Of a stretch of 64,000 nt of DNA, positions 1 through 64,000 are shown one piece after another; the first letter of the stretch is position 1, and the number at the start of each line of letters is the position of its first letter. A program made the translations under genes and the position numbers. The stretch comes from an uncultured Fibrobacterota bacterium (lineage in GTDB: Bacteria > Fibrobacterota > Chitinivibrionia > Chitinivibrionales > FEN-1185): the NCBI GenBank assembly GCA_963753345.1, contig CAVWBU010000032.1:64001-128000 (forward strand), written 5' to 3'. The notes under the pieces were generated by a model. That model ran no database searches. It saw only the letters and a program-made list of their open reading frames with translations, and was not told the origin of the DNA.

Positions 1-14
1 TGTATCTTTTCAAC

Positions 15-626
15 ATGGGCCGGTGCCTGCTCGAACTTGACAAATACGATTCCGCGCGCATCTGCTTTGCCGCTTCCTACCGCCAGTTCTCCATGAGCAA
101 CAAGGAAACCGAGGCGCGCCAGGCCGCCGGGTTCGCCGCGCTTGCATGGTCTGCCGCAGGCGCGGCGGACAGCGCGCTGGCCTGGTACAAGCTCGGCGCC
201 ATAACCCCGAAAAACGCCCGCGACAAAACCTTCTGGCTCATGGTGCATGGACGCCTCTCCTGGGCGCGCGATCACACCAAGGAGTGCCTTGCCTACCTCG
301 ACGAGGCGTTCGATCTTTACAAAAAAGATAAGGCCTGGTACGGCGCGGCCGAGGCGTGCCTTGCCCGCGCGCGCGTGTACCAGTACTTCGGCGACTACCC
401 CGAGGCCTCAACGCAGATCACCCTCGCCTTGTCCCTTGGGGACAAGTCTTCCGTGCGCGCCAACCGCTGGCGCGTCCTATGCGCGGCCGCGACCATAAGC
501 GCCTGCGCAAAAGAAATGGACCGGGCGGCGTGGTACTACGACCGCGCGACCAAGTGCATGGCCGAGGGAAAGACGGTACCGGCAAAGGACAGCGTGATGA
601 CGTGCAGGAATGAGATGCCGTGGTAG
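15..626 (+). CDS. TPR-like helical repeat protein (probably 5'-truncated by the window edge)
   Basis: Ala/Tyr-rich amphipathic helical repeats (e.g. GRCLLELDKYDSARICFAASY, ARVYQYFGDYPEASTQITLAL); host-like GC. Confidence 0.6.
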   Translation: MGRCLLELDKYDSARICFAASYRQFSMSNKETEARQAAGFAALAWSAAGAADSALAWYKLGAITPKNARDKTFWLMVHGRLSWARDHTKECLAYLDEAFDLYKKDKAWYGAAEACLARARVYQYFGDYPEASTQITLALSLGDKSSVRANRWRVLCAAATISACAKEMDRAAWYYDRATKCMAEGKTVPAKDSVMTCRNEMPW

Positions 627-701
627 GGTGAGGGTCTTGTTGAAGGTGGGAGTATTAGATCGTTGAAGAATCCAATATACTTGCATTGAATTTGCCACTG
701 T

Positions 702-1208
702 GTGAAATTGGTGGGCAATACGATCCCCGTCGAAACCTATTGTTGCTCGGCGAATTGGAGAGTTGGCGGCAAAGTGGTGCGGGCACTTTCTACCGATTTG
801 GAGAATCGAAACGTGCGGATGATGGGCGATTCCGTGAAGGTTTGCAAAGGTAATGGCACAAATCTGCATCAAATGACCAGGGGCATTTGTCGTGATGATT
901 TTCCATACCGCATTCGATCAGCGCGCGTTTATGCCCAAGTCGTTGAATGTGTTTCGGCTCTTCCAGGATTAAGGCTTCTAAATACGCTCAGAACTGAGAA
1001 GGGTTTCGGCAGAATGAAGTATAAGTTCAACAATGAGCCGCCGCCCAACTGTATTTCTCCTGAAAACTGCTGTGATTCGATTATAAAGCATTGGCTCTCG
1101 CAACGAAGCCTGCATTCCATGCCATGCCGCGGAACACAATGGAATGCAAATCAGCTGAAAAATTTATTCCAGAACCCGGTATACGCAATTGCACCTCGAA
1201 GTGGCTGA
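702..1208 (+). pseudogene. possible degraded large serine recombinase fragment
   Basis: C-terminal GTQWNANQLKNLFQNPVYA resembles the W...il.NP.Y motif of recombinase domains; low-GC block; rest of the ORF is not recognisable. Confidence 0.3.
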
Positions 1209-1384
1209 CAAAATTACATTGGCGCACGAGGGAGGCTCGGTCGTAATTTATAGTAATGACGAAGACATGATTCCTGGATTAGTGACCGCTGCCGCTTTTA
1301 GGAAAGGTGAGATATTTTGGTTGACCCGGAGTGAGGAGCCTAGACCGGTCTATCAAAATATCCTCGTTACATCAGGAGTTAGAC

Positions 1385-2660
1385 ATGTCAGCACTAGAAG
1401 TCACGATTGAAGAAATTCGTCAGGATATTTTTACCTTCGCTGATCCTTCCTCGGTTGTGGAGGTTACCAACTCGGGTGACCTAATTTGGACACAGTCACG
1501 CCAACGACGTAGTGCTCGGCTAGTTAAGACGACAACTGGCTTCCCTGACGTGTCTTTTGACGGCAAGGTCTATTCATATGTGAGCTTTTTATCCTCTGCG
1601 GGGTTGCCAGATCTTCCTGATACTAGCTCAAGCCATACTGAGTCTGACTAAGATTGCCAGATAATATATGCCACATGCATGGATGGTCATGGCGGCTGGT
1701 ATGTTGGCGGACCAGTCTATTTCCCGATTTTAGTGAAGCTACTGATCGCACAAGGCGCACACTTTCTAGTACTCGCGTGCTATTTGTCTATGGCAATGCA
1801 GGAGTAGGCAAGACCTCCACGCTCAGGGCCCTAACAAGGAGGCAGGCAGAACTTTACCTCCGTGGCCAAACTCAAACTCTCTTTCTTTACCTCGATGCAC
1901 AAGGGAAAGGATTGAACCAACTTGAAGATGTGATGGCGAGGGCGCTACAACTACATCGCGCATATTTACTATCACTCAGTTTCTGCTTTGGCTAGGAGAG
2001 AATGTATCGTACCTATTGTGGACGGTTTTGATGAACTTATAGGGCCGAGTAATGCGCGCGAGGCGTTTTCAAATCCTGGATACTTCGTGGCGCAACCCGA
2101 TAGGCAGGGTGCCCTGATAACATCATCACGGTCTGCATTTTTTCACTCCGCACGTTGAACGGGCGGTGTATGTTGCGCGGCTCGCGGTTTTTTTTATGAA
2201 GTGGATCTCTGGAATGTGCCGCTGGAATACCGAGACTGCAAACAAGTATGGCAGCCTGCGCCTTGCCTCGATGCCAGACCTGTTACTGCGATCCCAACAG
2301 TTGCTTCAGCTTCCCGCTACCGAGGCAATTACGCATAAGCCATTCTACTTGGTGCAGGTTTGTGACATGCTCGTAAGTGGTGCGGATATTGATGAATCCG
2401 CTGACCTCGGCCGACAAGTAATTGATGCAGCACGAGGCGGGAAACGACTAAACTTCGGAACGGACGCGATGAGCCCTTACTCTATGAGTCAGGTCACCGA
2501 ATGTATATGCCAATTAGCGGAAGAAATGTGGTGCGAGGAGCGCGCCGATTTGGACATAGAAACATACGTGATTGCGATTGGAGGAAGGGGTGGCAAAGAT
2601 TTTAAGAATTGGCGGAGCAAGTCGCACCGGTATTGCTGCATTGGATACGATGGGTTTTGA
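1385..2660 (+). pseudogene. fragmented NACHT/STAND NTPase
   Basis: Walker A VYGNAGVGKT (ORF 1654-1995); in another frame just after position 2000, Walker B PIVDGFDEL and sensor-like LITSSR; multiple frameshifts and stops. Confidence 0.6.
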
Positions 2661-3137
2661 AATGAATTGTTTAGGTTTGCATTTCAGTCTCACCGTTTGG
2701 CTTTGATACTCACATCTTCATTGGTCGAAGGCAGCGATTATATCTGCATGGCAGAACTACCTGCTGAAGCTGTGAACGGTATGTATATGTGAGTAAATGG
2801 GAGTAAAGCGAGTCAACGGTGATTGCGCAGGGAATGCTAACCGGCTGGAACCCGGCTGCAAACGGGTATGTATATTGGTAGGAAGAAGGGATATAAAAGA
2901 ATAATTTAGTTTAGAGAATGATATATAGATAGAATTATATGGAGGAGAGTTGATAAACATGAGGATATAGGAGAGAATTGGATTGAGAGGCAATCAAGCG
3001 AGTAAGCGAGTCAACGGTATATGCGGCAGGGTCTTTTACCAATATTGGCGGGCAGAGTCGCAGCTGTATAGCCGGCATTGGACGATACCGCAGGGAATGC
3101 GTTAGCCTGAGGAGGGATCCGAAAGCGAACGGCCAGG

Positions 3138-3254
<117 letters not shown>

Positions 3255-3304
3255 AAGCAAAAAGAAGAGTAAAAAAAAAGGAAAGAAGAAAAAATGCACT
3301 CGCC

Positions 3305-4858
3305 GTGAGCGGGACAACGGTGTATGTTGGAGGGAATTTTACCAGCGTTGGCGGCCGGAGCCGCACCCATGTCGCGGCGTTGGATGCGACGACTGGAACT
3401 GCGACGGCTTGGAACCCGAATGCGAACGACCAGGTAAATGCACTCGCCGTGAGCGGGACAACGGTATATGTTGGAGGGCTTTTTAGCGGCATTGGGGGGC
3501 AGGACCGTAATTACCTGGCAGCTCTGGATTCGACAACCGGAAATGCCACGGCATGGAACCCGAAGATGAACAAGGCTGTCCAATCACTCTCAGTGAGCGG
3601 GACAAGGATATATGCAGGAGGATGGTTCGACGGTGTCGGCTGCGAGAACCGAAACCATATCGCCGCATTGGATGCGGCAACAGGAAAGGTTACCGGCTGG
3701 AACCCCAATGCGAACAACAATGTTCTTTCGCTCGCTGTGAGTGGAAAAACAGTATATGCGGGAGGGATTTTCGACAGCATTGGCGGTCAGAGACGTATTG
3801 GAATTGCAGCATTGGATACGATAACCGGCCACGCAACGATCTGGAATCCATTTGCCGACAGCACTGTTTCTTGTTTGTCAGTGAGCGAAACAACGGTTTA
3901 TGCAGGAGGGGATTTTTCCAGTATAGGCGGTCAGGTTCGTAACCATATGGCAGCTTTGGATGCAAAAACAGGGAATGCCACCGGTTGGAACCCTAATGCG
4001 AACTCCGGTGTCATTACAATCGCCGTTTGCAGTACAACGGTGTATGTTGGAGGGGTTTTCACCACCATCGGAGGACTCAGCCGCAACCATATTGCCGCCC
4101 TTGATGTGACAACAGGGAATGTCCTTACCTGGAATCCGAATGCGGATGGCAGTGTTGCCGCAATCGCGGTGAATGGATCAACAGTATATATTGGAGGATA
4201 CTTCCTCAGCATTGGCGGGCAGACCCGCTTCTGTATTGCCGCCCTCGATGCGACAACAGGGAATACCTTGGCCTGGAACCCAAATGCGAATAATTGGGTC
4301 ACTTCACTCGCTGTGAGCGGGACAACCGTATATGCCGGAGGATACTTCAACGGCATTGGCGGTCAGGGCCTCAACTACTTAGCCGGTTTAGATGCGACAA
4401 CAGGGAATGCATTGGCCTGGAACCCAAACGCAAACGGCACTGTATATTCACTCGCTGTGAGCGGGTCAACGGTGTATGTAGGAGGAAGTTTTACCGGCAT
4501 CGGCCAACGTATGGGCCACTACTATTTTGCTCAGTTCGGAGACTATATTCCTAACCCCGTTGTTCATCCTATCTCAGCGCAATCAACCGCAAAGAGCGCC
4601 GGTTTACAGATAATAAGCTCTAATTTCTTATCTGGCGCATTAGTCAAGTTTTCCTATTCGCTTTCCAAAGCAGAGCAGGTCTCCCTGCAGTTGTATAGAA
4701 TTAACGGCCAATTGCAATCCGACCTCATCAACAAGCACCAGCCCGCGGGAAATTATTCACTCACCATGCAACGTGACAAACTTGCCGCGGGCGCGTATCT
4801 GGTCGTCTTCAAAGCGGGGGAGTACCATCAGGAGAAACTGGTCTCTGTGATGAAATAA
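3305..4858 (+). CDS. secreted beta-propeller-type tandem repeat protein with T9SS-like C-terminal domain (true N-terminus lost in the garbled region)
   Basis: 8 WNP units spaced exactly 144 nt apart (3410-4418; 48-aa unit WNPNAN..V.SLAVSG.TVY.GG.F..IGG..R..IAALDA.TG); C-terminus LYRINGQL...LAAGAYLVVFKAG..KLV. Confidence 0.8.
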   Translation: MSGTTVYVGGNFTSVGGRSRTHVAALDATTGTATAWNPNANDQVNALAVSGTTVYVGGLFSGIGGQDRNYLAALDSTTGNATAWNPKMNKAVQSLSVSGTRIYAGGWFDGVGCENRNHIAALDAATGKVTGWNPNANNNVLSLAVSGKTVYAGGIFDSIGGQRRIGIAALDTITGHATIWNPFADSTVSCLSVSETTVYAGGDFSSIGGQVRNHMAALDAKTGNATGWNPNANSGVITIAVCSTTVYVGGVFTTIGGLSRNHIAALDVTTGNVLTWNPNADGSVAAIAVNGSTVYIGGYFLSIGGQTRFCIAALDATTGNTLAWNPNANNWVTSLAVSGTTVYAGGYFNGIGGQGLNYLAGLDATTGNALAWNPNANGTVYSLAVSGSTVYVGGSFTGIGQRMGHYYFAQFGDYIPNPVVHPISAQSTAKSAGLQIISSNFLSGALVKFSYSLSKAEQVSLQLYRINGQLQSDLINKHQPAGNYSLTMQRDKLAAGAYLVVFKAGEYHQEKLVSVMK

Positions 4859-4880
4859 TCTCTCGCTTTGATTCGTTTAA

Positions 4881-4917
4881 CCTCACCCCCGTCCCCTCTC
4901 CCATGGGGAGAGGGGAG
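4881..4917. repeat. REP-like palindrome (CCTCACCCCCGTCCCCTCTCCC..GGGAGAGGGGA)
   Basis: GC-rich hairpin just after a stop codon; may also act as a terminator. Confidence 0.6.
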
Positions 4918-4964
4918 TGACCGATGCGAAAGCAGTAGATAAAATTGGGCGATGCGGAATTCTC

Positions 4965-5000
4965 GGGAGATTGCTTCGTCGAAGATTCCTCGCAATGACA
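4965..5000 (+). repeat. REP-like element GAGATTGCTTCG..CTCGCAATGAC
   Basis: second copy in inverted orientation at 56090-56120. Confidence 0.7.
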
Positions 5001-5070
5001 CTTATTTTTCTTTGTCCAGTTTTCGGGTATTGGCTTTTCAACTATTCAATGCTTCAACATTTCAACTGTT

Positions 5071-5222
5071 CTCCGTGGGTGCCGCCACAACGATGCACGG
5101 CCTTGCAGCTGTTTTGTCAAGGCGGCTACCCAGGAGGGGGTAGCGGAGGACCGGTCGCGTTTCTCGATTGGTGGATTGTCAAGTAACGCGACCGGGCCGG
5201 AGCGAGGGGGAGCCCTCCCCCC
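5071..5222 (+). repeat. structured repeat module B (locus 1)
   Basis: GGGTGCCGCC..GGCGGCTACCCAGGAGGGGGTAGCGGAGGAC-hairpin-GCGAGGGGGA..TCCCCC, shared with 14743, 53242 and 55876. Confidence 0.85.
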
Positions 5223-5247
5223 TTAAATAAGTCTCTACTATTTGTAA

Positions 5248-7461
5248 TTAGAATCTTACGCTTATCCCGAATATCGGCGTTATCCCAAACGGCGTCACCT
5301 CCTGGAACCCGGTCCCGTTGAACTTGTATTCGAGCACCGGCTTGTAGTTGAAGAGGTTGATGATCTCGATAAAGAGCTCCGCTTCGGCGCCGAATATCCT
5401 TTTTGTAAACCCGTACCTGAAATTGGTGGTGAGCAGCCTGTCAAGGCGCCTGGAATAATATCCCGCCGAGGTGTCGATCGACGCGGACCTGCGGCCCACG
5501 CAATCCACCCGCACCAGCTCCGGACAGTACGGCCTTCCGCCCGAGCCCGACACCGACAGCGAAACCGTGTGGTTGCGCAGTATGGACGCGGTCGCGGCGG
5601 CCGAAAACGTGTAGCCCACGTCGGTCCAGTCGTCGTACCAGGCTGCATCGTCGAACTGGTTCTTCACGTCGAACAGGGACGCACCGAGGGAACAGGAAAG
5701 CCAGCCGCGCACGGCATTGACAAGAGAGACTTCGGCGCCGTACACCCTCCGGTGGCCGTCCTGGGGCCGCATGGCGGGCACGCCGGCGGCCGTTGTGTAC
5801 ACCACGTCCTGCACGTCGGGCGAGAGAAAGCGGTATTCCTGGTCGTACCACTTGTAATAGACCTCCACGTTTGACGTAACAAGGCCCCACGGCGTGAGGC
5901 GGTAGCCGAGCGTTCCCTGCCAGCACCTGAGGGGCTTTGCCTGTGCAAGGAGCGAGAGCTCGGAGGTGCGCAGGGAATCGTCCGGAAGGTTCGCGTTAGC
6001 CGAAAGCGCGTCGAAAAGGATGGTGGGAAGGTCGGTGGGAAACTGGTGATACAGTCCCAGCCCGGCGGCAAGGCTGCCAGCGCGGCCCAGTGAGACCATG
6101 CCCGCCACACGCGGCGAAACCGCGACATCGTCAAGCAGCCTGAAATAATCCGCGCGCATGCCGGCGGATGCCGAAAACGGTCCTGCCCGGAGCTCGTAAC
6201 CGGCGAACGCTCCCAGCTCCGGTCCTTCTATGGCAATTGCCTTTTCAACCGGTTTCTCGGCCCAGGCAACGGTGACCGGGGAATCGTTCTGGCAAATGAC
6301 GCAGGTGCCGCTGTTCATCGATTCGTCGGAAACCGAGAAAGAATACTTTGTATCGTAGGCACGGATTCCGGCGGTGATGGACTGGTTTTCGCCGGCTGCG
6401 AATTGCGAGCTGGTATTGAGCGAGGCATGCATGCGGTTGTCCGCATTGCTGCTCACCGGGTTTTTTGCATAGTGCTGTGCGAAGAACGCGTCCGAAAACG
6501 ATTCGAGGCTGTCGTACGATCGCCCGTCGCGCTGTGAATAGCTCACCTGGAACCGGTGCTCCTGAAACTCGTCCTTGTAGTGAAAGAGCAGGCCCGCGCC
6601 GCCCTGGAGGATCCGTTCTATTTCGTCAATGCCGCTATTGTGGGCGGCGCCGTCGTCGCCCTGCTGCACAATGGGGTAGCCGTAATTGTACGTGTTGTAC
6701 GAAAAAAGCCCGGTCGCCGAGATGACCAGGTTCGCGGACGGCAGATACAGAAGCTTGCCGTACAAATCGCCGAGTTTGGGGATGCCTTCGTCGCCGATGA
6801 TCGAGCGGAGCGCGGAAAAGTCCACGTATCGTCCGGCAAGCGCGAACGAGCCCTCTTTGCCGAACGCCGGCCCCTCGACCGAGGCGAGGCCGCCGGTCAG
6901 CTTGATGCCCGCGCTGCCATTTACAGAAGAGAACGATCCGCCTTTCATGTCGATGTCCACCACCGACGACATCCGGGGAGGATACGAGACCGGCATGTCG
7001 CCGGCAAAGAACCGCACCGAACGGATGAAATCGGCATTGATGAAGCCGATGGGGCCGCCCGAGCCGTTCGCTTGGGAAAAATGGTTGATGTTTTCCATTT
7101 CTATGCCGTCGACAAAAAAGACAATCTCGCTGGGGCGGCCGCCGCGGACAAACAGGGTGTTGTCGAATTTCGCCCCGAGCGAGGAGACGATTGACGGCAG
7201 GGTGCCCAGATAGCGGCTGATGTCACCGGCGGCGCCGGCCGCGGTCTTTATTTCCTTCGAGGAAAAGACCACGGCGTTACGGCGGTCTATTCCTGAATCA
7301 CGGATTGACGGCGCGGCCCGCACGACCATTCTGTCAACGTGCTCAGCTTCGGGCCGCGGGGCGGCAACGGAATCGCTCTGCGGCACGGCCGCGGTGTCCT
7401 GGCCGGCCCGGGACGGCAGAACAACAATGAACAGCAACAGAAAGCCGATAACGGATTTCAT
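5248..7461 (-). CDS. TonB-dependent outer-membrane receptor
   Basis: signal peptide MKSVIGFLLLF; plug motifs VRGGRPSE..FVDGIE..NINHF and SSVVDI; C-terminal aromatic strand GISVRF. Confidence 0.85.
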   Translation of the reverse strand: MKSVIGFLLLFIVVLPSRAGQDTAAVPQSDSVAAPRPEAEHVDRMVVRAAPSIRDSGIDRRNAVVFSSKEIKTAAGAAGDISRYLGTLPSIVSSLGAKFDNTLFVRGGRPSEIVFFVDGIEMENINHFSQANGSGGPIGFINADFIRSVRFFAGDMPVSYPPRMSSVVDIDMKGGSFSSVNGSAGIKLTGGLASVEGPAFGKEGSFALAGRYVDFSALRSIIGDEGIPKLGDLYGKLLYLPSANLVISATGLFSYNTYNYGYPIVQQGDDGAAHNSGIDEIERILQGGAGLLFHYKDEFQEHRFQVSYSQRDGRSYDSLESFSDAFFAQHYAKNPVSSNADNRMHASLNTSSQFAAGENQSITAGIRAYDTKYSFSVSDESMNSGTCVICQNDSPVTVAWAEKPVEKAIAIEGPELGAFAGYELRAGPFSASAGMRADYFRLLDDVAVSPRVAGMVSLGRAGSLAAGLGLYHQFPTDLPTILFDALSANANLPDDSLRTSELSLLAQAKPLRCWQGTLGYRLTPWGLVTSNVEVYYKWYDQEYRFLSPDVQDVVYTTAAGVPAMRPQDGHRRVYGAEVSLVNAVRGWLSCSLGASLFDVKNQFDDAAWYDDWTDVGYTFSAAATASILRNHTVSLSVSGSGGRPYCPELVRVDCVGRRSASIDTSAGYYSRRLDRLLTTNFRYGFTKRIFGAEAELFIEIINLFNYKPVLEYKFNGTGFQEVTPFGITPIFGISVRF

Positions 7462-7623
7462 GCTGAGCACCTGTCCAGGAAACCGGACTATGGTCAAAGC
7501 AACGGCGAAAGAGCGACAACTAGAAATATAAGAGCAAACGGGGTTTTTGGATCAGCGGTGGCGAAGAAAGTGTTTTCTGCCAGAAACCACTTAATACAAA
7601 TTCAAATACAAATGGAAGATATC

Positions 7624-8051
7624 TTGGAGGGGGAAGTGTCCCCGTGGCCCCAAGCCTCCTCAGCCTACGGCCTGCGGGGTCTTGGAGCACACCCCCTCGT
7701 GGGTAGCCCCCTAGAAAGCTGGTTCGCTGGAAAGAGGCTTCAGCTGCGGGGGCACCGAGAAAAAGAGTTGAAAGTTGACAGTTGGCAGTTGACGGCGGGA
7801 CTTGGGAGAGAGAACCCGCGTTCGTTCCAAGGATTTCAGCTGGCGCAAAGATATACTTGACCGAATAGATTTCTTCTGCCGCGCGCCAGGCAGGACTGGA
7901 AGGTGCGCTGGAGCGCATTGCCGCTTGACCACGGCCCGAAGGGCACTCGTGGCAAGCGGCAACGAGGCCGAAGGCCGAGCCTGGAAGGAGGGCCGCCGCT
8001 GCGAAGCAGCGGGGCGCCCAAATCTTCTCCTATCTATTGGGGAACGCCCAA
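7624..8051. mobile_element. bipartite structured repeat, locus 2: module B' (-, 7624-7760) plus module A (+, 7877-8051)
   Basis: back-to-back modules, same arrangement as loci 3, 6 and 10; A end is duplicated (GGGGCGCCCAA..GGGGAACGCCCAA); mobility is inferred. Confidence 0.6.
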
Positions 8052-8071
8052 CAAATTAATTTATTAATAGA

Positions 8072-8317
8072 TTAGTTCAATCCACCGCAGCACCCAGCAC
8101 CCGCCCCGCAGTCAGAGGCCCCCGGGCACGAAGCTCCGCTCTGGCATGCGGGCCCGCTTGACATCTTGCCCATGGCAATGCCGCCTACGCGCGACATCAG
8201 TTTCCGGGTATCGGTGGACTTGCACTTGGGACAGGGCAGGATTTTGTTAGAGGAGGAAGAGACGATTTCCTCAAACACAATTCCGCACTTGCCGCATTCG
8301 TACTCGTAAATAGGCAT
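8072..8317 (-). CDS. FmdB-family zinc-ribbon regulatory protein
   Basis: MPIYEYECGKCG..FE....CPKCKS...RKLMS; Cys-rich tail. Confidence 0.9.
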   Translation of the reverse strand: MPIYEYECGKCGIVFEEIVSSSSNKILPCPKCKSTDTRKLMSRVGGIAMGKMSSGPACQSGASCPGASDCGAGAGCCGGLN

Positions 8318-8456
8318 GGGATAAAATCCTTTCGTCGATTATTGTGTGCACAAGGGTCAAAAATACATGATAAAATCAATACGAAGAGCCGGGGCCGGAA
8401 ATTTACCGGATTGCGCTTTTGGCCGGCGGACGGCGAAGCACGGCAAGGATTGAGAA

Positions 8457-9551
8457 ATGATACTCGGCGTTGCACGTGAAATTGCGCTCACCTTCATGGA
8501 CATGGCGCCGTACATGCTCCTGGGCCTGACGTTTGCGGGCGTGCTTCACGTCTTTATCCACAGGGACTTTATAGCAAAGCACCTGGGCGGCAGCAACGCG
8601 GCGTCGGTGGTGAAGGCCGCCCTGTTCGGCATACCACTTCCGCTGTGCTCGTGCGGCGTTCTGCCGGTCGCCCTGTCGCTCCGCAAGGGAAAAGCGTCCG
8701 ACGGCGCCACGATTTCCTTTCTTATTTCCACGCCCCAGACCGGCATAGACTCGATTGCGGCGACCTGGGGAATGCTCGGGCCGGTGTACGCGATCTTTCG
8801 GCCGGTTGCCGCGCTTATCATGGGAATCGTGGGCGGGCTGGCCACAATCCCGTTTTCTTCAAAACTCGACCATCCGCTCGCATCGGACAAGCGCTTTTCC
8901 TGCAACCTCTGCTTTGAACCGCGGCCGCATTCGCATTCGCTCCGGTACCGCGCCAAACGCGTATTTGCCTATGCGTTCCGCGATTTTCTGGACGACATCT
9001 CGGTCCAGTTGACAATAGGAATTGTTGCGGCCGGCCTCATTGCGTTTCTTATCCCAGACCATTTCTTCGAGAAATTTGCGAATAGCGAGCTTCTCTCAAT
9101 GCTTCTGATGATCGTGGTGGGCGTGCCCATGTACATCTGTGCCACGGCGTCGATTCCGGTCGCCGTTGCCCTGATGGCAAAGGGTCTGTCGCCCGGCGCG
9201 GCGTTCGTGTTCCTGGCCGTAGGCTCGGCAACCAACATTTCCTTTATCCTCGTGATTGCCGAGGTGATGGGGAAGAAGATCCTTGCCGTGTATCTTGCCG
9301 CGATTACCGTATTGTCGGTGGCAATGGGCTTTGCGCTCGACGGTATATTCTCCCTTGTCGGAACGGAATCGCTGAGGGGAAAACTTGTTCAGGATTTTTC
9401 AGAGAAGCCTTCGCCGTTGATAATGATCCTGTCGGCGGCATTTTTAATTGTGCTTGGGTTATCACTCGCAAGGGTCATCCGCGCAAAGATTTCCGATCGG
9501 CATAGTTGTCATGATGATGGGCGCCATGGTGAGGGATGTTGTAAGAAATAA
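8457..9551 (+). CDS. SO_0444/DUF318-family (ArsP-like) metal permease
   Basis: GIPLPLCSCGVLP, FLISTPQTG, PMYICATASIP; His/Cys-rich linker and tail. Confidence 0.9.
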   Translation: MILGVAREIALTFMDMAPYMLLGLTFAGVLHVFIHRDFIAKHLGGSNAASVVKAALFGIPLPLCSCGVLPVALSLRKGKASDGATISFLISTPQTGIDSIAATWGMLGPVYAIFRPVAALIMGIVGGLATIPFSSKLDHPLASDKRFSCNLCFEPRPHSHSLRYRAKRVFAYAFRDFLDDISVQLTIGIVAAGLIAFLIPDHFFEKFANSELLSMLLMIVVGVPMYICATASIPVAVALMAKGLSPGAAFVFLAVGSATNISFILVIAEVMGKKILAVYLAAITVLSVAMGFALDGIFSLVGTESLRGKLVQDFSEKPSPLIMILSAAFLIVLGLSLARVIRAKISDRHSCHDDGRHGEGCCKK

Positions 9552-9579
9552 TCCAAATGATGAAAAAAGATTAATTCTT

Positions 9580-10018
9580 TTGCTGGGGGCACCGCTACGC
9601 GTTTCCCCCTCGCTGCGGCCTCCTCGGCCTTCGGCCTGCGGTGTCCTCCGCTCCCCCCTCCAGCGAAGAGGCGCGCCTGGGGCGCTCGACCTGCGCTCGC
9701 GCGGCGTCGCCCCTTCGCAACGCAACCACATAGGTATGCCGCTTCGCGGCGATATTGTATTACGGTGCTATCACTTTTGTAACTTTCCGAATCTGATCAT
9801 TACTAGACATTCAATCAAGCGCCTGTCACCTGCGCGTGCGTTAGGCCGGACCGGAGGTCCCGCCATAGCGGGATGCCGCCCGGACCCGCCGCTACTGCGG
9901 CATAGGGCCGAGGCGGCCCGAGGCCGAAGGCCGACGACCCTTGGAAGCACCCGAAGGGGTGGACCGGAGGGAGGGCCGACCTGACCCAGAGCTTGTCGAG
10001 GGGGAGGGAAACGCCCAA
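9580..10018. mobile_element. bipartite structured repeat, locus 3: variant module B (-, 9580-9718) plus module A (+, 9831-10018)
   Basis: reverse strand GGAGGGGGGAGCGGAGGACACCGCAGGCCGAAGGCCGAGGAGGCCGCAGCGAGGGGGA is nearly identical to the 14743 copy; A ends GGGAAACGCCCAA. Confidence 0.6.
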
Positions 10019-10034
10019 CTTATATTAATATCTT

Positions 10035-12737
10035 ATGCCAACAAGATCATCTACTAATCCCGACAAAAAACTGTATCTCATCGACGGCCACGCCATTGCC
10101 TACCGCGCGTACTACGCGCTTATCAAGAACCCATTGACGGATTCAAAAGGCAGGCCCACGGGCGCGGTGTTCGGGTTTGCAAACTACCTGCTCAAGCTGC
10201 TTGCCGAATATTCGTGTCCGTATGTGGCCGTGGTGTTCGACAGCCCGGTGCCCACGTTCCGCCACGAGCTGTTCAAGGAATACAAGGCGAACCGCGAGGA
10301 AATGCCCGCCGACATGCAGTCGCAGATACCGCTCATCCGCAGGCTGGTGGACGTGTTCAATATTCCTGCCCTCATCCAGCCCGGTCTCGAAGCCGACGAC
10401 ATCATCGCGCATGTCACGACGCGCGCTGCAAAGGACGGGTTCGAGGTGTTCCTTGTCACGCGCGACAAGGACCTCATGCAGCTCGTTGGCCCGAAGGTCC
10501 GCATGCTTGCATTCGAATCGAGCGGCGGCATAGAGGATATCGGCCCCGAACAGGTGAAGGAAAAGCTCGGGGTGCCGCCGGAACAGGTGCGCGACCTTCT
10601 TGCGCTCATGGGCGATGCGTCGGACAACATACCGGGCGTGCCTGGCGTGGGGCCCAAGACCGCACAGAAAATCCTTGAAAAGGCGCACACCATAGACGAT
10701 CTGCTTGCCGATCCTTCGTGCATCGAGAACGAAAAGCTCCGGGCAAAGATCGTCGAGAACAAGGAAACGCTCATCCTGTCCCGCAAGCTCGCGACGCTGC
10801 ACACCGACGTCGGATTCGACCTTAGCCTATCGGACCTTGCCGCGCGTCCTGTTAACAAAAGCGAAGCCGCGGCGTTTTTCAAGGAGCTCGAATTCTCGTC
10901 CCTGCTTTCCCATCCGATGTTTGCGGAGCACAGGAAACTCGATTATCGCGTTACCTTCTGTAAAACCATTGGGGAGCTTGAAGGCTTTGTCGAAAGAATC
11001 GAAAAGGCGAAACTCGTTTCGATCGACACCGAAACCACGAGCCTTGTTCCGCGCGAGGCAACGCTCGTGGGTATTTCGCTCGCGGTTGACAAAACAGACG
11101 CCCTGTATGTGCCGGTGGGCCACACCGCGCCGGAGGGAAATCTTCCCCTTGGCAAAGTCCTCGCCGTGCTGAAACCCGTGATCGAATCCGCCGCAATCGT
11201 CAAGATCGGCCAGAACCTCAAGTACGATTATCAGATATTCAGGAACCTCGGGCTCACGATGGCCGGTATCTCATTCGATGCAATGGTCGCCGGGTATGTA
11301 ATCGATCCCGGCAAGCGCAACTACAGCCTCGACGCCATGGCCGCGCAACTGCTCGGCGTTACCCCAATTCCTATCGAATCGCTTATCGGCAAGGGCGCGA
11401 AACAGAAGAATTTTGCCGAAACAGCAATTGCCGACGCCGCGAACTATTCAGGTGAGGATGTGATTCTCCCGCTGTACCTGAAAGAACTGTTTGAACCCAC
11501 GCTTGAGGAACGCAACCTGATAAAGCTTTTCCGCGATATCGAGATGCCGCTCGTGAGCGTGCTTGCCGACATGGAGTGGGAAGGCGTCTGCATCGACGAG
11601 GTTCTGCTGTCCAGGCTTTCAAGCGAGTACACCAAGCGCCTGTCGGCCATTTCGAAGGACATCTACCGGCTTGCCGGAGAGGAATTCAACCTCAATTCTC
11701 CCAAACAGATATCGGTCGTGCTGTTTGAAAACTTAAAACTGCCGAAATCCAAGAAGACCAAGACCGGCCTGTCCACCGACGTCGACGCCCTGGAGAAACT
11801 GCAGGACAGCCATCCGGTGGTGCCCAAGCTGCTCGAATACCGCGAGGTGCAGAAGCTTTTGTCAACCTACATCGACGCGCTGGGACCGCAGGTGCTCGTG
11901 AAGAGCGGCAGGCTCCACACCACGTTCAACCAGACCATTGCCGCGACCGGCAGGCTGTCGAGCACGAACCCCAACCTCCAGAACATCCCGGTGCGCACCG
12001 ACGCGGGCCGCGCCATCCGCGAGGCGTTTATCGCGCCGGCAGGAAAGGCCATCGTCTCGGCCGATTACTCGCAGATAGACCTTCGCATTCTGGCGCATGT
12101 GTCAAAGGACCGGTTTCTTGCCGACTCGTTCCACGAAGACAAGGACATCCACAGCCAGACCGCGGCGGCCATCTACGGTATCATGCCGGAGCTGGTGACG
12201 CCCGAGATGCGGCGCGCCGCAAAGACCATCAACTTCGGCCTCATGTACGGCATGGGGCCCGTCAACCTGTCGCGCCAGCTCGGCATTTCCTTCAGGGAGG
12301 CCCAGGAATTCATCGACAACTATTTCAAGCAGTTCCCTACCGTCAAGTCGTACATGACGAAAAGCATCGAGGCCGCGCGGGAAAAGGGGTTCTCCGAGAC
12401 CCTGCTCGGCAGGAGGCGCTATTTGCCGGAAATCAACGCCGACAACCGCCAGGTGCGCGAGGCGGCCGAGCGCACCGCGATCAACACGCCCATCCAGGGC
12501 ACCGCGGCCGACATCATCAAGATCGCCATGATCCGCATCAGTAACAACCGCGCGTTGGCGCCATGCCCGTTCACCATGCTCCTGCAGGTCCACGACGAAC
12601 TCGTGTTCGAGGTGAAGGAAGCCGACGCAGACGGCTTTGCGAAATGGGTGTGCGCCATGATGAGCGATGCGTACAAGCTCGACGTGCCGCTCAAGGTGGA
12701 GGCGGGGAAGGGAAGGAATTGGAGTGAGGCGCATTAA
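10035..12737 (+). CDS. polA: DNA polymerase I
   Basis: 5' nuclease (LIDG..AYRAY, GDASDNIPGVPGVG), 3'-5' exonuclease (IDTETT), polymerase motifs SADYSQI, AKTINFG, LQVHDEL. Confidence 0.99.
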   Translation: MPTRSSTNPDKKLYLIDGHAIAYRAYYALIKNPLTDSKGRPTGAVFGFANYLLKLLAEYSCPYVAVVFDSPVPTFRHELFKEYKANREEMPADMQSQIPLIRRLVDVFNIPALIQPGLEADDIIAHVTTRAAKDGFEVFLVTRDKDLMQLVGPKVRMLAFESSGGIEDIGPEQVKEKLGVPPEQVRDLLALMGDASDNIPGVPGVGPKTAQKILEKAHTIDDLLADPSCIENEKLRAKIVENKETLILSRKLATLHTDVGFDLSLSDLAARPVNKSEAAAFFKELEFSSLLSHPMFAEHRKLDYRVTFCKTIGELEGFVERIEKAKLVSIDTETTSLVPREATLVGISLAVDKTDALYVPVGHTAPEGNLPLGKVLAVLKPVIESAAIVKIGQNLKYDYQIFRNLGLTMAGISFDAMVAGYVIDPGKRNYSLDAMAAQLLGVTPIPIESLIGKGAKQKNFAETAIADAANYSGEDVILPLYLKELFEPTLEERNLIKLFRDIEMPLVSVLADMEWEGVCIDEVLLSRLSSEYTKRLSAISKDIYRLAGEEFNLNSPKQISVVLFENLKLPKSKKTKTGLSTDVDALEKLQDSHPVVPKLLEYREVQKLLSTYIDALGPQVLVKSGRLHTTFNQTIAATGRLSSTNPNLQNIPVRTDAGRAIREAFIAPAGKAIVSADYSQIDLRILAHVSKDRFLADSFHEDKDIHSQTAAAIYGIMPELVTPEMRRAAKTINFGLMYGMGPVNLSRQLGISFREAQEFIDNYFKQFPTVKSYMTKSIEAAREKGFSETLLGRRRYLPEINADNRQVREAAERTAINTPIQGTAADIIKIAMIRISNNRALAPCPFTMLLQVHDELVFEVKEADADGFAKWVCAMMSDAYKLDVPLKVEAGKGRNWSEAH

Positions 12738-12826
12738 AGAAGTTGAAGGTTGAAAGTTGAAGGTTGAAAGTGAGGGAGCGAAAAAGGAGAGCGTTCATCA
12801 ATAGTACTTGCTCCTGCTGTCAACTG

Positions 12827-13783
12827 TCAACCGTCAACTGTCAACAATACTTTTAATATTCCCCGCTTCTTCGAATACTCAATCGCCTCCAGGCCTTTCT
12901 CAATCGTAAATTCTTTTGAAATCATTGGTGAAAAATCAGGCTTGTAGGTTTCCAGAAAACGAAGCGCTTCGGAAAAACGTCCGCAGCGCGAACCGACAAC
13001 GGTGATTTCATTGACTACAATGGGGGCGGGGTTGAAAGAAAGGTTCCGCGCGTAGGTGCTCTTGAGAACCAGCGTCCCACGCGGCTTGACGCATTCGATT
13101 GCGGTGGAAAACGCGTCCGGGTTTCCGGAGGCTTCAATCACCACATCGAACTGCTCGTGGTTTAAGTCACTTGACAGGACGGCAGAAATGCCGAGCCTTT
13201 CCATCATTTCAAGCTTTTCAACGTGTCTGCCGACAGCCATGGCTTTGCACGAAACCGTCGCGAGCACATGGGCAATGAGCAGCCCGAGCTTTCCGTCGCC
13301 GATGAGCAGCACCTTCTTGTTCTCAAGCACAACTTGTTCTTTGATTTCGAGCGCTGCGGCCAGGGGCTCGATGAAAATTGCGCTTGTGTCCGGGACGCTG
13401 TCTGGAATCATCACGACATTTCTTGACGGGACGCAGATAGATTCGGCGAATGCGCCGTCGCGGCCCCGTATGCCGATAACGGTCCGATTGGGGCAGTGCC
13501 GCTCCATTCCGCTTTGGCAATAACCGCACTCGCCGCAGCCGCAGTTGATTTCAGCGGTTGCGCGTTTGCCGATGAGACTTTTATCATCGGATTCTTCGAC
13601 AACGCCTACAAACTCGTGGCCGAGTATGCCTTTAAAACCCGGCATGTATCCTGCGAGGATTTCGAGGTCGGTGTTGCAGATGCTGGCCCTTGTAACACGC
13701 GGATCAAGACTTCGCCCTTTGTTACGGATGGGAACAGGCACGTCTGCGAGGCGGAGCGTTCCGTCGAAGTAGAGGGATTTCAT
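12827..13783 (-). CDS. zinc-dependent alcohol dehydrogenase family protein
   Basis: ICNTD, GHEFVG, CGECGYC..HC, IGDGKLG; start placed at MKSLYFDG because the upstream ORF extension is repeat module A. Confidence 0.92.
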   Translation of the reverse strand: MKSLYFDGTLRLADVPVPIRNKGRSLDPRVTRASICNTDLEILAGYMPGFKGILGHEFVGVVEESDDKSLIGKRATAEINCGCGECGYCQSGMERHCPNRTVIGIRGRDGAFAESICVPSRNVVMIPDSVPDTSAIFIEPLAAALEIKEQVVLENKKVLLIGDGKLGLLIAHVLATVSCKAMAVGRHVEKLEMMERLGISAVLSSDLNHEQFDVVIEASGNPDAFSTAIECVKPRGTLVLKSTYARNLSFNPAPIVVNEITVVGSRCGRFSEALRFLETYKPDFSPMISKEFTIEKGLEAIEYSKKRGILKVLLTVDG

Positions 13784-13816
13784 AGTATCCTGAGTTTCGC
13801 TCTTATTCAAACGTGC

Positions 13817-13971
13817 TTGGGCGTTCCCCTCCCCCTCGACAAGCTCGGGGTCGGGTCGGTCTCCCTTCGGGCTCGGCCATGCGGCCTCGTTGCCGGCTGC
13901 CCAAGGCCCTGCGGGCCGTGGTCGGCGGCAATGCGCTCTGGCGCACCCTTCGGTCCACCTAACGCGCGGCA
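13817..13971 (-). repeat. structured repeat module A (locus 4, left end)
   Basis: reverse complement TGCCGCGCGTTAGGTGGACCGAAGGGT...GGGGAACGCCCAA. Confidence 0.85.
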
Positions 13972-14042
13972 AGAGAAGTTTCATCAGTCAATATAATTGC
14001 TCCCGCCATCATGAATTGTCAAGGAACAGAACAGGTCTTCTC

Positions 14043-14566
14043 TTAGAGCTTCATTGCTAATTCCATCAACTCTTTTTCCATCTTGAAATATCGCTTCATC
14101 GCCATTTTCACCGATTCGACTTTTTCTTTTTCCATTTTCCTTCGTGCTAATATCTCGCTAAACCGTTCTTCAAGCGTCACCACCCGGTCCTTGACGCGCG
14201 CGTCCGCGTACGCGACGATCTTGTTTTCCAGCGTGCGCGGCAGAAAAGATTCGTTTGGTGATCCACGCAGTACCGAAAGCTCGTACATGCTCCCGTGCAT
14301 CACGATGGCCGCGAGGTCGGAAAGGCCTTCCTTTTTCAATATATTGATGGAATTGATTTCATGATCCCCCTTTCTCCTCTTCCGATATCATGCAGAAGGG
14401 CCGCGATGCGGACCTTTTCGGGGTTTACATCAAGGGATGGACGCAAGTCATGGATCTTTATTGCGAGGTCAAATGCAAAAGCGGAGACTTTCCTTGAATG
14501 CTCGATGCGGGATTTGTCAAGGCCGTATGTTCTAAGAAGAGCGAGTGCTTGACGATAAGTAACCAT
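14043..14566 (-). CDS. HD-domain (HDIG) phosphohydrolase, frameshifted near 14365
   Basis: IEHSRKV..AALLHDIGR in one frame; H..TLENKIVAYADARV in the next; the break is in an A/G homopolymer run. Confidence 0.8.
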
Positions 14567-14742
14567 AAGTATCAAATGAAAAGTGATGCACGGGCTTGGG
14601 TGTTCCAATTCCTAACATTAATCCGGCTCTGCTGGCGATCTCTCGTGGTGCCCCCCCCCGCAGCCGGCGTATCGCTTGCAATGACATATTGACTTGTATT
14701 GATCACGATGTCGGCTTGATTCCCGGGCCCGGCCAGCTATCG

Positions 14743-14874
14743 CTCGTGGGTGCCGCCGCAGCGAAGTATGGTCTTGCAGCTATTTTGTCAAGGCGGCCAC
14801 CCAGGAGGGGGTAGCGGAGGACAGCCGCAGGCCGAAGGCCGAGGAGGCCGTAGCGAGGGGGAGACTTCCCCCAC
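14743..14874 (+). repeat. structured repeat module B (locus 4, right end)
   Basis: full B consensus; a partial extra B 5' end at about 14641-14697. Confidence 0.85.
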
Positions 14875-14882
14875 TTGAAAAT

Positions 14883-16246
14883 CTATTTTTTAAAAAATTC
14901 CTGATACAATGTATTCACCGCCTTCGTCTCATCCGACGCGTCAATGCCGAATATCATGCTTATTTCCGAGCTTCCCTGGTTGCACATTTTGATGTTGACG
15001 CCTGCCTTGGACAGCGCCGCCGCGGCCTGCGCCAGTACGCCGATCTTGTGCAGCAGGCCTTCGCCCACCACGGCCACCAGCGCGATGCCGAACTCCGACT
15101 TGATGTCGTCGGGATGGAGCGTGTCGTCGATCTGGCGGATGATGTTGTTGACGTCCTCGGGCTTGAGCTGGTTCTGGTCGAGGATGATGGAGATGTTGTC
15201 CACGCCCGAAGGGCAGTGCTCGTACGAGAGGTTGAGGTCCTCCAGAATAGAGAGGAGCCGCCGCACGAACCCCTTCTCGCGGTTCATGAGGAATTTCTGC
15301 AATGTAAAGCTGCAGTAGCCGCCGCCGCTGGCGATGCCGGTCACGTCGCGCTGGCTGGGCAGCCGCTCCGATACGATGAGCGTGCCCGGGTTGTCGAGGT
15401 TGAAGGTGTTGCGCAGCCGGATGGGGATCTTTTTCCGCATCACCGGGCGCACGGCCTCCTCGTGCAGCACGTTGAAGCCGATGTAGGAGAGCTCGCGCAT
15501 TTCCTTGTAGGTGAGCGCCGGGATCTGGAGCGGGTTCTCCACGGCGTTGGGGTTGGCCGAGAAGATCCCGTCGACGTCGGTCCAGTTCTCGTATTCCACT
15601 GCGTCAAGGGCCTCGGCCAGGATCGAGCCCGTGAGGTCCGAGCCGCCGCGGGAGAACGTGACCACGTCACCCTCGCGCGTAACGCCGAAGAACCCCGGGA
15701 ACACCACGATATGCTGGGAGCAGATTTTCTTGAGGCCCGCAAGCTTGAGCGAGATTTCGCTCAAGGGCTGAGCGTCGCCGAAACTGGGGGTCACGATCAT
15801 GCCCGCGTCCTTCGGCGAGACGTACAGCGCCTTCCTGCCGATGTGCTTGAGGTATTCGGCGAACAGCCGGGCATTGACGTCTTCCCCTCCCGCAACCACG
15901 AGGTCGCGGAACTTGCCCGGATGCTCCTTGGGCGCGGAGATCCGGGTGTCGAAATCGTCGAGCACCGCCTCGATGATGTCTTTCTTCACGCCGAGCGGTT
16001 CGTAGATGCCGCGGAAGCGGTTCTTGACGTCGCCGATCTCCGGCGAGGCGTCCTTGCCGGAAAGCGCCTTGGCGGTCGCCTTGATGAGAAGATCGGTGAC
16101 CTTGACGGAAACACCTTTTGCCTTTCCCGGCGCCGAGACCACCACGCAGCGCCTGGTGGGTTTGAGCTCGAGGATCTTCGCAATCTGATGCAGGGTCTCT
16201 TGGTCGCAACCGATGTTCCGCCGAACTTGCACACGATGAATTCCAT
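14883..16246 (-). CDS. lysC: aspartate kinase (frameshift near 16200)
   Basis: MEFIVCKFGGTSVA start; VVVSAPGK, FSRGGSDLTG, WTDVDG; ACT domain QGSSEISM. Confidence 0.93.
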
Positions 16247-16263
16247 GAAACCGTCTCCGTTTG

Positions 16264-17243
16264 TTAAGGTACGGCCGCGGGCGCGGGCTTGCCGCGCTGC
16301 CTTCGCTGGTATTCCGTGGGCGTGAGCGCCTCGTGCCGCTTGAATGCGCGCGTAAACGAATTCGCGTTCGGGTAGCCCACCGCCGATGCGATGTCCGCCA
16401 CCGGAACGGCGTTTTTTTCGAGCAGGTGTTTCGCGTGTTCCATGCGGACATCGACCAAGTATTTGTACAGCGTTTTTCCCGTTTCCCGGAAGAAGATCAG
16501 ATTAAGATAATTGATGTCGACCCCGCACTCGCGCGCAAGCGCATCCTGGCGGTGAAGCGAACCGTAGTTGAGCCGCATATGGCTGATCGCCTTTGCCACG
16601 AGGCTCTTCTGCTTGTTTTTTGGAAACTGGCTTTCCTCGATGACAAGAATCCCCTTGCCGAGCAGGACAACGAGGATTTCCAAAATGCGCGACATGGACG
16701 CGAGGCCCAGCATTTCCCGATGGTGCGCGATCACGCGGATGCAGTCGAACACGAGGTTCTCGAAATAGAGCCTGTCGTTTCCGTCAAGCACCGCCCTTCC
16801 CTCGACTTCGGAGTTCCAGTAGCACTTCGCCTGGTGTGACGGCAGCAGGGAAAACTCCATGAGGAAGCATTCGAACGGCCCTTTCTGGTGGAGGTAGGCG
16901 TGCCGCTCGCCGATGTCCATCACGCCGAGCAGCCCGGGCCTGGCGCTGCCGAAGGTATTGCGCGTCGCGTTCTGGAGTATTCCCGTGCCGTCAACCTGGT
17001 ACCAGAGCCGGTAGCAGTCCTGCTGGAACCGGAGCATGGTGTCGGGGGTGCCGGCGGGCATGGAAGGTTCCTGAGGTAATCGAGGCGCCCGATCGCGATC
17101 TTCACCCTGGGCAATTCGACGACAACGCCCTGCGGCATCCACGACGAAAGGCCGTTAAACGTCTCGAATCCCGGGTATTGCGGGTGCGGCACGATCGCCG
17201 ACGCCTTGAACCCGGAAAGGATTTCGTGTCGGGTCTGGAGCAT
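16264..17243 (-). CDS. AraC-family transcriptional regulator (probable frameshift near 17070)
   Basis: C-terminal double HTH: RMEHAKHLL..VADIASAVGY.NANSFTRAFKRHEALTPTEY; N-terminus in ORF 16920-17243. Confidence 0.85.
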
Positions 17244-17305
17244 GAAGTAAAAAAATACATTTTACGCGCAAGCGCGGGCAGCCGGACGTTGCCGCACGGG
17301 CGGAA

Positions 17306-17590
17306 TCAGAGCAGCATTTTGATGAACCCGGCAAGGGCGAGGACAAGGAGGGTCGCCGCGACCACAGCGATCCATGAGACCTTCCGCTTTGCTGTTCCGG
17401 CGGTTCCGAATTCCCGCTCGCGGAGATCTTCGTAGTCAACGTCGTCGTCGAGGTCTATTCCGTCAAGGTAGGTTTTGTCGCTCCAGCCGGTGCGCTCGTC
17501 CGAGCCGCAATGCGGGCAGGCCTTGGCGCCGACACGTACTTCACCATTGCAGACGGGGCAGGTAAATGTTTTATTTGTTTTTTCTTTCAT
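17306..17590 (-). CDS. zinc-ribbon membrane protein
   Basis: CPVC..CPHCGSDERTGW, acidic linker, C-terminal TM helix. Confidence 0.8.
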   Translation of the reverse strand: MKEKTNKTFTCPVCNGEVRVGAKACPHCGSDERTGWSDKTYLDGIDLDDDVDYEDLREREFGTAGTAKRKVSWIAVVAATLLVLALAGFIKMLL

Positions 17591-17607
17591 TATAAATAAA
17601 ATAATTC

Positions 17608-17746
17608 TTGGTGGGGGAGGTATCCCCCTGGCCCCAAGCCTCCTCGTCCAGCGGGACTGCGGGGTCTTGGGGCACACCCCCTCGTGGGTAGCCCCCAAGG
17701 GAGTTGGTTGGCAAGAAAGAAACCTCGCTTGCGGGGGCACCGAGAA
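17608..17746 (-). repeat. structured repeat module B' (locus 5, no A partner seen)
   Basis: TTGGTGGGGGAGGTATCCCCCT..CACACCCCCTCGTGGGTAGCCCCC..GCGGGGGCACCGAGAA, as at 7624 and 30896. Confidence 0.85.
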
Positions 17747-17829
17747 GGATTGTTGATTGATGATTGCGAAATGCGGATTGAGGATGAATCCGCAATCTAC
17801 ATTCTACAATCTACAATTCTAGGGGCCTT

Positions 17830-18771
17830 CTAGACCGCTTCCAGCTTCTTGACGGACGTGTTATCCGCGAACACCCGAATCACATTGCAATATGCCCACG
17901 CTCCGTATATCCCGCAGGTGATGACGGTGAGCAGTATCTGCGCCCAGACGGTCTTCCAGACATCGAAATACTTGAAGCCGGCGTTGAATGAGCAGCCGCC
18001 GGAATCCTGCTTTCGGGCAACGGTCCTGTTCATGAAATAGGCATAGATCTTTGCAAGCGCAACAGGATAGTAGATGCCGAGGGTGATTATGGTCAGGAGA
18101 ATCTGCAGCAGTATCATGCCCATCGACGGGAGCGCCTGCGTCTCCCATCGTATCGAGTAGCCCCTGTACCCTGCGTTGACCAACCATTTGTAAACGAAGT
18201 ACATGTACGGTATCAGAATGAGAACCACGACGGCCTGGGTAACAACCGCGAACCAGATGTTCCCGGCAAAACCTTTTATGATTAATGGAATTGCAACTGA
18301 ACAGAGAAGCATGGGGAGGATCAGCGTGGCGAGAAGCAGGCCGAACAGATGGAGCCCCTTTCCATTGAAGCTCAGGGGGGTGTTTTGAAAGGACGTTCTG
18401 CCGGCCAGGTATTTGAGCAGCCTTGTCGCATACCACGGAGCATAGATGCCTAGGGTGATCAGCGAAAGCAGGCCCCTGCCGATGTTGAGAAGAACGAATT
18501 CGCCGGTTTTTCCTGAGTAGGTAAACGGCTGGTCGTTAAGGCAGACCCCGCGAATGATTTTTCTCAGAATGGGCGTTGCGAGGAAGAGGATTGCAAGGAT
18601 CATCACAACCATGAGGCAGAAGATCGCCAGCAGGTTGGACATATTTCCGGGATCTTCCTTCATTGCCCTTGCAAGCAGCTGCATCGCCACGACCGGAACA
18701 AAGTAAAACACTATGACCGCCAGGTAGAGTCCGAACCAATCCGAGCCTTTGAGCTTAAAGGAAAAATTCAT
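17830..18771 (-). CDS. YjgN/DUF898-family inner-membrane protein
   Basis: repeated LLSLITLGIYAPW / LLTIITLGIYYP / LLTVITCGIYGAW and F.F.G motifs. Confidence 0.85.
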   Translation of the reverse strand: MNFSFKLKGSDWFGLYLAVIVFYFVPVVAMQLLARAMKEDPGNMSNLLAIFCLMVVMILAILFLATPILRKIIRGVCLNDQPFTYSGKTGEFVLLNIGRGLLSLITLGIYAPWYATRLLKYLAGRTSFQNTPLSFNGKGLHLFGLLLATLILPMLLCSVAIPLIIKGFAGNIWFAVVTQAVVVLILIPYMYFVYKWLVNAGYRGYSIRWETQALPSMGMILLQILLTIITLGIYYPVALAKIYAYFMNRTVARKQDSGGCSFNAGFKYFDVWKTVWAQILLTVITCGIYGAWAYCNVIRVFADNTSVKKLEAV

Positions 18772-18796
18772 GGTGTCCTCCCTTTGTGACGGTGAG

Positions 18797-19846
18797 TTAC
18801 TTTTTTGAACAAGCGAAATTGTTTTCCAAGTTTTTCCGTGTGTGCCAACTTGATGACGGCCGATTATCTCTGTCAACCGCATTGATCCGCCCAACGAGCG
18901 ATTTCAGCCGCGGGTCGGAACCGATCTCCTCTTCAAACGGGTTTCCGTTCTGCCACCCTGTTTTCCCGGTCTTCCGGAACCGTTCCAGCCTTCTTATCGC
19001 GATTTCGCAGTAGACAGGATCGGAATCAACGGTGCGGCAGCAGCGGTTGTTCATCTCCGCCGAAAGGAGCGTTGAGCCGGAATGGCAGAAGAAGTCGACG
19101 ATAAGGTCGCCTTTCTTCGAGCTCGCCCGTATGATGCGTTCGGCGGACGCAAGCGGCTTCTGCGCGTAGCAGCCGTTCACGTTTTCTTCCATTCTGTAAA
19201 AGACCTGCTGGATATCGACCCAGACATTGCCGGCGCGGATGGTGGAGGATTTGCTCCGCTCCAGGTTCTCTTTCACCGCGCCGTTCACTTTTTTGTAATA
19301 CCCGCGCAGGATTTTCGGGATGCCGGTGTACTCGGCGTCCGGGTTGAAAACCGGATCGCCCTTGACGTAGTAGAGCAACTCCTGCCGCACCGCCATCCAG
19401 TTGCGCTGCGTGCCGTAGCCCCGCTGGTTGCGCATGGTGATGAAACTGCGGGCCCTAAAGGGCGTCTCGCGCATCATGATCATGAAGTCCGGCAGCGGCT
19501 GAAAGCCGCTTTTCTGGTCGGCGCCGAGCCACACGTACAGGGAACTATTGTCTGTCAAGGCATGGTCCGTGGCGTCGATCCACGTTTTGCACCACCGGAC
19601 AAACGCCCGCACATCCCGTCGTTCAAAGGCGGCGAGGTTGTAGGGCGGGTCCAAAATCGCGCATACGGCCTTTTTGCCGCCCATCAGTTTGTCAATGTCG
19701 GCCCGGCATCCCGCGTCCAGACAGCCTATCCGGTGCTTCCCAAGCGGGTCGTCCCAGATTTCGCCGCGTTTGAGCCTTGCGTGCGCACGGAGGAGATTTC
19801 CGAGCTCGGGATTTTTGTCCAGTCTGGGGAGGGGAAGGTTTTTCAT
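18797..19846 (-). CDS. orphan site-specific DNA methyltransferase (N6/N4, beta-type motif order)
   Basis: catalytic DPPY precedes QKP..RII..SS..GD.IVDFFCHSGST (SAM-binding motif). Confidence 0.9.
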   Translation of the reverse strand: MKNLPLPRLDKNPELGNLLRAHARLKRGEIWDDPLGKHRIGCLDAGCRADIDKLMGGKKAVCAILDPPYNLAAFERRDVRAFVRWCKTWIDATDHALTDNSSLYVWLGADQKSGFQPLPDFMIMMRETPFRARSFITMRNQRGYGTQRNWMAVRQELLYYVKGDPVFNPDAEYTGIPKILRGYYKKVNGAVKENLERSKSSTIRAGNVWVDIQQVFYRMEENVNGCYAQKPLASAERIIRASSKKGDLIVDFFCHSGSTLLSAEMNNRCCRTVDSDPVYCEIAIRRLERFRKTGKTGWQNGNPFEEEIGSDPRLKSLVGRINAVDRDNRPSSSWHTRKNLENNFACSKK

Positions 19847-19908
19847 TATGCCGGCTCGACCTGTTGCTCCGCAGTCAACTTACAACCCTCAACTGTCAAC
19901 AAAGATAT

Positions 19909-20784
19909 TCAATACGATATGGTATCCTTGAACCGCCGATGGAACCATCCGAAATAGTGCTCCGGGTACTGCTTGATCCACCGGGACAGTACGTCGTTAT
20001 GCGACGTCTGGACCGCGGCGATGAATTCGTCCTTGTTGTCGCGGGAGACTTTGATTGCGGGCGCCGCTTCAATGGCGATGTCGTACGATCCGTCAGGCTT
20101 CAGCAGCGCAAAGGGAAGCACGATGCCGCAGTCTGTTTTGTGAAGCAGTCCGGCAACGGTGCGCACCGTGTTCGCTGGTTTTCCAAGAAAAAGCACGGAC
20201 GTGCCCTGGTCGGCCGCGTACTGGTCGATGAGCATGGCGATGATGCCGTTGCGGGCAAGAACGGTAAGCATTTTGCGCAGCGCGCCCGAGGCATAAATGG
20301 GCGTCACCCTGGCCTTCTTCCTTTTTGCCAGCAGCCATTTCTCGACCCTAGGGTTGTGCATGGGCCGGGCAAGAACGTTGAGGTCGGAAAAATGCGAGCC
20401 GAAGATGGCGGCGAGCAGCTCCCAGTTGCCGAAATGCGCCAGCACGGCGATCATTCCCTTGCCCCTCGCAAGGGCCTTGTCGACCTCGTCCAGATTGTTT
20501 ACGGTGCAGGGGGGGGGCCTCCGACGTCCGGCCCGAAGAAAATCGGAACCGTACCTGCCGATGTTTGCGTACAGGGCACGGAGGGTTTTCCGACGTTCCT
20601 CTCCGTCAAGCATGCCGACGTGGTCGAAGTTCCTCTCAACCACCTTCCGGTAGACGCCCGCATAAAAAAGCAGCATCCCCACCGCCGCCCCTGCGGCCAG
20701 CGCACACCGGCGCGGCACGGCGCACACGATAAATTCAACGGCGCGCAGGCCGCAATATTCAAGAACATGGGAAAGGAATTTCAT
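19909..20784 (-). CDS. lipid A late acyltransferase (LpxL/HtrB family)
   Basis: AHFGNWE, LIDQ, PEHYFGWFHRRFK. Confidence 0.9.
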   Translation of the reverse strand: MKFLSHVLEYCGLRAVEFIVCAVPRRCALAAGAAVGMLLFYAGVYRKVVERNFDHVGMLDGEERRKTLRALYANIGRYGSDFLRAGRRRPPPCTVNNLDEVDKALARGKGMIAVLAHFGNWELLAAIFGSHFSDLNVLARPMHNPRVEKWLLAKRKKARVTPIYASGALRKMLTVLARNGIIAMLIDQYAADQGTSVLFLGKPANTVRTVAGLLHKTDCGIVLPFALLKPDGSYDIAIEAAPAIKVSRDNKDEFIAAVQTSHNDVLSRWIKQYPEHYFGWFHRRFKDTISY

Positions 20785-20878
20785 GGCGCTGCACGTTTGG
20801 GATACGGCGCGGTTGACGCACGCGCCGTAGGGACGAGCGAGGAAGAACCCCTGACTGGCATGGAAGGGCACCGCACGA

Positions 20879-21184
20879 TTATTCGTCCTTCCCGCGTTTT
20901 CTCAGCCACGCAAAGAGACCTCCGGAAAAGCCCCCTATGCCGATCATGAACCCGAAATCGTACCACCTGCCCGCGTTGGGATACGCGTAAATCCTGATAT
21001 GGTCGGAAAACAGGCTTATAAAGAACGTGACCGGGGCGAAAAATCCCTGCCACAAACCTTTCCAGAATCCGGGGCCTGTCTTTGCAAGAGGGATGAGGTG
21101 CGGCTGCGTTGCGGCGCAGGAAACAAGGAGCATGGCAGCCAGCAGCAGGAGAACGCAGACAAGCACACGACGGGAATGAGCCAT
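20879..21184 (-). CDS. small membrane (lipo)protein
   Basis: LLVSC lipobox-like motif; GFWKGLWQG..IY..PN.G.WYDFGF. Confidence 0.75.
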   Translation of the reverse strand: MAHSRRVLVCVLLLLAAMLLVSCAATQPHLIPLAKTGPGFWKGLWQGFFAPVTFFISLFSDHIRIYAYPNAGRWYDFGFMIGIGGFSGGLFAWLRKRGKDE

Positions 21185-21412
21185 GAGGTTCCTTTCATTG
21201 GGGCGCGGCGTTGGCAAATCCTCCTGAACAAATTACGTAATTCGGTGCGGAAAAACAAGTTTGCCGCCCGGCGGGAACAGGCGAACCATCGAACTGCCGG
21301 CGGCACGCGGTTTGTGACGGCCGGAATTGCAGATTGCGGAAAAACAAACGGCGCCGGCGAATGCCGCCGGCGCCATGTGCAAACAGTCCGAAGTGTATTC
21401 CGCTCTCCTGCG

Positions 21413-21916
21413 TTACTTTTTTCCTGTGGTTCTCTTCCCGGCATTCTTTTGCTTCTTGGAGGAGGCGGCTATCTCCGCCACGCGCCTGGCCGCCTCGCGC
21501 TTTCCGATTCCCCGCAGGGCTAGGAGCTTGACGAGGGTGGAACCGCGCAGCCTCAGGCGACCGCCCTTGCGTTCCATAACGTAAACCGACTGGCCCGATA
21601 CGCCGAGCAGCGCGGCAAGCGAGTCCTGGGAAAGCCCGAGATTCTTCCTGAGCGCCCGCACCGTCTTCGATGTCACGCGGATTTTTGCATCGGCTCCCTG
21701 GGCGACCGCGGATCCGGTTGTTTTCTCCAGAAGCGCGTTCTGAGCGGCAGCGAGACGCTTGTTTTCCGCTTCGAGAGCCGCCACTCTTTTCTTGAGGGAA
21801 GCGGCGGTCCGTTTGAGGATGTAACTGGCGCTCCGCAGCGGGGTGACGGACGCCCGCACTTCCTTGCGGCTTATCCGGCCGATCTCCGCTTTCAGAATCT
21901 GGGACAGATTAGGCAT
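21413..21916 (-). CDS. coiled-coil plus XRE-type HTH DNA-binding protein
   Basis: MPNL..ILKAEI.RISRKE; LRKNLGLSQ..LAALLGVSGQSVY..E. Confidence 0.85.
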   Translation of the reverse strand: MPNLSQILKAEIGRISRKEVRASVTPLRSASYILKRTAASLKKRVAALEAENKRLAAAQNALLEKTTGSAVAQGADAKIRVTSKTVRALRKNLGLSQDSLAALLGVSGQSVYVMERKGGRLRLRGSTLVKLLALRGIGKREAARRVAEIAASSKKQKNAGKRTTGKK

Positions 21917-21950
21917 GAAACGGTCCTTTCTTTTGATGAAAAATCGACTC

Positions 21951-22007
21951 TGTCAAACATGACACTGCAAACACATCCAAAATACAAGTTAGCTTGAATT
22001 TCGTCAA
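21951..22007 (-). promoter_or_regulatory. sigma70-like promoter and palindromic operator candidate for the HTH gene
   Basis: minus strand TTGACG-N17-TATTTT; TGTCA-N4-TGACA palindrome at 21951-21964. Confidence 0.45.
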
Positions 22008-22089
22008 GGAGAATAACGAAATTGCGTTGAAGGAGCGTGCGGCCCCTAACTGGAGTTTTGACGCGAGCCTCGTAGAATTCCGCGGGTTT

Positions 22090-23382
22090 CTACTTGTTGA
22101 TGACCGCGGAATTCGGCGCTGGCAGTCTGAGCGCAAGGACATTGTCGATTGTCGCGCGCGAAACCTGGGCCGGAAGGCCGGGCAGCAATGAAGCAACGCT
22201 CGCCGGAACGTTCGCCGGATGGATGAGCGCGAGCTGGACCTGACGAGTCTTCACGTCGAGCAGGATCACGAAGAGGCGGTAGCCGGTTTCGGGCCGCCTG
22301 AAGGCCGCGCCCGGGCCCTTGGTGGGCGACGAGGTCGCTCCTGTGGATGCTTCAAGGCTCGTGGACTTGTTGACAAGATCGACTTTTGGATCGAGGCCCG
22401 AGACTTTGCAGGCCTGACCGCACGGACCTTCGCCCACGTACCCGGCATACCCGAAGAAATTGGTGGAAAAAACGTCGAAGTTCTGCGAGGAGTTGTTGTC
22501 GTTGACAACCTCGAAAACGTTGAACTGGCCGCAGCCGTCGGCAAGCCACCACTGCGTCGGGTCTTTCGCGTAGCACTGGCACGACCCGAACGCGCCCGAG
22601 CGCACCATTTCGCCGTGGGACAGACCGATCCACGGCGCGTCGTACCAGCCGTTGGTGGTGTCGTTGCCGCAGTTTTGTGCGGCGGGTATGCCGCTGGCCG
22701 AAAGCCGGGGCATGTAGGCCTGAAGGATTATCATCTTCGAACCGATCCATCCCCAGTACTGGGTGTCGCTTGTCGGAGGGCAATAGGGCATGCTTCCGGT
22801 GCCCGTGGCGAATTTCCTGTTTGTCGAGACATTGACGAGGCAGGTGTTGCCCACGATGCCCTGGAAACCGGCGGTTTCGGTGTTGTTGCCTTTGAAGGCG
22901 ATTCCGGTCATCACCGTCGGGCTCGCGTTGTCCCACATCGATACGCGGCTCCATTGCGTCACGTTCGTGGAATCGGGCTGATAGGCCGCGATCTGCTTGA
23001 CGATCATGGGACCGCGCAGCGTCATGATGAGGTCTTCGTCCCACGGCGTAAGGCTGTCGCTCGTGATAACGTACTTTGCCATGCAGCAGGTGCCGCTGCT
23101 CTCGGCGTCGCACGGGCCCACGGCCGGGTCCCTGCGGCTGGGAAACCAGCCCGGCGCGCCGATGTTCTGGAAGGTGATGGTGCCGCCGTCCGATGTCGCG
23201 TCAAGAGCGGTCTTGTCGAATGTGACGCCGGTCGCGTTTGCACTGCCGGGATTCTGCGGGACTGCGGGGCCGAGATTCGGTTCCGGCGTGTTCATGCCTT
23301 CCGAATCGTTGCAGCCGGGGAGCGTCGTGATCAAGGCCGCGAATACGGCACCGCAAATAACGGTTCTCAGGGCATTTTTCAT
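22090..23382 (-). CDS. lipoprotein of the fungal TOS1/PGA52-like (DUF2403/DUF2401) family
   Basis: lipobox TLPGC; LTPWDEDL...LRGPM.VKQIAAY; DAPWI..CQCY..GCGQFNVFEV. Confidence 0.7.
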   Translation of the reverse strand: MKNALRTVICGAVFAALITTLPGCNDSEGMNTPEPNLGPAVPQNPGSANATGVTFDKTALDATSDGGTITFQNIGAPGWFPSRRDPAVGPCDAESSGTCCMAKYVITSDSLTPWDEDLIMTLRGPMIVKQIAAYQPDSTNVTQWSRVSMWDNASPTVMTGIAFKGNNTETAGFQGIVGNTCLVNVSTNRKFATGTGSMPYCPPTSDTQYWGWIGSKMIILQAYMPRLSASGIPAAQNCGNDTTNGWYDAPWIGLSHGEMVRSGAFGSCQCYAKDPTQWWLADGCGQFNVFEVVNDNNSSQNFDVFSTNFFGYAGYVGEGPCGQACKVSGLDPKVDLVNKSTSLEASTGATSSPTKGPGAAFRRPETGYRLFVILLDVKTRQVQLALIHPANVPASVASLLPGLPAQVSRATIDNVLALRLPAPNSAVINK

Positions 23383-23500
23383 AGGGTTGCTCCTTTGTGG
23401 TGGACGGCGTAATGGGAACGGATCCTTAGGGGCCTTGCAGTAATAATAATGAGAAACAGGCCGGAATGAGGAAGACAGGCCGGAATGCAGGAAGAATTCA

Positions 23501-25354
23501 TCATCCTTTCTGCATTTTCTTGGCCATCCGCTGCAGCTCCGAAACCGCTTTCCTGTTGTATTCGTGGTCGGGATTGTTGCGGAGCGCGTTGCGGAGCTGC
23601 CACCATGCGTCAAGCGCATCCTTATAGGTTTGTTCGGTGGGATTCGCATCGAATTGCGCCGTGAGGCAGAGTGCCGTATAATAGGAAACTTCCTGCCGCA
23701 GAACATCGTAATCGATAAAAGCGTGCGGAACGGTAAGGCTCTGGGCAAGGAGACGCCTGCATTCGGCGTAGTTCTGGTTGCGAAACGCGAATTTAGCCTT
23801 TTCAAGAATGAACTCGCCGTCGTTGACGCTGTTGCTCTCAAGCATCTGGGCGAGCCGTCCAAGGTTTCCGGTTGCCTCGAATACCCGCATCCTGAGAATG
23901 AGCGGCTTGGGCGTGTGCGCGACGTCCTTGGGAAGGAGATCGTACAGGGATAGCACGTTCTGATAGTTCCTTGCCGCAAGCTCCTTTTCCATTATGACAA
24001 GGTTGTCATCGGTGCCGTATTTTTCCCGGAGCGACGAAAAAAGTGAGGCTGGTTGCGCCGTTTCGCGGCTGGAAAGACTTGCGGCCGGGGCAGGAGACGG
24101 CTGCTTGCCCGGCGAAGCCACCCTTGTCCTGGCGGCGGCGGTCTGATGCGGCTCAGGCGCGGCCGCTTCCGAAGGCGCGGGCTTTGCCGCCTCCGTCTGC
24201 ACGGGCGGGGCCGGTACGGCAGGGCGCGGAGCGACGGCTTGGGATGCGGGTATTGACATAAGGGAATATTGGGCCAGCGGCCACACAAGCACATACATCC
24301 CTGCTGTCGCCGCCGCAGCAAGGCACACGGCGGCCACCGCCTTGAGCGGGAAGCGGCGCCGCGTGGCCAGGACGGTCTTTGTGCCCTTGCCCGCCGTGAA
24401 CGCGGCCATGATCTGTTCCGGGCTCCTGTTGGTGAACAGCGCATGGATCTTGTGCAGCTCATCGAGCAGGGCCGCCGCCGAGGGCTCGCGTTTGTCGGGC
24501 GCCTGCTCCATGCATTTGTAAATGAGACGCCGCAGCCTCGGCGGCAGTTTGATGTGAAATTCCTCCAGCGGCTTGAATTTGTTCCTTGACTTGTCGGCGA
24601 TAAGCTTTGGCAAATTTGTTTGCGGGAACGCCACCACGCCCGTCACGATCTCGTACATGGTGACGCCCAGCGCGTAGATGTCGGTGGTGACGTCGAGCTT
24701 TTGCTTTTCGAGCTGTTCCGGCGCGAGGTATTGCAGCGTACCCGCCACGAGGCCGTCCATGGTGTGAAACGAAACGTCGGCGGGCCGCGCGATGCCGAAG
24801 TCCATGAGCTTCACGATGCCGCTGGAACAGATCATGATGTTGGCGGGCTTGAGGTCCCGGTGGATCACGCCGTGGTAGTTCTTTCCGTAGATGGAACAGT
24901 CCTGGTTGTGCGCGTAGTTGAGCGCGCGGCAGATCATGATGCAAATGGCGGTGCACACCACGGGCGGCAGCGCACCACGCTCGGCAATGAGAGCGTCGAG
25001 GCCCACGCCTTCCAGCTTTTCCATCTCGATGTAAGGGAGGCCGTTCCATTCGCCGACCCCGTGGATTTCCACGATGTTCGGGTGGGAAAGCTTGGCGGTG
25101 ATTTTTATTTCGGTCTGGAAACGCTGCCGTGTGGATTCCGAGGATCCCGGGTTGATCAGCTTGACGGCACGGTACATTTCGAGCTGGGAATTCCAGATTT
25201 CGTACACCGCGGCCATGCCGCCCTGGCCGAGAAGCTTGGTGATGACGCCCGAGCCGAGCGGAATCCGCTCTTTTCCGTCCGGAAGCGCGACCGGCGAAGG
25301 CGTGTTGGAGAGTGCAACGTTTCTTACGATTATCTTGTCGTTTGCGTCGTCCAT
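23501..25354 (-). CDS. Hanks-type Ser/Thr protein kinase with TM helix and TPR-like C-terminal domain
   Basis: LGQGGMAAVY, AVK, IHRDLKPAN, DFG, YLAPE, DIYALG. Confidence 0.95.
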   Translation of the reverse strand: MDDANDKIIVRNVALSNTPSPVALPDGKERIPLGSGVITKLLGQGGMAAVYEIWNSQLEMYRAVKLINPGSSESTRQRFQTEIKITAKLSHPNIVEIHGVGEWNGLPYIEMEKLEGVGLDALIAERGALPPVVCTAICIMICRALNYAHNQDCSIYGKNYHGVIHRDLKPANIMICSSGIVKLMDFGIARPADVSFHTMDGLVAGTLQYLAPEQLEKQKLDVTTDIYALGVTMYEIVTGVVAFPQTNLPKLIADKSRNKFKPLEEFHIKLPPRLRRLIYKCMEQAPDKREPSAAALLDELHKIHALFTNRSPEQIMAAFTAGKGTKTVLATRRRFPLKAVAAVCLAAAATAGMYVLVWPLAQYSLMSIPASQAVAPRPAVPAPPVQTEAAKPAPSEAAAPEPHQTAAARTRVASPGKQPSPAPAASLSSRETAQPASLFSSLREKYGTDDNLVIMEKELAARNYQNVLSLYDLLPKDVAHTPKPLILRMRVFEATGNLGRLAQMLESNSVNDGEFILEKAKFAFRNQNYAECRRLLAQSLTVPHAFIDYDVLRQEVSYYTALCLTAQFDANPTEQTYKDALDAWWQLRNALRNNPDHEYNRKAVSELQRMAKKMQKG

Positions 25355-25558
25355 ATAACGGTTCGGTTGAGGGACTGGGTTTGGGGCGGGAACCAGTTAT
25401 TGACCCTGCATTTTTCCACAATTGCCAACATATTGTAATTATACCCTTTCTCCCGTTCACTTGCCCATAAGTTTTGCCCGCCGCAGGCGAAGAGGTTCGT
25501 TGTTGCCTGAATGCGGGTGCAAAACAACGGTGCGCATGGAGCGCGCGAACAGCGGTTT

Positions 25559-28132
25559 TCACTTGACGACGAGGAAACCGACGGAACAAACGCGCGCTCC
25601 TGTGCGGAATTCAGCGAGATACTTGCCCGGTCCGCGGCAATTGCCGTCCCACAGGATTTCATTCGCGGTTGCGGCGACCGACCGCCTGAAGACGCACTGA
25701 CCTCTCATGTTGTAAATTGAGAATGAGCCCGCGGCGCCGGTTCCCGGTTGTGAAGGAGCGCGATTCTGCGGCAGGGAGAACCGAATGATGCCTTGGGCCG
25801 ATGCACGTCGACAAAGTAGAGCATCCGGCGGAAGGCCGCGGTTCCGGCAGGGGACCGCAACCGGGCTCGGAAGCGGCCGGGGAAGTCGGTCGGCGAACGG
25901 GTACTCGCAGAACGCCACGAGGTCCTGCCGCTGCTGAACGGAGAATCCGAGCACCGCATTGTTCGCTTTTTCCGCTTCGCCGCCGTGCCACAGGATCGCC
26001 TCAAGAATGCTTCGCGCGCGGCCGTCGTGAAGATAATTGCTTCTGCCGGTCCCGTCGGCGACGTAGCCGAGTCCCCACAGCGGCGCGGTCCGCCACTCCG
26101 ACCCGAGCGCGCTGTCGCTGCCGTAGGCGTCCGCGAGGCCGGGCCCCATGTCGTGGAGCAGAAGGTCGGTAAAGGGCTGGATTTCCAGGTTGTCAAGCTC
26201 GGCGAACCGGTTTCCGACGCCCGTCCGCATCGCGGGGACATGGCATTTGCCGCACCCCGAGGTTCCGAACAGCGCCTTGCCGCGGATGGCCGCGGAATCC
26301 CGCCAGTTTTTTCTTTGGGGAGGCGCAAGCAGCGCGGCATAGGAAAGCAGCGCCGAAAGCCCGCTGTCCGGCAATTCGACGGCAATGCCGCCGCCGCTGT
26401 CAACCGGGAAATAGCGGTTGGTGAGGCCGAGACAGCGGTTGGCGCAATAGGCGATTTGTCCCACAAGGCTCGGCATCGACGCCTTGTATCCGAACCTGCC
26501 AAGGTGCTGCGTGCCGTCAACGGGGTCCACGGCGAAAAACGGCCTCCCGGAAATGCCGTCGCCGTCCCTGTCGTCCGGATCCGCGCGGCTCAGGATGGCG
26601 CTGTCGGGGATGGCGGCAAGAAGCCCGGTGCCGCACAAAAAGGGACTTATCCGGTAGGAGTACACCGCGCCGCTCCCGAGGGGGCCGTGCGAAAGATTGA
26701 CAAAATTGACAAGCGGTTTCCGCAGCTCGTAGGATTCGCCGCTGGCGAACGTGCCCGTAACAAACGTGTACGAAACCTGCACGTTCCCGTCCGGCGCCAT
26801 CCCGCCCGTCGCTTTGCAGCGGAGCATGTCGCCGTACACGGGGTGCGGTGAAAGCATGCCGGCCGACGTTACGCCAAGGAATACGATCGCGTCAAGCGAA
26901 TCGCCCGCGCTGTCCGGCGGGTGTCCGGGCCCCGCCTCCCGGTGGCATTCGTAGCAGCTCTCCTGCAGGTACCGGGGCCCCAGCGCGCCCGAAACAACAA
27001 AGGGGCTCCGTTCGTTTGCAGGCGTGGTGACACCGCCGTTGCAGACCGGGAGGGGTCCCGCATTCCGAAGCATCGACGTGCTCCAGTCGGTGCAGAAGAA
27101 AGTCCTTCCTGTCAAGAAATCGAGGGACCTGCCGGGTGCGGCATCCACGACCTGCTGGCCGAACCCGAACGCCGGCTCGGTCACCACGCTCACCGACGCG
27201 GCGCCTGCGGCATTGGCCCACGGGTGCTGGTACTGCTGACCGAGCCGTCCGTCACCGACATAGTACCGGTGAACGGCCGACGTCTGCACCGTTCCCGAAG
27301 GCGCCTCGGTGAGAGAAAGTTCGAAATCGACCAGTTCGCCGGTGGCGACCGAGGCTATGGTTGCGGTGTACCAGGGGACCGCGCCGTACGGGGATCCCTG
27401 CGGGAATGCCGGCCCTGGCCCTGTGTGCTGCGAAACAAGAAGATTGGTGCTGCTGCCCATGTTGAGCGCGTACTCCGCCCGCTTGCACGCCGAATCGACG
27501 GGCACGTGGTTAAACGCGTGCAGTTCAAGGCTGCTGCTGTTTGCAGAAGGGAATACGGCAAGCTCGATGCTGTCTCCGTAGTCCTTGAACACGAGCGTGT
27601 ACACCGTGGCGGCATACGCTGCGCCGGGGAACCTGTCCGCCCCGAGCTCGTTTTCATGACCGTCCCGGAACCGTCCCGAGCACTGGACCAGCAGGGGATA
27701 AACGGCCTCCCCGCCAAACGCCATTCCCATCGTTTTTGTAAACCATTTCGTGTCGCTTGCGAACGTTCCGGTTCCCGTGAGCGGGACGCATTGCAGCGAA
27801 TAGTAGTAGTCGATTGCCGAAGGCGGCACGGCGGGGACAGCCGCGGAAAAACAGTCGCCGTTTCTTGTCATCGCAAGCGTCGCCGGCGGGCCGTTGTCCA
27901 TGATGTACGTGAGATTGACTCCCGCGATGGCCGCCATGTCGTCCGAGAATTTAAAAGGGAAGTATTTGAAGACCGCGCTCCCGCCGCTTTCCACCACGTC
28001 CTGGGTGAAGAAATTGATATGGACAAAATCGTAGGTGACGGCTGCCGCGCGAAAGCTGAGTGCGGCAATTGCGCAACAAACGATGGGAATTGTTCTGTTT
28101 GATCGCACGATACCCGCCGCAGCGCAAGCCAT
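25559..28132 (-). CDS. secreted di-heme oxidoreductase (DHOR/thiol oxidoreductase family) with T9SS-like tail
   Basis: two CxxCH motifs (CYECH, CGKCH); DPDDRDGDGISGR; FTDLLLHDMG; WRTAPLWG; YLHDGRARS..EAILWHGGE; tail IYNMRGQ..PGKYL. Confidence 0.88.
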   Translation of the reverse strand: MACAAAGIVRSNRTIPIVCCAIAALSFRAAAVTYDFVHINFFTQDVVESGGSAVFKYFPFKFSDDMAAIAGVNLTYIMDNGPPATLAMTRNGDCFSAAVPAVPPSAIDYYYSLQCVPLTGTGTFASDTKWFTKTMGMAFGGEAVYPLLVQCSGRFRDGHENELGADRFPGAAYAATVYTLVFKDYGDSIELAVFPSANSSSLELHAFNHVPVDSACKRAEYALNMGSSTNLLVSQHTGPGPAFPQGSPYGAVPWYTATIASVATGELVDFELSLTEAPSGTVQTSAVHRYYVGDGRLGQQYQHPWANAAGAASVSVVTEPAFGFGQQVVDAAPGRSLDFLTGRTFFCTDWSTSMLRNAGPLPVCNGGVTTPANERSPFVVSGALGPRYLQESCYECHREAGPGHPPDSAGDSLDAIVFLGVTSAGMLSPHPVYGDMLRCKATGGMAPDGNVQVSYTFVTGTFASGESYELRKPLVNFVNLSHGPLGSGAVYSYRISPFLCGTGLLAAIPDSAILSRADPDDRDGDGISGRPFFAVDPVDGTQHLGRFGYKASMPSLVGQIAYCANRCLGLTNRYFPVDSGGGIAVELPDSGLSALLSYAALLAPPQRKNWRDSAAIRGKALFGTSGCGKCHVPAMRTGVGNRFAELDNLEIQPFTDLLLHDMGPGLADAYGSDSALGSEWRTAPLWGLGYVADGTGRSNYLHDGRARSILEAILWHGGEAEKANNAVLGFSVQQRQDLVAFCEYPFADRLPRPLPSPVAVPCRNRGLPPDALLCRRASAQGIIRFSLPQNRAPSQPGTGAAGSFSIYNMRGQCVFRRSVAATANEILWDGNCRGPGKYLAEFRTGARVCSVGFLVVK

Positions 28133-28271
28133 GAAGTTTGCGCAGGAAGTGTCCCTAAAACACGGACTCGGTGAATGGAAAATAATTTGCCACGGGTGCA
28201 GAGGGCTGTGCGATGTGCGTTGAGTGTAAAAAGGAAGACAAGAAAAGGAGGTGGCGTTCCCCGCGCCTACG

Positions 28272-29891
28272 TTACTTCGCCATGGTGACGAGCAGCTGGC
28301 CGGGCCGCTGATTCTCGTACAGCAATTGTATCCAGCCGGGCGACCGCGCGGCGCGGGAAATGCTTATCTCGTCAAGGTCTCCGAACAGGTACTGGTTGTC
28401 GTATCCGAACACGATCCTGTCCCTCGGATTATCGCGGCACAGCGCGACAAGACTGTCCACGGCCAGGCCGGTTTGCGCGCCGTCCACAAAGAACGAAGCC
28501 GAACCCGACGAGGCGTTCCAGGAGAAGGCGACATGGTGCCATCCGTTAAGCGCGAGCGCCGCGGCCGACACCGCCGTCCCGCAGCCCTTGCCGCCGAACG
28601 ACAAATGCAGGCCGTTTGAGTCGCCGGGCGCGTCGCCGAAGTACAGCCTTCGGGCGCACGAATCCTGGTTCACGGCGGTGTCCTTCGAAACAATCGTGCA
28701 GCGTTCCCTGCGAAGGTTTATCCACAGCACGATGGTGAAATCGCCCGACGCCATGGTAAGTATCTGTTGACTGACGAGAATATAGTCGGCCCCGTTGAAG
28801 TTGTGGCCGGGTCCGATGAGGCCGGTCCGGTCCACCGCGCTGATGAAGTTCGCCCCGAAAGCCCTGTTGGCCGTCGCGTCCGCAAAACCGTCGGCCGTTC
28901 CAAAGGCCGTTGCCGTGTCGTCAAGGTGCCAAACGCCCGCGAAACCGAAAGCGGTGTCGAATACGGCGGGGCCGTTTGAAGCGTTTGCCACGCCGATGTT
29001 TCCCCACGACATGGTAATGAACTGCGCCGCCGAAGCGGGATACACCGTATCAACCGACACCCATACGACGGCTTGTTTGCCGGCAGGGTCCCATTGCGCA
29101 ACCTGGAAATGAAGGGGCGTGCCGTCCTGCTTTGCAAACCGGATGTCGGAACCGTCGGAACGGGCCTGGCCGAACGCAAAGGTGCTGTCGAGCCGGACAA
29201 GCAGCGGGAAATGGGTCACCATGGCCGTGACGTTCGCGCCGGTCGGAGACGTGTTGATGAGTATCTTCGCCGAATTCGACACAAAGGCGGTGTCGGACGG
29301 CGGCACGTTCACGTTACTGCCGAGTATAACCGGCGCGGCCGCACCGGTCTGTTCAAAAACAATGGAAGGTATGGCGCCACGCGGCACCGAGTCAAGGGTA
29401 ACGGATTGGACGTGCGCCGGAACATTCCGCAGGAATGTGGTGCCCGGGATGTATACCTGTCCGCCGAGAGAATCCGCGGCACCGGCGAGGCTGATGACGA
29501 CGGTCCCGGGCTTTCGCAGCGTGTCGGGGGAAACGGTGAGCGAGTCCTTCTTTGCAAGCGCGATTCCGGTGATAAGCAGGGATGTGCCGTGCGCGGGATT
29601 GATGGCTTCTATGTTGTATGACCCCGGAACTACCTTGTCGAATGCGTAAGCGCCGTTGACGTCGGTGGTGTCTCCGCGTGCGGTTTTCGCAAGCTGGTCG
29701 TGCGCAGGATTGAAGTCCGAGGGAATGAGCAGGACGCGGGTGCCGGGAGCGGGCACGCCTGCGGTGTCGGTGATAATCCCGTCTACTTTTGCGTTTTCCG
29801 AGGAACTGGTGCCGCCCGCAATCTGAGGTGTGCCGCAAAGGCACAGCAGGCCGAGGGAAAGCGCGGCCGCGGCCAGAAACAGCGCTCTCAT
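28272..29891 (-). CDS. surface protein with carboxypeptidase-regulatory-like, DUF2341 and LamG domains
   Basis: signal with Cys then AGGTSSSEN; FPLLVRL..DGSDIRF..L.F.V..WD; GVWHL; WHHVA; GDLDEISIS..RS..WI.L.YENQ. Confidence 0.85.
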   Translation of the reverse strand: MRALFLAAAALSLGLLCLCGTPQIAGGTSSSENAKVDGIITDTAGVPAPGTRVLLIPSDFNPAHDQLAKTARGDTTDVNGAYAFDKVVPGSYNIEAINPAHGTSLLITGIALAKKDSLTVSPDTLRKPGTVVISLAGAADSLGGQVYIPGTTFLRNVPAHVQSVTLDSVPRGAIPSIVFEQTGAAAPVILGSNVNVPPSDTAFVSNSAKILINTSPTGANVTAMVTHFPLLVRLDSTFAFGQARSDGSDIRFAKQDGTPLHFQVAQWDPAGKQAVVWVSVDTVYPASAAQFITMSWGNIGVANASNGPAVFDTAFGFAGVWHLDDTATAFGTADGFADATANRAFGANFISAVDRTGLIGPGHNFNGADYILVSQQILTMASGDFTIVLWINLRRERCTIVSKDTAVNQDSCARRLYFGDAPGDSNGLHLSFGGKGCGTAVSAAALALNGWHHVAFSWNASSGSASFFVDGAQTGLAVDSLVALCRDNPRDRIVFGYDNQYLFGDLDEISISRAARSPGWIQLLYENQRPGQLLVTMAK

Positions 29892-30748
29892 ACGGTTTTC
29901 CTCTTGTCGTCGAGCTCGGCGATGCGGGAGGCGGTTTCGCTCAGCGGGAAAAGCTGGAAATTGAACTGATACACCTGGCTGCTTCCCTCGTCACGGTTGA
30001 CAATAGAGATGACCCGTTCCTTGAACGCGGCGAGCTCGGCGAGCAGCACTTCGTAGCAAGGCCGGGAAATGCCCATGGTGATGCCCGAGATGTTCCGCGC
30101 TTCGGGCGGGAGCGATTCGTTCGAATCGCGGGCCAAAAGAAGCATGGTGCTGTTGAACGAGCGGCGCGCAAGCGACAGAATGTCGGAGCCGCTCGTGATC
30201 GCCGCATTCGTCTGTTTGTAGGTTCCCTTCTTCTGCTTCTTCACCAGATTGAGCCGCAGCAAAAGCTGCACGGACTGCCTGGCGTCCCTCGGCGCAATCG
30301 CGGGCCGAACGCATTTCGCAAGCAGTTCCCAGTCGTCGCAGAAGTCGTACAGGCATATCAGCTCGCGGATCGCGCTGTTGTGCCATTTCTCAAAATATAC
30401 GTATTGGTCCGCGGTGAGGCGATGCTCGTTCACATAATCAATCATCGACAGCATTACGCTGTAGTGTTCCTGCTTCTCAAAGGCCGTCTTCGACTGATTG
30501 AACTGCACGAGGTGCCGGAAGAACGAGGCCTCCTTTTTGTTCAGGTTGAGCGCGCCGATGAATTTTTCAATGGCCTGCAGGGTGAGATTGCGCTCGCCCT
30601 CGATGACCTGCTTGAGAAAGACAGGGGACTTTATGTTCGCCTTGTTGGAAAAATACCGGTAGGAAAAGAATTGCGTGGTCTTCTTTTTTTCGTTATAGTA
30701 GTCCGCAAGGAATTTTCTGTAGTCGATGTATTTGAAGATCTTTTCCAT
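29888..30748 (-). CDS. TIGR02147-family protein (putative HTH regulator)
   Basis: IFKYIDYRKFLADYY..FSYRYF..VIEGERNL..W..AIREL..RNISGIT..VYQFNFQLFPLS. Confidence 0.9.
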   Translation of the reverse strand: MEKIFKYIDYRKFLADYYNEKKKTTQFFSYRYFSNKANIKSPVFLKQVIEGERNLTLQAIEKFIGALNLNKKEASFFRHLVQFNQSKTAFEKQEHYSVMLSMIDYVNEHRLTADQYVYFEKWHNSAIRELICLYDFCDDWELLAKCVRPAIAPRDARQSVQLLLRLNLVKKQKKGTYKQTNAAITSGSDILSLARRSFNSTMLLLARDSNESLPPEARNISGITMGISRPCYEVLLAELAAFKERVISIVNRDEGSSQVYQFNFQLFPLSETASRIAELDDKRKTV

Positions 30749-30895
30749 ATATATGAATTTACCACAAGAGAACGGCCGCGAACACCTTAAAATGGAGGAA
30801 AAAAGAAGTATATGTATTCACGTTGTATACATGGGGGGTTGTAAGATTTTGATATAAAGTGAATTGTGAGATGGAAGGACAAGTAACTAAAATAT

Positions 30896-31326
30896 TTGGT
30901 GGGGGAAGTTTCCCCCTGGGGTACAACCAACCGGCGAATGGAATATGCAATTTCTATACAGGCCGGTTGTTTGCACCCACACCCCCTCGTGGGTAGCCCC
31001 CAAGTAAGTTGCTTTGCAAGAAAGAAACTTTGGTTGCGGGGGCACCGAGAAAGAGAGTTGGAAAGCTGACGGTTGACAGTTGACAGCAGGACAATGAGAA
31101 GTCCTGACGGATTGTCTAATGATTCCGGCTGGCGCAAGAATATAACTTGACTGAAGAGATTACCGCTGCCGCGCGTTAGGCGCGACTGGAGGTCCCGCCG
31201 AAGCGGGATGCCGCCCGGACCCGGCCCTGTGGGCCATAGGGCCGAGGCGGCCCGGGGCCGAAGGCTGAGACGCGGAAGGAGAGCCGCCCCGCGCCTTTGC
31301 TCACGGAAGGCGCGGGGAACGCCCAA
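30896..31326. mobile_element. bipartite structured repeat, locus 6: B' (-, 30896-31050) plus A (+, 31167-31326)
   Basis: same order, heptamer spacer and TGGCG..TTGAC leader as locus 2. Confidence 0.6.
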
Positions 31327-31405
31327 GACATTGACTGAATTATAGAAGCCCGAGGTGCTTTCCTGAAAAATCATTATATTTAGGACATACCTGCACATAG
31401 GGGGA

Positions 31406-32761
31406 ATGGTGAGGCTGCACACACATCGAGGCCTGATAATTCTGTCAATGTTCGTAATTGCTCAATGCGCCTTTTCCGACGAATTTTCCCCCGACTCCAT
31501 CACCGCGCTTGCCCGAAAAGTCGTCAACTACCGTCTCAAAGGCGGTATTCAGAAACTGGGCGACGGGTTTGTCTCGCACTGGACCTGGGACGACGGCGCC
31601 TACATGACCGGCGTGATGGCGGCGTACCGGCTCACCAAGGATCAGAAATATCTCGACAGCGTTAAGGCGTGGGCGCAGGCGGTCAACTGGCAGACGCCCA
31701 ACGACAACGGCCTTTCGCGCAATCCGGACGACCAGTGCATCTGCCAGAGCTTCTGCGAGGCGTTCATGGTCGATCCCGTCCCCGCAAACCAGTTCATTAT
31801 TGCGAAATGGGAAGCCAACTATCACCTTAACTACGACAACCCGTACAGCCAGTGGTACTGGTGCGACGCCCTGTACATGGCGCCTCCCGCGATCTCCATG
31901 CTGGGTTCGATTACCGACAGTAGCAAGTACTACGATACACTTTCTGTCCAGTGGTGGTACTGGGCGGGACAGCTCTATGCTTCCCCGTATCATCTTTACT
32001 GGCGCGACGCAGGGTACAAGGCTCAGACAAGCCCCAACGGCAAGCCCGTATTCTGGGGGCCGGGCGAGGCGTGGGTGCTCGGAGGCCTGTCCCGCGTGCT
32101 CAAGTACATGACGGTGACGTACCCGAAACGGGATACGCTGGCAGGGCAGTTTCGCGAGCAGTGCGCCGCGATTGTCCCCCTTCAGCAGGGCGACGGCCTG
32201 TGGACCACGAGTCTTCTTGACACGGTCGACTTTCCCGACCACGAGACGAGCTGCACCGCGTTTTTCTGTTGTGCCATGGCGTGGGGCATCAACAACGGCG
32301 TGCTTGACAAAGCGACATTCGACGCGCCGCTGAGAAAGGCCTGGAGCGGCCTCGTGCGCAACGTGAGCGCGGCTGACGGCAGGTTGCAGCGGTGCCAGGG
32401 CGTCGCCTCGGCGCCGGGAAGCGTGGATGTGAGCAATTCGAGCGCCGAGGGCGAGGGTGGGTTCTTGCTTGCTGCGGAGGAAATGTACAAATACGTGACG
32501 AGCGCGGCGGGGTCCGTTGTGCACGTTACGCATAAGCCACCGGCTGCACACCAGACCGCAGCGATCCGCGTCATTAATGTCTCGCATTCAAGAACGACCT
32601 TTTGTGTGCCGGAAAACGTTTCGGGATTTGCGGTCTATGATGTCACCGGCAGATTGTTGTGCTCTCGAACTATTGCCAAAACAGAGAAGCCGGCCAAGGT
32701 ATCTTTGAGTGACAGGGATATCCCGGAAACAATCTATTATGTGAGGTTTTTGATAAAGTAA
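31406..32761 (+). CDS. glycoside hydrolase family 88/105 with T9SS-like tail
   Basis: W.WCDALYMAPP, FWGPGEAWV.GG, QQGDGLW, ETSCTAFF, GGFLLA; tail YDVTGRLL..IYYV. Confidence 0.88.
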   Translation: MVRLHTHRGLIILSMFVIAQCAFSDEFSPDSITALARKVVNYRLKGGIQKLGDGFVSHWTWDDGAYMTGVMAAYRLTKDQKYLDSVKAWAQAVNWQTPNDNGLSRNPDDQCICQSFCEAFMVDPVPANQFIIAKWEANYHLNYDNPYSQWYWCDALYMAPPAISMLGSITDSSKYYDTLSVQWWYWAGQLYASPYHLYWRDAGYKAQTSPNGKPVFWGPGEAWVLGGLSRVLKYMTVTYPKRDTLAGQFREQCAAIVPLQQGDGLWTTSLLDTVDFPDHETSCTAFFCCAMAWGINNGVLDKATFDAPLRKAWSGLVRNVSAADGRLQRCQGVASAPGSVDVSNSSAEGEGGFLLAAEEMYKYVTSAAGSVVHVTHKPPAAHQTAAIRVINVSHSRTTFCVPENVSGFAVYDVTGRLLCSRTIAKTEKPAKVSLSDRDIPETIYYVRFLIK

Positions 32762-32774
32762 TAAGGGGGATCGC

Positions 32775-34097
32775 ATGAGAAATGCATTTCGATCAACTGC
32801 AGCTCTCGTTTCGCTCTTGTTAATGGCGCAAATGACAAGTGCCGACGAGTTCTCGCCCGACAGCATCAAGAGCATTATGCGGAAGGTGGCGAACTACAGC
32901 TTCCAGCAATATGGCGGTGGAACAGCGGCCGGAATCAACAGAAACTGGGATGGCGGCACCATCATGACGGGCATCACGGGCCTGTATCGCACCACAAAAG
33001 AGCAGCAATGGCTCGACAGCATTGACAAGTGGGGGAATGGCTGGAACTGGACGTGGGGCGGCGGGACGGGCGACAACCTGTGCTGCATCCAGACGTTCTG
33101 CGAACGGTACATCGTGGACTCCGTCCCTGCCAATGCCTCCAAATATCAGGTCTCAAAAACCGCGCTCGACGGAATCCTGCAACAGCCCGTCAACCATCTT
33201 TTCGGATGGCAGGACGCGGTGTATATGGGTCTGCCGGATTTTTCCATGATGGGGTACATTACCGGAAGTCCCATGTACTACGATTCCCTCAACATCATGT
33301 TCCGGGGGGCGGAAAAAGATTTCCAGGACACCACCTACAAGCTCTGGTACTGGAATACGCTTCCGGCATTCAAGAAAACACCCGACGGCTATCCGCAGTT
33401 CTGGGGGCCGGGAAACGCCTGGGTGCTGGGCGGGCTTGTGCGCGCGCTCAAGTACATGCCGGCGAATTCAAAGTACAGGCCGGCATGGATAGCTACCTTC
33501 AAGACATTCTGCGACACCATCCGCAGCAAGCAGCAGCCGGACGGCATGTGGCGCACAAGCCTGTTCGAGCCGACCGAATTTCCGAACCCGGAATCGAGTT
33601 GCACCTCGTTTTTCGCCTACGCGATGGCGCTTGGCGTGTCGTGGGGAATTCTGGACACCAACACGTTTGTCCCGACCATTCGAAAGGCCTGGTCCGCGCT
33701 TGTCAAGGTTGTGGACACGAACGGGAGGGTCGGCTACGGTCAGCCGTGGAGCAATCAGCCGGGCAGCCCGACCATGGGCACTTCAATTCCGGAAGGCCAT
33801 GGCGCGTTTCTTCTGGCAGGGGAGGGCGTTGCCCTGATTGCGAATATTTCAACGTCGGTTGCCTCAGGAAACAACGGTGGGATTCATGGGCTAAGGATTT
33901 CCGGATCGGCAGGAAAATGGATACTTGTCTCGCGGACACACAGAAACGTTACCCTTCCGCCGGACGCAAAAGGAGCGGAAGTGTTCAGCATGAGCGGAGC
34001 GAGAATCTGCAGGATCGACAACTGCGGCCCGGCCCGCAGTTCCGTGCCTTCCTCTATGGCAACGGACGGTGTCTATTTTGTCAAATACCTGAAATAG
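32775..34097 (+). CDS. glycoside hydrolase family 88/105 paralog with T9SS-like tail
   Basis: WQDAVYM, FWGPGNAWV.GG, QQPDGMW, ESSCTSFF, GAFLLAG; tail FSMSGAR..GVYFVK. Confidence 0.88.
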   Translation: MRNAFRSTAALVSLLLMAQMTSADEFSPDSIKSIMRKVANYSFQQYGGGTAAGINRNWDGGTIMTGITGLYRTTKEQQWLDSIDKWGNGWNWTWGGGTGDNLCCIQTFCERYIVDSVPANASKYQVSKTALDGILQQPVNHLFGWQDAVYMGLPDFSMMGYITGSPMYYDSLNIMFRGAEKDFQDTTYKLWYWNTLPAFKKTPDGYPQFWGPGNAWVLGGLVRALKYMPANSKYRPAWIATFKTFCDTIRSKQQPDGMWRTSLFEPTEFPNPESSCTSFFAYAMALGVSWGILDTNTFVPTIRKAWSALVKVVDTNGRVGYGQPWSNQPGSPTMGTSIPEGHGAFLLAGEGVALIANISTSVASGNNGGIHGLRISGSAGKWILVSRTHRNVTLPPDAKGAEVFSMSGARICRIDNCGPARSSVPSSMATDGVYFVKYLK

Positions 34098-34120
34098 CGG
34101 GAAGCTATTCAGGGGGATAG

Positions 34121-34149
34121 GCGGATGGGCTTGTCATCCGCTTTTTTTT
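34121..34149 (+). terminator. intrinsic terminator
   Basis: GCGGATG-loop-CATCCGC followed by T8. Confidence 0.85.
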
Positions 34150-34241
34150 GATCTGAAGCTGAAGTGGCGCTGCCCAGTCTCATTTCGTATTTTATCATCA
34201 CCCACTCAAGGCCGCATCCATCACCAAAGGACTACAGCACC

Positions 34242-34949
34242 ATGTCCGAACCCTGGCACGACATAGACGATCCGGGCTATTTTAAGAAACCCGAAAAGAA
34301 AGGCGCGGCCTCCGCGAAAGAGGCCGACGATTCCCCCGCAGCGGAGAAGGCGAACAGCATCGTAACATTGTCCGATGCGAAATTCGTTCCGCCCGACGGC
34401 GGGATCGACTTCAACGACACGTGCCCGGCCCAGGTGTCGGTCGCGTACAAGGAGCAAACTTCGCAAACGCGGGTCACGTTCAAATTGTTCTGCACGTACA
34501 ACGGCGAGCAGGTCGATCTCAAGCACAAGGTGGACGCCAACGAAAGCGGCGGCACGGCCGAAGCGCAGCTTACGCTTTACTATCCCGACGATTACAGCGA
34601 CGGCTCGGTGGACTATTTCTTTACCGCGGAACATTCGCGTGCCGATAAGGCCGCACAAAGCGCCGTGCTCACCCTGCCGTATTCCCCGGCCGTCATCGTT
34701 GTCCGCCTTCCGGACGGAGACAATGCTTCCGCATGCGACAACGACTCGCTCAGGCTTTTCAGCACCGATTCGGCCGCTTCCTACAGCCGGACCATGGCAT
34801 TTTCCGACGGTGTGAAGCGCGACGGCGCCGTGGAGTTCGAGTTCGACGATGTCAAGGCCGGTTTGACCTATGCGCTGGAAATCAAAATTGACGGCAAGGA
34901 CGCCTGTCCTGTGTTCGAAGACCTTTCATGCGGGAACGGTGCCGCATAA
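34242..34949 (+). CDS. hypothetical acidic beta-rich protein
   Basis: host-like codon usage; RBS-like AAGGA upstream; no family recognised. Confidence 0.7.
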   Translation: MSEPWHDIDDPGYFKKPEKKGAASAKEADDSPAAEKANSIVTLSDAKFVPPDGGIDFNDTCPAQVSVAYKEQTSQTRVTFKLFCTYNGEQVDLKHKVDANESGGTAEAQLTLYYPDDYSDGSVDYFFTAEHSRADKAAQSAVLTLPYSPAVIVVRLPDGDNASACDNDSLRLFSTDSAASYSRTMAFSDGVKRDGAVEFEFDDVKAGLTYALEIKIDGKDACPVFEDLSCGNGAA

Positions 34950-35050
34950 AAGGTTTCTCTCTGCGCGGGTTCGCGCAATAGCAGAAAGAGCAAGAGCGGC
35001 CTCATGCGACGGCCGCTCTTTCTATTGACGGACAGGAACCTGCCGCCGTG

Positions 35051-35629
35051 CTAGGGCAGCGGCGGCAGCGGGGGCACCGGCGGCACGGGCGCTTCGCCCG
35101 GCCTCGGGGGCCGCACCCTTCCCGGAGCCGGCGGCGGAGGGGGTACAGGCAGATCACCGGGCGCTGTAATCCGCACATGTACGGACGGCGGAGGCGGGGC
35201 AGGCGGTTCACCGGCAGTCACGGTCACGTGAACGCTTGGTGAGGGAGCGGGTTCGGACACATTCTCCGCCGCAATCGGAATACATTCGACAACACGGTTG
35301 GTCCGCCTTTCAACCCTTACGATCTGGTCTCCCGCGACATACAGCCGGAATCCGGGACGAGACGGCGGGAGCAGGGGCACGAGTTCAGGCGGGAGCGGCT
35401 CGAAGCGCCGCACGACAAAGGCCGGAGCCGGTTCGCCTACCACAATGTTCACATGCGCGAATCTTCGTGCGCGCCCGTGTCTGTGCCGACCGTAGTATTT
35501 GAAGATCACATCCCTGTCGCCGTCGGAGAACCGCTCAACCGCGACCCTCTTTTCAACGACAACCGCCACGCGACCGAAGGCGCCGGTGCACAGGCCCAGG
35601 CAGAGAAGAATGATAAACATGCGCTTCAT
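35051..35629 (-). CDS. exported proline-rich protein (RcnB-like central segment)
   Basis: signal MKRMFIILLCLGLC; PLPPEL..LPP.RPG...Y.AG..IV; Pro-rich repeats; RBS AAGGAG. Confidence 0.65.
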   Translation of the reverse strand: MKRMFIILLCLGLCTGAFGRVAVVVEKRVAVERFSDGDRDVIFKYYGRHRHGRARRFAHVNIVVGEPAPAFVVRRFEPLPPELVPLLPPSRPGFRLYVAGDQIVRVERRTNRVVECIPIAAENVSEPAPSPSVHVTVTAGEPPAPPPPSVHVRITAPGDLPVPPPPPAPGRVRPPRPGEAPVPPVPPLPPLP

Positions 35630-35703
35630 AGGGTACTCCTTGTTGGGGTGATTGTCACAAAAATAAATCGGGAAACCAGGAAGATCGTGCTTGGGATCGT
35701 TGT

Positions 35704-36195
35704 TCATAAGGGTTTTGCCTGCGCAAGGACTGCTTCCATCGCCACCTTGAGCACCACCTTGCGCACCTGCGCGTCCTGGCCGTGCGAGCATTGCGGCCGG
35801 TGGATCTCTCCGGGGAACAGAATCGCGTACATACCGCTTGTCAATACATAATCGGTTTCGTTCGGAACGTTTCTGTAGGTGACCGTGTCTTTGCCTGCCG
35901 TGAGGTCTTCCAGGATTTCCCCGGTGCTGCCCGCCGGAGCGAACCCGATTATTTCCGAGCCGCTGTGCACGTACTGAACGTCTATGTATTTGGTGTGCGA
36001 CTCCGCCTTCTTCTGAGACTTGGGCAGCGTACGGTATTCCTGGACAAGCGCGAACATCTCCGGACCGTCGATTTCAAACCTGCCGGGCGCCACTATGGAG
36101 AAATCCGTGTTCCTGAGGTAGGTGAGTCCCTTGACAATGAGCGGCGGCAGAACCGGAGCATCGCGGTCAAGGCAGGCAAGGCTGCTTAGAAACAT
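35704..36195 (-). CDS. YhcH/YjgK/YiaL (DUF386) family protein
   Basis: ESHTKYIDVQY, FPGEIHRP, VRKVVLKV. Confidence 0.93.
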   Translation of the reverse strand: MFLSSLACLDRDAPVLPPLIVKGLTYLRNTDFSIVAPGRFEIDGPEMFALVQEYRTLPKSQKKAESHTKYIDVQYVHSGSEIIGFAPAGSTGEILEDLTAGKDTVTYRNVPNETDYVLTSGMYAILFPGEIHRPQCSHGQDAQVRKVVLKVAMEAVLAQAKPL

Positions 36196-36384
36196 AGGAA
36201 GAGTTCTTGGTTGATGATGAATGATATTGCAAGCTTGGTCAGCCAAACTTGTCATGGTGATGAAAATAGTTTCGTCGCAGACTGGTTGATGGCCGAGTCT
36301 ACGATTGCGTCTACTAGGTCCTAACCGTTTTCGTGTGAACTTCATCCCGTTATTATCACCAAATGTATTTTGTGTAGGGCAAGA

Positions 36385-36650
36385 TTTGCAAGAAAGAGAC
36401 TTCCGCCGCGGGTATCCAGAAGGTGGTCACCTTTGGAAACTAGTTGGCGCAAAATAGATTGGTTTGCTGATAAGAATTCCGTTGCCGCGCGTTAGGTGGA
36501 CCGAAGGGTGAGCAAGAGCGAATTGCCGGCCGACCCTCCCCGAAGGGGACTACGGGCGGTCCGGCAACGAGGCGGACGGCCGAGCCCGCAGGGAGACCGA
36601 CCCTTGGTTGGGGCGCCTGGTCCTGCGCTCCAACCAAGGGGAACGCCCAA
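36385..36650. mobile_element. bipartite structured repeat, locus 7: degenerate B' remnant (36385-36421) plus A (+, 36483-36650)
   Basis: TTTGCAAGAAAGAGACTT..GCGGG matches the B' interior (cf. 31013-31045); full A module. Confidence 0.55.
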
Positions 36651-36688
36651 TTCTTCCTGCTTTGTCAAAAGAACTCCTAGAGGTACTC

Positions 36689-37399
36689 ATGCCTTCCCCC
36701 ATCATTACAAGCATCCGTAAATCGCTCAGGCAAAGCAGCAGCGAAAAGACCAGAAGGACCGCGGAAACGTTCTTCAGGGAAAAGGCGAAATTTCACGGCG
36801 CGCCTTCCGCGGCATATCGGAAAATAGGACGCGAGCATTTCGCACAGGTGAAGAAGCTGGACAAGCGTGAGATCCTCTCCCTGTGCGAAGAGTTGTTGCA
36901 ATCCGGATATGTCGAAGAGGCGATCATCGCGTACGAATGGGCCGACCGGCTGCGCTCCTCGTTTACGGAATCGGATTTCACCGTGTTTGAACGGTGGCTC
37001 AGGAAGTACGTGAGCAACTGGGCCGAATGCGACACCCTGTGCAACCATGCGGTGGGATCGTTTGTGGAACAGTATCCTGCCTTTGTCAATCGCCTCAAGA
37101 TCTGGGCGAAATCGGGCAGCAGATGGTTCAGGCGCGCTGCGGCCGTGACGCTCGTTCTTCCCGCGCGCCGCGGGAAATTCCTTGCGGACGTTTTTGAGAT
37201 CGCCGGCATTCTCCTGGCCGACAGCGACGATCTCGTGCAAAAGGGGTACGGCTGGATGCTCAAAGAGGCAAGCAAGCTTCATCCGAAGGAAGTGTTCGAT
37301 TTCATCATGAAGCGCAGAACGGCGATTCCGCGGACCGCCTTGCGTTATGCAATTGAAAAGATGCCCCGTTCCATGAGGAAAAAGGCGATGGAGCGATGA
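36689..37399 (+). CDS. DNA alkylation repair protein (AlkD-like HEAT-repeat family)
   Basis: VSNWAECD, W.KS..RW.RRAA, DDLVQKGYGWMLKE, RTALRYAIEK. Confidence 0.92.
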   Translation: MPSPIITSIRKSLRQSSSEKTRRTAETFFREKAKFHGAPSAAYRKIGREHFAQVKKLDKREILSLCEELLQSGYVEEAIIAYEWADRLRSSFTESDFTVFERWLRKYVSNWAECDTLCNHAVGSFVEQYPAFVNRLKIWAKSGSRWFRRAAAVTLVLPARRGKFLADVFEIAGILLADSDDLVQKGYGWMLKEASKLHPKEVFDFIMKRRTAIPRTALRYAIEKMPRSMRKKAMER

Positions 37400-37528
37400 A
37401 GGGGAAGACCTAGGCGGCGGCGCCTTATCGGATTCTTCAGCCTGATTTTTTTTGAGCAAAAATCCCGTTTTTATTATATACTAACGGTATCAACATTTGC
37501 GTATCCACCTCAGGAAGGAGTCATTCGC

Positions 37529-38284
37529 ATGCCCATAGCATTTCTCCGCGCATCCGCCATTTTGGTTGTCCCGCTGTTGTTTTTTCTCATGGACGTCAAT
37601 TGCACCGTCACAAGCCAACCGACAACCCCGACGTCCCTTGCAACGCCGTCGTATCCGTACACCGCCGCGGCCGGCGAGTCCGACACCGTGTCGTGGGACC
37701 TGGTGCAGGGCGCAACCTCCTACACGCTGTACTATACAACCGACGAGAGTTTCCCAACCTTGTCGTCGCCTCGTATTTCGGTGGGGGCGGCGACGGTTTT
37801 CGTGCATAAAAGTCTTGACCCGACGTTGACGTACACCTATTGCGTTCAGGCGGCGGGCGGGGGCAGGGTAAGCGATCTTTCCGACGAAAGCTACGGGGTG
37901 CAGCCGCTGCCCATGATCCATGCCACCATTACCTTCGACAGCTACGCGGATGCGGATGTGGGTTTCATGTATTTCCTGATCGGGATTGACACCAACGGTA
38001 ACTACGTACCCACTGCCGGCACAAGACGGACCGTGGCCGGATTCACCGATGGCTACGGCAGCGCGACGTTCAACGTCACGGTCGATCACGACAATCTTTG
38101 GGGGTATTCGACATTCGAGGACTTGGACGGCAACGGGCTTCTGTCGACCGGCGACATGGTGTGGGGCAACGACACGAGCGCCGGCCATTATGGATATTTT
38201 TACTGGACGTCACAGTTCACATCGAGCAAAACCTTTTCCAAATCGTTTGACGAGGCGTTCGCCTCATTGCCGCATGTCTACTGA
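37529..38284 (+). CDS. exported protein with fibronectin type III-like domain
   Basis: hydrophobic N-terminus with Cys; VSWDLVQGATSYTLY..L....TYTYCVQA; DLDGNG Ca-binding-like motif. Confidence 0.65.
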   Translation: MPIAFLRASAILVVPLLFFLMDVNCTVTSQPTTPTSLATPSYPYTAAAGESDTVSWDLVQGATSYTLYYTTDESFPTLSSPRISVGAATVFVHKSLDPTLTYTYCVQAAGGGRVSDLSDESYGVQPLPMIHATITFDSYADADVGFMYFLIGIDTNGNYVPTAGTRRTVAGFTDGYGSATFNVTVDHDNLWGYSTFEDLDGNGLLSTGDMVWGNDTSAGHYGYFYWTSQFTSSKTFSKSFDEAFASLPHVY

Positions 38285-38330
38285 ACCGTCCATATGGGTA
38301 TGTTGACAAATTAAGAAAACATCGAGACGT

Positions 38331-38495
38331 CTACGCCGTCAGCCTGAATGCGACATAAATGCCGAGCAGTGCCCCAACCATGCTGCCGATCAGCGTGCCT
38401 GCCGAAATCGCGCCGGCCCCGAACAGCGTCGGCGCGTAGCCGCCGATGAGCGAGCCCGCCACCATTCCGAACATTATCATTGTTTTTCGCGACAT
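38331..38495 (-). CDS. small glycine-zipper membrane protein
   Basis: GMVAGSLIGGYAP.LFGA..GSMVGALLGIY; RBS AAGGA. Confidence 0.7.
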   Translation of the reverse strand: MSRKTMIMFGMVAGSLIGGYAPTLFGAGAISAGTLIGSMVGALLGIYVAFRLTA

Positions 38496-38572
38496 GTTTC
38501 CTTGGCTCCGATCTCTGCCAATAATTAATAATAGTTCTGGTGGGGACACTAATGAGTAATCTTAAAAAAGAA

Positions 38573-38652
38573 TAGGGCGTTCCCCGCAAGACAAAAGAAG
38601 AGTTGGGCGCCCCGCGGCTTCGCCGCAGCGAGGGGGATACTTCCCCCGCCAA
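38573..38652. mobile_element. minimal form of the bipartite repeat, locus 8: A 3' end (-) fused to B 3' end (+)
   Basis: TAGGGCGTTCCCC..TTGGGCGCCCCGCGGCTTCGCCGC runs directly into AGCGAGGGGGATACTTCCCCCGCCAA. Confidence 0.6.
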
Positions 38653-38662
38653 CAACTTTTTG

Positions 38663-40108
38663 TTATTGATTATTATCTTTTGTCAATTCCTGGGCCGCAA
38701 ACCCTAATTTCAGCAGTGTGTCTTCCCGCCATTTCGGAGCCATAAACTGCACGCCCACGGGAATGCCGTTGCTTTTTCCGCACGGGACCGAGATCCCCGG
38801 TATGCCAGCAAGGTTTGCCGAAACGGTGTAGATGTCGGTGAGGTACATCTGGAGCGGGTCGTCGCACTTTTCGCCGATTTTGAACGCGGGCGTCGCGGCG
38901 ACAGGGGAGACGACGGCGTCGCATTTCGTAAACGCGGCGTCGAAGTCGCGGCCGATAAGGGTGCGCACCCGCGCGGCCTTGAGGTAGTAGGCGTCGTAGT
39001 AGCCCGAGGACAGCACGTAGGCGCCGAGCATGATGCGGCGCTTGACTTCCGCGCCGAACCCTTCGCGCCGCGTGGTCTGATACATGTCGACAAGGGATTT
39101 AGGGTCAGCCGAGCGGTACCCGTACTTGACGCCGTCGTACCGTGCGAGGTTGCTCGAGGCTTCCGCGGTGCAAATAATATAGTAGGTGGCGATACCGTAC
39201 CCGAGATTGGGCAGTGAGACATGGGCCGTTTTACAGCCCGAGGCCTTGAGCTTGTCAAGAAGCGACTCTATGGGGCCGCGTACCTCGGCCGACAGGCCTT
39301 CGCCGAAGTATTCTTTGGGAACGCCCACCGTGATGCTGCTCGCGCCGCCTGTGTAAAGGTCATTGGTGTTTGCAAATTGATTGCCCGCGCAGGTGGAGTC
39401 GCGTTTGTCGGGCACCGAGAGCACCTCAAGAAGAAGGCCGATGTCCCGCACGTCCGCGGCAATGGGCCCTATCTGATCGAGCGACGACGCGAACGCCACA
39501 AGGCCGTACCGCGACACGCGTCCGTAGGTCGGCTTGAGTCCGACGCTGCCGCAATGGCAGCACGGCTGGCGAATGGAACCGCCCGTGTCGGACCCGAGCG
39601 CCAGCGGCACAAGGCCGGCCGCAACCGCGGCGGCGCTGCCGCCGCTCGAGCCGCCCGGGATGCGGCCGGGGTCGTTGGGGTTTTTTGTGGGGCCGAAATA
39701 GGAGTTCTCGGTGCTCGAGCCCATGGCGAATTCGTCAAGGTTCGTTTTTCCCACAATAACGGCGCCCGCGGCCAGGAGCGCCTCCGCGACGGTCGCGTTG
39801 TAGGGCGGAACAAAATTTTCAAGGATTTTTGACGCGCACGTTGTGGTGACGCCCTCGGTGCATATATTGTCCTTGACGGCGACCGGAATGCCGCACAGCG
39901 GCATCGTCTTCTTGACGTCTGCGGAAAGGGTGTCTATGAAATCGGCGCGCAAAAGCGCTGCTTCGGGCTGCACCGAGATGAACGAATGGAGATCCTTATC
40001 GCGGCCGGCGATGCGGCCGAGGGCGGTCGAGACGAGTTCGCGGCTGGATACCTTGCCGTGTGCGCATTTCGCAACAACGCCCGACACGGGCTCGTCGAAG
40101 AAGTTCAT
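38663..40108 (-). CDS. gatA: Asp/Glu-tRNA amidotransferase subunit A
   Basis: GKTNLDEFAMGSSTENS, PGGSSGGSAA, GSDTGGSIRQP, EVKRRIMLG, DPLQMYLTD. Confidence 0.97.
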   Translation of the reverse strand: MNFFDEPVSGVVAKCAHGKVSSRELVSTALGRIAGRDKDLHSFISVQPEAALLRADFIDTLSADVKKTMPLCGIPVAVKDNICTEGVTTTCASKILENFVPPYNATVAEALLAAGAVIVGKTNLDEFAMGSSTENSYFGPTKNPNDPGRIPGGSSGGSAAAVAAGLVPLALGSDTGGSIRQPCCHCGSVGLKPTYGRVSRYGLVAFASSLDQIGPIAADVRDIGLLLEVLSVPDKRDSTCAGNQFANTNDLYTGGASSITVGVPKEYFGEGLSAEVRGPIESLLDKLKASGCKTAHVSLPNLGYGIATYYIICTAEASSNLARYDGVKYGYRSADPKSLVDMYQTTRREGFGAEVKRRIMLGAYVLSSGYYDAYYLKAARVRTLIGRDFDAAFTKCDAVVSPVAATPAFKIGEKCDDPLQMYLTDIYTVSANLAGIPGISVPCGKSNGIPVGVQFMAPKWREDTLLKLGFAAQELTKDNNQ

Positions 40109-40125
40109 GGGGCGGTTCCCGGGGT

Positions 40126-40425
40126 TTACTTGTACCACCTGAACAGGTAGAGGCTCACGAAAACGCCGATGATCGAAAGCAGGTTGAATTTCATCTGGAA
40201 ACCGAGCTGGAACTTGATTGCCGCAATATCGATGAGCAGCGGCTTGTTGTTCACGAAATCACCGAATCCGAAGGAGATGAAATTATAGGTGAAGAACGTC
40301 TTGACCACGTTGTTGCCGCCCGGAATAAGGGCGAAGAGCGTGCCGAGATACGCGCCGATGAGAATGCCCACAATAACGAGGAGCACCAGCGTCCATATGT
40401 TTCTGTCCTTGAGGCCGATGGCCAT
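40126..40425 (-). CDS. DUF4321-like small membrane protein
   Basis: two TM segments flanking P..IDIAAIKFQLG...NLLSIIG. Confidence 0.75.
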   Translation of the reverse strand: MAIGLKDRNIWTLVLLVIVGILIGAYLGTLFALIPGGNNVVKTFFTYNFISFGFGDFVNNKPLLIDIAAIKFQLGFQMKFNLLSIIGVFVSLYLFRWYK

Positions 40426-40685
40426 GGCGTATTCCTTTTTTTATGTTGATAAAAGGATGATGCGCACGAATCCAGGCGCGGACGGTTCGGTGGTTTTGGG
40501 ACCGATATAGAATATAATTCTTCTGCCGTTGATCCACCCGGCCTTGGAAAGCCGGATCATGAAAAAGAACTTCACCACAGAGGCACGGAGAACACGGAGA
40601 AAGAAGATCAAGTCAAGGACAAGTACGAGATCGTTGATGCATTTGTCTTGCTGTCAACCGTCAACTGTCAACCATTGGCTTTGTT

Positions 40686-41933
40686 TTATTGCTTTTCCTT
40701 GTATTCCCCGAGTACGATGGTGCTCTGCATCGGCTTGCCCTTGCGCACATAACTTATCACCACCGAATCGCCCACGAAATAGTCGAGGAAGAAACCGCCG
40801 ATGTCCGCCGAACTGCGGATGGGCCTGCTGCCCATCTGCACGACGATGTCCCCGCGGAGCAGCTTTGCCGTCTCGCCGGGACTGTGCTTTGCTATTTCCG
40901 ACACCACGACCCCGGTCGTTTTGTCGTAGCCGAGCGCCTGCGCAAGGGGCTTGGTGAGGTCCTGCACCGAAATGCCGGTGTAGATGAGCCGGCGCTTGCC
41001 ATAGGTGATGAGCTCCTTTGCCACGCGCTTGGCGCGGTCTATGGGAATGGCGAATCCGATGCCGATTGACCCGCGGTAGCTGTCGCTTCCCGTAAAGATG
41101 AACGTGTTGATGCCCACCACCTCGCCGAGCGCGTCCACGAGCGGCCCGCCGGAGTTGCCCTGGTTGATCGCCGCGTCGGTCTGGATCATACCCTGGTAGT
41201 ACACGCCCTCGCTCGGCGCGAAGTTGCGGTCCACGGCCGAAATCACGCCCAGGGTCACCGTGGGCCGCGCATCGTTGATAAAAAACCCGAACGGGTTGCC
41301 GATGGCAATGGCCCATTCGCCTATCATGAGCTTGTCGGATTCGCCGAGCTTTGCAGAAGGGAAAGCTGCGCCTTTCACCGAGACAATTGCGAGGTCGGTC
41401 TGCGGGTCAACCCCCACGATTTTTGCCTCAATCTGGCTGCCGTCGGACAGCGTGACGAACAATTTCTGTGCCTGTTCCACCACGTGGTAGTTGGTAAGGA
41501 TGTATCCATCCTTGCTGAAGAGGAACCCCGATCCCATGCGCTCCACCTCGCGCACGCGGGGCACCACCTCGGGGCTGAAGAAGAAATCGAAGAACTCGTC
41601 CGACGAATAGGCGCGCCGCACCACCTGCAGCTGCGTCACCACGATGCCCACCACGCTCGGCGAGACCATTTTTGTGGCGCGGACGATTGCGTTTGAGCGC
41701 GACCCCGTGATGTTGTCGCTGGGGGGCGGCGCGCCGCGCTCCTCCTGGGCTGCGGAAGATGACCCGGCGTCCGCGTTCACGGCCTTTTGCGCCTGCGTGT
41801 CGCGGGACTGGTAAAGCCTCCGAAACACCTCAGCTCCTGCGATACCACCCGCGATCAGGCCGATGACAAGGAGGAGGATGTAAAGCCCGGTATTGCCGGT
41901 TTGTGATTTAATGAAATTATTTCTCATGATCAT
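40686..41933 (-). CDS. HtrA/DegP-family serine protease with one PDZ domain
   Basis: GSGF, LTNYHVV, TDLA, IQTDAAINQGNSGGPL, PDZ GDIVV. Confidence 0.95.
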   Translation of the reverse strand: MIMRNNFIKSQTGNTGLYILLLVIGLIAGGIAGAEVFRRLYQSRDTQAQKAVNADAGSSSAAQEERGAPPPSDNITGSRSNAIVRATKMVSPSVVGIVVTQLQVVRRAYSSDEFFDFFFSPEVVPRVREVERMGSGFLFSKDGYILTNYHVVEQAQKLFVTLSDGSQIEAKIVGVDPQTDLAIVSVKGAAFPSAKLGESDKLMIGEWAIAIGNPFGFFINDARPTVTLGVISAVDRNFAPSEGVYYQGMIQTDAAINQGNSGGPLVDALGEVVGINTFIFTGSDSYRGSIGIGFAIPIDRAKRVAKELITYGKRRLIYTGISVQDLTKPLAQALGYDKTTGVVVSEIAKHSPGETAKLLRGDIVVQMGSRPIRSSADIGGFFLDYFVGDSVVISYVRKGKPMQSTIVLGEYKEKQ

Positions 41934-41997
41934 TCTTTCCAGATGTTGATTGATTTTCAAATGTAAGTGATCTGCTTCTGCTTTTGCAATCTGCAAT

Positions 41998-42735
41998 CTA
42001 CATTTCAATCCCCTTGTATTCCACATAATCAAGCACCAGTCCGCAGGCCGGCGCGGTTTCGCCGACGGCTTTTCGGTTTTTGTTTTCGATAATCTCTGCC
42101 ATGGTCGAGGCCAGCCTTCCCCTGCCGATGTCCACGAGTGTGCCCACGATGGACCTGACCATTTTGTAAATGAAGCGGTCGGCGGTTATCGTAAACACAC
42201 GGAGGTCGTCCCGGTCGTCAAGCGACGCCCCGCTCACCGTGCACACCATGTTTTCGGTGGACGTGCCCGTGGCGCAGAAAGCGGAAAAGTCGTGCGTGCC
42301 CGCAAGCGCCGGGATGTTGTCGCGCACCTTTGCCCAGTCCACGTCGTGGAAGACCATCCAGACCCTTTTGTAAAGCAGTGGCCGTTTCCGCCGCGCCATA
42401 AAGTACTTGTACCGCCGCGCCACGGCCGAATACCGGGCGTGAAAGTCCGGCGCCGCCGGCCGCAGGCCGTACACGCAGATGTCGTCGTCGAGCACGGCGT
42501 TCACCGACCGCTCGCACCGCCCCGCGTCCAGTGCTCCGTCGATGTCCACGTGCGCGCCCTGGCCCGCCGCATGCACGCCCGCATCGGTGCGGCCGGCGCC
42601 CGTCACCCTGCATTCGCTGCGCACCACGGTGGTGAAGGCGGCGTTGAGCGCGTCCTGGACGCTCGGCGCGTTTTCCTGCGACTGCCAGCCGCCGTAACGC
42701 GTGCCGTCGTATTCGACGCGGAAGAAATAGCGCAT
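41998..42735 (-). CDS. truA: tRNA pseudouridine(38-40) synthase
   Basis: EYDGT.YGGWQ, GAGRTDAGVHA, FHARYSA, MVRSIVG, TAPACGL. Confidence 0.97.
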   Translation of the reverse strand: MRYFFRVEYDGTRYGGWQSQENAPSVQDALNAAFTTVVRSECRVTGAGRTDAGVHAAGQGAHVDIDGALDAGRCERSVNAVLDDDICVYGLRPAAPDFHARYSAVARRYKYFMARRKRPLLYKRVWMVFHDVDWAKVRDNIPALAGTHDFSAFCATGTSTENMVCTVSGASLDDRDDLRVFTITADRFIYKMVRSIVGTLVDIGRGRLASTMAEIIENKNRKAVGETAPACGLVLDYVEYKGIEM

Positions 42736-42985
42736 GTGATCCTTTTTGGAATACTACGCTTTGAGGGACGACAGCCTTGATTCTTATTCTGGACGCAAGA
42801 GCCGATATCAGTCGTGACTTTTCCTTGCATGCAGATCCTGAGAAATTTGACCCTATAAAATAGTATTGGCTCTGGGGGTATCCAAAGAAGCTTGGCTTAG
42901 GCTGGGTTCGGTGACAGTCTGGGTCTTTGACCGGCATCAGATTACAGAGGTAGTAACAAACAGGTTTTCAATACCGGCCACAATG

Positions 42986-43013
42986 TTGATAATTGTAGCT
43001 ACAAATACTATTT
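42986..43013 (+). promoter_or_regulatory. TA promoter region with palindromic operator TTGTAGCTACAA
   Basis: perfect 12-bp palindrome at 42993-43004, between TTGATA and an AT-rich -10-like sequence. Confidence 0.55.
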
Positions 43014-43019
43014 TGACTC

Positions 43020-43271
43020 ATGCCGAAATGGAACGAGTTCGTCCCTGAAGAAATCGAATACGATTTTGAAAATGAGGAACTGCATGAACATTATATCACC
43101 ATTGATGAGGCTGCAGAATGTTTTCACAACCGGTATTCGGTCCAAAGGAACAAGAAGTTTAAGGACCGGTACAAGCTTCATGGAATAACCGACAGCGGCA
43201 GAAAGCTTACGGTAATCTTTCAGTTGAAAAGGCTTGGTGTCGTGAGAATTATCACCGGATGGGAGACGTGA
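43020..43271 (+). CDS. BrnT-like type II toxin (DUF497)
   Basis: N..LHEH.IT.DEA.ECF..RY...G.T.SGR.L.VIF..VRIIT. Confidence 0.8.
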   Translation: MPKWNEFVPEEIEYDFENEELHEHYITIDEAAECFHNRYSVQRNKKFKDRYKLHGITDSGRKLTVIFQLKRLGVVRIITGWET

Positions 43272-43275
43272 AACC

Positions 43276-43560
43276 ATGCGTATGATTCGAAACAAAAAAA
43301 CCTCGAAGAAAGAAAAAACAATTGACAATGCCGTCATGGAAGCCGCATATGACCATGACCAGTGGGAAAAAGAATTACCCGTCACCCCGAAAACGGTTCC
43401 CACCTCGATCCGACTGAGTCCGCGCACGATCCGCCGGGCGAAATTGTTCGCGCGCGTCCATTGTCAGCGCGGATATCAGAGCTGGCTGAAGAAGATCATC
43501 GAGGATCGCATCGATACGGAGTATGAGATTTACAAGGGAATACGCGGGACCGGAGCGTAA
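43276..43560 (+). CDS. BrnA/CopG-like antitoxin
   Basis: TSIRL...I..AK..A...GYQSWLK.II RHH-type motif; immediately downstream of the toxin. Confidence 0.75.
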   Translation: MRMIRNKKTSKKEKTIDNAVMEAAYDHDQWEKELPVTPKTVPTSIRLSPRTIRRAKLFARVHCQRGYQSWLKKIIEDRIDTEYEIYKGIRGTGA

Positions 43561-43635
43561 CAAGGGGATGGGTGCGCCTGAAATAATGGAGCCGGCGGCC
43601 GTACTAATCAACCAACAATATATTCTCGACTGGTC

Positions 43636-44763
43636 TCACACATTACCTTTCACTATCCTGTAGCAGAACACCTGAAACCCCGCCTTCGAATCATCAAACC
43701 TTCCGGTCTTGATGCCGGTGTCGAATTCCGCAAGAAGGGAGAAGATCCGCCGGTAATTCTCATAAGTGAATGATACCGCCTGGTCGATGAGCCGCGGCTT
43801 GATCACCGCCGGATACAGGCGGCCCGCCTGGCTTTCGGTAAAGATCCCCGCACCGAGGGCGAGTGCGAGCGCCGCCTCATTTTGCCGCGGCCTCGAAAAA
43901 GACCGGTAGTTCCCGAGCAGGGTGGGATTCGCTTTTGCAAACAGGGAAATCCTGAAAAGCGACCAGAAATGCCTGAAGATTGCGCCCACGTACGGCGGAA
44001 GATAAACGCTTCCGGTGTAGATGGATTCGATAATCTCCAGGCCGCGTGCCATGTTTTTTTCACCGAGCGCCTGGGCCAGTTCGAATTGCGTGGCCTCCCG
44101 CGTAGCTCCTGCAACGGCGTCGATCACATCGCGGCTGATTGCGGCTTTTGGCTCAAGGAAAAGGTCCAATTTCTGAAGTTCCGAATACAGGACCGCGGTG
44201 TCCGCGCCCACAAGGTCGACGAGATGCTCCGCGTCGTCCTTCGAAATGCGCCTGCCGAACAGGTGCGGAACCTGCGCCTCCACCCATTCGGCCATCTTGT
44301 AGTCGGGCGGTCTCGGAAATGTCTTCACGCAAAACCGCTCCGGCGCTTTTTTCGCAAACCCCTCAAAGGATTCGAGCCATGCCGAGTATTTTTTCGACAG
44401 CGCCGAATCTTTTGTCTTTCTTCCGCCCTGCACCTTGTCCGTTTCCATCACGACAAGCGCGTCGGGCACGTCGCATGCGAAAAGTCCGGTGAGCCGTGCG
44501 AGTTCGTTTTCGTCAAGAAGATGGACGTCCGGGATGATAAAGACGCGCAGCGGCGACAAAAGCGACGGCGTGATGATGCGCTCGCAGAATTCATCGAAGG
44601 CGGCGTCTTCGGCGTTGAAGCGGTGCACCTCGGCATCGGGCTGCTTTTTTTTCACCGCGGCGATAATGGCGGCGCGTTCGAGTTCGCGGCTCGTGATATC
44701 GTCGCCGGCAAGCAAGACAAAACGGAGCAGCAAATCGCCGGAGCTGGAAAAGATATCGCTCAT
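43636..44763 (-). CDS. holA: DNA polymerase III delta subunit
   Basis: TPSLLSP.RV, LV.LVG.D...L.SELQKL, FELAQAL, D..IKTG. Confidence 0.88.
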   Translation of the reverse strand: MSDIFSSSGDLLLRFVLLAGDDITSRELERAAIIAAVKKKQPDAEVHRFNAEDAAFDEFCERIITPSLLSPLRVFIIPDVHLLDENELARLTGLFACDVPDALVVMETDKVQGGRKTKDSALSKKYSAWLESFEGFAKKAPERFCVKTFPRPPDYKMAEWVEAQVPHLFGRRISKDDAEHLVDLVGADTAVLYSELQKLDLFLEPKAAISRDVIDAVAGATREATQFELAQALGEKNMARGLEIIESIYTGSVYLPPYVGAIFRHFWSLFRISLFAKANPTLLGNYRSFSRPRQNEAALALALGAGIFTESQAGRLYPAVIKPRLIDQAVSFTYENYRRIFSLLAEFDTGIKTGRFDDSKAGFQVFCYRIVKGNV

Positions 44764-46028
44764 GGGATGAGGTTTTCGATGGCGTGATTTGAGGCGCTTA
44801 TTGTCGCGGCAAAGGCGGCCTGCGCGTTTGCAAAGCGGACTGCCTGGTCGCCGAGCGCCGAGGCCACCGCGGCCGCAAGGCCTTCGGCGCTGTCCGCAGG
44901 AAACGCGACGCCGGCGGCGATCAGTTCGTCGCCGCTTTCCTTCTGCGTCCGGTAATTAGGACCAAAGACCACCGGAATGCCGAATTGCGCCGCATCCCAC
45001 ATGTTGTGGCCGCCGGTGGCGTCGAAAGTTCCCCCCACGAAAGCGGCATCGGCGATTTTGTACATGGCCTCCATAATGCCCATTTTTTCCACCATGCACA
45101 CGTCCCAGCCTTTTTCGGCTTCGGCGTCGGTCAGGCGCTTCAGGCCGTTGCCCAGTTCGGCGGCGAGTGCGTCTGCGTCCCTGATGTGCCGCGGCACCAC
45201 GATGCACTTGACGGGAAACGACATGCGCCTGAGCGCGGCAAGCGCTCCGGCGATCACCGCTCCTTCGCCCGGATGCAGGCACCCTGCCGTAATGCAGCGC
45301 TCACCGGCCGCAAGTCCCATTTTTTTCCGGAGCGAGGCGCGTTCTTCTGCAGAAACCGGATGGACCGCGGCGGAGCGCTTCAGGTTCCCGGTCACGCGGA
45401 TGCGCGAGGCAGGAACGCCGAGCCTGGCGAACCGGTCCGCATAGGCCTGGTCCTGCGCAAGGACGATGTCGGGGTGGGAGAACAGAGGGGAAAGGAGCCA
45501 TGCAAACCGCCGGTACCACATCAGAGATTCCTCTTCGATGCGGGCATTGACAAGCCCCACGGGGACGCCCGCCATAGCGCAGGCCCACAGCATGCAGGGC
45601 CAGAGCTCGGTCTCAAAAATCCACACGCGGGACACGCTGTATGTTGACAATACGGAGCGCATGAGCCGCACCGAGTCGAGCGGGAGGTATCCCGCGGCGA
45701 CGACGTCGTGGCCGGCTGCCCGTGTAAGGTAGTCGACGCCGGTGCGCGTGGTTGCGGTAAGCAGATAGCGCTGGCCGGGGTGCTTCGACCTGAGAATATC
45801 GAGGAACCGCGACAGCAGCTTGGCCTCCCCGAGGGACGCTGCGTGCAGCCACACCGATTGCGCTGCCGTGCCGCTTCCTCGCGGCGGGGGAACACCCCTG
45901 CGCTCGCCAAGGTTCCATTGCCTTGACAAGTGCGATGAATGGAGGGCGAGCGCGGCCAGAGTGCCGCCGGCTTCCATGGCGGTGCTGTAGGCGAAAATGA
46001 GCAGGCGGAGCGGTAGATGGGTCATCAT
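44760..46028 (-). CDS. waaA: 3-deoxy-D-manno-octulosonic acid (Kdo) transferase
   Basis: VWLHAASLGE, T.T.TG, PLD, ETELWP, VNAR, GNLK, VPRH, FVGGTF..GGHN. Confidence 0.93.
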   Translation of the reverse strand: MMTHLPLRLLIFAYSTAMEAGGTLAALALHSSHLSRQWNLGERRGVPPPRGSGTAAQSVWLHAASLGEAKLLSRFLDILRSKHPGQRYLLTATTRTGVDYLTRAAGHDVVAAGYLPLDSVRLMRSVLSTYSVSRVWIFETELWPCMLWACAMAGVPVGLVNARIEEESLMWYRRFAWLLSPLFSHPDIVLAQDQAYADRFARLGVPASRIRVTGNLKRSAAVHPVSAEERASLRKKMGLAAGERCITAGCLHPGEGAVIAGALAALRRMSFPVKCIVVPRHIRDADALAAELGNGLKRLTDAEAEKGWDVCMVEKMGIMEAMYKIADAAFVGGTFDATGGHNMWDAAQFGIPVVFGPNYRTQKESGDELIAAGVAFPADSAEGLAAAVASALGDQAVRFANAQAAFAATISASNHAIENLIP

Positions 46029-46281
46029 TCGGCATCAACTCACTGTCTTTGCGCCTGCGCCGGCCTGGTGCGGAGCATGGAGTGTCTCACGTGCGGCGCC
46101 TTCGGGTGCTCAGGGGAGGGTGATCGGGTACGATTGCACGAAAACGGCGCTTCGATAAGCGCCGCGCTTTGATAATATAGTAGTTGAATGCGAGGCCGTG
46201 CCACGGCAAAAAGGATCGGCAATCAGAAATCGCCTGCACGAGCGTATTCTTCCATATATTTATGGAGCTGTAACATTGGGT

Positions 46282-46311
46282 TTGACATTTTTTTACAGCC
46301 AAACCTATATT
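46282..46311 (+). promoter_or_regulatory. sigma70-like promoter
   Basis: TTGACA-N18-TATATT upstream of the lipoprotein/porin/GH57 run. Confidence 0.5.
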
Positions 46312-46465
46312 ATCACAACTATTTGCAGGGCATTTGGGCGGACGAGCGGGCTTTTCTTCCCTCTCACGACGAAGTGGTTCCGACCAACGCAGACGGCATG
46401 CGGAAAAAATCCTGTTTTCACTCATGCCTCCATCGGTTTTTCATCATGACTCCACGGCAAAGCGA

Positions 46466-48136
46466 ATGAACAAGAAGAGTTTCGGGGCGTCGATCCTTCT
46501 GCTTCTGAGTCTCGGCCTCTCGTGCTCGGTGTTTTCACCGGACACGAACCTTGGACGGGACATCGTGACGGGCGTCGATTCTTCCGTCACCGACCTCAAG
46601 TACGGATATGTCAAGGTGGACAGCATGTTCCTCGCCGTATCCGGGGCCAGAAGCGTCGTGGTTCCGGGGGGCGACACAAGCGTGTACGTGCTGCGGTCAG
46701 GCGTCCATCCCAGTCAGCTCGTGGCGGGAAGAATAGGGGACGACAGTGCCGTCGCGTATGCGGAATTTGACGTTACGAACACCATCCTCGCCACCCTCCG
46801 CACCGGATGCAGCCAGAACAGGGTGGACAGCGTGTATCTCCTCCTGCACTATAATCCAACCATCAACGATACTACGTTGAAGGACTATCCGGATTCAATG
46901 GTGAAGATCAGCGTGTTCTCGTGCCAGCGCAAGTTTTATCCGAGGGCGCGAAACAATCTGACAACGCCCGACATCGCGTTTTCGGACACGCTCACCTTCT
47001 CGCGCAAGAAGCCGGACACCACGTTCTACATTCCCCTCGGCCCGGATATCGTTTCTGTCCTCAATAGCGCGGTGAATGACACGGCCACCTATGTGCCCCA
47101 TCTTGCGGAATCGGACACCACCGTGGGATGGTCAAAGGGCGATTCGACAAGGCCGGTAAGGCCCGATACCGCCTACATAGAGGATTCGGTCATCCAGGTC
47201 TTTTCCGACACCTTCACTCATGCGACCATCACCGGCCTCCATGCTGCGATGCAGGGCGACACCGCGATCATTGGCTACACTGCCGGCTCGACGCCCGTGT
47301 CCGACACCGTTCCCTATGTGCGGAGCGTAATCAGCCTGATCAGCTCCAACCAGGATTCGTTGTCGATTGTCAATGACTTTGTCTGGCGGGAAAGGACAAT
47401 CCGGCAGCGGCTCGAGTACGATTCCGCCCAGAAGTACATCGCCGCGATCCATATCTACGCCGCCCCCGGCAGCGGGCTCGTCCGTTTCGTGGGACCGCCC
47501 GCGTTCAGCATCAGGTACCTCGATGCGAACTGCGACACCGCCGCGTCCACGAAGGGAACCTTGACAAGCACAAGTCTCGGGTACTATTTCGACATGACGT
47601 CGACCGAAGAAAATGCCATTCCGTCCGATTCCCTGGTGGTGTCCTGGCAGGCCGACCGTTTCGTGGAAATCCCCATCAACCTCGCGCCGCTGTGGAGCTT
47701 CGCGGCAGGCGGCGGCAACGGGAGGAACTACGCCGTTGTGCAGAACGCAACATGCTTTCTCTCGGCCGCGCTTCCCCTGATTGAAAGGGCGGGCGCCGAC
47801 ACCACCAACCGGAAAATCGTGTACGGCCTGCTCGACCACCGCATCACCGACTCGCGGGCGCATAGCAGCTCTACGCGCGATTCTCTTACCGCCATTCTGG
47901 CGTCCGGACGCATGCCCAACGACAGCATCGTTCTGGATACCGTCAGGTCCAATGTTTCCTCGACGATTTCCCTGCCGGTCACCATTTTTGCCCAGAGCAT
48001 GTTCGAAGAGAACCCGAGGCCGGCAACGGCGTATCTCTATGTGTTTGCAAGGACCACAAACGATTTCGCGCGGGCGGTGATCCGGAAACCCGCAACCGTC
48101 AAGTTCACGGCCCTGTTCTCCAATCCGCAGAAGTAG
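46466..48136 (+). CDS. large lipoprotein of unknown function
   Basis: lipobox LGLSC; Ser/Thr/Asp-rich, beta-strand-rich. Confidence 0.75.
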   Translation: MNKKSFGASILLLLSLGLSCSVFSPDTNLGRDIVTGVDSSVTDLKYGYVKVDSMFLAVSGARSVVVPGGDTSVYVLRSGVHPSQLVAGRIGDDSAVAYAEFDVTNTILATLRTGCSQNRVDSVYLLLHYNPTINDTTLKDYPDSMVKISVFSCQRKFYPRARNNLTTPDIAFSDTLTFSRKKPDTTFYIPLGPDIVSVLNSAVNDTATYVPHLAESDTTVGWSKGDSTRPVRPDTAYIEDSVIQVFSDTFTHATITGLHAAMQGDTAIIGYTAGSTPVSDTVPYVRSVISLISSNQDSLSIVNDFVWRERTIRQRLEYDSAQKYIAAIHIYAAPGSGLVRFVGPPAFSIRYLDANCDTAASTKGTLTSTSLGYYFDMTSTEENAIPSDSLVVSWQADRFVEIPINLAPLWSFAAGGGNGRNYAVVQNATCFLSAALPLIERAGADTTNRKIVYGLLDHRITDSRAHSSSTRDSLTAILASGRMPNDSIVLDTVRSNVSSTISLPVTIFAQSMFEENPRPATAYLYVFARTTNDFARAVIRKPATVKFTALFSNPQK

Positions 48137-48145
48137 CGTGATGCA

Positions 48146-49381
48146 ATGAAAAGCAAGATCATTCTTGTGGTGTTTTGGGCGGGCGTTGGGGCCTCATGCT
48201 GGGGCCAGTCCCTGCTCGGGCTCACCTATCCCTTCGGCGTGCCGATGCAGGAAAATTCCGGGATGTCGCTCACCATGGGCGGCGCGGGTTGCGCGGTCGC
48301 CGCGGAGAACAACGTGATGCTTCTCAATCCGGCAAACCTCGGCACCATCGACAGGACGGTCCTGTCGGCCCTGTTTTCATTCGATTTCACGCAAATCAGC
48401 GAATCCTCATCGCATGACAATTTCTATTCCGCAGACCCGGTCCAGATTTCCATCGGCGTGCCGTTCGGGGTCGTGGGAACGTTCGGTCTCTCGTTCGACC
48501 AGCGCAGCAACATCGCCGCGTACTACAAAGACTCGGCGTCGCTGGTGTACAACGGCGACGCTTCGTGGTGGGTTGAGCAGGGGCTGTCGGCGCGCGGAGG
48601 GATTGTCACATGGGAGGCCGGATGGGGCAGGACCATCGGGAAGCTCGCCCAGGTCGGAATCTCCTACGAGCGGTTCTACCTGTTTGACGAACAGACAAAC
48701 CTGTCCCAGATGTTGCTTCCGCTCGTGTCATCGGCGATTTCCCGGGACAGCACGACGGTTGTGTGCAAGGGCAACGGAGTCCGGGCGGGCGTTGATGTTC
48801 CCGCGGGCCCCGTGCGGATCGGGATAACGGGCGAATACTACTTCACGAGCCCGGCATCGTCTACAAACGCGGTGTATGCAAACGGGCTTGACTCGGCGGT
48901 GGCGAATTCCGCCTCGTCGCTTTCGTTTTACCTGCGTCTGCCTCCGTCGCTTACCGTTGGGCTCAGCTGGGACATTTCGCCTGAGTGGCTCGTGGCGGGC
49001 GATGCGTCGTTTGTGTTCTGGCAGGACGCCCTGATCCAGGGACCTCTTTCCAAACCGGATTTCACCACCGCGGCCGGGTTCTCCCTCGGCGCCCAATACA
49101 TTCCGGCGCCGAACCTTCTCACGCCGAAGTACGCGGAGACCATTCGCTACCGTGCAGGCGTGCGCTTTGCCCAGCTGCCCTCAAAGCAATCGTACGAATA
49201 CGCAGTGAGTCTCGGGACCGGCCTTCCCATGGGTAAAGGCACGGGAATCCTCGATGTCGCGCTCGAGGCCGGGCGGCGCGAAAGCGGACAGTTTGCCGGA
49301 TACAGCGAAGACTTCCTGCACCTTGTGTTCGGGTTCAACGGAGGACACAAGTGGGTGCAGTCCGCACGAAGCACCTATTGA
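48146..49381 (+). CDS. outer-membrane beta-barrel (FadL/PorV-like)
   Basis: SLTMGGAG.A..NPANL motif; alternating strands; YRAG, G.GLP. Confidence 0.75.
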   Translation: MKSKIILVVFWAGVGASCWGQSLLGLTYPFGVPMQENSGMSLTMGGAGCAVAAENNVMLLNPANLGTIDRTVLSALFSFDFTQISESSSHDNFYSADPVQISIGVPFGVVGTFGLSFDQRSNIAAYYKDSASLVYNGDASWWVEQGLSARGGIVTWEAGWGRTIGKLAQVGISYERFYLFDEQTNLSQMLLPLVSSAISRDSTTVVCKGNGVRAGVDVPAGPVRIGITGEYYFTSPASSTNAVYANGLDSAVANSASSLSFYLRLPPSLTVGLSWDISPEWLVAGDASFVFWQDALIQGPLSKPDFTTAAGFSLGAQYIPAPNLLTPKYAETIRYRAGVRFAQLPSKQSYEYAVSLGTGLPMGKGTGILDVALEAGRRESGQFAGYSEDFLHLVFGFNGGHKWVQSARSTY

Positions 49382-49407
49382 CGCACCCCTTCGCAAGCGA
49401 GGTGATT

Positions 49408-50241
49408 GTGGCGGTACATAAGAAAAACAACAGCACCAAAGCCGCGGGAAAAGAGCGCGCCGGGACGGCGAAGAAGGCCAAGAGGACTGTCCGCGCGCCC
49501 TACCGTGCAAAGAAGGCTCCCGCCGGCGCAAAGCCGCGCGCCGCGGCCCGTTTACGGCCGGCGCGGAGGACGGCTGCCGCAGCCGCCTTTGCAATAAGGA
49601 ATCCACCGCGTCCGCCGCGGCGGATTTCGCCGTCGGCTCGTGCCGGGCAGGGCGTGGTGAATTTTCCCGGCCTGCCATTCCGAAACGGCAAAGGGCCGGC
49701 GGGCCCCAAGTACTTTTTCTCCACCGATATCCCCGATAAATACAACGAAACCTATCTGCGCGCTCTTCCCAGGGACCCGTTGTGGCTCTTTGCCTACTGG
49801 GAACTTTCGGGCGAAACAGTGGAGCTGTTGCGGCGGCACGTGGGCGGCGACGCCTTCGCCGGTTCCAAATGGGTGCTGCGCGTGCTCGACGTCACCGACA
49901 TTGTCTACAACGGTTCCAACGCATGGCGGCAGGCGGACGTCGAGCTTGCGCCGTACGCTTCCTCGTGGTACGTCAAGGTGTGGGAGCCGGGCCGGTCCTA
50001 CCTTCTGCAAGTGGGGATCGTAACGTCCGACGGCAGATTTTTCTCGGCCGTCAATTCGAACGCGGCGCAGATGCCCAGAAACGCCGTGTCGGCGGTGCTC
50101 GACGAAGAATGGACCACCGCCTCCACCGACGAGCTCATCCGGCTTTCCGGGGGCCTCTCCGGGAGGCTGCTCGGCGCGAGCGAGAATTCCTCCGGGGCCT
50201 CCGCAAGCGGTTCCGGGTCCGGCTCGGGCTCCATGTCGTGA
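49408..50241 (+). CDS. DUF4912-domain protein
   Basis: basic Lys/Ala/Arg N-terminus; P..Y.ET.L..LPRDP.W.FAYWE, LRV.DVT, SWY, SN...P. Confidence 0.85.
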   Translation: MAVHKKNNSTKAAGKERAGTAKKAKRTVRAPYRAKKAPAGAKPRAAARLRPARRTAAAAAFAIRNPPRPPRRISPSARAGQGVVNFPGLPFRNGKGPAGPKYFFSTDIPDKYNETYLRALPRDPLWLFAYWELSGETVELLRRHVGGDAFAGSKWVLRVLDVTDIVYNGSNAWRQADVELAPYASSWYVKVWEPGRSYLLQVGIVTSDGRFFSAVNSNAAQMPRNAVSAVLDEEWTTASTDELIRLSGGLSGRLLGASENSSGASASGSGSGSGSMS

Positions 50242-50273
50242 AACGCCCCAGGGCGGCTGCACCGGAGAAGGCG

Positions 50274-51881
50274 ATGGAAATAACTCCCCGAAAAAACGAT
50301 CCTCGTGGGCACGTGTGCCTCGTGCTCCACGCCCACCTTCCGTACGTGCGCCATCAGGAATGCGAGTACTTCCTCGAGGAAAACTGGCTGTTTGAGGCCA
50401 TCACCGAAACGTACATCCCGCTGCTTGCCGTTCTGGAGAACTGCGCGGCCGACCGCGTGCCCTTCAGGATAACCATGTCGATGACGCCCCCGCTGGCGGC
50501 CATGCTGAGGGACGCGCTGCTGCAGGAGCGGTACGTGCGCCATATCGACCGTCTTATCGAGCTTGCGAAAAAGGAATGCGTCCGCACGAAGAGCGACCCT
50601 TCGTTCAACCGGACCGCGCGCATGTACCTCGACAAGTTCACCATGTGCAGGACCGTGTTCGTGGACGTTAACAAGTGCGACATCGTGAGGAATTTCCGGA
50701 AGCTCCAGGACCAAGGCGTCCTCGAAATAATCACCTGCGGCGCGACGCACGGGTTCCTGCCCACCATGCAGTTCAACCCCAATGCGGTGAAGGCGCAGGT
50801 GGAAGTGGCGGTGCAGTCCTACTTCGAGACGTTCGGCAGGAACCCGGTGGGCATGTGGCTTCCCGAGTGCGGCTACTACAACGGCCTCGAAAAGATTCTC
50901 GAGGCCGCCGGCATCCTGTATTTCTTTACCGACGCGCACGGCATCCTGTTTGCCGAGCCGAGGCCCAAATACGGGGTGTTCGCGCCCGTGTACTGCGCGG
51001 GGACCCATGTCGCCGCGTTCGGCCGCGACATCGAGTCGTCGAAATCGGTGTGGAGCTCGAAGGAAGGGTATCCCGGCGACCCCGACTACCGTGAGTTTTA
51101 CCGCGACATAGGGTTTGACCTCGACATCGACTATGTCCGGCCGTACATCGATCCCATCGGCATCCGCATCAACACGGGCATCAAGTACTACCGGATCACG
51201 GGAAAAACCGACCGCAAGGAACCCTACAACCACGAGGCAGCCCTTGCAAAAGCTGCTCTCCATGCGGGAAACTTCGTGTTCAACCGGGAAAAACAGATCG
51301 AATATCTCGCCTCCATCATGGACCGGAAGCCCCTCATCGTCGCGCCGTACGACGCGGAGCTGTTCGGCCACTGGTGGTACGAAGGGCCCGACTGGCTCAA
51401 CTTTCTTATCCGCAAAATCGCGTTCGAGCAGAACACGCTATCGCTGTGCACCGCGTCGGACTACCTTGCCGCCAACCCGCGCAACCAGAGCTGCAGCCCG
51501 TCGTTCTCGAGCTGGGGCTTTAAGGGGTATTCGGAGGTGTGGCTCGAGGGAACCAACGACTGGCTGTACCGCCATCTTCACAAAATGGAAGAACGCATGG
51601 TGGACTCCGCGCGCCGGTTTCCCGACGCCGCGGGCGTGTCGCGCCGCGTCCTCAACCAGATGGCCCGTGAACTTCTGCTTGCGCAGTCGAGCGACTGGGC
51701 CTTTATCATGAAGACCGGCACCATGGTGCAGTACGCGGTGCGGCGGTCAAAGGAGCACATCGCGAACTTCAACCGGCTGTTCGACGAGCTCAGCGGCGGA
51801 AGCATCGACGAGAATTTTCTGTCGCTTCTCGAATCGCACAATAATATTTTTCCAAATATCAATTACCGGGTGTATGCTTAG
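50274..51881 (+). CDS. GH57 1,4-alpha-glucan branching enzyme (DUF1957)
   Basis: HAHLPYVRH, EAITETYIP, GMWLPECGY, PYDAELFGHWWYEG, ELLLAQSSDWAF. Confidence 0.95.
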   Translation: MEITPRKNDPRGHVCLVLHAHLPYVRHQECEYFLEENWLFEAITETYIPLLAVLENCAADRVPFRITMSMTPPLAAMLRDALLQERYVRHIDRLIELAKKECVRTKSDPSFNRTARMYLDKFTMCRTVFVDVNKCDIVRNFRKLQDQGVLEIITCGATHGFLPTMQFNPNAVKAQVEVAVQSYFETFGRNPVGMWLPECGYYNGLEKILEAAGILYFFTDAHGILFAEPRPKYGVFAPVYCAGTHVAAFGRDIESSKSVWSSKEGYPGDPDYREFYRDIGFDLDIDYVRPYIDPIGIRINTGIKYYRITGKTDRKEPYNHEAALAKAALHAGNFVFNREKQIEYLASIMDRKPLIVAPYDAELFGHWWYEGPDWLNFLIRKIAFEQNTLSLCTASDYLAANPRNQSCSPSFSSWGFKGYSEVWLEGTNDWLYRHLHKMEERMVDSARRFPDAAGVSRRVLNQMARELLLAQSSDWAFIMKTGTMVQYAVRRSKEHIANFNRLFDELSGGSIDENFLSLLESHNNIFPNINYRVYA

Positions 51882-51936
51882 GAGTGATCGAGGATATTCG
51901 CCACAACAGACTGCGTCTTAACAGAAGGAGAGGACC

Positions 51937-52710
51937 ATGAAACGGTTTGCAATACTCGCGGCTGTGGTTCTTGCGGCATGCGGTGCGGCAGTGGGACAGC
52001 AGAAGGAGACGTTCGACATTTACGGTGTCCTGGGATACGGCTTCGGGATTGGAGGCAGAGACCTCGGGGCGTCGCAGACATTTTCAGGAGGAACCCTTAC
52101 TGAGAAGACTGATAACTATATCAACTACGGAGCTGGACTGAAAATCGAGGGGGGCGCGAGCTACAAACTCATGCAGCATTTGTATGGCCAGGCTGCGCTC
52201 TGCTATTCCAATGGACTGTTCGGCATCAAGAAGGACGTGAACCAAGTCGGGGTCGATGAGGTGACCGATCAGTATTCCTTCTCTACGTTCGGCATAAAGG
52301 TCCTTGCTAAGCCCACATTCCAGGTATTTGATCTTTTCAACGCCTACACCAGTTTCGGTATCGGGTTGTATTTCGCGTTTTCGTCCATCGACCACAAGGA
52401 AACGGCCGGCGGCATGTCTGCAAGAGCTGACGACAGCAACTGGCCAAGCCTGGCGTTTACCGGCGCGCTCGGATTGGAATATCCTCTCAACCGAAGCGTG
52501 GTACTTTTCGGCGAAGTGTATTGCGAAGAGATGGGTTTCATGCTGCATGAAAGGACGGTGTCAAATTCCAATTACCCCGCCGGCGATCCGTGGGCCAACG
52601 GAACAACTACCTTTGAGGCGAATTCAAAAGACCCGAATATTAAAACACCAGAAAACATTCCGGGCTCCAATGCGGCCATCCGCGTGGGTGTCAGGATTCC
52701 GCTATTATAG
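51937..52710 (+). CDS. outer-membrane beta-barrel protein
   Basis: signal peptide; amphipathic strands; C-terminal AIRVGVRIPLL; RBS AGGAG. Confidence 0.75.
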   Translation: MKRFAILAAVVLAACGAAVGQQKETFDIYGVLGYGFGIGGRDLGASQTFSGGTLTEKTDNYINYGAGLKIEGGASYKLMQHLYGQAALCYSNGLFGIKKDVNQVGVDEVTDQYSFSTFGIKVLAKPTFQVFDLFNAYTSFGIGLYFAFSSIDHKETAGGMSARADDSNWPSLAFTGALGLEYPLNRSVVLFGEVYCEEMGFMLHERTVSNSNYPAGDPWANGTTTFEANSKDPNIKTPENIPGSNAAIRVGVRIPLL

Positions 52711-52749
52711 ATTCTGTTCATTCAATAAATAATTCTTTACAAAAGATTT

Positions 52750-52788
52750 AGGCGCTCCGACGTTTTCACAGCGGGGCGCTTCTATTTT
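52750..52788 (+). terminator. probable intrinsic terminator
   Basis: AGGCGCTCCG..CGGGGCGCTT stem followed by CTATTTT. Confidence 0.5.
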
Positions 52789-53020
52789 CACCTCGGCCTT
52801 CGCACTTTGGGGGTCGGGAGGTTCTCACTATCGTTTCGCAAGGGTAAGGCAGTGGTGCTTTGCACCATTTATTATGTCACTTGCCCTTTCACTCCCGAGC
52901 CCAGACCCACTTTGTTGTCACTTGCGTTCCCCAGGGCAAGGTAGTTGGTGCTTCGCACCAGATATTATGTCTCTTGCCCTGTCAGCAGCGAAAGAAAGTA
53001 GGCAAAGAACGCCGCGCCTG

Positions 53021-53153
53021 CAGCGCCGCAACAACCCCTCGGCCTCCGGGCCGCTCGTGAACTCACCCGGCAGGACAAGGGCTTTACTTTGCATTAAGAT
53101 GCCGGGCTCGAACAGCACGAGCGGCCAACCCTCCGGCCTCGGGGGCGGCGCTG
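53021..53153 (-). other. long interrupted hairpin of unknown type, back-to-back with module B (locus 9)
   Basis: nested stems CAGCGCCGC/GCGGCGCTG, GGCCGCTCGTG/CACGAGCGGCC, CCCGGCA/TGCCGGG. Confidence 0.55.
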
Positions 53154-53241
53154 ATGGCGGAAGGAAAAGCGGACAAGTCATTCGAATCTTCGCAAGCCGC
53201 TATTGACAATTGCGTAATGTTCCCCTGTTTTTCAACTACCG

Positions 53242-53362
53242 CTCTTGGGTGCCCCCACACAGCACCATGGTTCTGCAACCGCCTCCACTCGGGGTGCACC
53301 CAGGAGGGGGTAGCGGAGGACGCCGAAGGCGGCTGAAGCGAGGGGGAAACTTCCCCCACAAA
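53242..53362 (+). repeat. structured repeat module B (locus 9)
   Basis: GGGTGCCCCC..GGGGTGCACCCAGGAGGGGGTAGCGGAGGACGCCGAAGGCGGCTGAAGCGAGGGGGAAACTTCCCCCAC. Confidence 0.85.
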
Positions 53363-53363
53363 A

Positions 53364-53726
53364 TTATTTCTTTCTTCTCTCACTCATCTCCACTGCCACA
53401 CTCTTCGCATATCGCAGCGCCTGTGGTTTGTCAACCCTCACCGTCGCGCCTGTCACGCGCTGGTCTTCCATCACAATCTCCAGCACTCTTGCGGCAAGTT
53501 TCTCAAGAAGCCGATATCGTGAACCTTCAATCTCTGCCATGATTTTTCTCTTGAGTGCCTTGTAATTTACCGTATCGGAAATCGAATCCGTTTGAGCTGC
53601 CTTGGATGCGTCGAACTCAAACGAGAGGTTGATGATCACATCTTGTTTTACGTCGCGTTCCCATTCGTTGTCGCCGATCACGGTGCGGAGAAGCAGGTCG
53701 ACGATCGACAGCTTTGCAAAAGGCAT
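53364..53726 (-). CDS. folB: dihydroneopterin aldolase/epimerase
   Basis: IG..EWER..KQDV, D.I.DTVNY, LLEKLA, VRVDKP.A. Confidence 0.9.
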   Translation of the reverse strand: MPFAKLSIVDLLLRTVIGDNEWERDVKQDVIINLSFEFDASKAAQTDSISDTVNYKALKRKIMAEIEGSRYRLLEKLAARVLEIVMEDQRVTGATVRVDKPQALRYAKSVAVEMSERRKK

Positions 53727-53824
53727 TGAAATCCTCCCCTGAAAATGACTGCCTCCCGTAAAGTGGACGGGCAGGGAATTATTTTACAGTGGTCAAGGGT
53801 ATCCGAAAAAAAACAGGTTCCATC

Positions 53825-55855
53825 ATGAAAGATACTACAAAGCCGCGTCGGCCGGAACTTCTCGCGCCCGCCGGCACCGTGGAGTGCTTCCGTGCGGCCA
53901 TTGACGCGGGCGCAAACGCCGTGTACCTCGGGCTCACCGATTTCAACGCGCGGCTCCGCGCCCGCAACTTCACCATGAAGACCCTCTCATACGCGGTGCC
54001 GTTCGCGCACGCAAGGGGCGTGCGGGTGTATGTGACATTCAACACGCTTGTCAAGCAGGCGGAGCTCGGGCGCGCCGTTGATTTCCTGTACCAGATCGAG
54101 CAGATCGGCGTGGACGCGGTCATCGTTCAGGACATGGGAATCGCGCGGATTGCGGCCGCGGAGTTTCCGCGCTTGCGCCTGCACGCGAGCACGCAGACGG
54201 CCGTGCACAACAGCGCGGGCGCGGACGCCTGCAGGCGGCTCGGATTCCGTCGCGTGGTGCTTGCGCGCGAGCTCACGCTCGCGGAAATCGGCACAATATG
54301 CGCTGCCTCCAAGATCGAAGTAGAGGTGTTCGTGCACGGCGCACTGTGTTATTCGATTTCGGGCGAGTGCCTTGCGTCAAGTTTTTTCGGCGGATCGAGC
54401 GGCAACCGCGGCAGGTGCACGCAGGTGTGCAGGCGCGCGTTCGACAGGCTGCCGACTGCGAAGGGCGCAGCGCAGGATATTTTTTCTCGCCCAGCGACCT
54501 TTCCGCAGTCGACTCGGCTGCCGCAATTGGCGCGGCAGGCGTGGCGAGCCTCAAGATCGAGGGCCGCATGAAGGCGACCCAGTACGTTCGACGCCGCGAC
54601 AGGCGCTTTCCGGATGGTGCTTGACGATCCGGGAAAAACGGAAGAGGCCAAGCTGCGGCTGTCGCGCGATATGGGGAGAAGGAAAACAAGGCTTTTTCTT
54701 GACGGCATTGTTCATGACGGGATCATCGACCACGTGAACCCGTCGGGCACGGGAATTCCCCTCGGCACGCTTGTTAAAGTTGACGGACGGGAGATCGTCG
54801 TGGCGGCCGCGGAGCGGCCCGGAGCAGGCGATCTGATACGGGTGCACCCGAAGGATGGGACCGAAGGAGTGACGGCGGCCGTGGAGAGCGTTACCGTCAA
54901 AGGAGACGAGGTACACATCATCCTTGATAAAGTCATTGAGTGCGGTCCCGGTGATTCGGCATATCTCGTCGGCTCCGAGAAATCGGCGGGGAAAGGCGAT
55001 ACGAAGTTCGACGTAAAGCCCGCGGGGTTCCGCGAAAACCTCCGGGACAGCTTTGCCATGGCGCGCCGTCACAGCGCGCCGCCTCCGGTCCAGGCAAACC
55101 GCGACCGCCGGCTGTTTGTCAGAATAGACTCGTTTGACTGGCTTCCGCTGCTTGACGCGCCGGACATTGGAGGAGTAATTTGCGCTTTCGACAAAGATGG
55201 CGTGCGGCGTCTGGCGGGTGATGAAGAGGCGAAGAAAAAGCTCGGTCGCGCCGCCTATGTCGAGCCGCCGCCGTTCATAGGGGAAGGTGAGCTTGCGGAA
55301 TGGCGGGGGATTGTGCGCGAGATGTGTGCCGGGGATACATTCGGCCTGATGGCCGCGAACCTGGGGCATGTTCCGCTTGCCGCCGGCATCGTGCGCGTGC
55401 GGGCCGACTTCCAGCTGTGGTGCCTCAACCGGGCGGCGCAGGCCGCGTACCGCGGCCTCGGCATGAAACACTTCACCTATTCCCTCGAAGACGACTCGAT
55501 GAACATCCGCGAATGCGCTTCACAGAACGGAATGATGTATCTGTTTACGCACGTGCCGCTGTTCGTTTCCAGGATAAAGCCGGCGGTCGAGCCGGGTGCG
55601 CGCTTGGTTGACCGGTTGGGGCGAAAGACGTTTGTCGCGGAAAAACATGGGCTGCACTACCTTGTGGCGGAGGAGACGGTGTGCCTTTTTCACAAGCGCC
55701 GAAGGCTTGAGGAACTCGGCATCCTCACGTTCTGCGTTGATCTGAGTTTCATGGAGCCGGACGGGAAGGTTCTGGGTGAGATTCTGGATTGCTATACAAA
55801 CGAGAAGAAGTTTCCGGGGTCGTGCCTTTTTAATTTCAAGGGCGGTCTAAAATAG
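53825..55855 (+). CDS. U32-family protein (RlhA/TrhP-like), two apparent frameshifts near 54450 and 54590
   Basis: PELLAPAG, GANAVYLG, HASTQ, VVLAREL, EVFVHGALC..SGEC, NRGRC.Q.CR; then SPSDL and SLKIEGRMK in another frame. Confidence 0.88.
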
Positions 55856-55875
55856 CTCTTACAGAGATGATACTG

Positions 55876-56348
55876 TTGGTGGGGGAAGTATCCCCCTCGC
55901 TGCGGCCCGGCGCTACCTAACAACTCAACTCTCGTCAATCGCGCCGGTCCTTCGCTACCCCCTCCTGGGTGGCCGCCTTGACAAAGCGGTAGCAAAACCA
56001 TGTATTGCTGTGGCGGCACCCACGGAGAATAGTTGAAACGTTGAATAGTTGAAAAGCCAATACCAGAAAACTGGACAAAGAAAAACAAGTGTCATTGCGA
56101 GCGCAGCGAAGCAATCTCCCAATGATTTTTACCTAAAAGAACCTTGTCTGATTTGCTGCGAATGCCGATTGGCGTGAGAATGTAACTTGACGGAATAGAG
56201 TTCTTCTGCCGCGCGTTAGGTGGACCGGAGGGTGAGCTAGAGCGAATTGCCGGCCGACCCCGGCCGAAGGCCATCGGGGCGGTCCGGCAACGAGGCGAAC
56301 AGCCGAGCCCGCAGGGAGACCGACCCCGCGAAGCGGGGGAACGCCCAA
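55876..56348. mobile_element. bipartite structured repeat, locus 10: B (-, 55876-56027), REP-like element (56090-56120), A (+, 56207-56348)
   Basis: back-to-back modules; 55876-56120 is an inverted homolog of 4965-5222. Confidence 0.6.
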
Positions 56349-56372
56349 ATCTTCTTAAGAAATTAATTTGAA

Positions 56373-57143
56373 TTATAAGTGTTGGCCCTCAGGCGGCACA
56401 TCGGGCAGGGGACTCATGTTAAAGTAGAGCTTTACAAACAGGGTAAACGCCTCTTCGAATTTCTTTCCGTACGACACTTCCGGGTTGCGGCCCGGGTTGT
56501 CGAGCTCGAGCTTCTGCCACTCCTTCAGCTGATACACCAGTTCCCTCGATATGATGCGCAATTTGATGATCTGGTTGTTCTGCGTCTGCCACGCATGTAT
56601 CCGCGCGTCGGATTTGGGAGAGGTGAGCGAGATGTCGAAGGCCGAGTCGGGGATGCAGATGCTTTTCGGCAGGGCGTAGGGAGAGTTGCGCGCCGCGCAA
56701 TACAAGAAGTAAAAACCTTTCAGGAACCGCGGGAAGAACGCGTCGAGGTACAAAAGCTTGTCCCACCGCTCGTGCTGCAGGTCGCGCTCGAAGGTCTCGA
56801 GCGTCGGAATAAACGTTTTGACCACGCGGTTGAGAATGTCCGCCTCAAAACTTGAAATCATGAATGCCTTGTCGGGCGGCTCATCGTGCATGATTTTCTG
56901 GCGCCCGTCCTTGGTCACCTTCACTTCGAAGTCGGTGACCGGCGCGATAAGGACGTAGTACGATTCGTCTTCGTCGGAACCGCCGAAACTCACCTTCACT
57001 TTTTCAAATTGATGGGTCTCGTCGTTGAAGGAGACGTTGAGCCGCGCAAGAGGAATTCCGTAGGACGTGCGTTTGCCCGGTGTTTCCGCGCCCGCGAGGG
57101 AGAGCAGCGCAATGATCGCGATGAGTAGGATCTGAGGAACCAC
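56373..57143 (-). CDS. exported hypothetical protein
   Basis: signal-like N-terminus (ILLIAIIALLSLAGA); host codon usage. Confidence 0.7.
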   Translation of the reverse strand: MVPQILLIAIIALLSLAGAETPGKRTSYGIPLARLNVSFNDETHQFEKVKVSFGGSDEDESYYVLIAPVTDFEVKVTKDGRQKIMHDEPPDKAFMISSFEADILNRVVKTFIPTLETFERDLQHERWDKLLYLDAFFPRFLKGFYFLYCAARNSPYALPKSICIPDSAFDISLTSPKSDARIHAWQTQNNQIIKLRIISRELVYQLKEWQKLELDNPGRNPEVSYGKKFEEAFTLFVKLYFNMSPLPDVPPEGQHL

Positions 57144-57166
57144 GATCCCCCATTCCGTGTTTCAGC

Positions 57167-57886
57167 TCAAACAGCCCGATCCGCCTGGTTCTCCTCCGCA
57201 ATCAGCAGTATGCGCGGATCAAGCTTCAGGTTCAAGTCGGACGCCATCACGGCATCATGGTCTTTCACGAGGTTCAAGTGAATGAAATCACCCCGCGGCT
57301 GAAGACAGATGAGGATGGCGATGTCGTCCATAAACGGCGACAGCATCGGGGGCACACGGTCCTTGCCGGTCGCGTCTTCCTTGAGCGTGGCGCTGAACCA
57401 GAGCTCGAAACCGTTGTCGCGCGCGAAACGCCTGAATTCCGAAAATTCCCCGGCGGTCGCCTTGTTGAAATTGTATCCGTCCACGACGATAGTTTCAACG
57501 GAAAAATTCCCTTTCTCGATAAGCGTGCGGATGTTCTTTTCGATCTTTTCGACCGAAACGTTGGCCTGCTCGAAATTCATCACGAGCCTGTTTCTTATTA
57601 TATCATCATGAACGTCCATGGCGCAATCAAGTTTATACCTCCGCGCGATTTCCTGGAAAATATCCTCGTACCACCGCACGATGTGCCCGATGTTGCCCGA
57701 GTACGAAAGGTGGATGATGTGCTTGCCCTGAAAGAGCTGATCGGTTGCGATGTGCACGAGACACGCGGTCTTGCCGATGCCTTTCCGCGCGGCGATCACG
57801 CCGATGTTCCCTGTGCCCACGCCGCCGCGCGTTGACTTTTCGAGAATCCTGAGCGGGCTTCTCCGGATCAGTTCCTGCCGTACCAT
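57167..57886 (-). CDS. RecA/KaiC-fold P-loop ATPase-like protein
   Basis: GVIAARKGIGKTACLV, IVVDG, ELWFSA; RBS GGAGGA. Confidence 0.8.
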   Translation of the reverse strand: MVRQELIRRSPLRILEKSTRGGVGTGNIGVIAARKGIGKTACLVHIATDQLFQGKHIIHLSYSGNIGHIVRWYEDIFQEIARRYKLDCAMDVHDDIIRNRLVMNFEQANVSVEKIEKNIRTLIEKGNFSVETIVVDGYNFNKATAGEFSEFRRFARDNGFELWFSATLKEDATGKDRVPPMLSPFMDDIAILICLQPRGDFIHLNLVKDHDAVMASDLNLKLDPRILLIAEENQADRAV

Positions 57887-57926
57887 GCTCCGTTCCTCCG
57901 TGTGGTTTGTTGCCGGGCGAGTGCGG

Positions 57927-60012
57927 TCAGGCCCGCTTCTTCGCCTGTTCCTGGTACTGTTTGACAAGCTCCTCGCACGTGCCCGCCGGCACCTTGCCGT
58001 AGCGGGCGAATTCCATGGTGAAATTCGCCTTGCCCTGCGTGATGGAGCGCAGCACGGTCGAGTAGCCGAACATCTCCGCGAGCGGGACCTCGGCGTCCAC
58101 GCGCGAGAAGGTGTTGTCTTCCGAAGTGCTGATGATGATGCCGCGCCGCTGGTTGATGGACGCGAGTGCGTTGCCCTGGAACTCGGCCGGCCCTTCTATC
58201 GAAACTTTCATGATGGGTTCGAGGATCTCCGGTTTTGCCCTGTCGTAGGCCTGGCGGAACGCGCCGATGGCCGCGAGCTGAAACGCCATGTCCGATGAGT
58301 CAACCGGATGCGACTGGCCGTCGTTGATGGTGACCTTGACGCCTACAATGGGGAAGCCGATTACGGTGCCTTTCGCGAGGCATGCCTTGAATCCCTTGTC
58401 GCACGACGGGATGAATTCCCGCGGTATGTCGCCGCCTTTGATCTCGTCGACGAACTCGTAGTCCTTGTCGTGCATGGGTTCCATGATGCCGGCCACACGA
58501 CCATACTGGCCCGAACCGCCGGTCTGTTTCTTGTGCGTGTAGTCAAATTCCACGCGCGCCGTTATGGTCTCCCGGTAGGCCACCTGGGGCATGCCGGTAT
58601 CGAGTTCGACGTTGTATTCGCGCCGCATTCTCTCTATGTAAATTTCGAGGTGCAGCTCGCCCATGCCCCGGATGATGGTCTCCTTTGATTCGGGGTCCAC
58701 GAAGGCGTGGAACGTGGGGTCTTCCTTGGAGAACCGGTTGAGCGCCTTCGACATATTGTCGTCCGATTTCTTGTCTTTGGGCTTGATGGCGAGGGAGATG
58801 ACCGGGTCGGGAACGTACATTGACGTTAGCGAATAGTGCAGGTCTGTCTGCGAGAAGGTGTCGCCGGAGGCGCAGTCGATGCCGAACAGGGCCACGATAT
58901 CGCCGCAGGGAGCGTACTGGATGTCCTCCATGGCGCTGGCGTGCATGCGCACGAGCCTGCCCACCTTGAATGTCCTGCCGGTGCGGTTGTTCCTCAGTTC
59001 GTCGCCCTTCTTGAGCGAACCCTGGTAGATGCGGATGTAGGTGAGTTGGCCGTAGTGGCCGTCTTCGAGTTTGAATGCAAGGGCCACGGCGGGCATGTCG
59101 TCCTTCGCCGCAAGGGGCACCTCGGCTTCGTTGTTGTCAAGGTCGAGCGCGCTGTACTGCCGGTCGAGCGGCGAGGGAAGATAGTCGACGACCGCGTCGA
59201 GGAGCGGCTGCACGGCCTTGTTTTTGTAGGCCGAGCCGACAAACACCGGCGTCAGGTCGAGCGAGAGCACGCCCTTGCGCACCGCCGTGCGGATTTGCTC
59301 CTCGGTTGCCTTTCCGTCAAGATACGCCTCGGCGAGTTCGTCGCAGTACATCGAGACCGCGTCGATGAGCTCCACGCGCCGGGCCTCGGCCTCGTCGGCG
59401 AGCGTCGGCCGGGATCGCGTCTTCGCGAAGGTCTTCGCCGTGCCCGCCCTCGAAATACAGCGCCTTCATGGTAACGAGGTCCACCACGCCCGTGAATTTG
59501 TCCTCCAGGCCGATGGGGATCTGCATGAGCACCGCGTTATGGCCGAGCTTGTCGCAGAGCTGCTCCTTCACGCGGTAGGGGTTGGCGCCCGCACGGTCGC
59601 ATTTGTTGATAAACGCGATCCTCGGCACCTTGTAGCGCTTGAGCTGGCGGTCCACGGTGATCGATTGCGACTGCACGCCCCCCACGGAGCACAGCACCAG
59701 CACCGCGCCGTCGAGAACGCGGAGGGCGCGCTCCACTTCGATGGTGAAGTCGACGTGCCCGGGCGTGTCGATAAGGTTGATCGGGTGCTCGCGCCACTCC
59801 ACGTTGGTGGCGGCCGAGGCGATGGTGATCCCCCGCTCGCGCTCCAGTTCCATGGAGTCCATAGTGGCGCCGACGCCGTCCTTGCCCTTCACCTCGTGGA
59901 TGGCGTGGATCTTGTTGCAATAGTACAGGATCCGCTCGGAAAGCGTTGTCTTGCCCGAGTCGATGTGGGCGCTGATGCCGATGTTCCTCATTGTCGAAAC
60001 GTCAATTGCCAT
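57927..60012 (-). CDS. fusA: elongation factor G (single-base frameshift near 59405)
   Basis: [57 protein letters not shown]. Confidence 0.97.
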
Positions 60013-60269
60013 GATACGAAGGTCTCCTCGGGAATCTGAAAATCACGCGACTAAAATACTTCCATGACGATGCTATCACAGGCTTTTTGTCCCGGATGCG
60101 GGACCGGATATTCTGTGCGGTGGCGCTTTCGGGGAGGCCAAAACAACAGAGCGGCCGTGATATTTCCGGCGGAAAAAAACCGTACCAAAATACTTTGCGG
60201 AGCCTCGGGCGCGGCAAAGAAATATCTTGGTTGATGTCGAACGGAGAAAAAGGTAAATTCCTATTCCCC

Positions 60270-61334
60270 ATGAAAGTCCTCTACTACATCACCTCACACG
60301 GTTACGGCCATGCGGTGCGGTCCGCCGCAATTTGCAACCTCCTGTCGGCCCGTACCGAGGTGGTGTTCCGCACCACCGTTCCCCGGCGGTTCTTCGAGGA
60401 GGAAGTAAAACGTCCGTTCACCTGCGCGCCCGCCGAGTTCGACTGCGGGTGCATTCAGACCGACGGCGTCACGGTCGATGAAGAAAAAACGCTCTATCGC
60501 TACCGCGAGATCGCGCGAGCAAACGCGCGCCTTTTGAACAAGGAAGCCGCGTGGTGCGCAACGAACGGGGTTTCCGTCATCGCAAGCGACATCGTTCCCT
60601 TTGCGTTCGAGGTCGCCCGGACGGCGGGCATCCCGTCGGTCGCAACCACGAATTTTACCTGGCACACCATTTACGAGGAATACGCGTCGCGGGCGCCGTG
60701 GTTCTCGCCGGAACTTGACAAGATAAGAGAACAGCATTCCGCCGCCGACCTCCTCCTGGCCATGTTCCCCGCGAACCCGATGCCGTACTTTGCGAACAGG
60801 AAAGACGTCGGCCCGGTGGGCCGCCGGGGGGCGGATGTGCGCAACCGCCTTCTCGACGAGGCCGGCGCAGGTCCCGACCGGAACGTGGGGCTTATCTACG
60901 CGGGCAACTTCGGCATGGACGGCGTCCAATGGCGGGCGCTGGAGAAGTTCGGCGATTGGGAATTTTTCGGGTTGTATCCTCTCAAGGATGCGCCCGCCAA
61001 TTACCACCGCATTTCGAAACGCGCCTTTCGCTACCAGGACTGCATCGCGTCGGCCGACGTCATGATCGCCAAGCTCGGCTACGGCACCTGCGCGGAATGT
61101 TTCATCAACGGCCTGCCTATCGTCTACCTGCCGCGAGAGGGGTTCGCCGAATTCCCCGTTCTGCATGCGGCCGTGACCGACTGGGGCCACGGCTACCTTC
61201 TGTCAAGAGAGGACTTTTACGGCCTTGCCTGGGGTGATGCGCTCGGCCGTGCAACAAAGCGGGGCAGGCCCGCGGTAGTGGCCCCGGACGGCGCGCTCGC
61301 GTGTGCGCGGGAGATCGAACGGCTCGTGAGGTAG
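60270..61334 (+). CDS. GT-B fold glycosyltransferase-like protein (arabinokinase N-terminal-like)
   Basis: YYITSHGYGHAVR, SDI.P, NFTW..IY, D..IAKLGYGT..E, R..F.E. Confidence 0.8.
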   Translation: MKVLYYITSHGYGHAVRSAAICNLLSARTEVVFRTTVPRRFFEEEVKRPFTCAPAEFDCGCIQTDGVTVDEEKTLYRYREIARANARLLNKEAAWCATNGVSVIASDIVPFAFEVARTAGIPSVATTNFTWHTIYEEYASRAPWFSPELDKIREQHSAADLLLAMFPANPMPYFANRKDVGPVGRRGADVRNRLLDEAGAGPDRNVGLIYAGNFGMDGVQWRALEKFGDWEFFGLYPLKDAPANYHRISKRAFRYQDCIASADVMIAKLGYGTCAECFINGLPIVYLPREGFAEFPVLHAAVTDWGHGYLLSREDFYGLAWGDALGRATKRGRPAVVAPDGALACAREIERLVR

Positions 61335-61372
61335 GTCAGAAGCGAACGCGCATGCAAAGGACAAGAAAAAGC

Positions 61373-61401
61373 TTGTGAAATCAAAAATTCGCATGTATAC
61401 T
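61373..61401 (+). promoter_or_regulatory. sigma70-like promoter of the vapBC-type operon
   Basis: TTGTGA-N17-TATACT, followed by GGAGG RBS. Confidence 0.6.
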
Positions 61402-61420
61402 TTTATTGGAGGAAAAAACC

Positions 61421-61651
61421 ATGATGAGCACTGTTACCACACGCGGCCAGACCGCCATTCCCGCCGCAATCCGCCGGCGGTATAATATCAAACCGCAGAG
61501 CCGTATCGAATGGATCGACGACGGCCACAGCATTGCGGTGGTCCCGGTTTCCGAAGATGCCGTGAAGTCATTGCGGGGAAGATTCCGGCATTTCAACCTG
61601 AGCGCTGCGCTTGCCGGTCTGCGCAGGGAAGAGCGGCGGCGTGGCAGATAA
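61421..61651 (+). CDS. AbrB/MazE-family antitoxin
   Basis: STVTTRGQTAIPAAIRRRYNI. Confidence 0.88.
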   Translation: MMSTVTTRGQTAIPAAIRRRYNIKPQSRIEWIDDGHSIAVVPVSEDAVKSLRGRFRHFNLSAALAGLRREERRRGR

Positions 61652-62066
61652 GGCGTTCGTGCTGGACACGTCGGCGCTTCTGGCTTTTGTTCAGAATGAA
61701 GCCGGCGCCGAAAGGGTCGACCAGATCCTCAGGGCCGGCAGGAAGCGTGACTGCGGCGTCTTCATTTCGTTTGTGTCAATGGCCGAGCTATACTACGTTT
61801 CGTGGCGGGAGGCCGGGCGCTCGGCCGCGTTGGAGCTCATTGTCAACGTGAAGGCCCTTCCGGTCACCATCATCGAGTCGGCCGAAAGGCTTACCCTGCT
61901 TGCGGGAAGCATAAAGGCCACCTCTCGTCTTTCTCTGGCCGATGCCTTCATTGCGGCCACAGCGTCGCATATCGGCGGAATTCTTGTGCACAAGGATCCG
62001 GAATTCGAACAGGTTGAAAACCTGGTTGCAACGGAACAACTGCCGTACAAGAAATCAACCCGCTGA
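61641..62066 (+). CDS. VapC-family PIN-domain toxin
   Basis: VLDTSALLA, S..E, LSLADAFIAATA, D.EF; overlaps the antitoxin stop. Confidence 0.9.
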   Translation: MADKAFVLDTSALLAFVQNEAGAERVDQILRAGRKRDCGVFISFVSMAELYYVSWREAGRSAALELIVNVKALPVTIIESAERLTLLAGSIKATSRLSLADAFIAATASHIGGILVHKDPEFEQVENLVATEQLPYKKSTR

Positions 62067-62071
62067 GCCAA

Positions 62072-63133
62072 GTGGCGGAGGTCCATCCCGTGCCTCGAAT
62101 AACCTTCCCTTCCTCCGAGTACCGGCTCCTCGAATCCCTCAAGCCTTTCCTTAACTACAGGAAGAACGCCCGGTACCCGGTTGGCATCGGCGACGATGCT
62201 GCAGTGCGCACCTGTTCGAAGGGCGAAAGGCTTGTCATCACCGCAGATTCATTTGTCCAAGATGTGCATTTCAGGCTTTCGTACATGACGCTTGAAGAGG
62301 TGGGGTACAAGGCAGCGGCGATCAACCTGAGTGATTGCGCGGCCGTGGCCGCGGTGCCCGACGGCGCGCTTGTCCAGGTCATCTTCCCGAAGACTCTGAA
62401 CAAAGGACAAATCGGTGACGGGATTAGACAGCTTTACAAAGGGCTTAACAGTGCGTGCAGAAAATGGGATTTTCCGATTGTGGGCGGCAATTTGTCCGCA
62501 GGACCATGCTGGATTATCGACATAACGCTGCTTGGCAGACAGGGAAAATCAGGCCGGCTGCTTTTGCGAACCGGAGCGAAGAAGGGCGATGGGCTCTGGG
62601 TGACGGGTACGCCGGGCGATTCCGCTGCAGGCCTCGCCGCTCTCAAGAAGTGGGGACGACGCCATGTGCCGGCAAGGTTCAAAACGCTGGTGTTGCGCCA
62701 TATCCGGCCTCAACCGCGCATCGAAATCGGCCGCGCGCTCGGCGGCGATCGCAGGGTGCATGCGCTCATCGATGTCTCCGACGGCATTTCCAAGGACAGC
62801 CGCACGTTGTCGTTTGAAAACGGGCTGGGGATTGAACTCGTTGGCGAGCCGGCCTGCGTTTCGCCCGCCGCCCGCCGCCTTGCAAAGGTGCTGGACGTTG
62901 ACTGGCGAGAATGGTATCTGAACGGCGGCGAGGACTACGAACTTATGTTTGCCGCCGCGCCCGAATTTGATCCGCGCATGATTGCCGCCCGATGTAACGT
63001 CCCGCTCACGCGCATCGGCACGTTTGTCGCGCACACCCAAGGAGTGCTGCTACGACACGCGGATGGCGGCACCTGTCGCCCGGGCCGGGGCGGGTGGGAT
63101 CATCTCCGGAAGGACATTCTTCAACAGACGTGA
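62072..63133 (+). CDS. thiL: thiamine-monophosphate kinase
   Basis: GIGDDAA, VHF, NLSDCAA, VTGTPGDS, IDVSDG, GGEDYEL. Confidence 0.95.
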   Translation: MAEVHPVPRITFPSSEYRLLESLKPFLNYRKNARYPVGIGDDAAVRTCSKGERLVITADSFVQDVHFRLSYMTLEEVGYKAAAINLSDCAAVAAVPDGALVQVIFPKTLNKGQIGDGIRQLYKGLNSACRKWDFPIVGGNLSAGPCWIIDITLLGRQGKSGRLLLRTGAKKGDGLWVTGTPGDSAAGLAALKKWGRRHVPARFKTLVLRHIRPQPRIEIGRALGGDRRVHALIDVSDGISKDSRTLSFENGLGIELVGEPACVSPAARRLAKVLDVDWREWYLNGGEDYELMFAAAPEFDPRMIAARCNVPLTRIGTFVAHTQGVLLRHADGGTCRPGRGGWDHLRKDILQQT

Positions 63134-63278
63134 CTCCTCCCTGATCCGACCGAAGGCCGGACTGCCTTACCATGAAGAACGAAGTGACGATCCCCGCCGC
63201 GTGGGGCGGCGTTCCTCAAGAACGCGGATCGGATCAACACACTACCATCCGCCAACCTGGTAATGTATTTTTGAAAAC

Positions 63279-64000
63279 ATGATGCAACGACGGCGAAAGA
63301 AACTGGGTGAAATCCTCATCGCCCAGGGAATGATCACCAACGAGCAGCTGGTGGAAGCCCTGCAGGTGCACAAGCGCACGGGCGTAAGCCTCGGCACCGT
63401 GCTGGTGAACCTCGGCTACATTTCCGAAGAAGACCTCACCGGAACCCTGGGCGCCCAGATCCAGCTCGAGCAGCGCAAGCGGATCGGCGAAATCCTCATC
63501 GACCAGGGGCTTATCAACCAGGATCAACTGCAACAGGGGCTCGAAGAACAGAAAAAGACCGGGCAGCCGATAGGAAAATGCCTCATCGGGCTGAAATTAA
63601 TCTCCGAAGACAAGCTCGTGGACGCCCTGTCGGCCCAGCTTGACATCCAGCGCGTCGTGCTCGAGAATTTCAATTTCGACCGCGACCTTGTCACCCGCAT
63701 TCCCGAGGACATGGCCCGGCGCTACAAGGCGATTACGCTCTTTGAGAGAGACGGCATTCTCACCGTTGCTTTGGCCGACCCCTCCAACCTGCGCACCATA
63801 GACCATTTCAAATTCAAGACCGGCAAGGAAATCGATCCGGTCATCGCGACCGAGAAGAGCATCATGGCCGCGATCGAAAAGAATTATTCCACCAGCGTGC
63901 AGCAGATGTCCGAACTGCTCGGCTCGGTGCATGTTGACGAACTGGACGTGGTGAAACACGAGGAGGAGGAGGAGGAGGGCGGCGGGCTCACCGACGAGGA
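63279..64000 (+). CDS. GspE/PilB-family secretion/pilus ATPase, N-terminal part (runs off the window)
   Basis: my translation: MMQRRRKKLGEILIAQG...LGTVLVNLG...RIGEILIDQG...IGKCLI (tandem MshEN-like motifs), then VALADPSNL. Confidence 0.85.
   Translation, partial: MMQRRRKKLGEILIAQGMITNEQLVEALQVHKRTGVSLGTVLVNLGYISEEDLTGTLGAQIQLEQRKRIGEILIDQGLINQDQLQQGLEEQKKTGQPIGKCLIGLKLISEDKLVDALSAQLDIQRVVLENFNFDRDLVTRIPEDMARRYKAITLFERDGILTVALADPSNLRTIDHFKFKTGKEIDPVIATEKSIMAAIEKNYSTSVQQMSELLGSVHVDELDVVKHEEEEEEGGGLTDE

What the first reader, a model, noticed from the sequence alone, without database searches (positions are those of the whole stretch)
4945..56348. Dispersed bipartite element: two different structured modules back-to-back on opposite strands at about 10 loci
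Seen: module A (about 140-190 nt; TGCCGCGCGTTAGG...GGGGAACGCCCAA) occurs at 7877, 9831, 13817(-), 31167, 36483 and 56207. Module B/B' (about 120-155 nt; GGTGCC.CC...GG.GGC.ACCCA.GAGGGGG...GGGGGAnACTTCCCCCAC) occurs at 5071, 7624(-), 9580(-), 14743, 17608(-), 30896(-), 53242 and 55876(-). Every A has a B, B' or B' remnant on the opposite strand behind it, with both 3' ends pointing outward. Spacers run from zero to about 770 bp. The outer ends mostly read TTGG...CCAA and abut AT-rich flanks; I see no clear target-site duplication. Loci occur in both orientations and next to both gene starts and gene ends. Inference: a non-autonomous mobile unit with asymmetric structured ends (REPIN/PATE-like, but more elaborate), mobilised in trans by a protein encoded elsewhere. 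I do not recognise it as a described family.
Basis: partly seen in the sequence, partly recalled or inferred. Interest (0 to 1): 0.9.

Follow-up and report, generated by a model that had tools for sequence, protein, structure and literature searches.

The report
Abundant two-armed structured intergenic repeats
An uncultured peat bacterium carries more than 400 copies of an intricately folded repeat between its genes, often two folded arms set back to back, and it fits no described family of mobile DNA or RNA.

Summary
All 6 A and 8 B modules lie where stated. Genome-wide, in a 4.5 Mb Fibrobacterota (Chitinivibrionales) MAG, there are 409 A and 297 B matches in 425 loci, 2.7% of the genome.

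Adjacent modules almost always sit 5' end to 5' end: 237 divergent pairs against 1 convergent pair. The median core between them is about 127 nt.

Both modules are true folds. A has long-range covarying pairs: 91% of cells are paired against 80% in shuffles, and 18 of 27 pairs change on both sides. It also has invariant tandem G.A motifs, which assign the fold to the outward-reading strand.

Both modules occur in 4 of 5 congeners and in none of the scored candidates of the fifth. Diverged forms with a conserved core occur patchily across the order.

Between sister species, loci are kept, flipped, re-armed or missing. I found no target-site duplication, no flanked transposase gene and no Rfam match. 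The genome has no Y1/HUH, TnpB or reverse transcriptase gene.

Best reading (0.5): a new, ancient family of non-autonomous structured repeat "half-elements", with an unidentified mobiliser. Whether RNA or single-stranded DNA forms the active fold is open. REPIN and PATE membership is not supported.

The parts
5076..5226 (+). Single B module. It is preceded by a TCAAC-type short tandem array at about 5036-5070.
   Evidence: nhmmer 87.5 bits, model positions 2-132. Sequence read.
7624..7758 (-). B' arm of a two-armed locus. Its 3' end faces the start of the TonB-receptor-like gene at 5248-7497(-).
   Evidence: nhmmer 83.7 bits. Alignment A2. Pfam Plug domain in the neighbouring gene.
7759..7875 (.). 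Core between the two arms. It holds a GTTGA(nn) array next to B, then the A leader TGGCGC..TTGAC.GAATAGATTTC.
   Evidence: Sequence. Logo of 339 regions upstream of A.
7876..8023 (+). A arm. This is the P1 variant GCGCC/GGCGC.
   Evidence: cmsearch 143.9 bits. Covariation of P1.
8039..8051 (+). Solo A 3' tail (GGGGAACGCCCAA), 17 nt outside the intact A and in the same orientation.
   Evidence: Sequence. Such solo tails are enriched 16:0 (same:reverse orientation) behind 297 A tails, against 2:7 in 1299 control stretches.
9580..9672 (-). Degenerate B' arm; only the 3' part matches.
   Evidence: nhmmer 47.2 bits, model positions 48-132.
9831..10020 (+). A arm with an extra inserted hairpin. It ends 15 nt before the polA start at 10035.
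   Evidence: cmsearch 98.6 bits. Sequence. In G001 the element at this site is inverted. In G005 it has the same orientation. The site is empty in G002, G003 and G004.
12740..12847 (.). Two short arrays in inverted orientation, GTTGAnn x4 and nnTCAAC x4, with no A or B. G001 has a full A-/B+ element at this site.
   Evidence: Pairwise alignment. The repeat finder family D12.
13815..13972 (-). A arm. It ends about 20 nt before the start of the alcohol-dehydrogenase-like gene at 12827-13795(-).
   Evidence: cmsearch 134.7 bits. Pfam.
14746..14877 (+). B arm, 774 nt from the A arm at 13815-13972. A split HD-domain gene (14043-14608, -) lies between them.
   Evidence: nhmmer 104.7 bits. Pfam HD domain. 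Spacing.
17608..17744 (-). Single B' module.
   Evidence: nhmmer 82.8 bits.
30896..31049 (-). B' arm of a two-armed locus. Its P2 variant is GGGTGCAA/TTGTACCC.
   Evidence: nhmmer 86.5 bits. P2 variants.
31050..31165 (.). Core: a GTTGAC array, then the A leader.
   Evidence: Sequence.
31166..31328 (+). A arm.
   Evidence: cmsearch 116.7 bits.
36385..36412 (-). Remnant of the 5' part of a B' arm, behind the A module at 36482.
   Evidence: the repeat finder family D15, 82% identical to 31013-31040, which lies inside a B' arm.
36482..36652 (+). A module with a long variable P6 hairpin.
   Evidence: cmsearch 132.4 bits.
38575..38655 (.). Mini-element. It consists only of the reverse complement of an A 3' tail (38575-38630) joined to a B 3' tail (38621-38654).
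   Evidence: the repeat finder I8 and I11. Sequence. A second case in contig C37 was seen.
53245..53362 (+). Single B module with a short P2a hairpin.
   Evidence: nhmmer 78.1 bits.
55876..56023 (-). B arm of a two-armed locus.
   Evidence: nhmmer 98.7 bits. cmsearch with R2 in the own genome.
56024..56205 (.). Core. It holds a GTTGA array and, at about 56085-56115, a copy of a different short palindromic repeat (CATTGCGAG..AAGCAATC), then the A leader.
   Evidence: Sequence. Count of that repeat.
56206..56350 (+). A arm.
   Evidence: cmsearch 133.7 bits.

Best explanation
The loci belong to one ancient, very abundant family of non-autonomous structured repeats of Chitinivibrionales.

The unit is a half-element. 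It has a conserved leader of about 50-60 nt, then a GC-rich module of 115-190 nt (types A, A', B, B'), then a T-rich tail. On the strand that reads away from the leader, the module folds into a multi-helix structure. Half-elements stand alone or are joined leader to leader, which gives the two-armed form with both 3' ends pointing outward.

Shown: the folds, the rule of arrangement, the copy number, the order-wide but patchy spread, and the turnover between sister species.

Inferred: the elements spread and persist as selfish DNA. The single-stranded fold (a transcript made outward from the leader, or exposed single-stranded DNA) would be what a trans-acting factor encoded elsewhere recognises. 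That factor is not a Y1/HUH transposase, TnpB or a reverse transcriptase. Local recombination between copies would add flips, arm swaps and end-only remnants.
For: Copy number and placement:
- 409 A and 297 B matches form 425 loci covering 123,048 bp, 2.7% of the genome.
- The loci lie in intergenic DNA of all three kinds: 215 tandem, 108 convergent, 85 divergent. The baseline for gaps of 100 nt or more is 1003, 352 and 413.
- The modules have no fixed relation to genes. A faces a gene start 185 times and a gene end 175 times; B 103 and 167 times.

Arrangement:
- 237 divergent close pairs against 1 convergent pair.

Folds:
- On 104 A copies, 91.3% of cells are paired against 80.4% in shuffles (0 of 500 shuffles reach this). 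18 of 27 pairs change on both sides. Slid controls give 38-54%.
- P1 switches UA to CG on both sides and is never broken in 63 copies.
- The long-range pair 24/202 reads CG 34, UA 27, UG 2.
- Tandem G.A pairs are invariant in 60-63 of 63 copies. Their complements (C.U) would not pair, so the outward strand is the one that folds.
- B helix P2 is GC-G.A-N-A.G-GG in 41 of 41 B-type copies. The B' subtypes replace it with different all-Watson-Crick helices.

Age and spread:
- Present in 4 of 5 congeners. In G003 (99% complete), none of the 36 (A) or 38 (B) scored candidates matched.
- Full-length matches with a conserved core occur in other families of the order: A in 19 of 81 genomes, B in 30 of 81. 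One distant genome holds a back-to-back A/A pair.

Turnover between G000 and G001 (PolA 93% identical), 23 mapped sites:
- 9 same, 3 inverted, 7 with a different arm make-up, 3 without the element, 1 ambiguous.
- The polA upstream site is filled in 3 of 6 genomes and is not in one orientation.

Footprints:
- Solo 3' tails in tandem outside intact arms, 16:0 by orientation.
- End-only mini-elements.
Against: - No mobilising gene was found. No copy pair brackets a shared gene: 8 genes lying inside long-spacer pairs are unrelated ordinary genes.
- There is no target-site duplication, and only TTGG is common to both ends by eye.
- Copies are old. The median identity to the nearest other locus is 82%, and only 26 of 402 reach 95%. 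A recent burst is excluded.
- High structural integrity in old copies argues for selection on each copy, which fits a host function as well.
- In 10 orthologous module pairs the modules change as fast as the flanks or faster: 13.5% in paired positions, 20.9% in unpaired, 12.2% in flanks. 56 changed pairs are broken and 37 kept (14 of those kept changed on both sides), judged against the minimum-free-energy fold of one copy.
- None of the 3 sites without the element is a clean empty allele.
- Transcription is untested: no RNA run holds the locus.
- Gene positions come from a crude ORF caller of my own.
Confidence: 0.5

Rival explanations
1. Host-serving RNA modules. Each half-element would be a small transcription unit or UTR module. 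Its structured RNA would serve the cell, for example as a 3'-end stabiliser, terminator or insulator between genes, or as a protein-binding small RNA. It would be kept by selection at each locus, as is proposed for REP/BIME sequences.
For: - The folds stay intact although copies are old.
- Unpaired positions and G.A motifs are conserved on one strand.
- The cores are conserved across an order.
- Loci are enriched between convergent genes: 108 of 352, against 85 of 413 divergent gaps.
- When a module faces a gene end, its tail lies a median 26-28 nt from the stop codon.
- A conserved leader precedes A.
- Module orientation weakly follows GC skew and the local gene direction.
Against: - The distribution is patchy. 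G003, of the same genus and 99% complete, gave no match to either module, and most genera of the order gave none.
- At the same site sister species differ in orientation, arm type and presence.
- There is no fixed orientation to neighbouring genes.
- No canonical terminator follows the folds.
- The leader has no clear sigma-70 promoter.
- A distant genome has only about 38 nt between two arms.
Confidence: 0.27
2. REPIN/RAYT-like or IS200/IS605-derived (PATE) element. A Y1/HUH transposase would move it as single-stranded DNA, possibly together with a TnpB guide-RNA scaffold.
For: - Structured ends and no target-site duplication.
- The fold is strand-specific.
- Y1_Tnp genes occur in 3 carrier congeners (G002, G004, G005). 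None was found in G003, which gave no match to A or B.
- A GTAG-initial mini-palindrome lies inside 26 A copies. That REP sequences also start with GTAG is recalled, not tested.
Against: - No Y1_Tnp in G000 (94% complete) or in G001 (73% complete).
- No TnpB in G000 or in 4 of 5 congeners.
- No A or B within the 4-6.5 kb stretches fetched around the Y1/TnpB genes, except one A about 2.2 kb away in G004 and one weak partial B-like match (25.8 bits) in G002.
- The G002 gene belongs to a 549-bp IS found in 6 copies, whose ends have no likeness to A or B.
- The two arms fold on opposite strands, unlike the left and right ends of IS200/IS605. That property of the family is recalled.
Confidence: 0.07
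3. SINE-like retroelement. The outward transcripts would be copied back into DNA by a reverse transcriptase supplied in trans.
For: - The layout is leader, structured RNA-like module, then T-rich tail.
- Solo 3' tails and copies that keep the 3' end are in excess: B has 22 matches with only the 3' part against 11 with only the 5' part, and 6 of those 11 are tail variants.
Against: - No RVT_1 match in G000, G001 or G005. Only G002 and G004 have one.
- The conserved leader would have to lie inside the transcript.
- No target-site duplication.
- A matches show no clear 5'-truncation bias.
Confidence: 0.04
4. Artefact of metagenome assembly or binning.
For: The MAG has 4.8% contamination and duplicated small contigs. 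Contigs often break at the repeats.
Against: - The same modules occur in four other independently assembled congeners and in other families.
- Contigs of separate public runs bridge gene, B arm and core in the window (table 8, records 1 and 9).
- Copies differ from each other by compensatory changes.
Confidence: 0.01

Closest known systems
REPINs mobilised by RAYTs (REP doublets). Seen as abstracts in the search listing only: PMC3337134, PMC3116915, bioRxiv 10.1101/2022.05.22.493013.
   Same: - Hundreds of intergenic copies.
- Two structured parts in inverted orientation around a spacer.
- Non-autonomous.
- Long persistence within a lineage.
- Singlets occur beside doublets.
   Different: - REP arms are single short hairpins of one kind. 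Here the arms are 115-190 nt multi-helix folds of at least two unrelated kinds, each with its own leader.
- No RAYT (Y1_Tnp) in the genome, and none flanked by A or B in congeners.
Bacterial interspersed mosaic elements (BIMEs) of enterobacteria. Recalled; the name appears in PMC3184786 and PMC2229807, seen in the search listing only.
   Same: - A mosaic of oppositely oriented structured units joined by other short conserved motifs.
- Intergenic, often just after genes.
- Combinations vary.
   Different: - The scale and complexity of the folds.
- Short tandem arrays (TCAAC units) and long leaders in the core.
- Another phylum.
- Nothing here was tested for binding of host proteins.
Pneumococcal BOX elements and Neisseria Correia elements / prokaryotic MITEs. 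Seen in the search listing only: PMC3049150, PMC10969869.
   Same: - Modular, high-copy, non-autonomous intergenic repeats.
- They can carry promoters and fold in RNA (recalled).
   Different: MITEs have terminal inverted repeats and target-site duplications made by a DDE transposase (recalled). Here there is no duplication in 161 copies, and only TTGG is shared between the ends by eye.
IS200/IS605 PATEs and TnpB/IscB guide-RNA scaffolds (recalled).
   Same: - Structured, asymmetric ends.
- No target-site duplication.
- An RNA scaffold whose 3' end would run into flanking DNA.
   Different: - No TnpA or TnpB in the genome.
- The two folds lie on opposite strands.
- No Rfam match, and Rfam holds the HEARO/IscB family (that it holds this family is recalled).
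3'-terminal fold-back ends of linear replicons: Streptomyces telomeres and parvovirus hairpins (recalled; a likeness of form only).
   Same: - On each strand, the complex fold lies at the end towards which that strand runs 3'.
- Many loops are of the G-N-A type closed by C-G.
   Different: The elements are integrated and internal to the chromosome. No terminal protein, Rep or nickase gene is linked to them. Nothing here tests replication.

Membership tests
REPIN/RAYT | A Y1/HUH RAYT gene (Pfam Y1_Tnp) in the same genome | tested here: not met
   PF01797 gave 0 matches in G000 (94% complete), while the control genomes were positive. It is present in G002, G004 and G005 and was not found in G001 or G003.
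REPIN/RAYT | The RAYT gene is flanked by its own REP/REPIN copies | tested here: not met
   R1 and R2 were run over 7 stretches of 4-6.5 kb around the Y1/TnpB genes. They gave one A about 2.2 kb from the G004 gene and one weak partial B-like match (25.8 bits) in a G002 stretch.
REPIN/RAYT | Two copies of one short REP hairpin in inverted orientation | tested here: not met
   The arms are 115-190 nt multi-helix folds. In 185 of 210 two-armed loci they are of two unrelated types.
IS200/IS605 PATE or TnpB guide-RNA element | TnpA (Y1) and/or TnpB encoded in the genome | tested here: not met
   PF01797 and PF07282 each gave 0 matches in G000. TnpB was found only in G001 among the congeners.
IS200/IS605 PATE or TnpB guide-RNA element | Ends homologous to those of an autonomous IS in the lineage | tested here: not met
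   The ends of the 549-bp IS200-like element of G002 gave no nhmmer match to A or B at E up to 10.
DDE-type MITE | Target-site duplication of fixed length | tested here: not met
   In 161 two-armed copies and for k = 2-8 there is no excess over shuffled pairs, apart from 33 against 17 at k = 2.
DDE-type MITE | Terminal inverted repeats matching a transposase-bearing IS | tested here: inconclusive
   Only TTGG plus a displaced TCCCCCTCG is shared between the two tails, by eye. I made no systematic survey of DDE transposases in the genome.
Any Rfam family | A match at the gathering score | tested here: not met
   0 matches over the whole window. On 55800-56400 the only match at E up to 10 is a 7-bit chance hit.
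Retron / group II intron / SINE-like retroelement | A reverse transcriptase in the genome | tested here: not met
   PF00078 gave 0 matches in G000, G001, G003 and G005. It is present in G002 and G004.
IS110-family element with bridge RNA | A structured RNA beside a DEDD recombinase gene, homologous to the repeats | tested here: not met
   There is one PF01548 gene, at the end of contig C16. R1 with filters off finds nothing above 5 bits there. The side upstream of the gene is cut by the contig end, so that part could not be read.
Structured single-stranded nucleic acid (RNA or ssDNA) element | Covarying base pairs beyond what the composition gives | tested here: met
   A: (0 of 500 shuffles reach the observed pairing, and the slid controls are far lower). 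B: P1 G-C to C-G swaps 17/42 and the P2 subtypes. Caveats: the alignment was fitted to the model, and the copies are related.
Structured RNA gene | Transcribed, with defined ends | not testable with these tools
   No RNA run holds the locus. The promoter scan is ambiguous.

The most novel reading that the evidence does not exclude
Each half-element is a mobile small-RNA gene. The leader would drive an outward transcript of about 150 nt whose conserved fold (long-range helices, tandem G.A motifs) is bound by a still unknown protein. This RNA-protein pair would copy or relocate the element without a reverse transcriptase, HUH or TnpB enzyme. That would be a new class of RNA-centred mobile element, with about 700 gene copies per genome.
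Probability: 0.15. Interest if true: 0.9.

Novelty: new variant of a known kind. Interest (0 to 1): 0.66.

Why it matters
Repeats rarely persist in bacterial genomes, and the few persistent families, such as REPINs, are tied to a known enzyme. Here nearly 3% of a genome consists of elaborately folded repeats. Their folds are conserved across an order of uncultured peat and sediment bacteria, yet their sites turn over between species, and none of the usual mobilising enzymes is present.

If the elements are mobile, an unknown mobilisation mechanism that recognises a complex single-stranded fold awaits discovery. If they are host RNAs, this is one of the largest families of structured RNA loci in any bacterium.

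In practice the repeats break short-read assemblies of these abundant carbon-cycling organisms. The two covariance models built here can mark them.

Tried and rejected
- RNA evidence: no RNA holder is listed for window 5000-14999.
- Laying DNA contigs of 4 runs. The contigs break in the repeats and depth rises 10-40 fold there. The joints cannot be told apart from other copies, so the result gives nothing on inversion or empty alleles.
- Strand test by minimum free energy. The sense strand is more stable in 181 of 277 A and 111 of 176 B copies, by about 2 kcal/mol on average. This is significant but weak. Counts of G.U against A.C in modelled pairs depend largely on one position. I rely on the G.A motifs instead.
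- Promoter search. No consistent sigma-70 match in the leader; one match upstream of the A at 13972. The partial likeness of TAGATTTC to the Bacteroidetes -7 motif rests on recall and was not tested.
- Autonomous copies. The 8 genes between far-apart divergent arms are ordinary and unrelated. There is no high-copy protein family in the genome.
- IS110 locus: unrelated.
- Y1, TnpB and reverse transcriptase in congeners: not linked to the modules.
- Viral contigs. 44 and 2 seed matches, none confirmed by the models.
- Clean empty sites. All three G000 sites without the element are rearranged or hold remnants.
- Literature. Motif strings gave only chance hits. The 15 listed of 58 papers naming Chitinivibrionales taxa show nothing on repeats in their titles or abstract starts.
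- The metagenome-contig scan, protein atlas, structure tools and complex prediction were not used.
- Supplementary files of papers were not consulted.


Full report
**1. Is it there?**

Yes. HMMs built from the window copies and two covariance models recover all 6 A and all 8 B/B' modules at the stated places. The window is contig C32:64001-128000 of a 4.52 Mb, 55-contig genome with 55.9% G+C.

Genome-wide, nhmmer finds 409 A and 297 B matches; 369 and 277 of them are near full length. They group into 425 loci covering 123,048 bp, 2.7% of the genome:
- 185 A/B two-armed loci
- 25 A/A two-armed loci
- 1 B/B locus
- 1 locus with three modules
- 127 single A
- 86 single B

11 A and 8 B matches lie within 200 nt of a contig end. 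The counts are therefore lower bounds.

**2. Rule of arrangement**

Among neighbouring modules less than 300 nt apart, 112 are B-/A+, 93 A-/B+, 29 A-/A+ and 3 B-/B+. Only 1 pair is convergent. The arms therefore stand 5' end to 5' end. The gap between model borders has minimum 67, median 127 and 95th percentile 283 nt.

Upstream of A lies a conserved leader..TTGGCGCgAGAAgAA..aTTGACnGAAtAGAtTTC.. (logo of 339 copies). Upstream of B lies a short tandem array of TCAAC units followed by CTCTTCG. There are 176 such arrays of 3 or more units in the genome, 119 of them within 150 nt of a module and 163 intergenic.

In A/A pairs one arm is usually a third type. By eye it starts TGCCAAGCGCCAGG and has its own leader.

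The unit is therefore a half-element: leader, fold and T-rich tail (tail logos). Two-armed loci are two half-elements joined at their leaders.

**3. The folds**

A, on alignment A1 (63 copies):
- P1 (GCGUU/AACGC) becomes GCGCC/GGCGC in 9-11 copies and is never broken.
- The long-range pair 24/202 reads C-G 34, U-A 27, U-G 2 and none broken.
- P2, P3, P4 and P6 each exist in several compensated versions.
- P6 ranges from an 11-nt hairpin to 40-nt perfect palindromes.

A, on 104 copies aligned to model R1:
- 91.3% of cells pair, against 80.4% in column shuffles (0 of 500 shuffles reach this).
- 18 of 27 pairs change on both sides.
- The covariation score is 0.293 against 0.111.
- Partners slid by 1-3 columns give 38-54% pairing.
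- Caveats: the alignment is fitted to the model, and the copies are related.

Five positions form G.A or A.G oppositions in 60-63 of 63 copies, next to helices: 21.205, 22.204, 25.201, 151.166 and 152.165. Tandem sheared G.A pairs stabilise a single strand, whereas their complement (C.U) does not; this rests on established knowledge. The folding strand is therefore the one that reads outward.

The free-energy strand test agrees only weakly. The G.U against A.C counts rest mainly on one position.

B:
- P1 shows G-C to C-G swaps, 17 against 42.
- P2 is a GC-G.A-N-A.G-GG helix in 41 of 41 B-type rows. The 19 other rows (B' subtypes) replace it with different Watson-Crick helices, as read from the listed rows.
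- The closing hairpin GGGGGA/UCCCCC is invariant.

Single copies fold at -47 to -115 kcal/mol.

Rfam has no match.

**4. Where the loci sit**

These figures use my own crude ORF calls, made after masking the repeats.
- A faces a gene start 185 times and a gene end 175 times. B faces a start 103 times and an end 167 times.
- Loci lie in 215 tandem, 108 convergent and 85 divergent gaps. The baseline for gaps of 100 nt or more is 1003, 352 and 413.
- When an arm faces a gene end, its tail lies a median 26-28 nt from the stop codon.
- Module orientation follows local GC skew weakly (Fisher p = 0.02 for A and 0.002 for B).
- No target-site duplication appears in 161 two-armed copies.

**5. Who has it**

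The nearest records are MAGs titled Chitinivibrionales or Fibrobacterota from fen, bog and sediment. DNA runs that hold the locus are peat, freshwater-sediment and soil metagenomes.

- BLAST and both models find the modules in 4 of 5 congeners. In G003 (99% complete) they find nothing: 0 of 36 scored candidates for A and 0 of 38 for B.
- In the order, A matches 19 of 81 genomes and B 30 of 81, patchily.
- In a sample of 151 genomes of the phylum, A matches 16. Only 1 of these lies in the large family f10, which has 55 genomes in the sample.
- The distant matches are full length. They keep the unpaired core (GCGUUAG.., GGAC.GGAGG, CCGAGGCGAAnAGCCGAGCCCGGA, GGGGAACGCCC) while the helices shrink or change. 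B keeps GAGGGGGUAGCG..GAC, GGAGCGAGGGGGAnACUUCCCCC.
- One distant genome has two A arms back to back with about 38 nt between them.

The folds are therefore old, and the high copy number is a feature of this genus.

**6. Turnover between species**

G001 is the closest genome (PolA 93% identical). I examined 32 of its element loci, on about 113 kb that I had fetched.
- 9 could not be mapped: 5 had flanks that were too short and 4 had no colinear match.
- Of the 23 mapped loci: 9 have the same make-up and orientation in G000, 3 are inverted as a whole between colinear flanks, 7 differ in arm make-up (B against A-type, or one arm missing), 3 have no element in G000 and 1 is ambiguous.

The gap upstream of polA holds B-/A+ in G000, A-/B+ in G001 and B-/A+ in G005. 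It holds no element in G002, G003 and G004.

None of the three G000 sites without the element is a clean empty allele. One holds only two inverted TCAAC arrays, one is rearranged and one holds a 45-nt end-only remnant.

In 10 orthologous module pairs, substitutions are 13.5% in paired positions, 20.9% in unpaired positions and 12.2% in flanks. 37 changed pairs are kept, 14 of them changed on both sides, and 56 are broken relative to the minimum-free-energy fold of one copy.

Between loci of one genome, the nearest-neighbour identity has a median of 82%. Only 26 of 402 loci reach 95%.

**7. Footprints**

In the 90 nt outside 297 intact A tails, a second A-tail motif lies in the same orientation 16 times and in the reverse orientation 0 times. 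In 1299 control stretches the counts are 2 and 7. B-tail motifs give 28 and 13 there, against 26 and 32 in controls.

Mini-elements made of an A tail and a B tail alone occur at window 38575-38655 and in contig C37.

B matches with only the 3' part number 22, against 11 with only the 5' part. A shows no clear bias once split hits and tail variants are set aside.

I cannot explain the solo tails. Possible readings are nested insertion next to an older end, replacement that stops short of the end, or a target that resembles the tail.

**8. Mobilising enzymes**

| Family | G000 | Congeners |
|---|---|---|
| Y1_Tnp (PF01797) | 0 | G002 (8 matches, 6 identical), G004, and weakly G005; none in G001 or G003 |
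| TnpB (PF07282) | 0 | G001 only |
| RVT_1 (PF00078) | 0 | G002 and G004 only |
| IS110 DEDD (PF01548) | 1, unrelated locus | not searched |

Controls were positive for each family search.

Across 7 fetched stretches around the Y1 and TnpB genes, the models find one A about 2.2 kb from the G004 gene and one weak partial B-like match. The G002 gene sits in a 549-bp IS whose ends are unlike A or B.

The 8 genes lying between far-apart divergent arms are ordinary and unrelated. No protein family is present in high copy. Seed matches on viral contigs are chance.

DDE, tyrosine, serine and other recombinase families were not surveyed.

**9. Reading**

Shown:
- A modular family of half-elements with covariation-supported folds on the outward strand.
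- Very high copy number.
- Order-wide age with patchy presence.
- Turnover between species.

Inferred (0.5): these are selfish, non-autonomous elements. Their single-stranded fold is the handle for a trans-acting factor that is not yet identified. Recombination between copies produces the flips, arm swaps and remnants.

The main rival (0.27) is that they are host-serving RNA modules. The integrity of old copies and the conserved one-strand motifs speak for this rival. The patchy presence and the free orientation speak against it. The two readings can both be partly true, as is debated for REP sequences (REPIN abstracts seen in the listing).

REPIN/PATE (0.07), a retroelement (0.04) and an artefact (0.01) are disfavoured by the tests above.

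Whether RNA or ssDNA is the active form cannot be settled without RNA data.

**10. Novelty**

No Rfam family matches. Full-text search found no use of the motif strings. The 15 listed papers on the taxon show nothing on repeats in their titles or abstract starts.

In kind the element belongs with REP/BIME/REPIN, BOX and Correia-type interspersed repeats. It differs in several ways:
- the size and complexity of the folds;
- several unrelated fold types, each with its own leader;
- the strict leader-to-leader joining;
- the lack of the enzymes that define those families.

I rate it a new variant of a known kind, with a 0.15 chance that it is a new class of RNA-centred mobile element.

Noticed in passing
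window 3142-3294: A run of about 150 nt that is almost pure A, broken by a few short words, just upstream of ORF 3305-4858 (repeat finder D3). This is odd for a bacterial genome. It may be an assembly artefact or a real homopolymer tract.
   Followed up: no
window 3296-4459: Seven to ten tandem copies of a 144-bp unit inside ORF 3305-4858, which matches the PQQ_2 and DUF5122 beta-propeller families.
   Followed up: partly
window about 4950-5000 and 56085-56115: A different short palindromic repeat (CATTGCGAG..AAGCAATC) with 15 copies in the genome. It alone produced the BLAST matches in several other families of the order, for example G016 and G027.
   Followed up: partly
window 14043-14608 (-): An HD-domain gene split into two ORFs (a likely frameshift). 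It lies between an A arm and a B arm that are 774 nt apart.
   Followed up: partly
genome-wide; in the window inside no A copy, seen in loci L125, L129, L133: A mini-palindrome GTAGAG..CTCTAC of 28-30 nt occurs 27 times, 26 of them inside A modules as the tip of P6 or P3. Some copies are perfect palindromes without a loop.
   Followed up: partly
window 9400-9551 compared with L013-L016: In G002-G005 the ArsP-type permease gene upstream of polA runs on into a segment with a metal-binding-like CxxC motif (read by eye). G000 and G001 lack this segment and carry the repeat element there instead.
   Followed up: no
G000 contigs C44/C45/C46, C4/C5/C16, C10/C39/C43 and others: Small contigs duplicate stretches of larger ones at 80% protein identity or more. 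This points to strain mixture in the MAG. 59 pairs of repeat loci share flanks.
   Followed up: partly
G002: C5, C15, C31, C40, C22: A 549-bp IS200-like element encodes a 144-aa Y1 transposase. The gene is present in six identical copies, and the two copies compared are 100% identical over 549 bp. G000 has none.
   Followed up: partly
genome-wide: Orientation of the modules correlates weakly with local GC skew and with the prevailing gene direction. A+ is 111:36 in skew+ against skew- regions, and A- is 82:50.
   Followed up: partly
L156 (G025) 1380-1700: In a distant genus the B-like module lies among several small G/C hairpins and repeated TTGAC words (GTTGACTTTAATATTGAC). TTGAC-type short repeats in intergenic DNA are therefore not confined to this genus.
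   Followed up: no

Follow-up and report, generated by a model that had tools for sequence, protein, structure and literature searches.

Module A, an interspersed intergenic repeat with a conserved seven-helix fold in a Fibrobacterota bacterium

Module A of an uncultured Fibrobacterota bacterium was found to be a structured repeat dispersed over hundreds of intergenic sites. The 4.5-Mb genome harbours 413 matches, 239 of them full length; Module A makes up 1.4% of the genome and occupies 347 of its 2360 intergenic gaps of at least 50 nt. The units are 144-234 nt long, with 37 modelled pairs in seven helices, and a core of ~105 nt is conserved across genera. No catalogued RNA family or mobile element was found to match Module A. 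The reading favoured here, held with about even confidence, is that a modular interspersed repeat, non-autonomous and similar in kind to BIME, BOX and TwoAYGGAY elements, has Module A as its core and needs the Module A fold, on the + strand, for propagation.

Copies in the window and in the genome

The window, the whole 64-kb stretch of DNA that was analysed, contains six Module A copies. Exactly these six, already recognized in a sequence-only reading of this DNA, were recovered both by nhmmer and by a covariance model (R1):

7877..8021, + strand: core of copy 1 (R1 match 7876-8021, 111.8 bits), GCGCC/GGCGC closing-stem subfamily
9830..10018, + strand: copy 2 (R1, 57.4 bits), long arm GCCGCC/GGCGGC
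13817..13972, - strand: copy 3 (R1, 128 bits)
31166..31326, + strand: copy 4 (R1, 72.9 bits), preceded by a B block (30887-31050) and a heptamer tract
36482..36650, + strand: copy 5 (R1, 144.5 bits)
56206..56348, + strand: copy 6 (R1, 145.1 bits), the shortest and the reference for helix numbering

The copies are old and diverse. Their mean pairwise identity within the genome is 72%, the median identity to the nearest neighbour is 89%, and they fall into clusters of 124, 104 and 11 copies.

The seven-helix fold

In the Module A fold, the long-range helices P1-P3 enclose four local arms. The structure was written by hand, because MAFFT and RNAalifold applied to all 239 copies yielded no usable structure, and model R1 was then built from it. 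In copy 1 the pairs of all helices were checked in the sequence:

7883-7887/8013-8017, + strand: helix P1
7889-7891/7992-7994, + strand: helix P2
7896-7897/7986-7987 and 7901-7903/7980-7982, + strand: helix P3
7904-7908/7913-7917, + strand: helix P4
7918-7962, + strand: P5 arm
7966-7969/7973-7976, + strand: helix P6
7996-8002/8006-8012, + strand: helix P7

The stem differences described earlier were found in the sequence; their interpretation was partly supported. The closing stem is GCGTT/AACGC in five window copies and GCGCC/GGCGC in copy 1, as described. The latter had been taken as a change of the 7877 copy itself; it marks a subfamily, represented by 21-22 of 148 distinct rows. Likewise, the differences between window copies that had been read as compensatory mutations are mostly subfamily or whole-arm types, not independent changes. 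The next stem (GGT/ACC or GGC/GCC) and the long arm (TTGCCG/CGGCAA or GCCGCC/GGCGGC) are present as stated. In the hairpin slot GCGC-N4-GCGC or CCCGC-N4-GCGGG was seen, but two copies instead carry GAGC/GCGA with tandem G.A. The last arm, said to vary freely in length and always to pair, is indeed free in length (9-76 nt) but closes on itself in 135 of 150 copies.

Covariation was evaluated in three alignments: one of 150 copies from the own genome, one of 29 copies contributed by 10 related genomes, and one of 19 copies found in public MAGs. In these, 94.1%, 95.5% and 97.7% of cells were paired, respectively, and 29, 29 and 23 of the 37 pairs showed two-sided changes. The observed values of both measures were reached by 0 of 500 shuffles; the shuffle control of the 150 own copies gave 81.4% paired cells against the 94.1% observed. 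When the partner was slid by 1-3 columns, pairing was 31-51% across the three alignments (33-50% in the own copies). The fold is therefore conserved while the sequence drifts, as had been proposed from the six window copies, and covariation is present in the larger, genome-wide alignment as well. P1-P3 covary in all three sets of copies, and because their strands are ~100 nt apart a swap of one hairpin cannot account for this. Variants of P1 across these sets are GCGTT/AACGC, GGGTT/AACCC, GCCTT/AAGGC, GCGCC/GGCGC, GGCCT/AGGCC and GCGTG/CACGC. The junction bases TTAGG, GGAGGG, ACCGAGGCGAAYAGCCGAGCCCGGA and GGGGAACGCCCAA are near-invariant; P5 and P7 differ in length between genera and between phylum-level record labels.

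The pairs in the 150 own copies are almost purely Watson-Crick, with G-U in 47 of 5431 cells. With three mis-registered pairs dropped, G-U (42) and A-C (34) are equally rare in these copies. In the 29 copies from 10 other genomes 20 G-U and 4 A-C cells were counted (two-sided binomial p ~0.0015), in an alignment fitted to the RNA model and among copies that are related within one genome. Strand asymmetry is pronounced in the hairpin loops: CGAAG occurs 294 times and CTTCG 13 times, CCGAAGG 185 times and CCTTCGG once. The commonest loops are GAA, GCA and TGGA, including 120 three-base C(GAA)G and 40 C(GCA)G loops. Two indications for the - strand were considered and rejected. An excess of A-C resides for 77 of 111 cells in three pairs; the rows of two of these show register or helix-boundary shifts, and judging from the subtype sequence the third (39-123) probably has the same shift. 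UUCG tetraloops on the - strand were dismissed because the hairpins are symmetric around three-base loops.

Substitutions in resident copies

Private substitutions per site in the own genome amount to 0.033 in stems and 0.054 at unpaired sites, i.e. paired sites are substituted at 0.61x the rate of unpaired sites. These substitutions disrupt stems about as frequently as chance permits: a pair was broken or weakened by 437 single changes and preserved by 48 double changes, and G-U (107) has no preference over A-C (112). Individual copies in the own genome thus look largely unconstrained. However, arithmetic from the substitution rates gives ~3 pair-keeping double changes expected from independent events against the 48 found, and this excess, together with the lower rate at paired sites, indicates some constraint or templated correction in recent lineages. 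It had been suggested that the pattern reflects selection on the fold and not recent duplication. Selection is supported at the family level only, and with 413 matches Module A is an amplified, dispersed repeat.

Composition of the modular unit

Module A is part of a larger unit, which in full consists of block B, a tract of TTGACAG-type heptamers, a small hairpin, a TGGCGC...TTGAC lead-in and the seven-helix core ending in GGGGAACGCCCAA. Around copies 1 and 2 the following elements were located:

7615..7760, + strand: block B, upstream partner of copy 1, starting with the hairpin GGGGGAAGTGTCCCC
7775..7795, + strand: heptamer tract TTGACAG-TTGGCAG-TTGACGG between block B and copy 1
7841..7876, + strand: conserved 5' extension, with TGGCGC (7841-7846), TTGAC (7857-7861) and a T-rich lead-in to TGCC
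8039..8051, + strand: orphan second 3' end GGGGAACGCCCAA, 17 nt past the true end of copy 1
9936..9962, + strand: 27-nt mini-hairpin insert inside copy 2, after P6

Block B has 289 matches in the genome. It lies upstream of 150 of the 239 full Module A copies in the same orientation, at a median gap of 120 nt, and was found in the opposite orientation or downstream in none. All 20 strict heptamer tracts within 250 nt upstream of a full copy are co-oriented with it, and TTGAC is ~6-fold enriched upstream of Module A. The 5' extension was defined from the information content at each position of 238 copies. Of 239 copies, 173 have TTGAC 11-20 nt upstream of the modelled unit start, corresponding to 27-31 nt before TGCC. 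A sigma-54 reading of TGGCGC...TTGAC was rejected, since the spacing in the consensus of the copies is 7 nt too long.

The 3' end is sharply conserved and followed by a T-rich flank. Copy 1 had been described as ending at 8051, yet it stops at 8021; the orphan 3' end that follows is unable to pair with the GCGCC 5' strand of copy 1. A similar doubled end is present at 38575-38630 and is typical of the copy 1 subfamily. For the subfamily-2 copies listed, nhmmer lengths (156-207) mostly exceed the R1 matches (about 145-150). The 27-nt mini-hairpin has 85 matches in the genome at up to 4 mismatches, 51 of them inside Module A, always on the same strand and nested at three or more different positions. 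Head-to-head doublets of Module A number 29, with a spacing of ~100 nt, and tail-to-tail pairs 0. The one doublet examined of these 29 combines two unlike subtypes and forms no palindrome.

Genomic setting

All four types of intergenic gap are occupied by Module A, with 73 copies in convergent, 112 in tandem and 46 in divergent gaps. Convergent gaps are enriched (73 of 231 copies against 724 of 3665 gaps genome-wide), and in tandem gaps 64 copies are co-directional and 48 anti-directional. Median distances to the adjoining genes are 22-58 nt, and units also occur inside operons; the 3' end of copy 2 lies 17 nt upstream of the polA start codon at 10035. The replication-strand bias is weak: in 112 cases the + strand coincides with the locally G-rich strand and in 76 it does not, and genes reach 54% on the same measure. 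A scan of 7500-10100 revealed neither a sigma-70-type promoter nor an intrinsic terminator at the ends of the two copies there; the host may use promoters of another type. A riboswitch or other cis-regulatory leader was rejected, as the gene downstream is co-oriented in 110 of 231 cases and Module A has no fixed gene set and unrelated neighbours in low-copy genomes. At four loci in such low-copy genomes no partner gene was found, the neighbours being unrelated housekeeping genes.

Distribution and turnover among relatives

Four of the five other species of the genus are saturated with Module A; in the fifth, 99% complete, none was found among the 74 of 613 candidates scored. In a sample of the phylum 13 of 151 genomes have a match. 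Versions of ~110 bases in a MAG labelled Saprospiraceae, where 93 of 150 scored candidates match and at least 93 copies are thus present, are new in this analysis. By their record labels, the high-copy lineages belong to two phyla of the Fibrobacterota-Bacteroidota group. A full-text literature search retrieved no report of such repeats in Chitinivibrionales or Fibrobacterota.

Occupancy differs between close relatives. The gap between polA and its upstream gene holds a + copy here, a - copy of another subtype in the closest species and a + copy in a third, and is empty in three others. At the 13817 site the sister species has no copy, and the flanking genes overlap there (ATGA); conversely, that species has both A and B where the own genome has heptamer tracts only. 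In another genus, copies that are 82% identical occur at unrelated loci of two species. Of the five window sites that could be compared with the sister species, only one is occupied in both genomes by copies of like orientation; this is the site of copy 5 (36482), where the P7 type is the same and the P5 arm type differs. The nearest-neighbour identity of 89% is close to the nucleotide divergence between the own genome and the sister species, so that site sharing is lower than copy age predicts, which points to recombination among copies and not to simple insertion and decay. Among contigs of four DNA runs compared with 5200-15199 none bridges an empty site: the contigs stop at repeats, and the joints listed for this region are cross-mappings between copies. 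Alignment of two filled and empty sites, with flanks too diverged for base-level junctions, made no target-site duplication visible.

Searches for mobilisers and known families

Three classes of known mobiliser are absent from the own genome (G000, 94% complete), in which no match to Y1_Tnp (PF01797), TnpB (PF07282) or the reverse transcriptase RVT_1 (PF00078) was obtained. PF01797 matches are also 0 in the closest relative G001 (73% complete, many copies), and PF00078 matches are 0 in G005, likewise rich in copies, and in G153. A retron or group II intron-like RNA was rejected, as the many-copy genomes G000 and G005 have no reverse transcriptase match. Crude ORF clustering of the own genome yielded no multi-copy transposase among the paralogue families, the one large family being GH2 glycosidases. 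Some carriers do have Y1_Tnp genes (8 in G002, 4 in G153), and PF07282 matches occur in 5 of 41 genomes. At E-values up to 1, R1 detected no copy in five TnpB loci or six Y1 loci of relatives. With filters off, a single clear copy (31 bits) was detected in G153, at a distance of ~550 nt from one of the four Y1 genes, the remaining matches scoring at most 17 bits and lying ~1 kb from Y1 genes, without tight flanking. A MITE (cut-down DDE transposon) would be expected to have terminal inverted repeats and a target-site duplication. The complementarity of the Module A ends consists of the 5-bp P1 stem plus TG/CA, with no further terminal inverted repeat, and at the two aligned sites, with their diverged flanks, no duplication was visible.

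In the 64-kb window no Rfam family matched at its gathering score. In E-value mode, 7600-8100 and 12 loci gave chance-level matches only, none recurring across the 12 loci. Among the individual candidates rejected, TwoAYGGAY RNA (RF01731) is absent from the same sequences even at E up to 5-10, and they lack AYGGAY loops. Twister-sister (RF02681), the only hint of a self-cleaving ribozyme, is sub-threshold at 7962-8030 (16.9 bits, gathering score 34, E 0.75) and absent in 12 further loci.

Interpretation of the Module A repeat

According to the favoured reading, a trans-acting machinery would make new Module A copies at intergenic sites. It would recognise the folded + strand, in the form of single-stranded DNA or of its transcript, and only lineages in which the seven helices and conserved junction bases are retained would continue to be copied. 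Such fold-dependent copying would explain why fold and junctions have been maintained between genera and, judging by record labels, between phyla, while P5 and P7 vary freely. After insertion a copy would drift almost neutrally. Since the units take up entire intergenic spaces, also within operons, they must be co-transcribed with the adjoining genes, and they could have a secondary role as stable RNA structures, like REP and BOX elements. A possible, though rather unlikely, alternative is a functional structured RNA encoded by Module A in multiple copies, for instance a ribozyme, a guide scaffold or an RNA that sequesters proteins. All or many of the copies would be transcribed from the + strand and act as RNA, the high copy number in some lineages being secondary. 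In favour of this are the ~105-nt core with near-invariant junctions and length-variable P5 and P7, the strongly one-sided loops, the conserved 5' lead-in and the T-rich 3' flank. The architecture also parallels that of the TwoAYGGAY RNAs in its upstream short-motif arrays and divergent doublets (bioRxiv 10.64898/2026.09.22.753630). The 20 G-U against 4 A-C outside the genus point the same way, but this count carries the reservations on alignment and relatedness given above, and in the own genome G-U is not preferred, neither among private substitutions nor among the 150 copies. Furthermore, the two copies scanned have no sigma-70-type promoter or terminator at their ends, read-through in tandem gaps would often yield the wrong strand (64 against 48), sites turn over between sister species, and none of the candidates scored in one species of the genus is a copy. 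Several observations fit a functional RNA at least as well as a copied repeat: the conserved junctions in distant lineages, the length variation of peripheral arms, the surplus of G-U over A-C outside the genus, the 0.61x rate at paired sites and the excess of pair-keeping double changes.

It was also considered that Module A works as DNA, the + strand folding when single-stranded (for example in the lagging-strand template or during transfer) into the target of a nucleoid protein or of a DNA enzyme of the host, or the element extruding as a chromosome-organising cruciform. The scarcity of G-U (47 of 5431 cells) agrees with this, as do the common C(GAA)G and C(GCA)G loops; the C-GNA-G loop type is known for unusually stable DNA mini-hairpins. 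The locally G-rich strand, which the + strand prefers, would by the usual GC-skew reading have the sequence of the lagging-strand template. However, this bias is small when genes reach 54%, duplex-binding proteins do not need a branched seven-helix fold with unpaired conserved junctions, and the excess of G-U over A-C outside the genus is strand-specific but fits RNA equally well; a role as DNA is considered quite unlikely. Least probable, and already weakened, is an IS200/IS605-type end or a RAYT-moved REP/REPIN, i.e. a non-autonomous derivative or TnpB guide scaffold mobilised by a Y1 HUH enzyme. In its favour, Module A is extragenic, structured and present in many copies, its 3' end is sharply conserved, head-to-head doublets exist and some carriers have Y1_Tnp genes. 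Nevertheless, a REP/REPIN-RAYT origin was rejected because no Y1 match was obtained in G000 or in G001 (73% complete) and a unit of 144-234 nt (commonly ~150 nt) with seven helices is not a short palindrome or single ~35-nt hairpin. An IS200/IS605 derivative or guide scaffold was rejected because the own genome has no TnpB match and R1, at E up to 1, finds no copy in the five TnpB loci of relatives. That a single clear copy in G153 lies near a Y1 gene, and that the doublet examined is non-palindromic and of different subtypes, also count against a Y1-mobilised element. Finally, Module A might be an uncatalogued self-propagating structured nucleic acid, its ~105-nt core being active itself or recruiting a host copying enzyme, which is judged unlikely. 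This would explain ~100-400 copies in separate lineages without a transposase, TnpB or reverse transcriptase here. Such an element could be a ribozyme, or else a substrate for folded-strand recombination on which ordinary replication or repair proteins of the host act.

Comparison with known systems and significance

By a crude ORF call, Module A units constitute about a tenth of the intergenic DNA of the host. Lying 22-58 nt (medians) from genes and also inside operons, they are part of the ends of most transcripts and probably shape the expression of their neighbours. The repeats break metagenome assemblies and could mislead searches for riboswitches or small RNAs. To our knowledge, the fold is more elaborate and better supported by covariation than those of the classic repeat families.

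REP/BIME elements are single hairpins of ~35 nt, and REPINs move with RAYT (Y1) transposases in Pseudomonas. Like enterobacterial BIME/REP, Module A occurs in hundreds of extragenic, GC-rich, structured copies that form module mosaics in fixed relative orientation, with enrichment in convergent gaps, sites inside operons, inverted doublets and occupancy differing between close relatives. The resemblance is one of kind, not of E. coli sequences, and lies in the B-A order, the 20/20 heptamer orientation and the nested 27-nt module. In contrast to BIME/REPIN, Module A is branched, its 105-190 nt folding into seven helices with conserved junctions; the assembly yielded no Y1 (RAYT) gene, and the single doublet examined pairs unlike subtypes where a REPIN would not. 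BOX of Streptococcus pneumoniae and ERIC/Correia are likewise modular non-coding boxes, co-transcribed with their neighbours and encoding no transposase. These are simple extended hairpins or have terminal inverted repeats, whereas Module A has long-range P1-P3 enclosing four local arms, and no such repeats beyond the P1 stem. With attC sites and IS200/IS605 ends it shares a conserved structure of varying sequence, mostly Watson-Crick, of which one strand appears to fold. Those sites have one or two imperfect hairpins adjoining a recombinase or transposase gene, while Module A is dispersed, has seven helices and has no such gene alongside.

The extended TwoAYGGAY loci of Pseudomonas (RF01731) are multi-hairpin structures on a long basal stem, with tens to hundreds of copies, the number varying widely between close relatives (bioRxiv 10.64898/2026.09.22.753630). 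As described there, they share with Module A upstream arrays of 5-7-base motifs in fixed orientation, frequent divergent doublets and larger adjoining repeats. The larger partner lies upstream of Module A (block B) and downstream in TwoAYGGAY, and the two differ in helix plan and host phylum and have no sequence or model similarity. Module A is not accompanied by a known mobiliser. Its core persists in lineages whose record labels span different phyla, and together with the TwoAYGGAY loci it suggests that multi-copy structured elements of this sort form a class.

Module A copies and family size

A profile was built from the six window copies of Module A, an intergenic repeat core of ~150 nt with seven helices (P1 to P7), and run over the genome's own assembly (4.52 Mb, 55 contigs; the window is C32:64001-128000). 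The six copies are real and were found again both by this profile search and by R1, a covariance model of Module A.

Module A copies in the window (profile match; R1 core; strand; all by profile and R1)
Copy 1: 7870-8053; 7876-8021; +
Copy 2: 9829-10020; 9830-10018; +
Copy 3: 13816-13977; 13817-13972; -
Copy 4: 31160-31328; 31166-31326; +
Copy 5: 36477-36652; 36482-36650; +
Copy 6: 56201-56350; 56206-56348; +

The stem differences that the sequence-only reading described among these copies are all present. The GCGCC/GGCGC closing stem occurs at copy 1 as it stated; rather than being private to that copy, this stem marks a subfamily (21-22 of 148 distinct rows). Copy 1 had been delimited as 7877-8051, but its core ends at 8021, and 8039-8051 is an orphan second 3' end typical of the same subfamily.

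The own genome harbours 413 matches (profile search, E up to 0.001), 239 of them full length. These full-length copies measure 144-234 nt (median 168) and divide 127 to 112 between the two strands. Module A spans 62.5 kb in total, 1.4% of the genome, and occupies 347 of the 2360 intergenic gaps of at least 50 nt defined by a crude ORF call. Some copies were counted more than once, because a set of four to five genes recurs almost unchanged on each of the contigs C4, C5 and C16 (176-182 kb); this suggests strain variants or assembly redundancy (contamination estimate 4.8%). Pairwise identity among copies averages 72%, while identity to the nearest neighbour has a median of 89% (range 78-100%). 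Clustering at 30% distance yielded three clusters of 124, 104 and 11 copies.

Fold and covariation

Plain MAFFT with RNAalifold gave no usable structure, since the variable arms defeat both. A 37-pair structure was therefore written by hand on a 16-copy alignment, and R1 was built from it.

Helices of Module A
P1: closing stem of the entire element
P2 and P3 (P3 in two parts): run on to the junction from which hairpin P4, the long arm P5 and hairpin P6 extend
P7: separate arm directly 5' of the 3' strand of P1

Run over 848 kb, comprising the window and 40 loci selected for density, R1 returned 200 matches. Covariation was assessed in three alignments; all were fitted to R1, which biases them in the model's favour, and the margins are large all the same.

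Pairing in three alignments (copies; paired cells; shuffled; slid by 1-3; pairs changed on both sides)
Own genome, best matches: 150; 94.1%; 81.4%; 33-50%; 29/37
10 other genomes of the order or phylum: 29; 95.5%; 74.3%; 34-51%; 29/37
Public MAGs: 19; 97.7%; 75.0%; 31-48%; 23/37

Among the 150 own copies, 29 of 37 pairs are changed on both sides, versus at most 8 in the slid versions. Such changes occupy 639 cells of this alignment, and for the measures quoted none of 500 shuffles matched the observed values. P1 alone occurs as GCGTT/AACGC, GGGTT/AACCC, GCCTT/AAGGC, GTGTT/AATAC, GCGCC/GGCGC, GCGTG/CACGC and GGCCT/AGGCC. Hairpin swapping as the source of the covariation was ruled out for the long-range helices. 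The last arm, P7, ranges from 9 to 76 nt; it is self-closing in 135 of 150 copies.

Folding strand and constraint on resident copies

The hairpin loops of Module A are one-sided: CGAAG was counted 294 times versus 13 for CTTCG, and CCGAAGG 185 times versus once for CCTTCGG. C(GAA)G, seen 120 times, and C(GCA)G, seen 40 times, are the most frequent loops. G-U wobble pairs are rare in the 150 own copies (47 of 5431 cells) and no commoner than A-C (42 versus 34, three mis-registered pairs set aside); among the 29 copies of other genomes, G-U was found 20 times and A-C 4 times. Locally, the G-rich strand coincides with the + strand in 112 cases versus 76 (genes 54% by the same measure). We conclude that the + strand is the folding strand, either as RNA or as single-stranded DNA.

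A serious rival reading, held to be less likely than the main one, is that Module A is a functional multi-copy RNA. For 204 copies, substitutions absent from the two nearest neighbours of the copy were scored. Their rate per site was 0.033 at paired and 0.054 at unpaired positions; single changes in stems led to G-U in 107 cases, to A-C in 112 and to other mismatches in 218. Double changes in stems kept Watson-Crick pairing in 48 cases and lost it in 8, and by our own arithmetic ~3 compensated doubles would be expected from independent hits at the measured rates. That G-U and A-C arise equally often, and that 437 hits went uncompensated, speaks against selection at the RNA level for most resident copies. 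The earlier claim that the fold is kept while the sequence drifts is supported by the covariation in all three alignments; the support for selection on the fold is confined to the family as a whole. The large excess of compensated doubles shows that the source lineages of the copies are constrained or that arms are exchanged or corrected between copies; the latter option is suggested by the P5/P7 mosaic seen against the sister species.

A larger modular unit

Conservation reaches ~30 nt upstream of the modelled Module A (TGGCGC...TTGAC...), and its 3' end, GGGGAACGCCCAA, is followed by a T-rich stretch. A partner repeat module, block B, lies upstream and co-oriented in 150 of the 239 full copies (median gap 120 nt), and in none of the 239 was it found in opposite orientation or downstream. 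Heptamer tracts of the TTGACAG type are located between B and A; the strict tracts within 250 nt upstream of full copies are all co-oriented with A (20 of 20), and TTGAC averages 1.72 per 200 nt upstream of A versus 0.27 at random.

The block B family has 289 matches in the genome. It forms a separate repeat family: 83 matches have no Module A within 400 nt. Its window sites are 7607-7760, 17591-17765 and 30880-31060. Block B opens with the hairpin GGGGGAAGTnTCCCCC, and the alignment of the own genome to the sister species breaks exactly in the loop of this hairpin (7639/7640), which hints at recombination there.

A 27-nt mini-hairpin (window 9936-9962) occurs 85 times genome-wide, 51 times within Module A, on the same strand and at no fewer than three different positions. 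Its nesting sites are P5, after P6, and P7; the other 34 copies lie outside Module A matches. It has the look of a smaller unit that moves or duplicates. Head-to-head pairs of Module A ~100 nt apart number 29 and tail-to-tail pairs 0; in the single head-to-head pair read, the partners were of two different subtypes.

Genomic setting

Module A was found in 73 convergent, 112 tandem (64 co-directional, 48 anti-directional) and 46 divergent gaps, the genome-wide numbers being 724, 2210 and 731. The upstream gene is directed toward A in 137 of 231 cases (p 0.006), and 110 of 231 downstream genes share the orientation of A. The median distance from the 3' end to the next gene is 22-58 nt; the polA start codon lies 17 nt past the end of copy 2. 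Copy 3 separates two genes whose ends overlap (ATGA) in the sister species; a Shine-Dalgarno-like AGGA is retained. As the units fill intergenic spaces, they must be transcribed along with neighbouring genes, in either sense.

One gene (6881-9682 of locus L014, contig C15) of a 14-member GH2 glycoside hydrolase family (~930 aa) was examined and is flanked by inward-pointing copies at 6497-6638 (+) and 9718-9888 (-). Elsewhere in the window, ~150 nearly pure A bases (3142-3294), odd for a bacterial contig and possibly an assembly artefact, directly precede seven to ten tandem 144-nt repeats of 60-88% identity (3296-4459), probably a gene for a repeat-domain protein.

Turnover and distribution

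Five window sites could be compared with the closest species. One holds an element in the same place and orientation, with P5 of another subtype and P7 of the same type; one is empty; three have an element that is inverted or belongs to a different subtype (for 31167, judged from coordinates only). The gap between polA and its upstream gene carries A(+) here and A(-) of another subtype in the closest species (polA identity 93%), A(+) in one further species and no unit in three (G002-G004). In G002-G005 the gene upstream of polA has an extra C-terminal stretch relative to window 8457-9551, which we take, from the nucleotide sequence read by eye, to be an HMA-type domain; in the own genome and its closest relative this part is missing and repeat units occupy the space. 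In the reverse case, the closest species has A and B where the own genome has just two inverted heptamer tracts. These two tracts, (GTTGAAR)x4 and (CTGTCAA)x4, are all that the space between polA and the next gene (12735-12847) contains, and they may be the footprint of a lost A and B unit. In another genus, two species carry 82%-identical copies at unrelated loci.

In a sample of 41 relatives, four of the five further species in the genus are saturated (matches in 70-74 of the 74 candidates scored); the fifth, 99% complete, had 74 of its 613 candidates scored and gave no match. Match counts in the remaining families of the order run from none to 18, and 13 of 151 genomes sampled across the phylum had a match, 12 of them in the same order. 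In one genome of another family (G022), sub-threshold Acido-Lenti-1 RNA matches (L048 1629-1682 and 2045-2091; 23-25.5 bits, gathering 37) beside a Module A copy may represent a second repeat family.

Public species genomes were scanned with a 20-base pattern from P6 and its flanks, giving at least 80 loci.

Public loci among those listed (taxon labels are the submitters' own)
One Chitinivibrionales MAG: at least 33
MAG labelled 'Bacteroidetes bacterium': at least 19
MAG labelled 'uncultured Saprospiraceae bacterium': at least 15
Three other Chitinivibrionales/Fibrobacter-type MAGs: at least 9
Singles labelled Pirellulaceae, Anaerobutyricum, Kiloniellales and 'uncultured bacterium': at least 4

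R1 applied to 21 of these loci gave 19 matches in 16, and none in the Pirellulaceae locus, the Kiloniellales locus and three of five 'Bacteroidetes' loci tested. The Saprospiraceae-labelled genome (4.8 Mb; fetched loci, 116 kb, average 49% G+C) had 93 R1 matches among 150 scored candidates, each ~110 nt with P5 a short hairpin. A MAG with a Bacteroidota label thus carries many copies of a minimal form of Module A.

Nature of the element and relation to known systems

With middling confidence, Module A is read as a non-autonomous selfish repeat, in which the folded seven-helix + strand would be the substrate on which a copying machinery acts and resident copies would drift. Y1_Tnp, TnpB and RVT_1 had no match in the own assembly, no Module A copy lies beside such mobiliser genes in the relatives examined, and the ORF families of the own genome include no multi-copy transposase. 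Low-copy genomes showed no shared partner gene, the neighbours being URO-D, an OPT transporter, an AraC regulator and DUF58. Neither a sigma-70 promoter nor an intrinsic terminator was seen at the ends of the two copies scanned.

No Rfam family reached its gathering score in the window. Twister-sister gave one match (16.9 bits, gathering 34), was absent from 12 other loci and was rejected. Full-text literature searches on Fibrobacterota/Chitinivibrionales gave no paper on such intergenic repeats, and the Module A family is uncatalogued. Module A is similar in kind to BIME and BOX elements, which are mosaic extragenic repeats, and is a member of neither. The closest likeness is to the extended TwoAYGGAY loci of Pseudomonas, which are multi-hairpin loci with upstream short-motif arrays, divergent doublets and strongly varying copy number (bioRxiv 10.64898/2026.09.22.753630); Module A is not a member of this group either.

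Follow-up and report, generated by a model that had tools for sequence, protein, structure and literature searches.

Strand-specific GNA-loop hairpins in the two arms of a composite intergenic repeat of an uncultured Chitinivibrionales bacterium

Introduction

The pneumococcal BOX elements (boxA-boxB-boxC), bcr1 of Bacillus cereus, ERIC and Correia are modular or structured high-copy intergenic repeats with compensatory folds, features that they share with the A/B repeats described here. These elements are about 100-200 bp long, consist mostly of one long imperfect hairpin and are reported as transcribed. To our knowledge, none of them has been described with a DNA-type repertoire of GNA loops or with two unlike multi-helix arms in mirror arrangement. 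The ends of IS200/IS605 elements fold on one and the same strand, and retrons are single loci.

The 3' overhangs of Streptomyces telomeres are reported to carry seven palindromes within about 180 nt, with GNA loops, sheared G:A pairs and alternative long-range pairings (PMC5449611). According to PMC13037366, d(GNA) mini-hairpins greatly exceed the equivalent RNA hairpins in stability and are known from the phage G4 origin, ssiA and the phage N4 promoter. The C-G closing pair is reported to matter for the stability of GNA loops (PMC3201870).

The window analysed here is a stretch of 64,000 nucleotides, positions 64001-128000 of contig C32, from the assembly of an uncultured bacterium of the Chitinivibrionales (G000: 4.52 Mb, 55 contigs, 55.9% G+C, 94.26% complete). 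A first-pass annotation of this window had described C-G-closed GNA hairpins on the outward-pointing strands of two repeated modules, A and B, and had suggested that each end is recognised as folded single-stranded DNA, noting that HUH enzymes recognise single-stranded hairpins and naming a retron-like hybrid as a more speculative alternative.

The locus and the composite repeat

Two convergent open reading frames, 54614-55855 (+) and 56373-57143 (-), enclose a gap of 517 nt (55856-56372) that is occupied by repeated DNA. The segment 56207-56348 is the core of module B, one arm of a composite repeat. The parts of the gap are as follows:

55860-56041, folding strand (-): module A, matched by covariance model R2 with 148 bits; the nhmmer match spans 55863-56109
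adjoining the stop codon of the (+) gene 54614-55855: outer hairpin of module A, GGGGGATACTTCCCCC
56032-56055 (+): three tandem 8-nt units, GTTGAAAC GTTGAATA GTTGAAAA, between modules A and B
56094-56115 (+): small palindrome ATTGC-GA-GC(GCA)GC-GA-A-GCAAT, an insertion in the spacer
56170-56212 (+): conserved unstructured block 5' of the B fold, from position frequencies in 422 copies
56213-56344 (+): fold of module B, with closing helix GCGTT (56213-17) paired to AACGC (56340-44)
56345-56360 (+): outer end of B, with a T-rich tract after CCAAA

Two nhmmer rounds found 422 copies of B and 293 copies of A in the 4.5 Mb assembly, both evenly split between the strands; these counts are slightly inflated because the assembly holds near-duplicate haplotype contigs. 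Module A lies directly upstream of B, in one fixed arrangement, in 210 of the 422 B copies, and other arrangements were seen only 3 times. Tandem 8-nt units (GTTGAAAN) sit between the modules in a fixed orientation. The genome contains 122 arrays of at least three such units; all 98 B copies near an array have it on the same side and in the same orientation, as do 85 of 88 A copies. The fixed arrangement of the modules and the oriented tract between them therefore define a composite element consisting of A, the tract and B. This two-armed repeat fills hundreds of intergenic gaps in the source bacterium, and its modules abut the 3' ends of genes at a median distance of 14-21 nt. Distances from A to B between 400 and 6000 nt showed no preferred size, and an autonomous element carrying a gene between the two modules was rejected on these grounds. 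Beyond the source assembly, the B model matched 19 of 81 genomes of the order, including four of the five other species of the genus.

The small palindrome of the spacer carries its own GNA loop with G.A/A.G oppositions on its flanks. Its exact core occurs in 11 copies, in which the N position takes all four bases; ten of them lie inside A or AB loci, all in the B-sense orientation. The unstructured block reads TGGCGY, TTGAC (56187-56191), GAAnAGAnTTC and TGCCGC in this order, and over the 422 B copies TGGCG is conserved at 85-98% and TTGAC at 87-95%. At the tips, the folding strand of either arm ends in CCAA plus a tract, some 10-15 nt long, that is 50-81% T in B (positions 4-13 past CGCCC, 365 copies) and 45-60% T in A. 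The only sequence common to both ends of the element is TTGGKG ... CMCCAA.

Folding of the two arms

Covariance model R1 was built from six B copies of the window and has 183 positions and 42 modelled pairs. It was searched against 841,012 bases (the window plus 40 regions picked as copy-rich) and gave 187 matches, the best 150 of which were aligned; the match at the locus is 56196-56362, with 162 bits. Over the 42 modelled pairs, 90.9% of the cells in the 150 aligned copies hold standard pairs vs 77.9% after shuffling, 30 of the pairs have changes on both sides, and none of five covariation measures was reached by any of 500 shuffles. Sliding the partner columns by 1-3 positions lowers pairing to 32-54%. 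An early structure attempt with MAFFT and RNAalifold on 70 mixed copies had given almost no structure, and a crude all-against-all column scan was too noisy; both were superseded by the covariance models.

Within the closing helix listed above, the B fold is built of the following parts:

56219-56321 (+): long-range stem, GGT 56219-21 with ACC 56319-21, CC 56225-26 with GG 56314-15, GGG 56230-32 with CCC 56308-10
56233-56246 (+): hairpin P2, TGAGC(TAGA)GCGAA, with tandem G.A/A.G in the stem and a YNRA-type loop
56248-56289 (+): long hairpin P3, with the tip GGCC(GAA)GGCC at 56262-56272
56294-56304 (+): hairpin P4, GGC(GAACA)GCC, replaced by GGCC(GAA)GGCC in other copies
56308-56316 (+): CCCGCAGGG, the 3' strand of the long-range stem, with GCA in an internal loop opposite GGA
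56324-56338 (+): hairpin P6, CCCCGC(GAA)GCGGGG, of variable length among copies

The closing helix has UA in 114-118 copies and CG in 30-32. The long-range stem is broken by purine-rich 3x3 internal loops (GGA opposite GAG, GGA opposite GCA) and leads into a junction bearing P2, P3 and P4, with the variable P6 near its base. In P2 all five pairs have changed on both sides; its chief loops are CAGA, TGGA, CAAA, TAGA and CATA, and it carries YNRA loops in place of GNA. The tip of P3 in the 134 single-tip copies is GAA 45 times, GCA 26, GGA 4, GTA 2 and TGT 22; the loops of P4 are GAA 33, GAATA 19, GAACA 17, GGA 12 and GAAC 11. The helices of P6 are 98-99% paired, every pair having double changes, and carry the loops GAA 27, GCA 11, AAA 8, GGA 4 and GTA 4.

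One sequence that had been listed among the GNA hairpins, CCCGCAGGG, has a different role. It is able to pair locally in the copy at the locus, but across copies this local pairing amounts to 67.1% standard pairs vs a shuffled mean of 67.0%, a value equalled or exceeded by 249 of 500 shuffles. Its halves covary instead with distant partners (columns 40-351, UA 74/CG 69; columns 53-343, GC 79/UA 38), in long-range helices that are 98.3% and 91.3% paired with double changes. With local pairing at chance level and long-range pairing at 91-98%, a conserved local hairpin is rejected at this site.

The fold energy of the core region alone (DNA parameters) gave z-scores of -1.56 on the (+) and -0.18 on the (-) strand, which is suggestive only. 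Nearest-neighbour folding gave similar margins of the sense over the antisense strand with RNA and with DNA parameters.

Model R2 of module A was built from seven window copies and has 169 positions and 28 modelled pairs, the variable middle lying outside the model. It gave 132 matches, in composites always on the strand opposite to B. The modelled part is 88.4% paired with double changes in 12 of the 28 pairs, a weaker support than that of B. Together the two models support selection on each module to fold on one strand, the one that leaves the element in the 5' to 3' direction, which means that A and B fold on opposite strands. What selection maintains in each arm is a single-strand fold of several helices, made by the strand that has its 3' end at the element's tip.

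Loop types and strand bias

The loop types and their strand bias were counted over all genomic copies, a check that the first-pass annotation had put forward, and the bias it had reported was found. Among 1040 triloops on perfect stems of at least 4 bp in the 422 B copies, 385 are GNA and 20 are TNC. C-G pairs close 373 of these 385 GNA loops (GAA 220, GCA 78, GGA 59, GTA 16). Minimum-energy folds of the 362 B copies of at least 150 nt, 60 shorter ones being dropped, contain 293 GNA and 8 TNC loops on the model strand, with the mirrored picture on the other strand. In the background outside the modules, C(GNA)G and C(TNC)G are equally frequent on stems of at least 5 bp (152 each of 6326 triloop hairpins), and GNA makes up 20 of 209 triloops in 1128 ordinary co-directional 3' flanks.

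The four terminal hairpins of the 150 aligned B copies supply 592 loops, among them 252 triloops, 258 tetraloops and 50 pentaloops. C(GNA)G accounts for 174 of the 592 and TNC for 7, which agrees with the claim that C-G-closed GNA hairpins are frequent. The reported abundance of G.A oppositions holds as well: the modelled B pairs contain 235 G.A vs 46 C.T.

Every hairpin quoted in the first-pass annotation is present on the strand claimed for it, and apart from the misread CCCGCAGGG the list stands. GGCCGAAGGCC lies in B copies matched on + at 56262 (+), 7966 (+) and 9922 (+); it also occurs in A copies, at 14830 (+) in a copy matched on + and at 9626 (-) in a copy matched on -. CCCCGCGAAGCGGGG is found at 56324 (+), CCCCGAAGGGG at 36538 (+), GCTGCGAAGCAGC at 7998 (+) and GCCGTAGGC at 7663 (-), within an A copy matched on -.

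In module A, perfect stems of the 293 copies read in the composite orientation carry 10 GNA and 65 TNC loops, so the GNA loops lie on the other strand. A perfect GNA hairpin is present in only 65 of the 293 copies. On the strand of the A model, 250 folded copies have GNA and TNC at 34:5 with RNA parameters and 43:6 with DNA parameters. The placement of GNA loops on opposite strands in A and B thus holds for both modules, more weakly for A, where the distinct hairpins (16 GNA, 8 TNC; p 0.15) are not significant alone. The analysis confirms that GNA caps are real and stand on one chosen strand of each arm. The folding strand is marked by C-G-closed GNA triloops, by loops of GNA plus one nucleotide and by G.A oppositions.

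DNA or RNA

The strongest alternative to a DNA fold is that outward transcription, starting at the element's centre or arriving by read-through, turns each arm into a compact structured RNA that might cap 3' ends, insulate or scaffold proteins; the GNA loops and G.A oppositions would then be features of that RNA. We regard this as possible, if on the unlikely side. The architecture itself speaks for it: many helices, long-range covarying stems, purine-rich internal loops, and unpaired model positions that are 32.5% A and 36.4% G. The loops point in both directions. Among the 258 tetraloops of B only 4 are GNRA and 1 is UNCG, with 28 of the GNAB type, and the dominance of C(GNA)G likewise argues against RNA; T-tailed hairpins in ordinary 3' flanks (n=104) have GNRA in 6 of 24 tetraloops. 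Of the 50 pentaloops, 41 are GNRNA, and GNRNA pentaloops can mimic GNRA, a point in favour of RNA.

Pair statistics differ between the arms. Among 6031 pair cells of B, G.T occurs in 71 (1.2%) and A.C in 58, a near equality that is against RNA; one odd pair holds 27 of the A.C cells, and without that pair the figures are 70 and 31. In 48 independent pairs of copies that are at least 90% identical, single changes led 23 times to G.T, 15 times to A.C and 29 times to other mismatches, and 18 double changes were compensated. Between such close copies, differences at paired sites are 2.4 times rarer than at unpaired ones, as expected for DNA and RNA alike. Module A has 421 G.T vs 100 A.C, which is RNA-like and counts against single-stranded DNA; the bulk of these G.T pairs falls in a single helix with variation confined to one of its sides.

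The setting of the modules among genes was compared using crude gene calls. Lone B modules have no preference, 49 running with and 44 against their co-directional neighbour genes, and the folding strand of A runs antisense to such neighbours in 28 of the 34 lone copies and 75 of the 104 composites. These orientations are against RNA, the closeness to gene 3' ends is for it. In our reading, the block upstream of B contains no convincing -35/-10 pair at standard spacing. Readings of TGGCGY...TTGAC as a sigma-54 or sigma-70 promoter were rejected, the spacing fitting neither. A Bacteroidetes-type -7 motif was also set aside, as TAnnTTTG is not enriched upstream of genes (57 forward, 43 reverse). 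TATTTT and TATATT are enriched upstream of genes in the source genome. A search of the whole window against Rfam gave no match; at E up to 10, the only match on 55800-56420 was a 7-bit one to a human lncRNA model. The lack of an Rfam match, like the upstream spacing, is against RNA. A search of sequencing runs listed 14 with this sequence, none of them recorded as RNA.

The T-rich tract past both arms on the folding strand could be a U-tail, and would then favour RNA over single-stranded DNA; equally, it could reflect a target preference for A-tracts or T-tracts. Because it begins at least 6 nt past the closing helix, it does not make a canonical terminator. The loops, the G.T and A.C counts of B and the gene orientation together modestly favour DNA as the material of the folding strand. 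Of the earlier proposal that the arms fold as single-stranded DNA, the outward fold of one strand has held up, and its DNA nature is a plausible reading that these sequence statistics modestly favour.

Candidate enzymes and further alternatives

The arms might also be REP-like or IS200/IS605-like ends, DNA hairpins read by an HUH tyrosine transposase (RAYT/TnpA), as had been implied at the outset. Two unlike inverted arms with a linker recall BIMEs and REPINs, and Y1 genes do occur in the genus. The 94.26%-complete assembly G000 gave 0 matches to Y1_Tnp (PF01797) and, at the same completeness of 94%, 0 to the TnpB zinc-ribbon domain; it has one Y2 (IS91-type) gene and one IS110 gene, neither of them beside modules. 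The congeners compare as follows:

G065: B model present; Y1, 8 matches; reverse transcriptase present
G061: B model present; Y1, 2 matches; reverse transcriptase present
G063: B model present; Y1, weak matches only (24-28 bits); reverse transcriptase none
G062 (73% complete): B model present; Y1 none; reverse transcriptase none
G064: B model none; Y1 none; reverse transcriptase none

Of the four other congeners rich in the repeat, two thus lack Y1 or have only fragments of it. The A and B modules (R1, R2) are absent from six loci of about 2.1-3.6 kb each around Y1, Y2 or IS110 genes, and no module lies within about 1.5 kb of any examined gene of these three kinds. The IS200-like element of G065 measures 553 bp and has end hairpins with CC and TCCT loops, unlike A or B. 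Moreover, the arms fold on opposite strands, and they are multi-helix folds of 170-200 nt vs palindromes of 20-40 nt. Lone modules show no orientation bias relative to GC skew (B, p 0.12; A, p 0.28; contigs of at least 30 kb with |skew| of at least 0.01), which is against single-strand transposition of the IS200/IS605 kind. The link to an HUH enzyme was not borne out, and we consider such a transposase improbable as the reader of the arms.

The strand bias of the loops could in principle be functionless, selection acting on the stems only and the bias reflecting founder inheritance or a purine-rich strand. Raw loop counts overstate the number of independent events because the copies are related, the unpaired parts of the folding strand are purine-rich generally, and the distinct hairpins of A give only 16 vs 8. 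The distinct 11-mer hairpins of B, a count that discounts copying, are nevertheless 38 GNA vs 12 TNC (binomial p 3e-4). The middle base of these distinct GNA loops is free (A 16, G 12, C 6, T 4) and the G and A are fixed; C(GNA)G is the common outcome in three different hairpins whose stems covary, and a further small palindrome, that of the spacer, shows all four GNA variants. A bias of this pattern is quite unlikely to be without function.

The retron-like RNA/cDNA hybrid (msr/msd), which would account for structured non-coding elements with a strand-specific fold, is extremely improbable, as reverse transcriptase RVT_1 (PF00078) has 0 matches in the 94%-complete G000 and none in the repeat-rich G062 and G063, and as the modules occur in hundreds of copies without an adjacent gene, unlike retrons.

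Turnover of the repeats

In G062 and G065 the orthologous gene gap is likewise occupied by an A-B composite, though one of different subfamilies. Non-orthologous G000 copies reach 93% identity with the G062 copy; the G000 counterpart from the orthologous locus comes 149th among 263 hits, at 74% identity, with flanking genes 80-88% identical. Within the assembly, haplotype contigs differ at nine places, seven of which involve modules. The similarity of non-orthologous copies and the haplotype differences indicate that the family has been renewed or exchanged in several species.

All four of the strain-level length differences that were aligned are block replacements without a clean empty site or target duplication, and one of them breaks precisely where the A fold begins on its 5' side. 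A syntenic gap measures about 110 nt without a module in G064 and about 470 nt in G000, the gene ends being too diverged for a base-exact comparison. Contigs of four DNA metagenome runs, compared with 36400-56399, break at repeats, and their joints link different repeat copies; no empty site appeared in them, which carries no weight either way.

A tentative model

It is quite possible, though we propose it tentatively and from sequence evidence, that the fold acts while the arm DNA is transiently single-stranded. Copying, exchange or movement, the processes by which the repeats spread and are renewed, would expose the arm DNA as single strands, and compact GNA mini-hairpins would give the 3'-ending strand stability and recognisability. 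Several observations weigh against such a single-stranded DNA fold. The 94%-complete assembly offers no Y1_Tnp, TnpB-domain or RVT_1 partner, and the lone modules lack the GC-skew bias that IS200/IS605-like single-strand transposition would predict. The four aligned length differences are all block replacements. The fold is also elaborate, with a 5-bp closing helix whose strands lie about 125 nt apart, a four-way junction and conserved purine-rich internal loops, as is more usual for RNA; the G.T excess of A points the same way, and the T-rich ends of both arms may do so.

There is a small chance that the A-tract-B element represents a new kind of mobile or self-renewing bacterial DNA, whose unlike arms would be telomere-like single-strand folds, with GNA mini-hairpins and sheared G.A pairs on either 3'-ending strand, that protect an excised or unwound intermediate or prime its copying, with machinery other than HUH enzymes, reverse transcriptase or TnpB.

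Repeats of the A/B family fill hundreds of gene gaps in several uncultured Chitinivibrionales. If the arms do fold as single-stranded DNA, they would surpass in elaborateness every DNA fold so far known from a chromosomal repeat and would suggest that DNA can be moved or renewed by a route not yet recognised. Should they fold as RNA, they would constitute a large class of RNAs missing from the catalogues, with loops of an unusual, DNA-like kind. Under either reading, the loop and mismatch statistics give a concrete prediction that can be tested at the bench.

Relation to described repeats

The MITEs derived from DDE transposons have terminal inverted repeats and target-site duplications; the ends of the present element share only the TTGGKG ... 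CMCCAA motif, and the four block replacements are without duplications. PATEs derived from IS200/IS605 elements have both end hairpins on the same (top) strand and an insertion bias towards the lagging-strand template, in contrast to the opposite strands and missing skew bias seen here.

BIMEs and REPINs, the RAYT-moved REP sequences of enterobacteria and pseudomonads, are closer. They too are high-copy intergenic repeats with a patchy distribution among relatives, consist of two different palindromic units, inverted relative to each other and with a short linker motif between them, and prefer gene 3' ends and convergent gaps. Their units are hairpins of 20-40 nt, whereas those described here measure 170-200 nt and have at least seven helices with long-range pairing. 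G000 also has no Y1/RAYT gene, and its linker is an array of 8-nt units.

By analogy, the arms appear to resemble single-strand initiation signals and the 3' overhangs that fold at Streptomyces telomeres, and not the end of an HUH transposon. B contains the d(GNA) mini-hairpin motif, in which a G+C stem with C-G closure carries a loop of the three bases G-N-A. Signals of the d(GCGNAGC) type, as described in PMC13037366 for the G4 origin, RSF1010 ssiA and the promoters of the N4 virion RNA polymerase, likewise have C-G-closed GAA, GGA or GCA triloops on a defined strand, in DNA that works in the single-stranded state. They are single phage or plasmid sites served by a known primase or polymerase, whereas none is linked to the modules described here.

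The overhangs of Streptomyces telomeres, with which parvoviral terminal hairpins are grouped as comparable folds, are reported to pack palindromes into about 170-180 nt of the 3'-ending strand, and their two ends fold on opposite strands (PMC5449611), as the two arms do here. Those overhangs are true ends of linear replicons, served by Tpg and Tap and alike at both ends, whereas the A and B modules lie inside the chromosome between ordinary genes, number in the hundreds and form pairs in which A is unlike B.

Tandem units and palindrome of the composite repeat

In the intergenic composite repeat, modules A and B are joined by a tandem tract of an 8-nt unit, and in the copy around 56 kb of the window a short palindrome lies in the spacer. 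The corresponding features of the window are as follows:

56032-56055, array of the 8-nt unit GTTGAAAN
12816-12847, 19871-19902 and 40643-40674, (C/T)GTCAAC(N), an 8-nt repeat related to GTTGAAAN
56094-56115, 22-nt palindrome with the core GAGC(GNA)GCGA

Across the source assembly (G000), 122 arrays with at least three units of GTTGAAAN were found, and their orientation between A and B is strict genome-wide; 17 of the arrays have neither module close by. The exact core of the palindrome occurs in 11 copies, among which N is any of the four bases. All copies but one (10 of 11) are located within A or AB loci, where they share a single orientation.

Small contigs of this assembly match stretches of larger ones at 94-99% identity (C2, C3, C4, C9, C10, C11, C39, C43, C44, C50, C51, C53, C55 and others). 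The assembly is therefore a mixture of haplotypes from one population, due to which the copy counts are slightly inflated. Nine strain-level length differences were obtained from the haplotype contigs.

Gene flanks and other repeats of the window

The modules lie at a median distance of 14-21 nt downstream of stop codons. Canonical terminator-like hairpins are scarce genome-wide in co-directional 3' flanks, and perfect hairpins with a T-rich tail number only 104 across the 1128 such flanks that are module-free. Two further features were recorded in the window:

2991-4504, 144-nt (48-codon) unit in 7-10 tandem copies, 60-88% identity
3142-3294, A runs of tens of bases each, interrupted by short unique stretches

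The 144-nt array looks like a repeated protein domain. The A runs just upstream of it could be an unusual stretch of low complexity, or could have arisen during assembly.

Related genomes

The covariance model of the B fold gave no matches in G064, a 99% complete genome of the same genus, whereas each of its four congeners yielded at least 33 scored matches. G064 is a natural contrast genome when seeking the gene that accompanies the repeat. An IS200-like element with a transposase of the Y1 (HUH) family was found in the congener G065:

L058 (G065:C5:144714-148076), locus positions 1392-1944, IS200-like element of 553 bp with a 144-aa Y1 transposase

Full-length Y1 matches of 144 aa number six in G065, five of them with an identical score, and the 553 bp are 100% identical between the two copies compared. 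The end hairpins of this element are CCCCAGACT(CC)AGTCTGGGG and GCCGCCGAC(TCCT)GTCGGCGGT.
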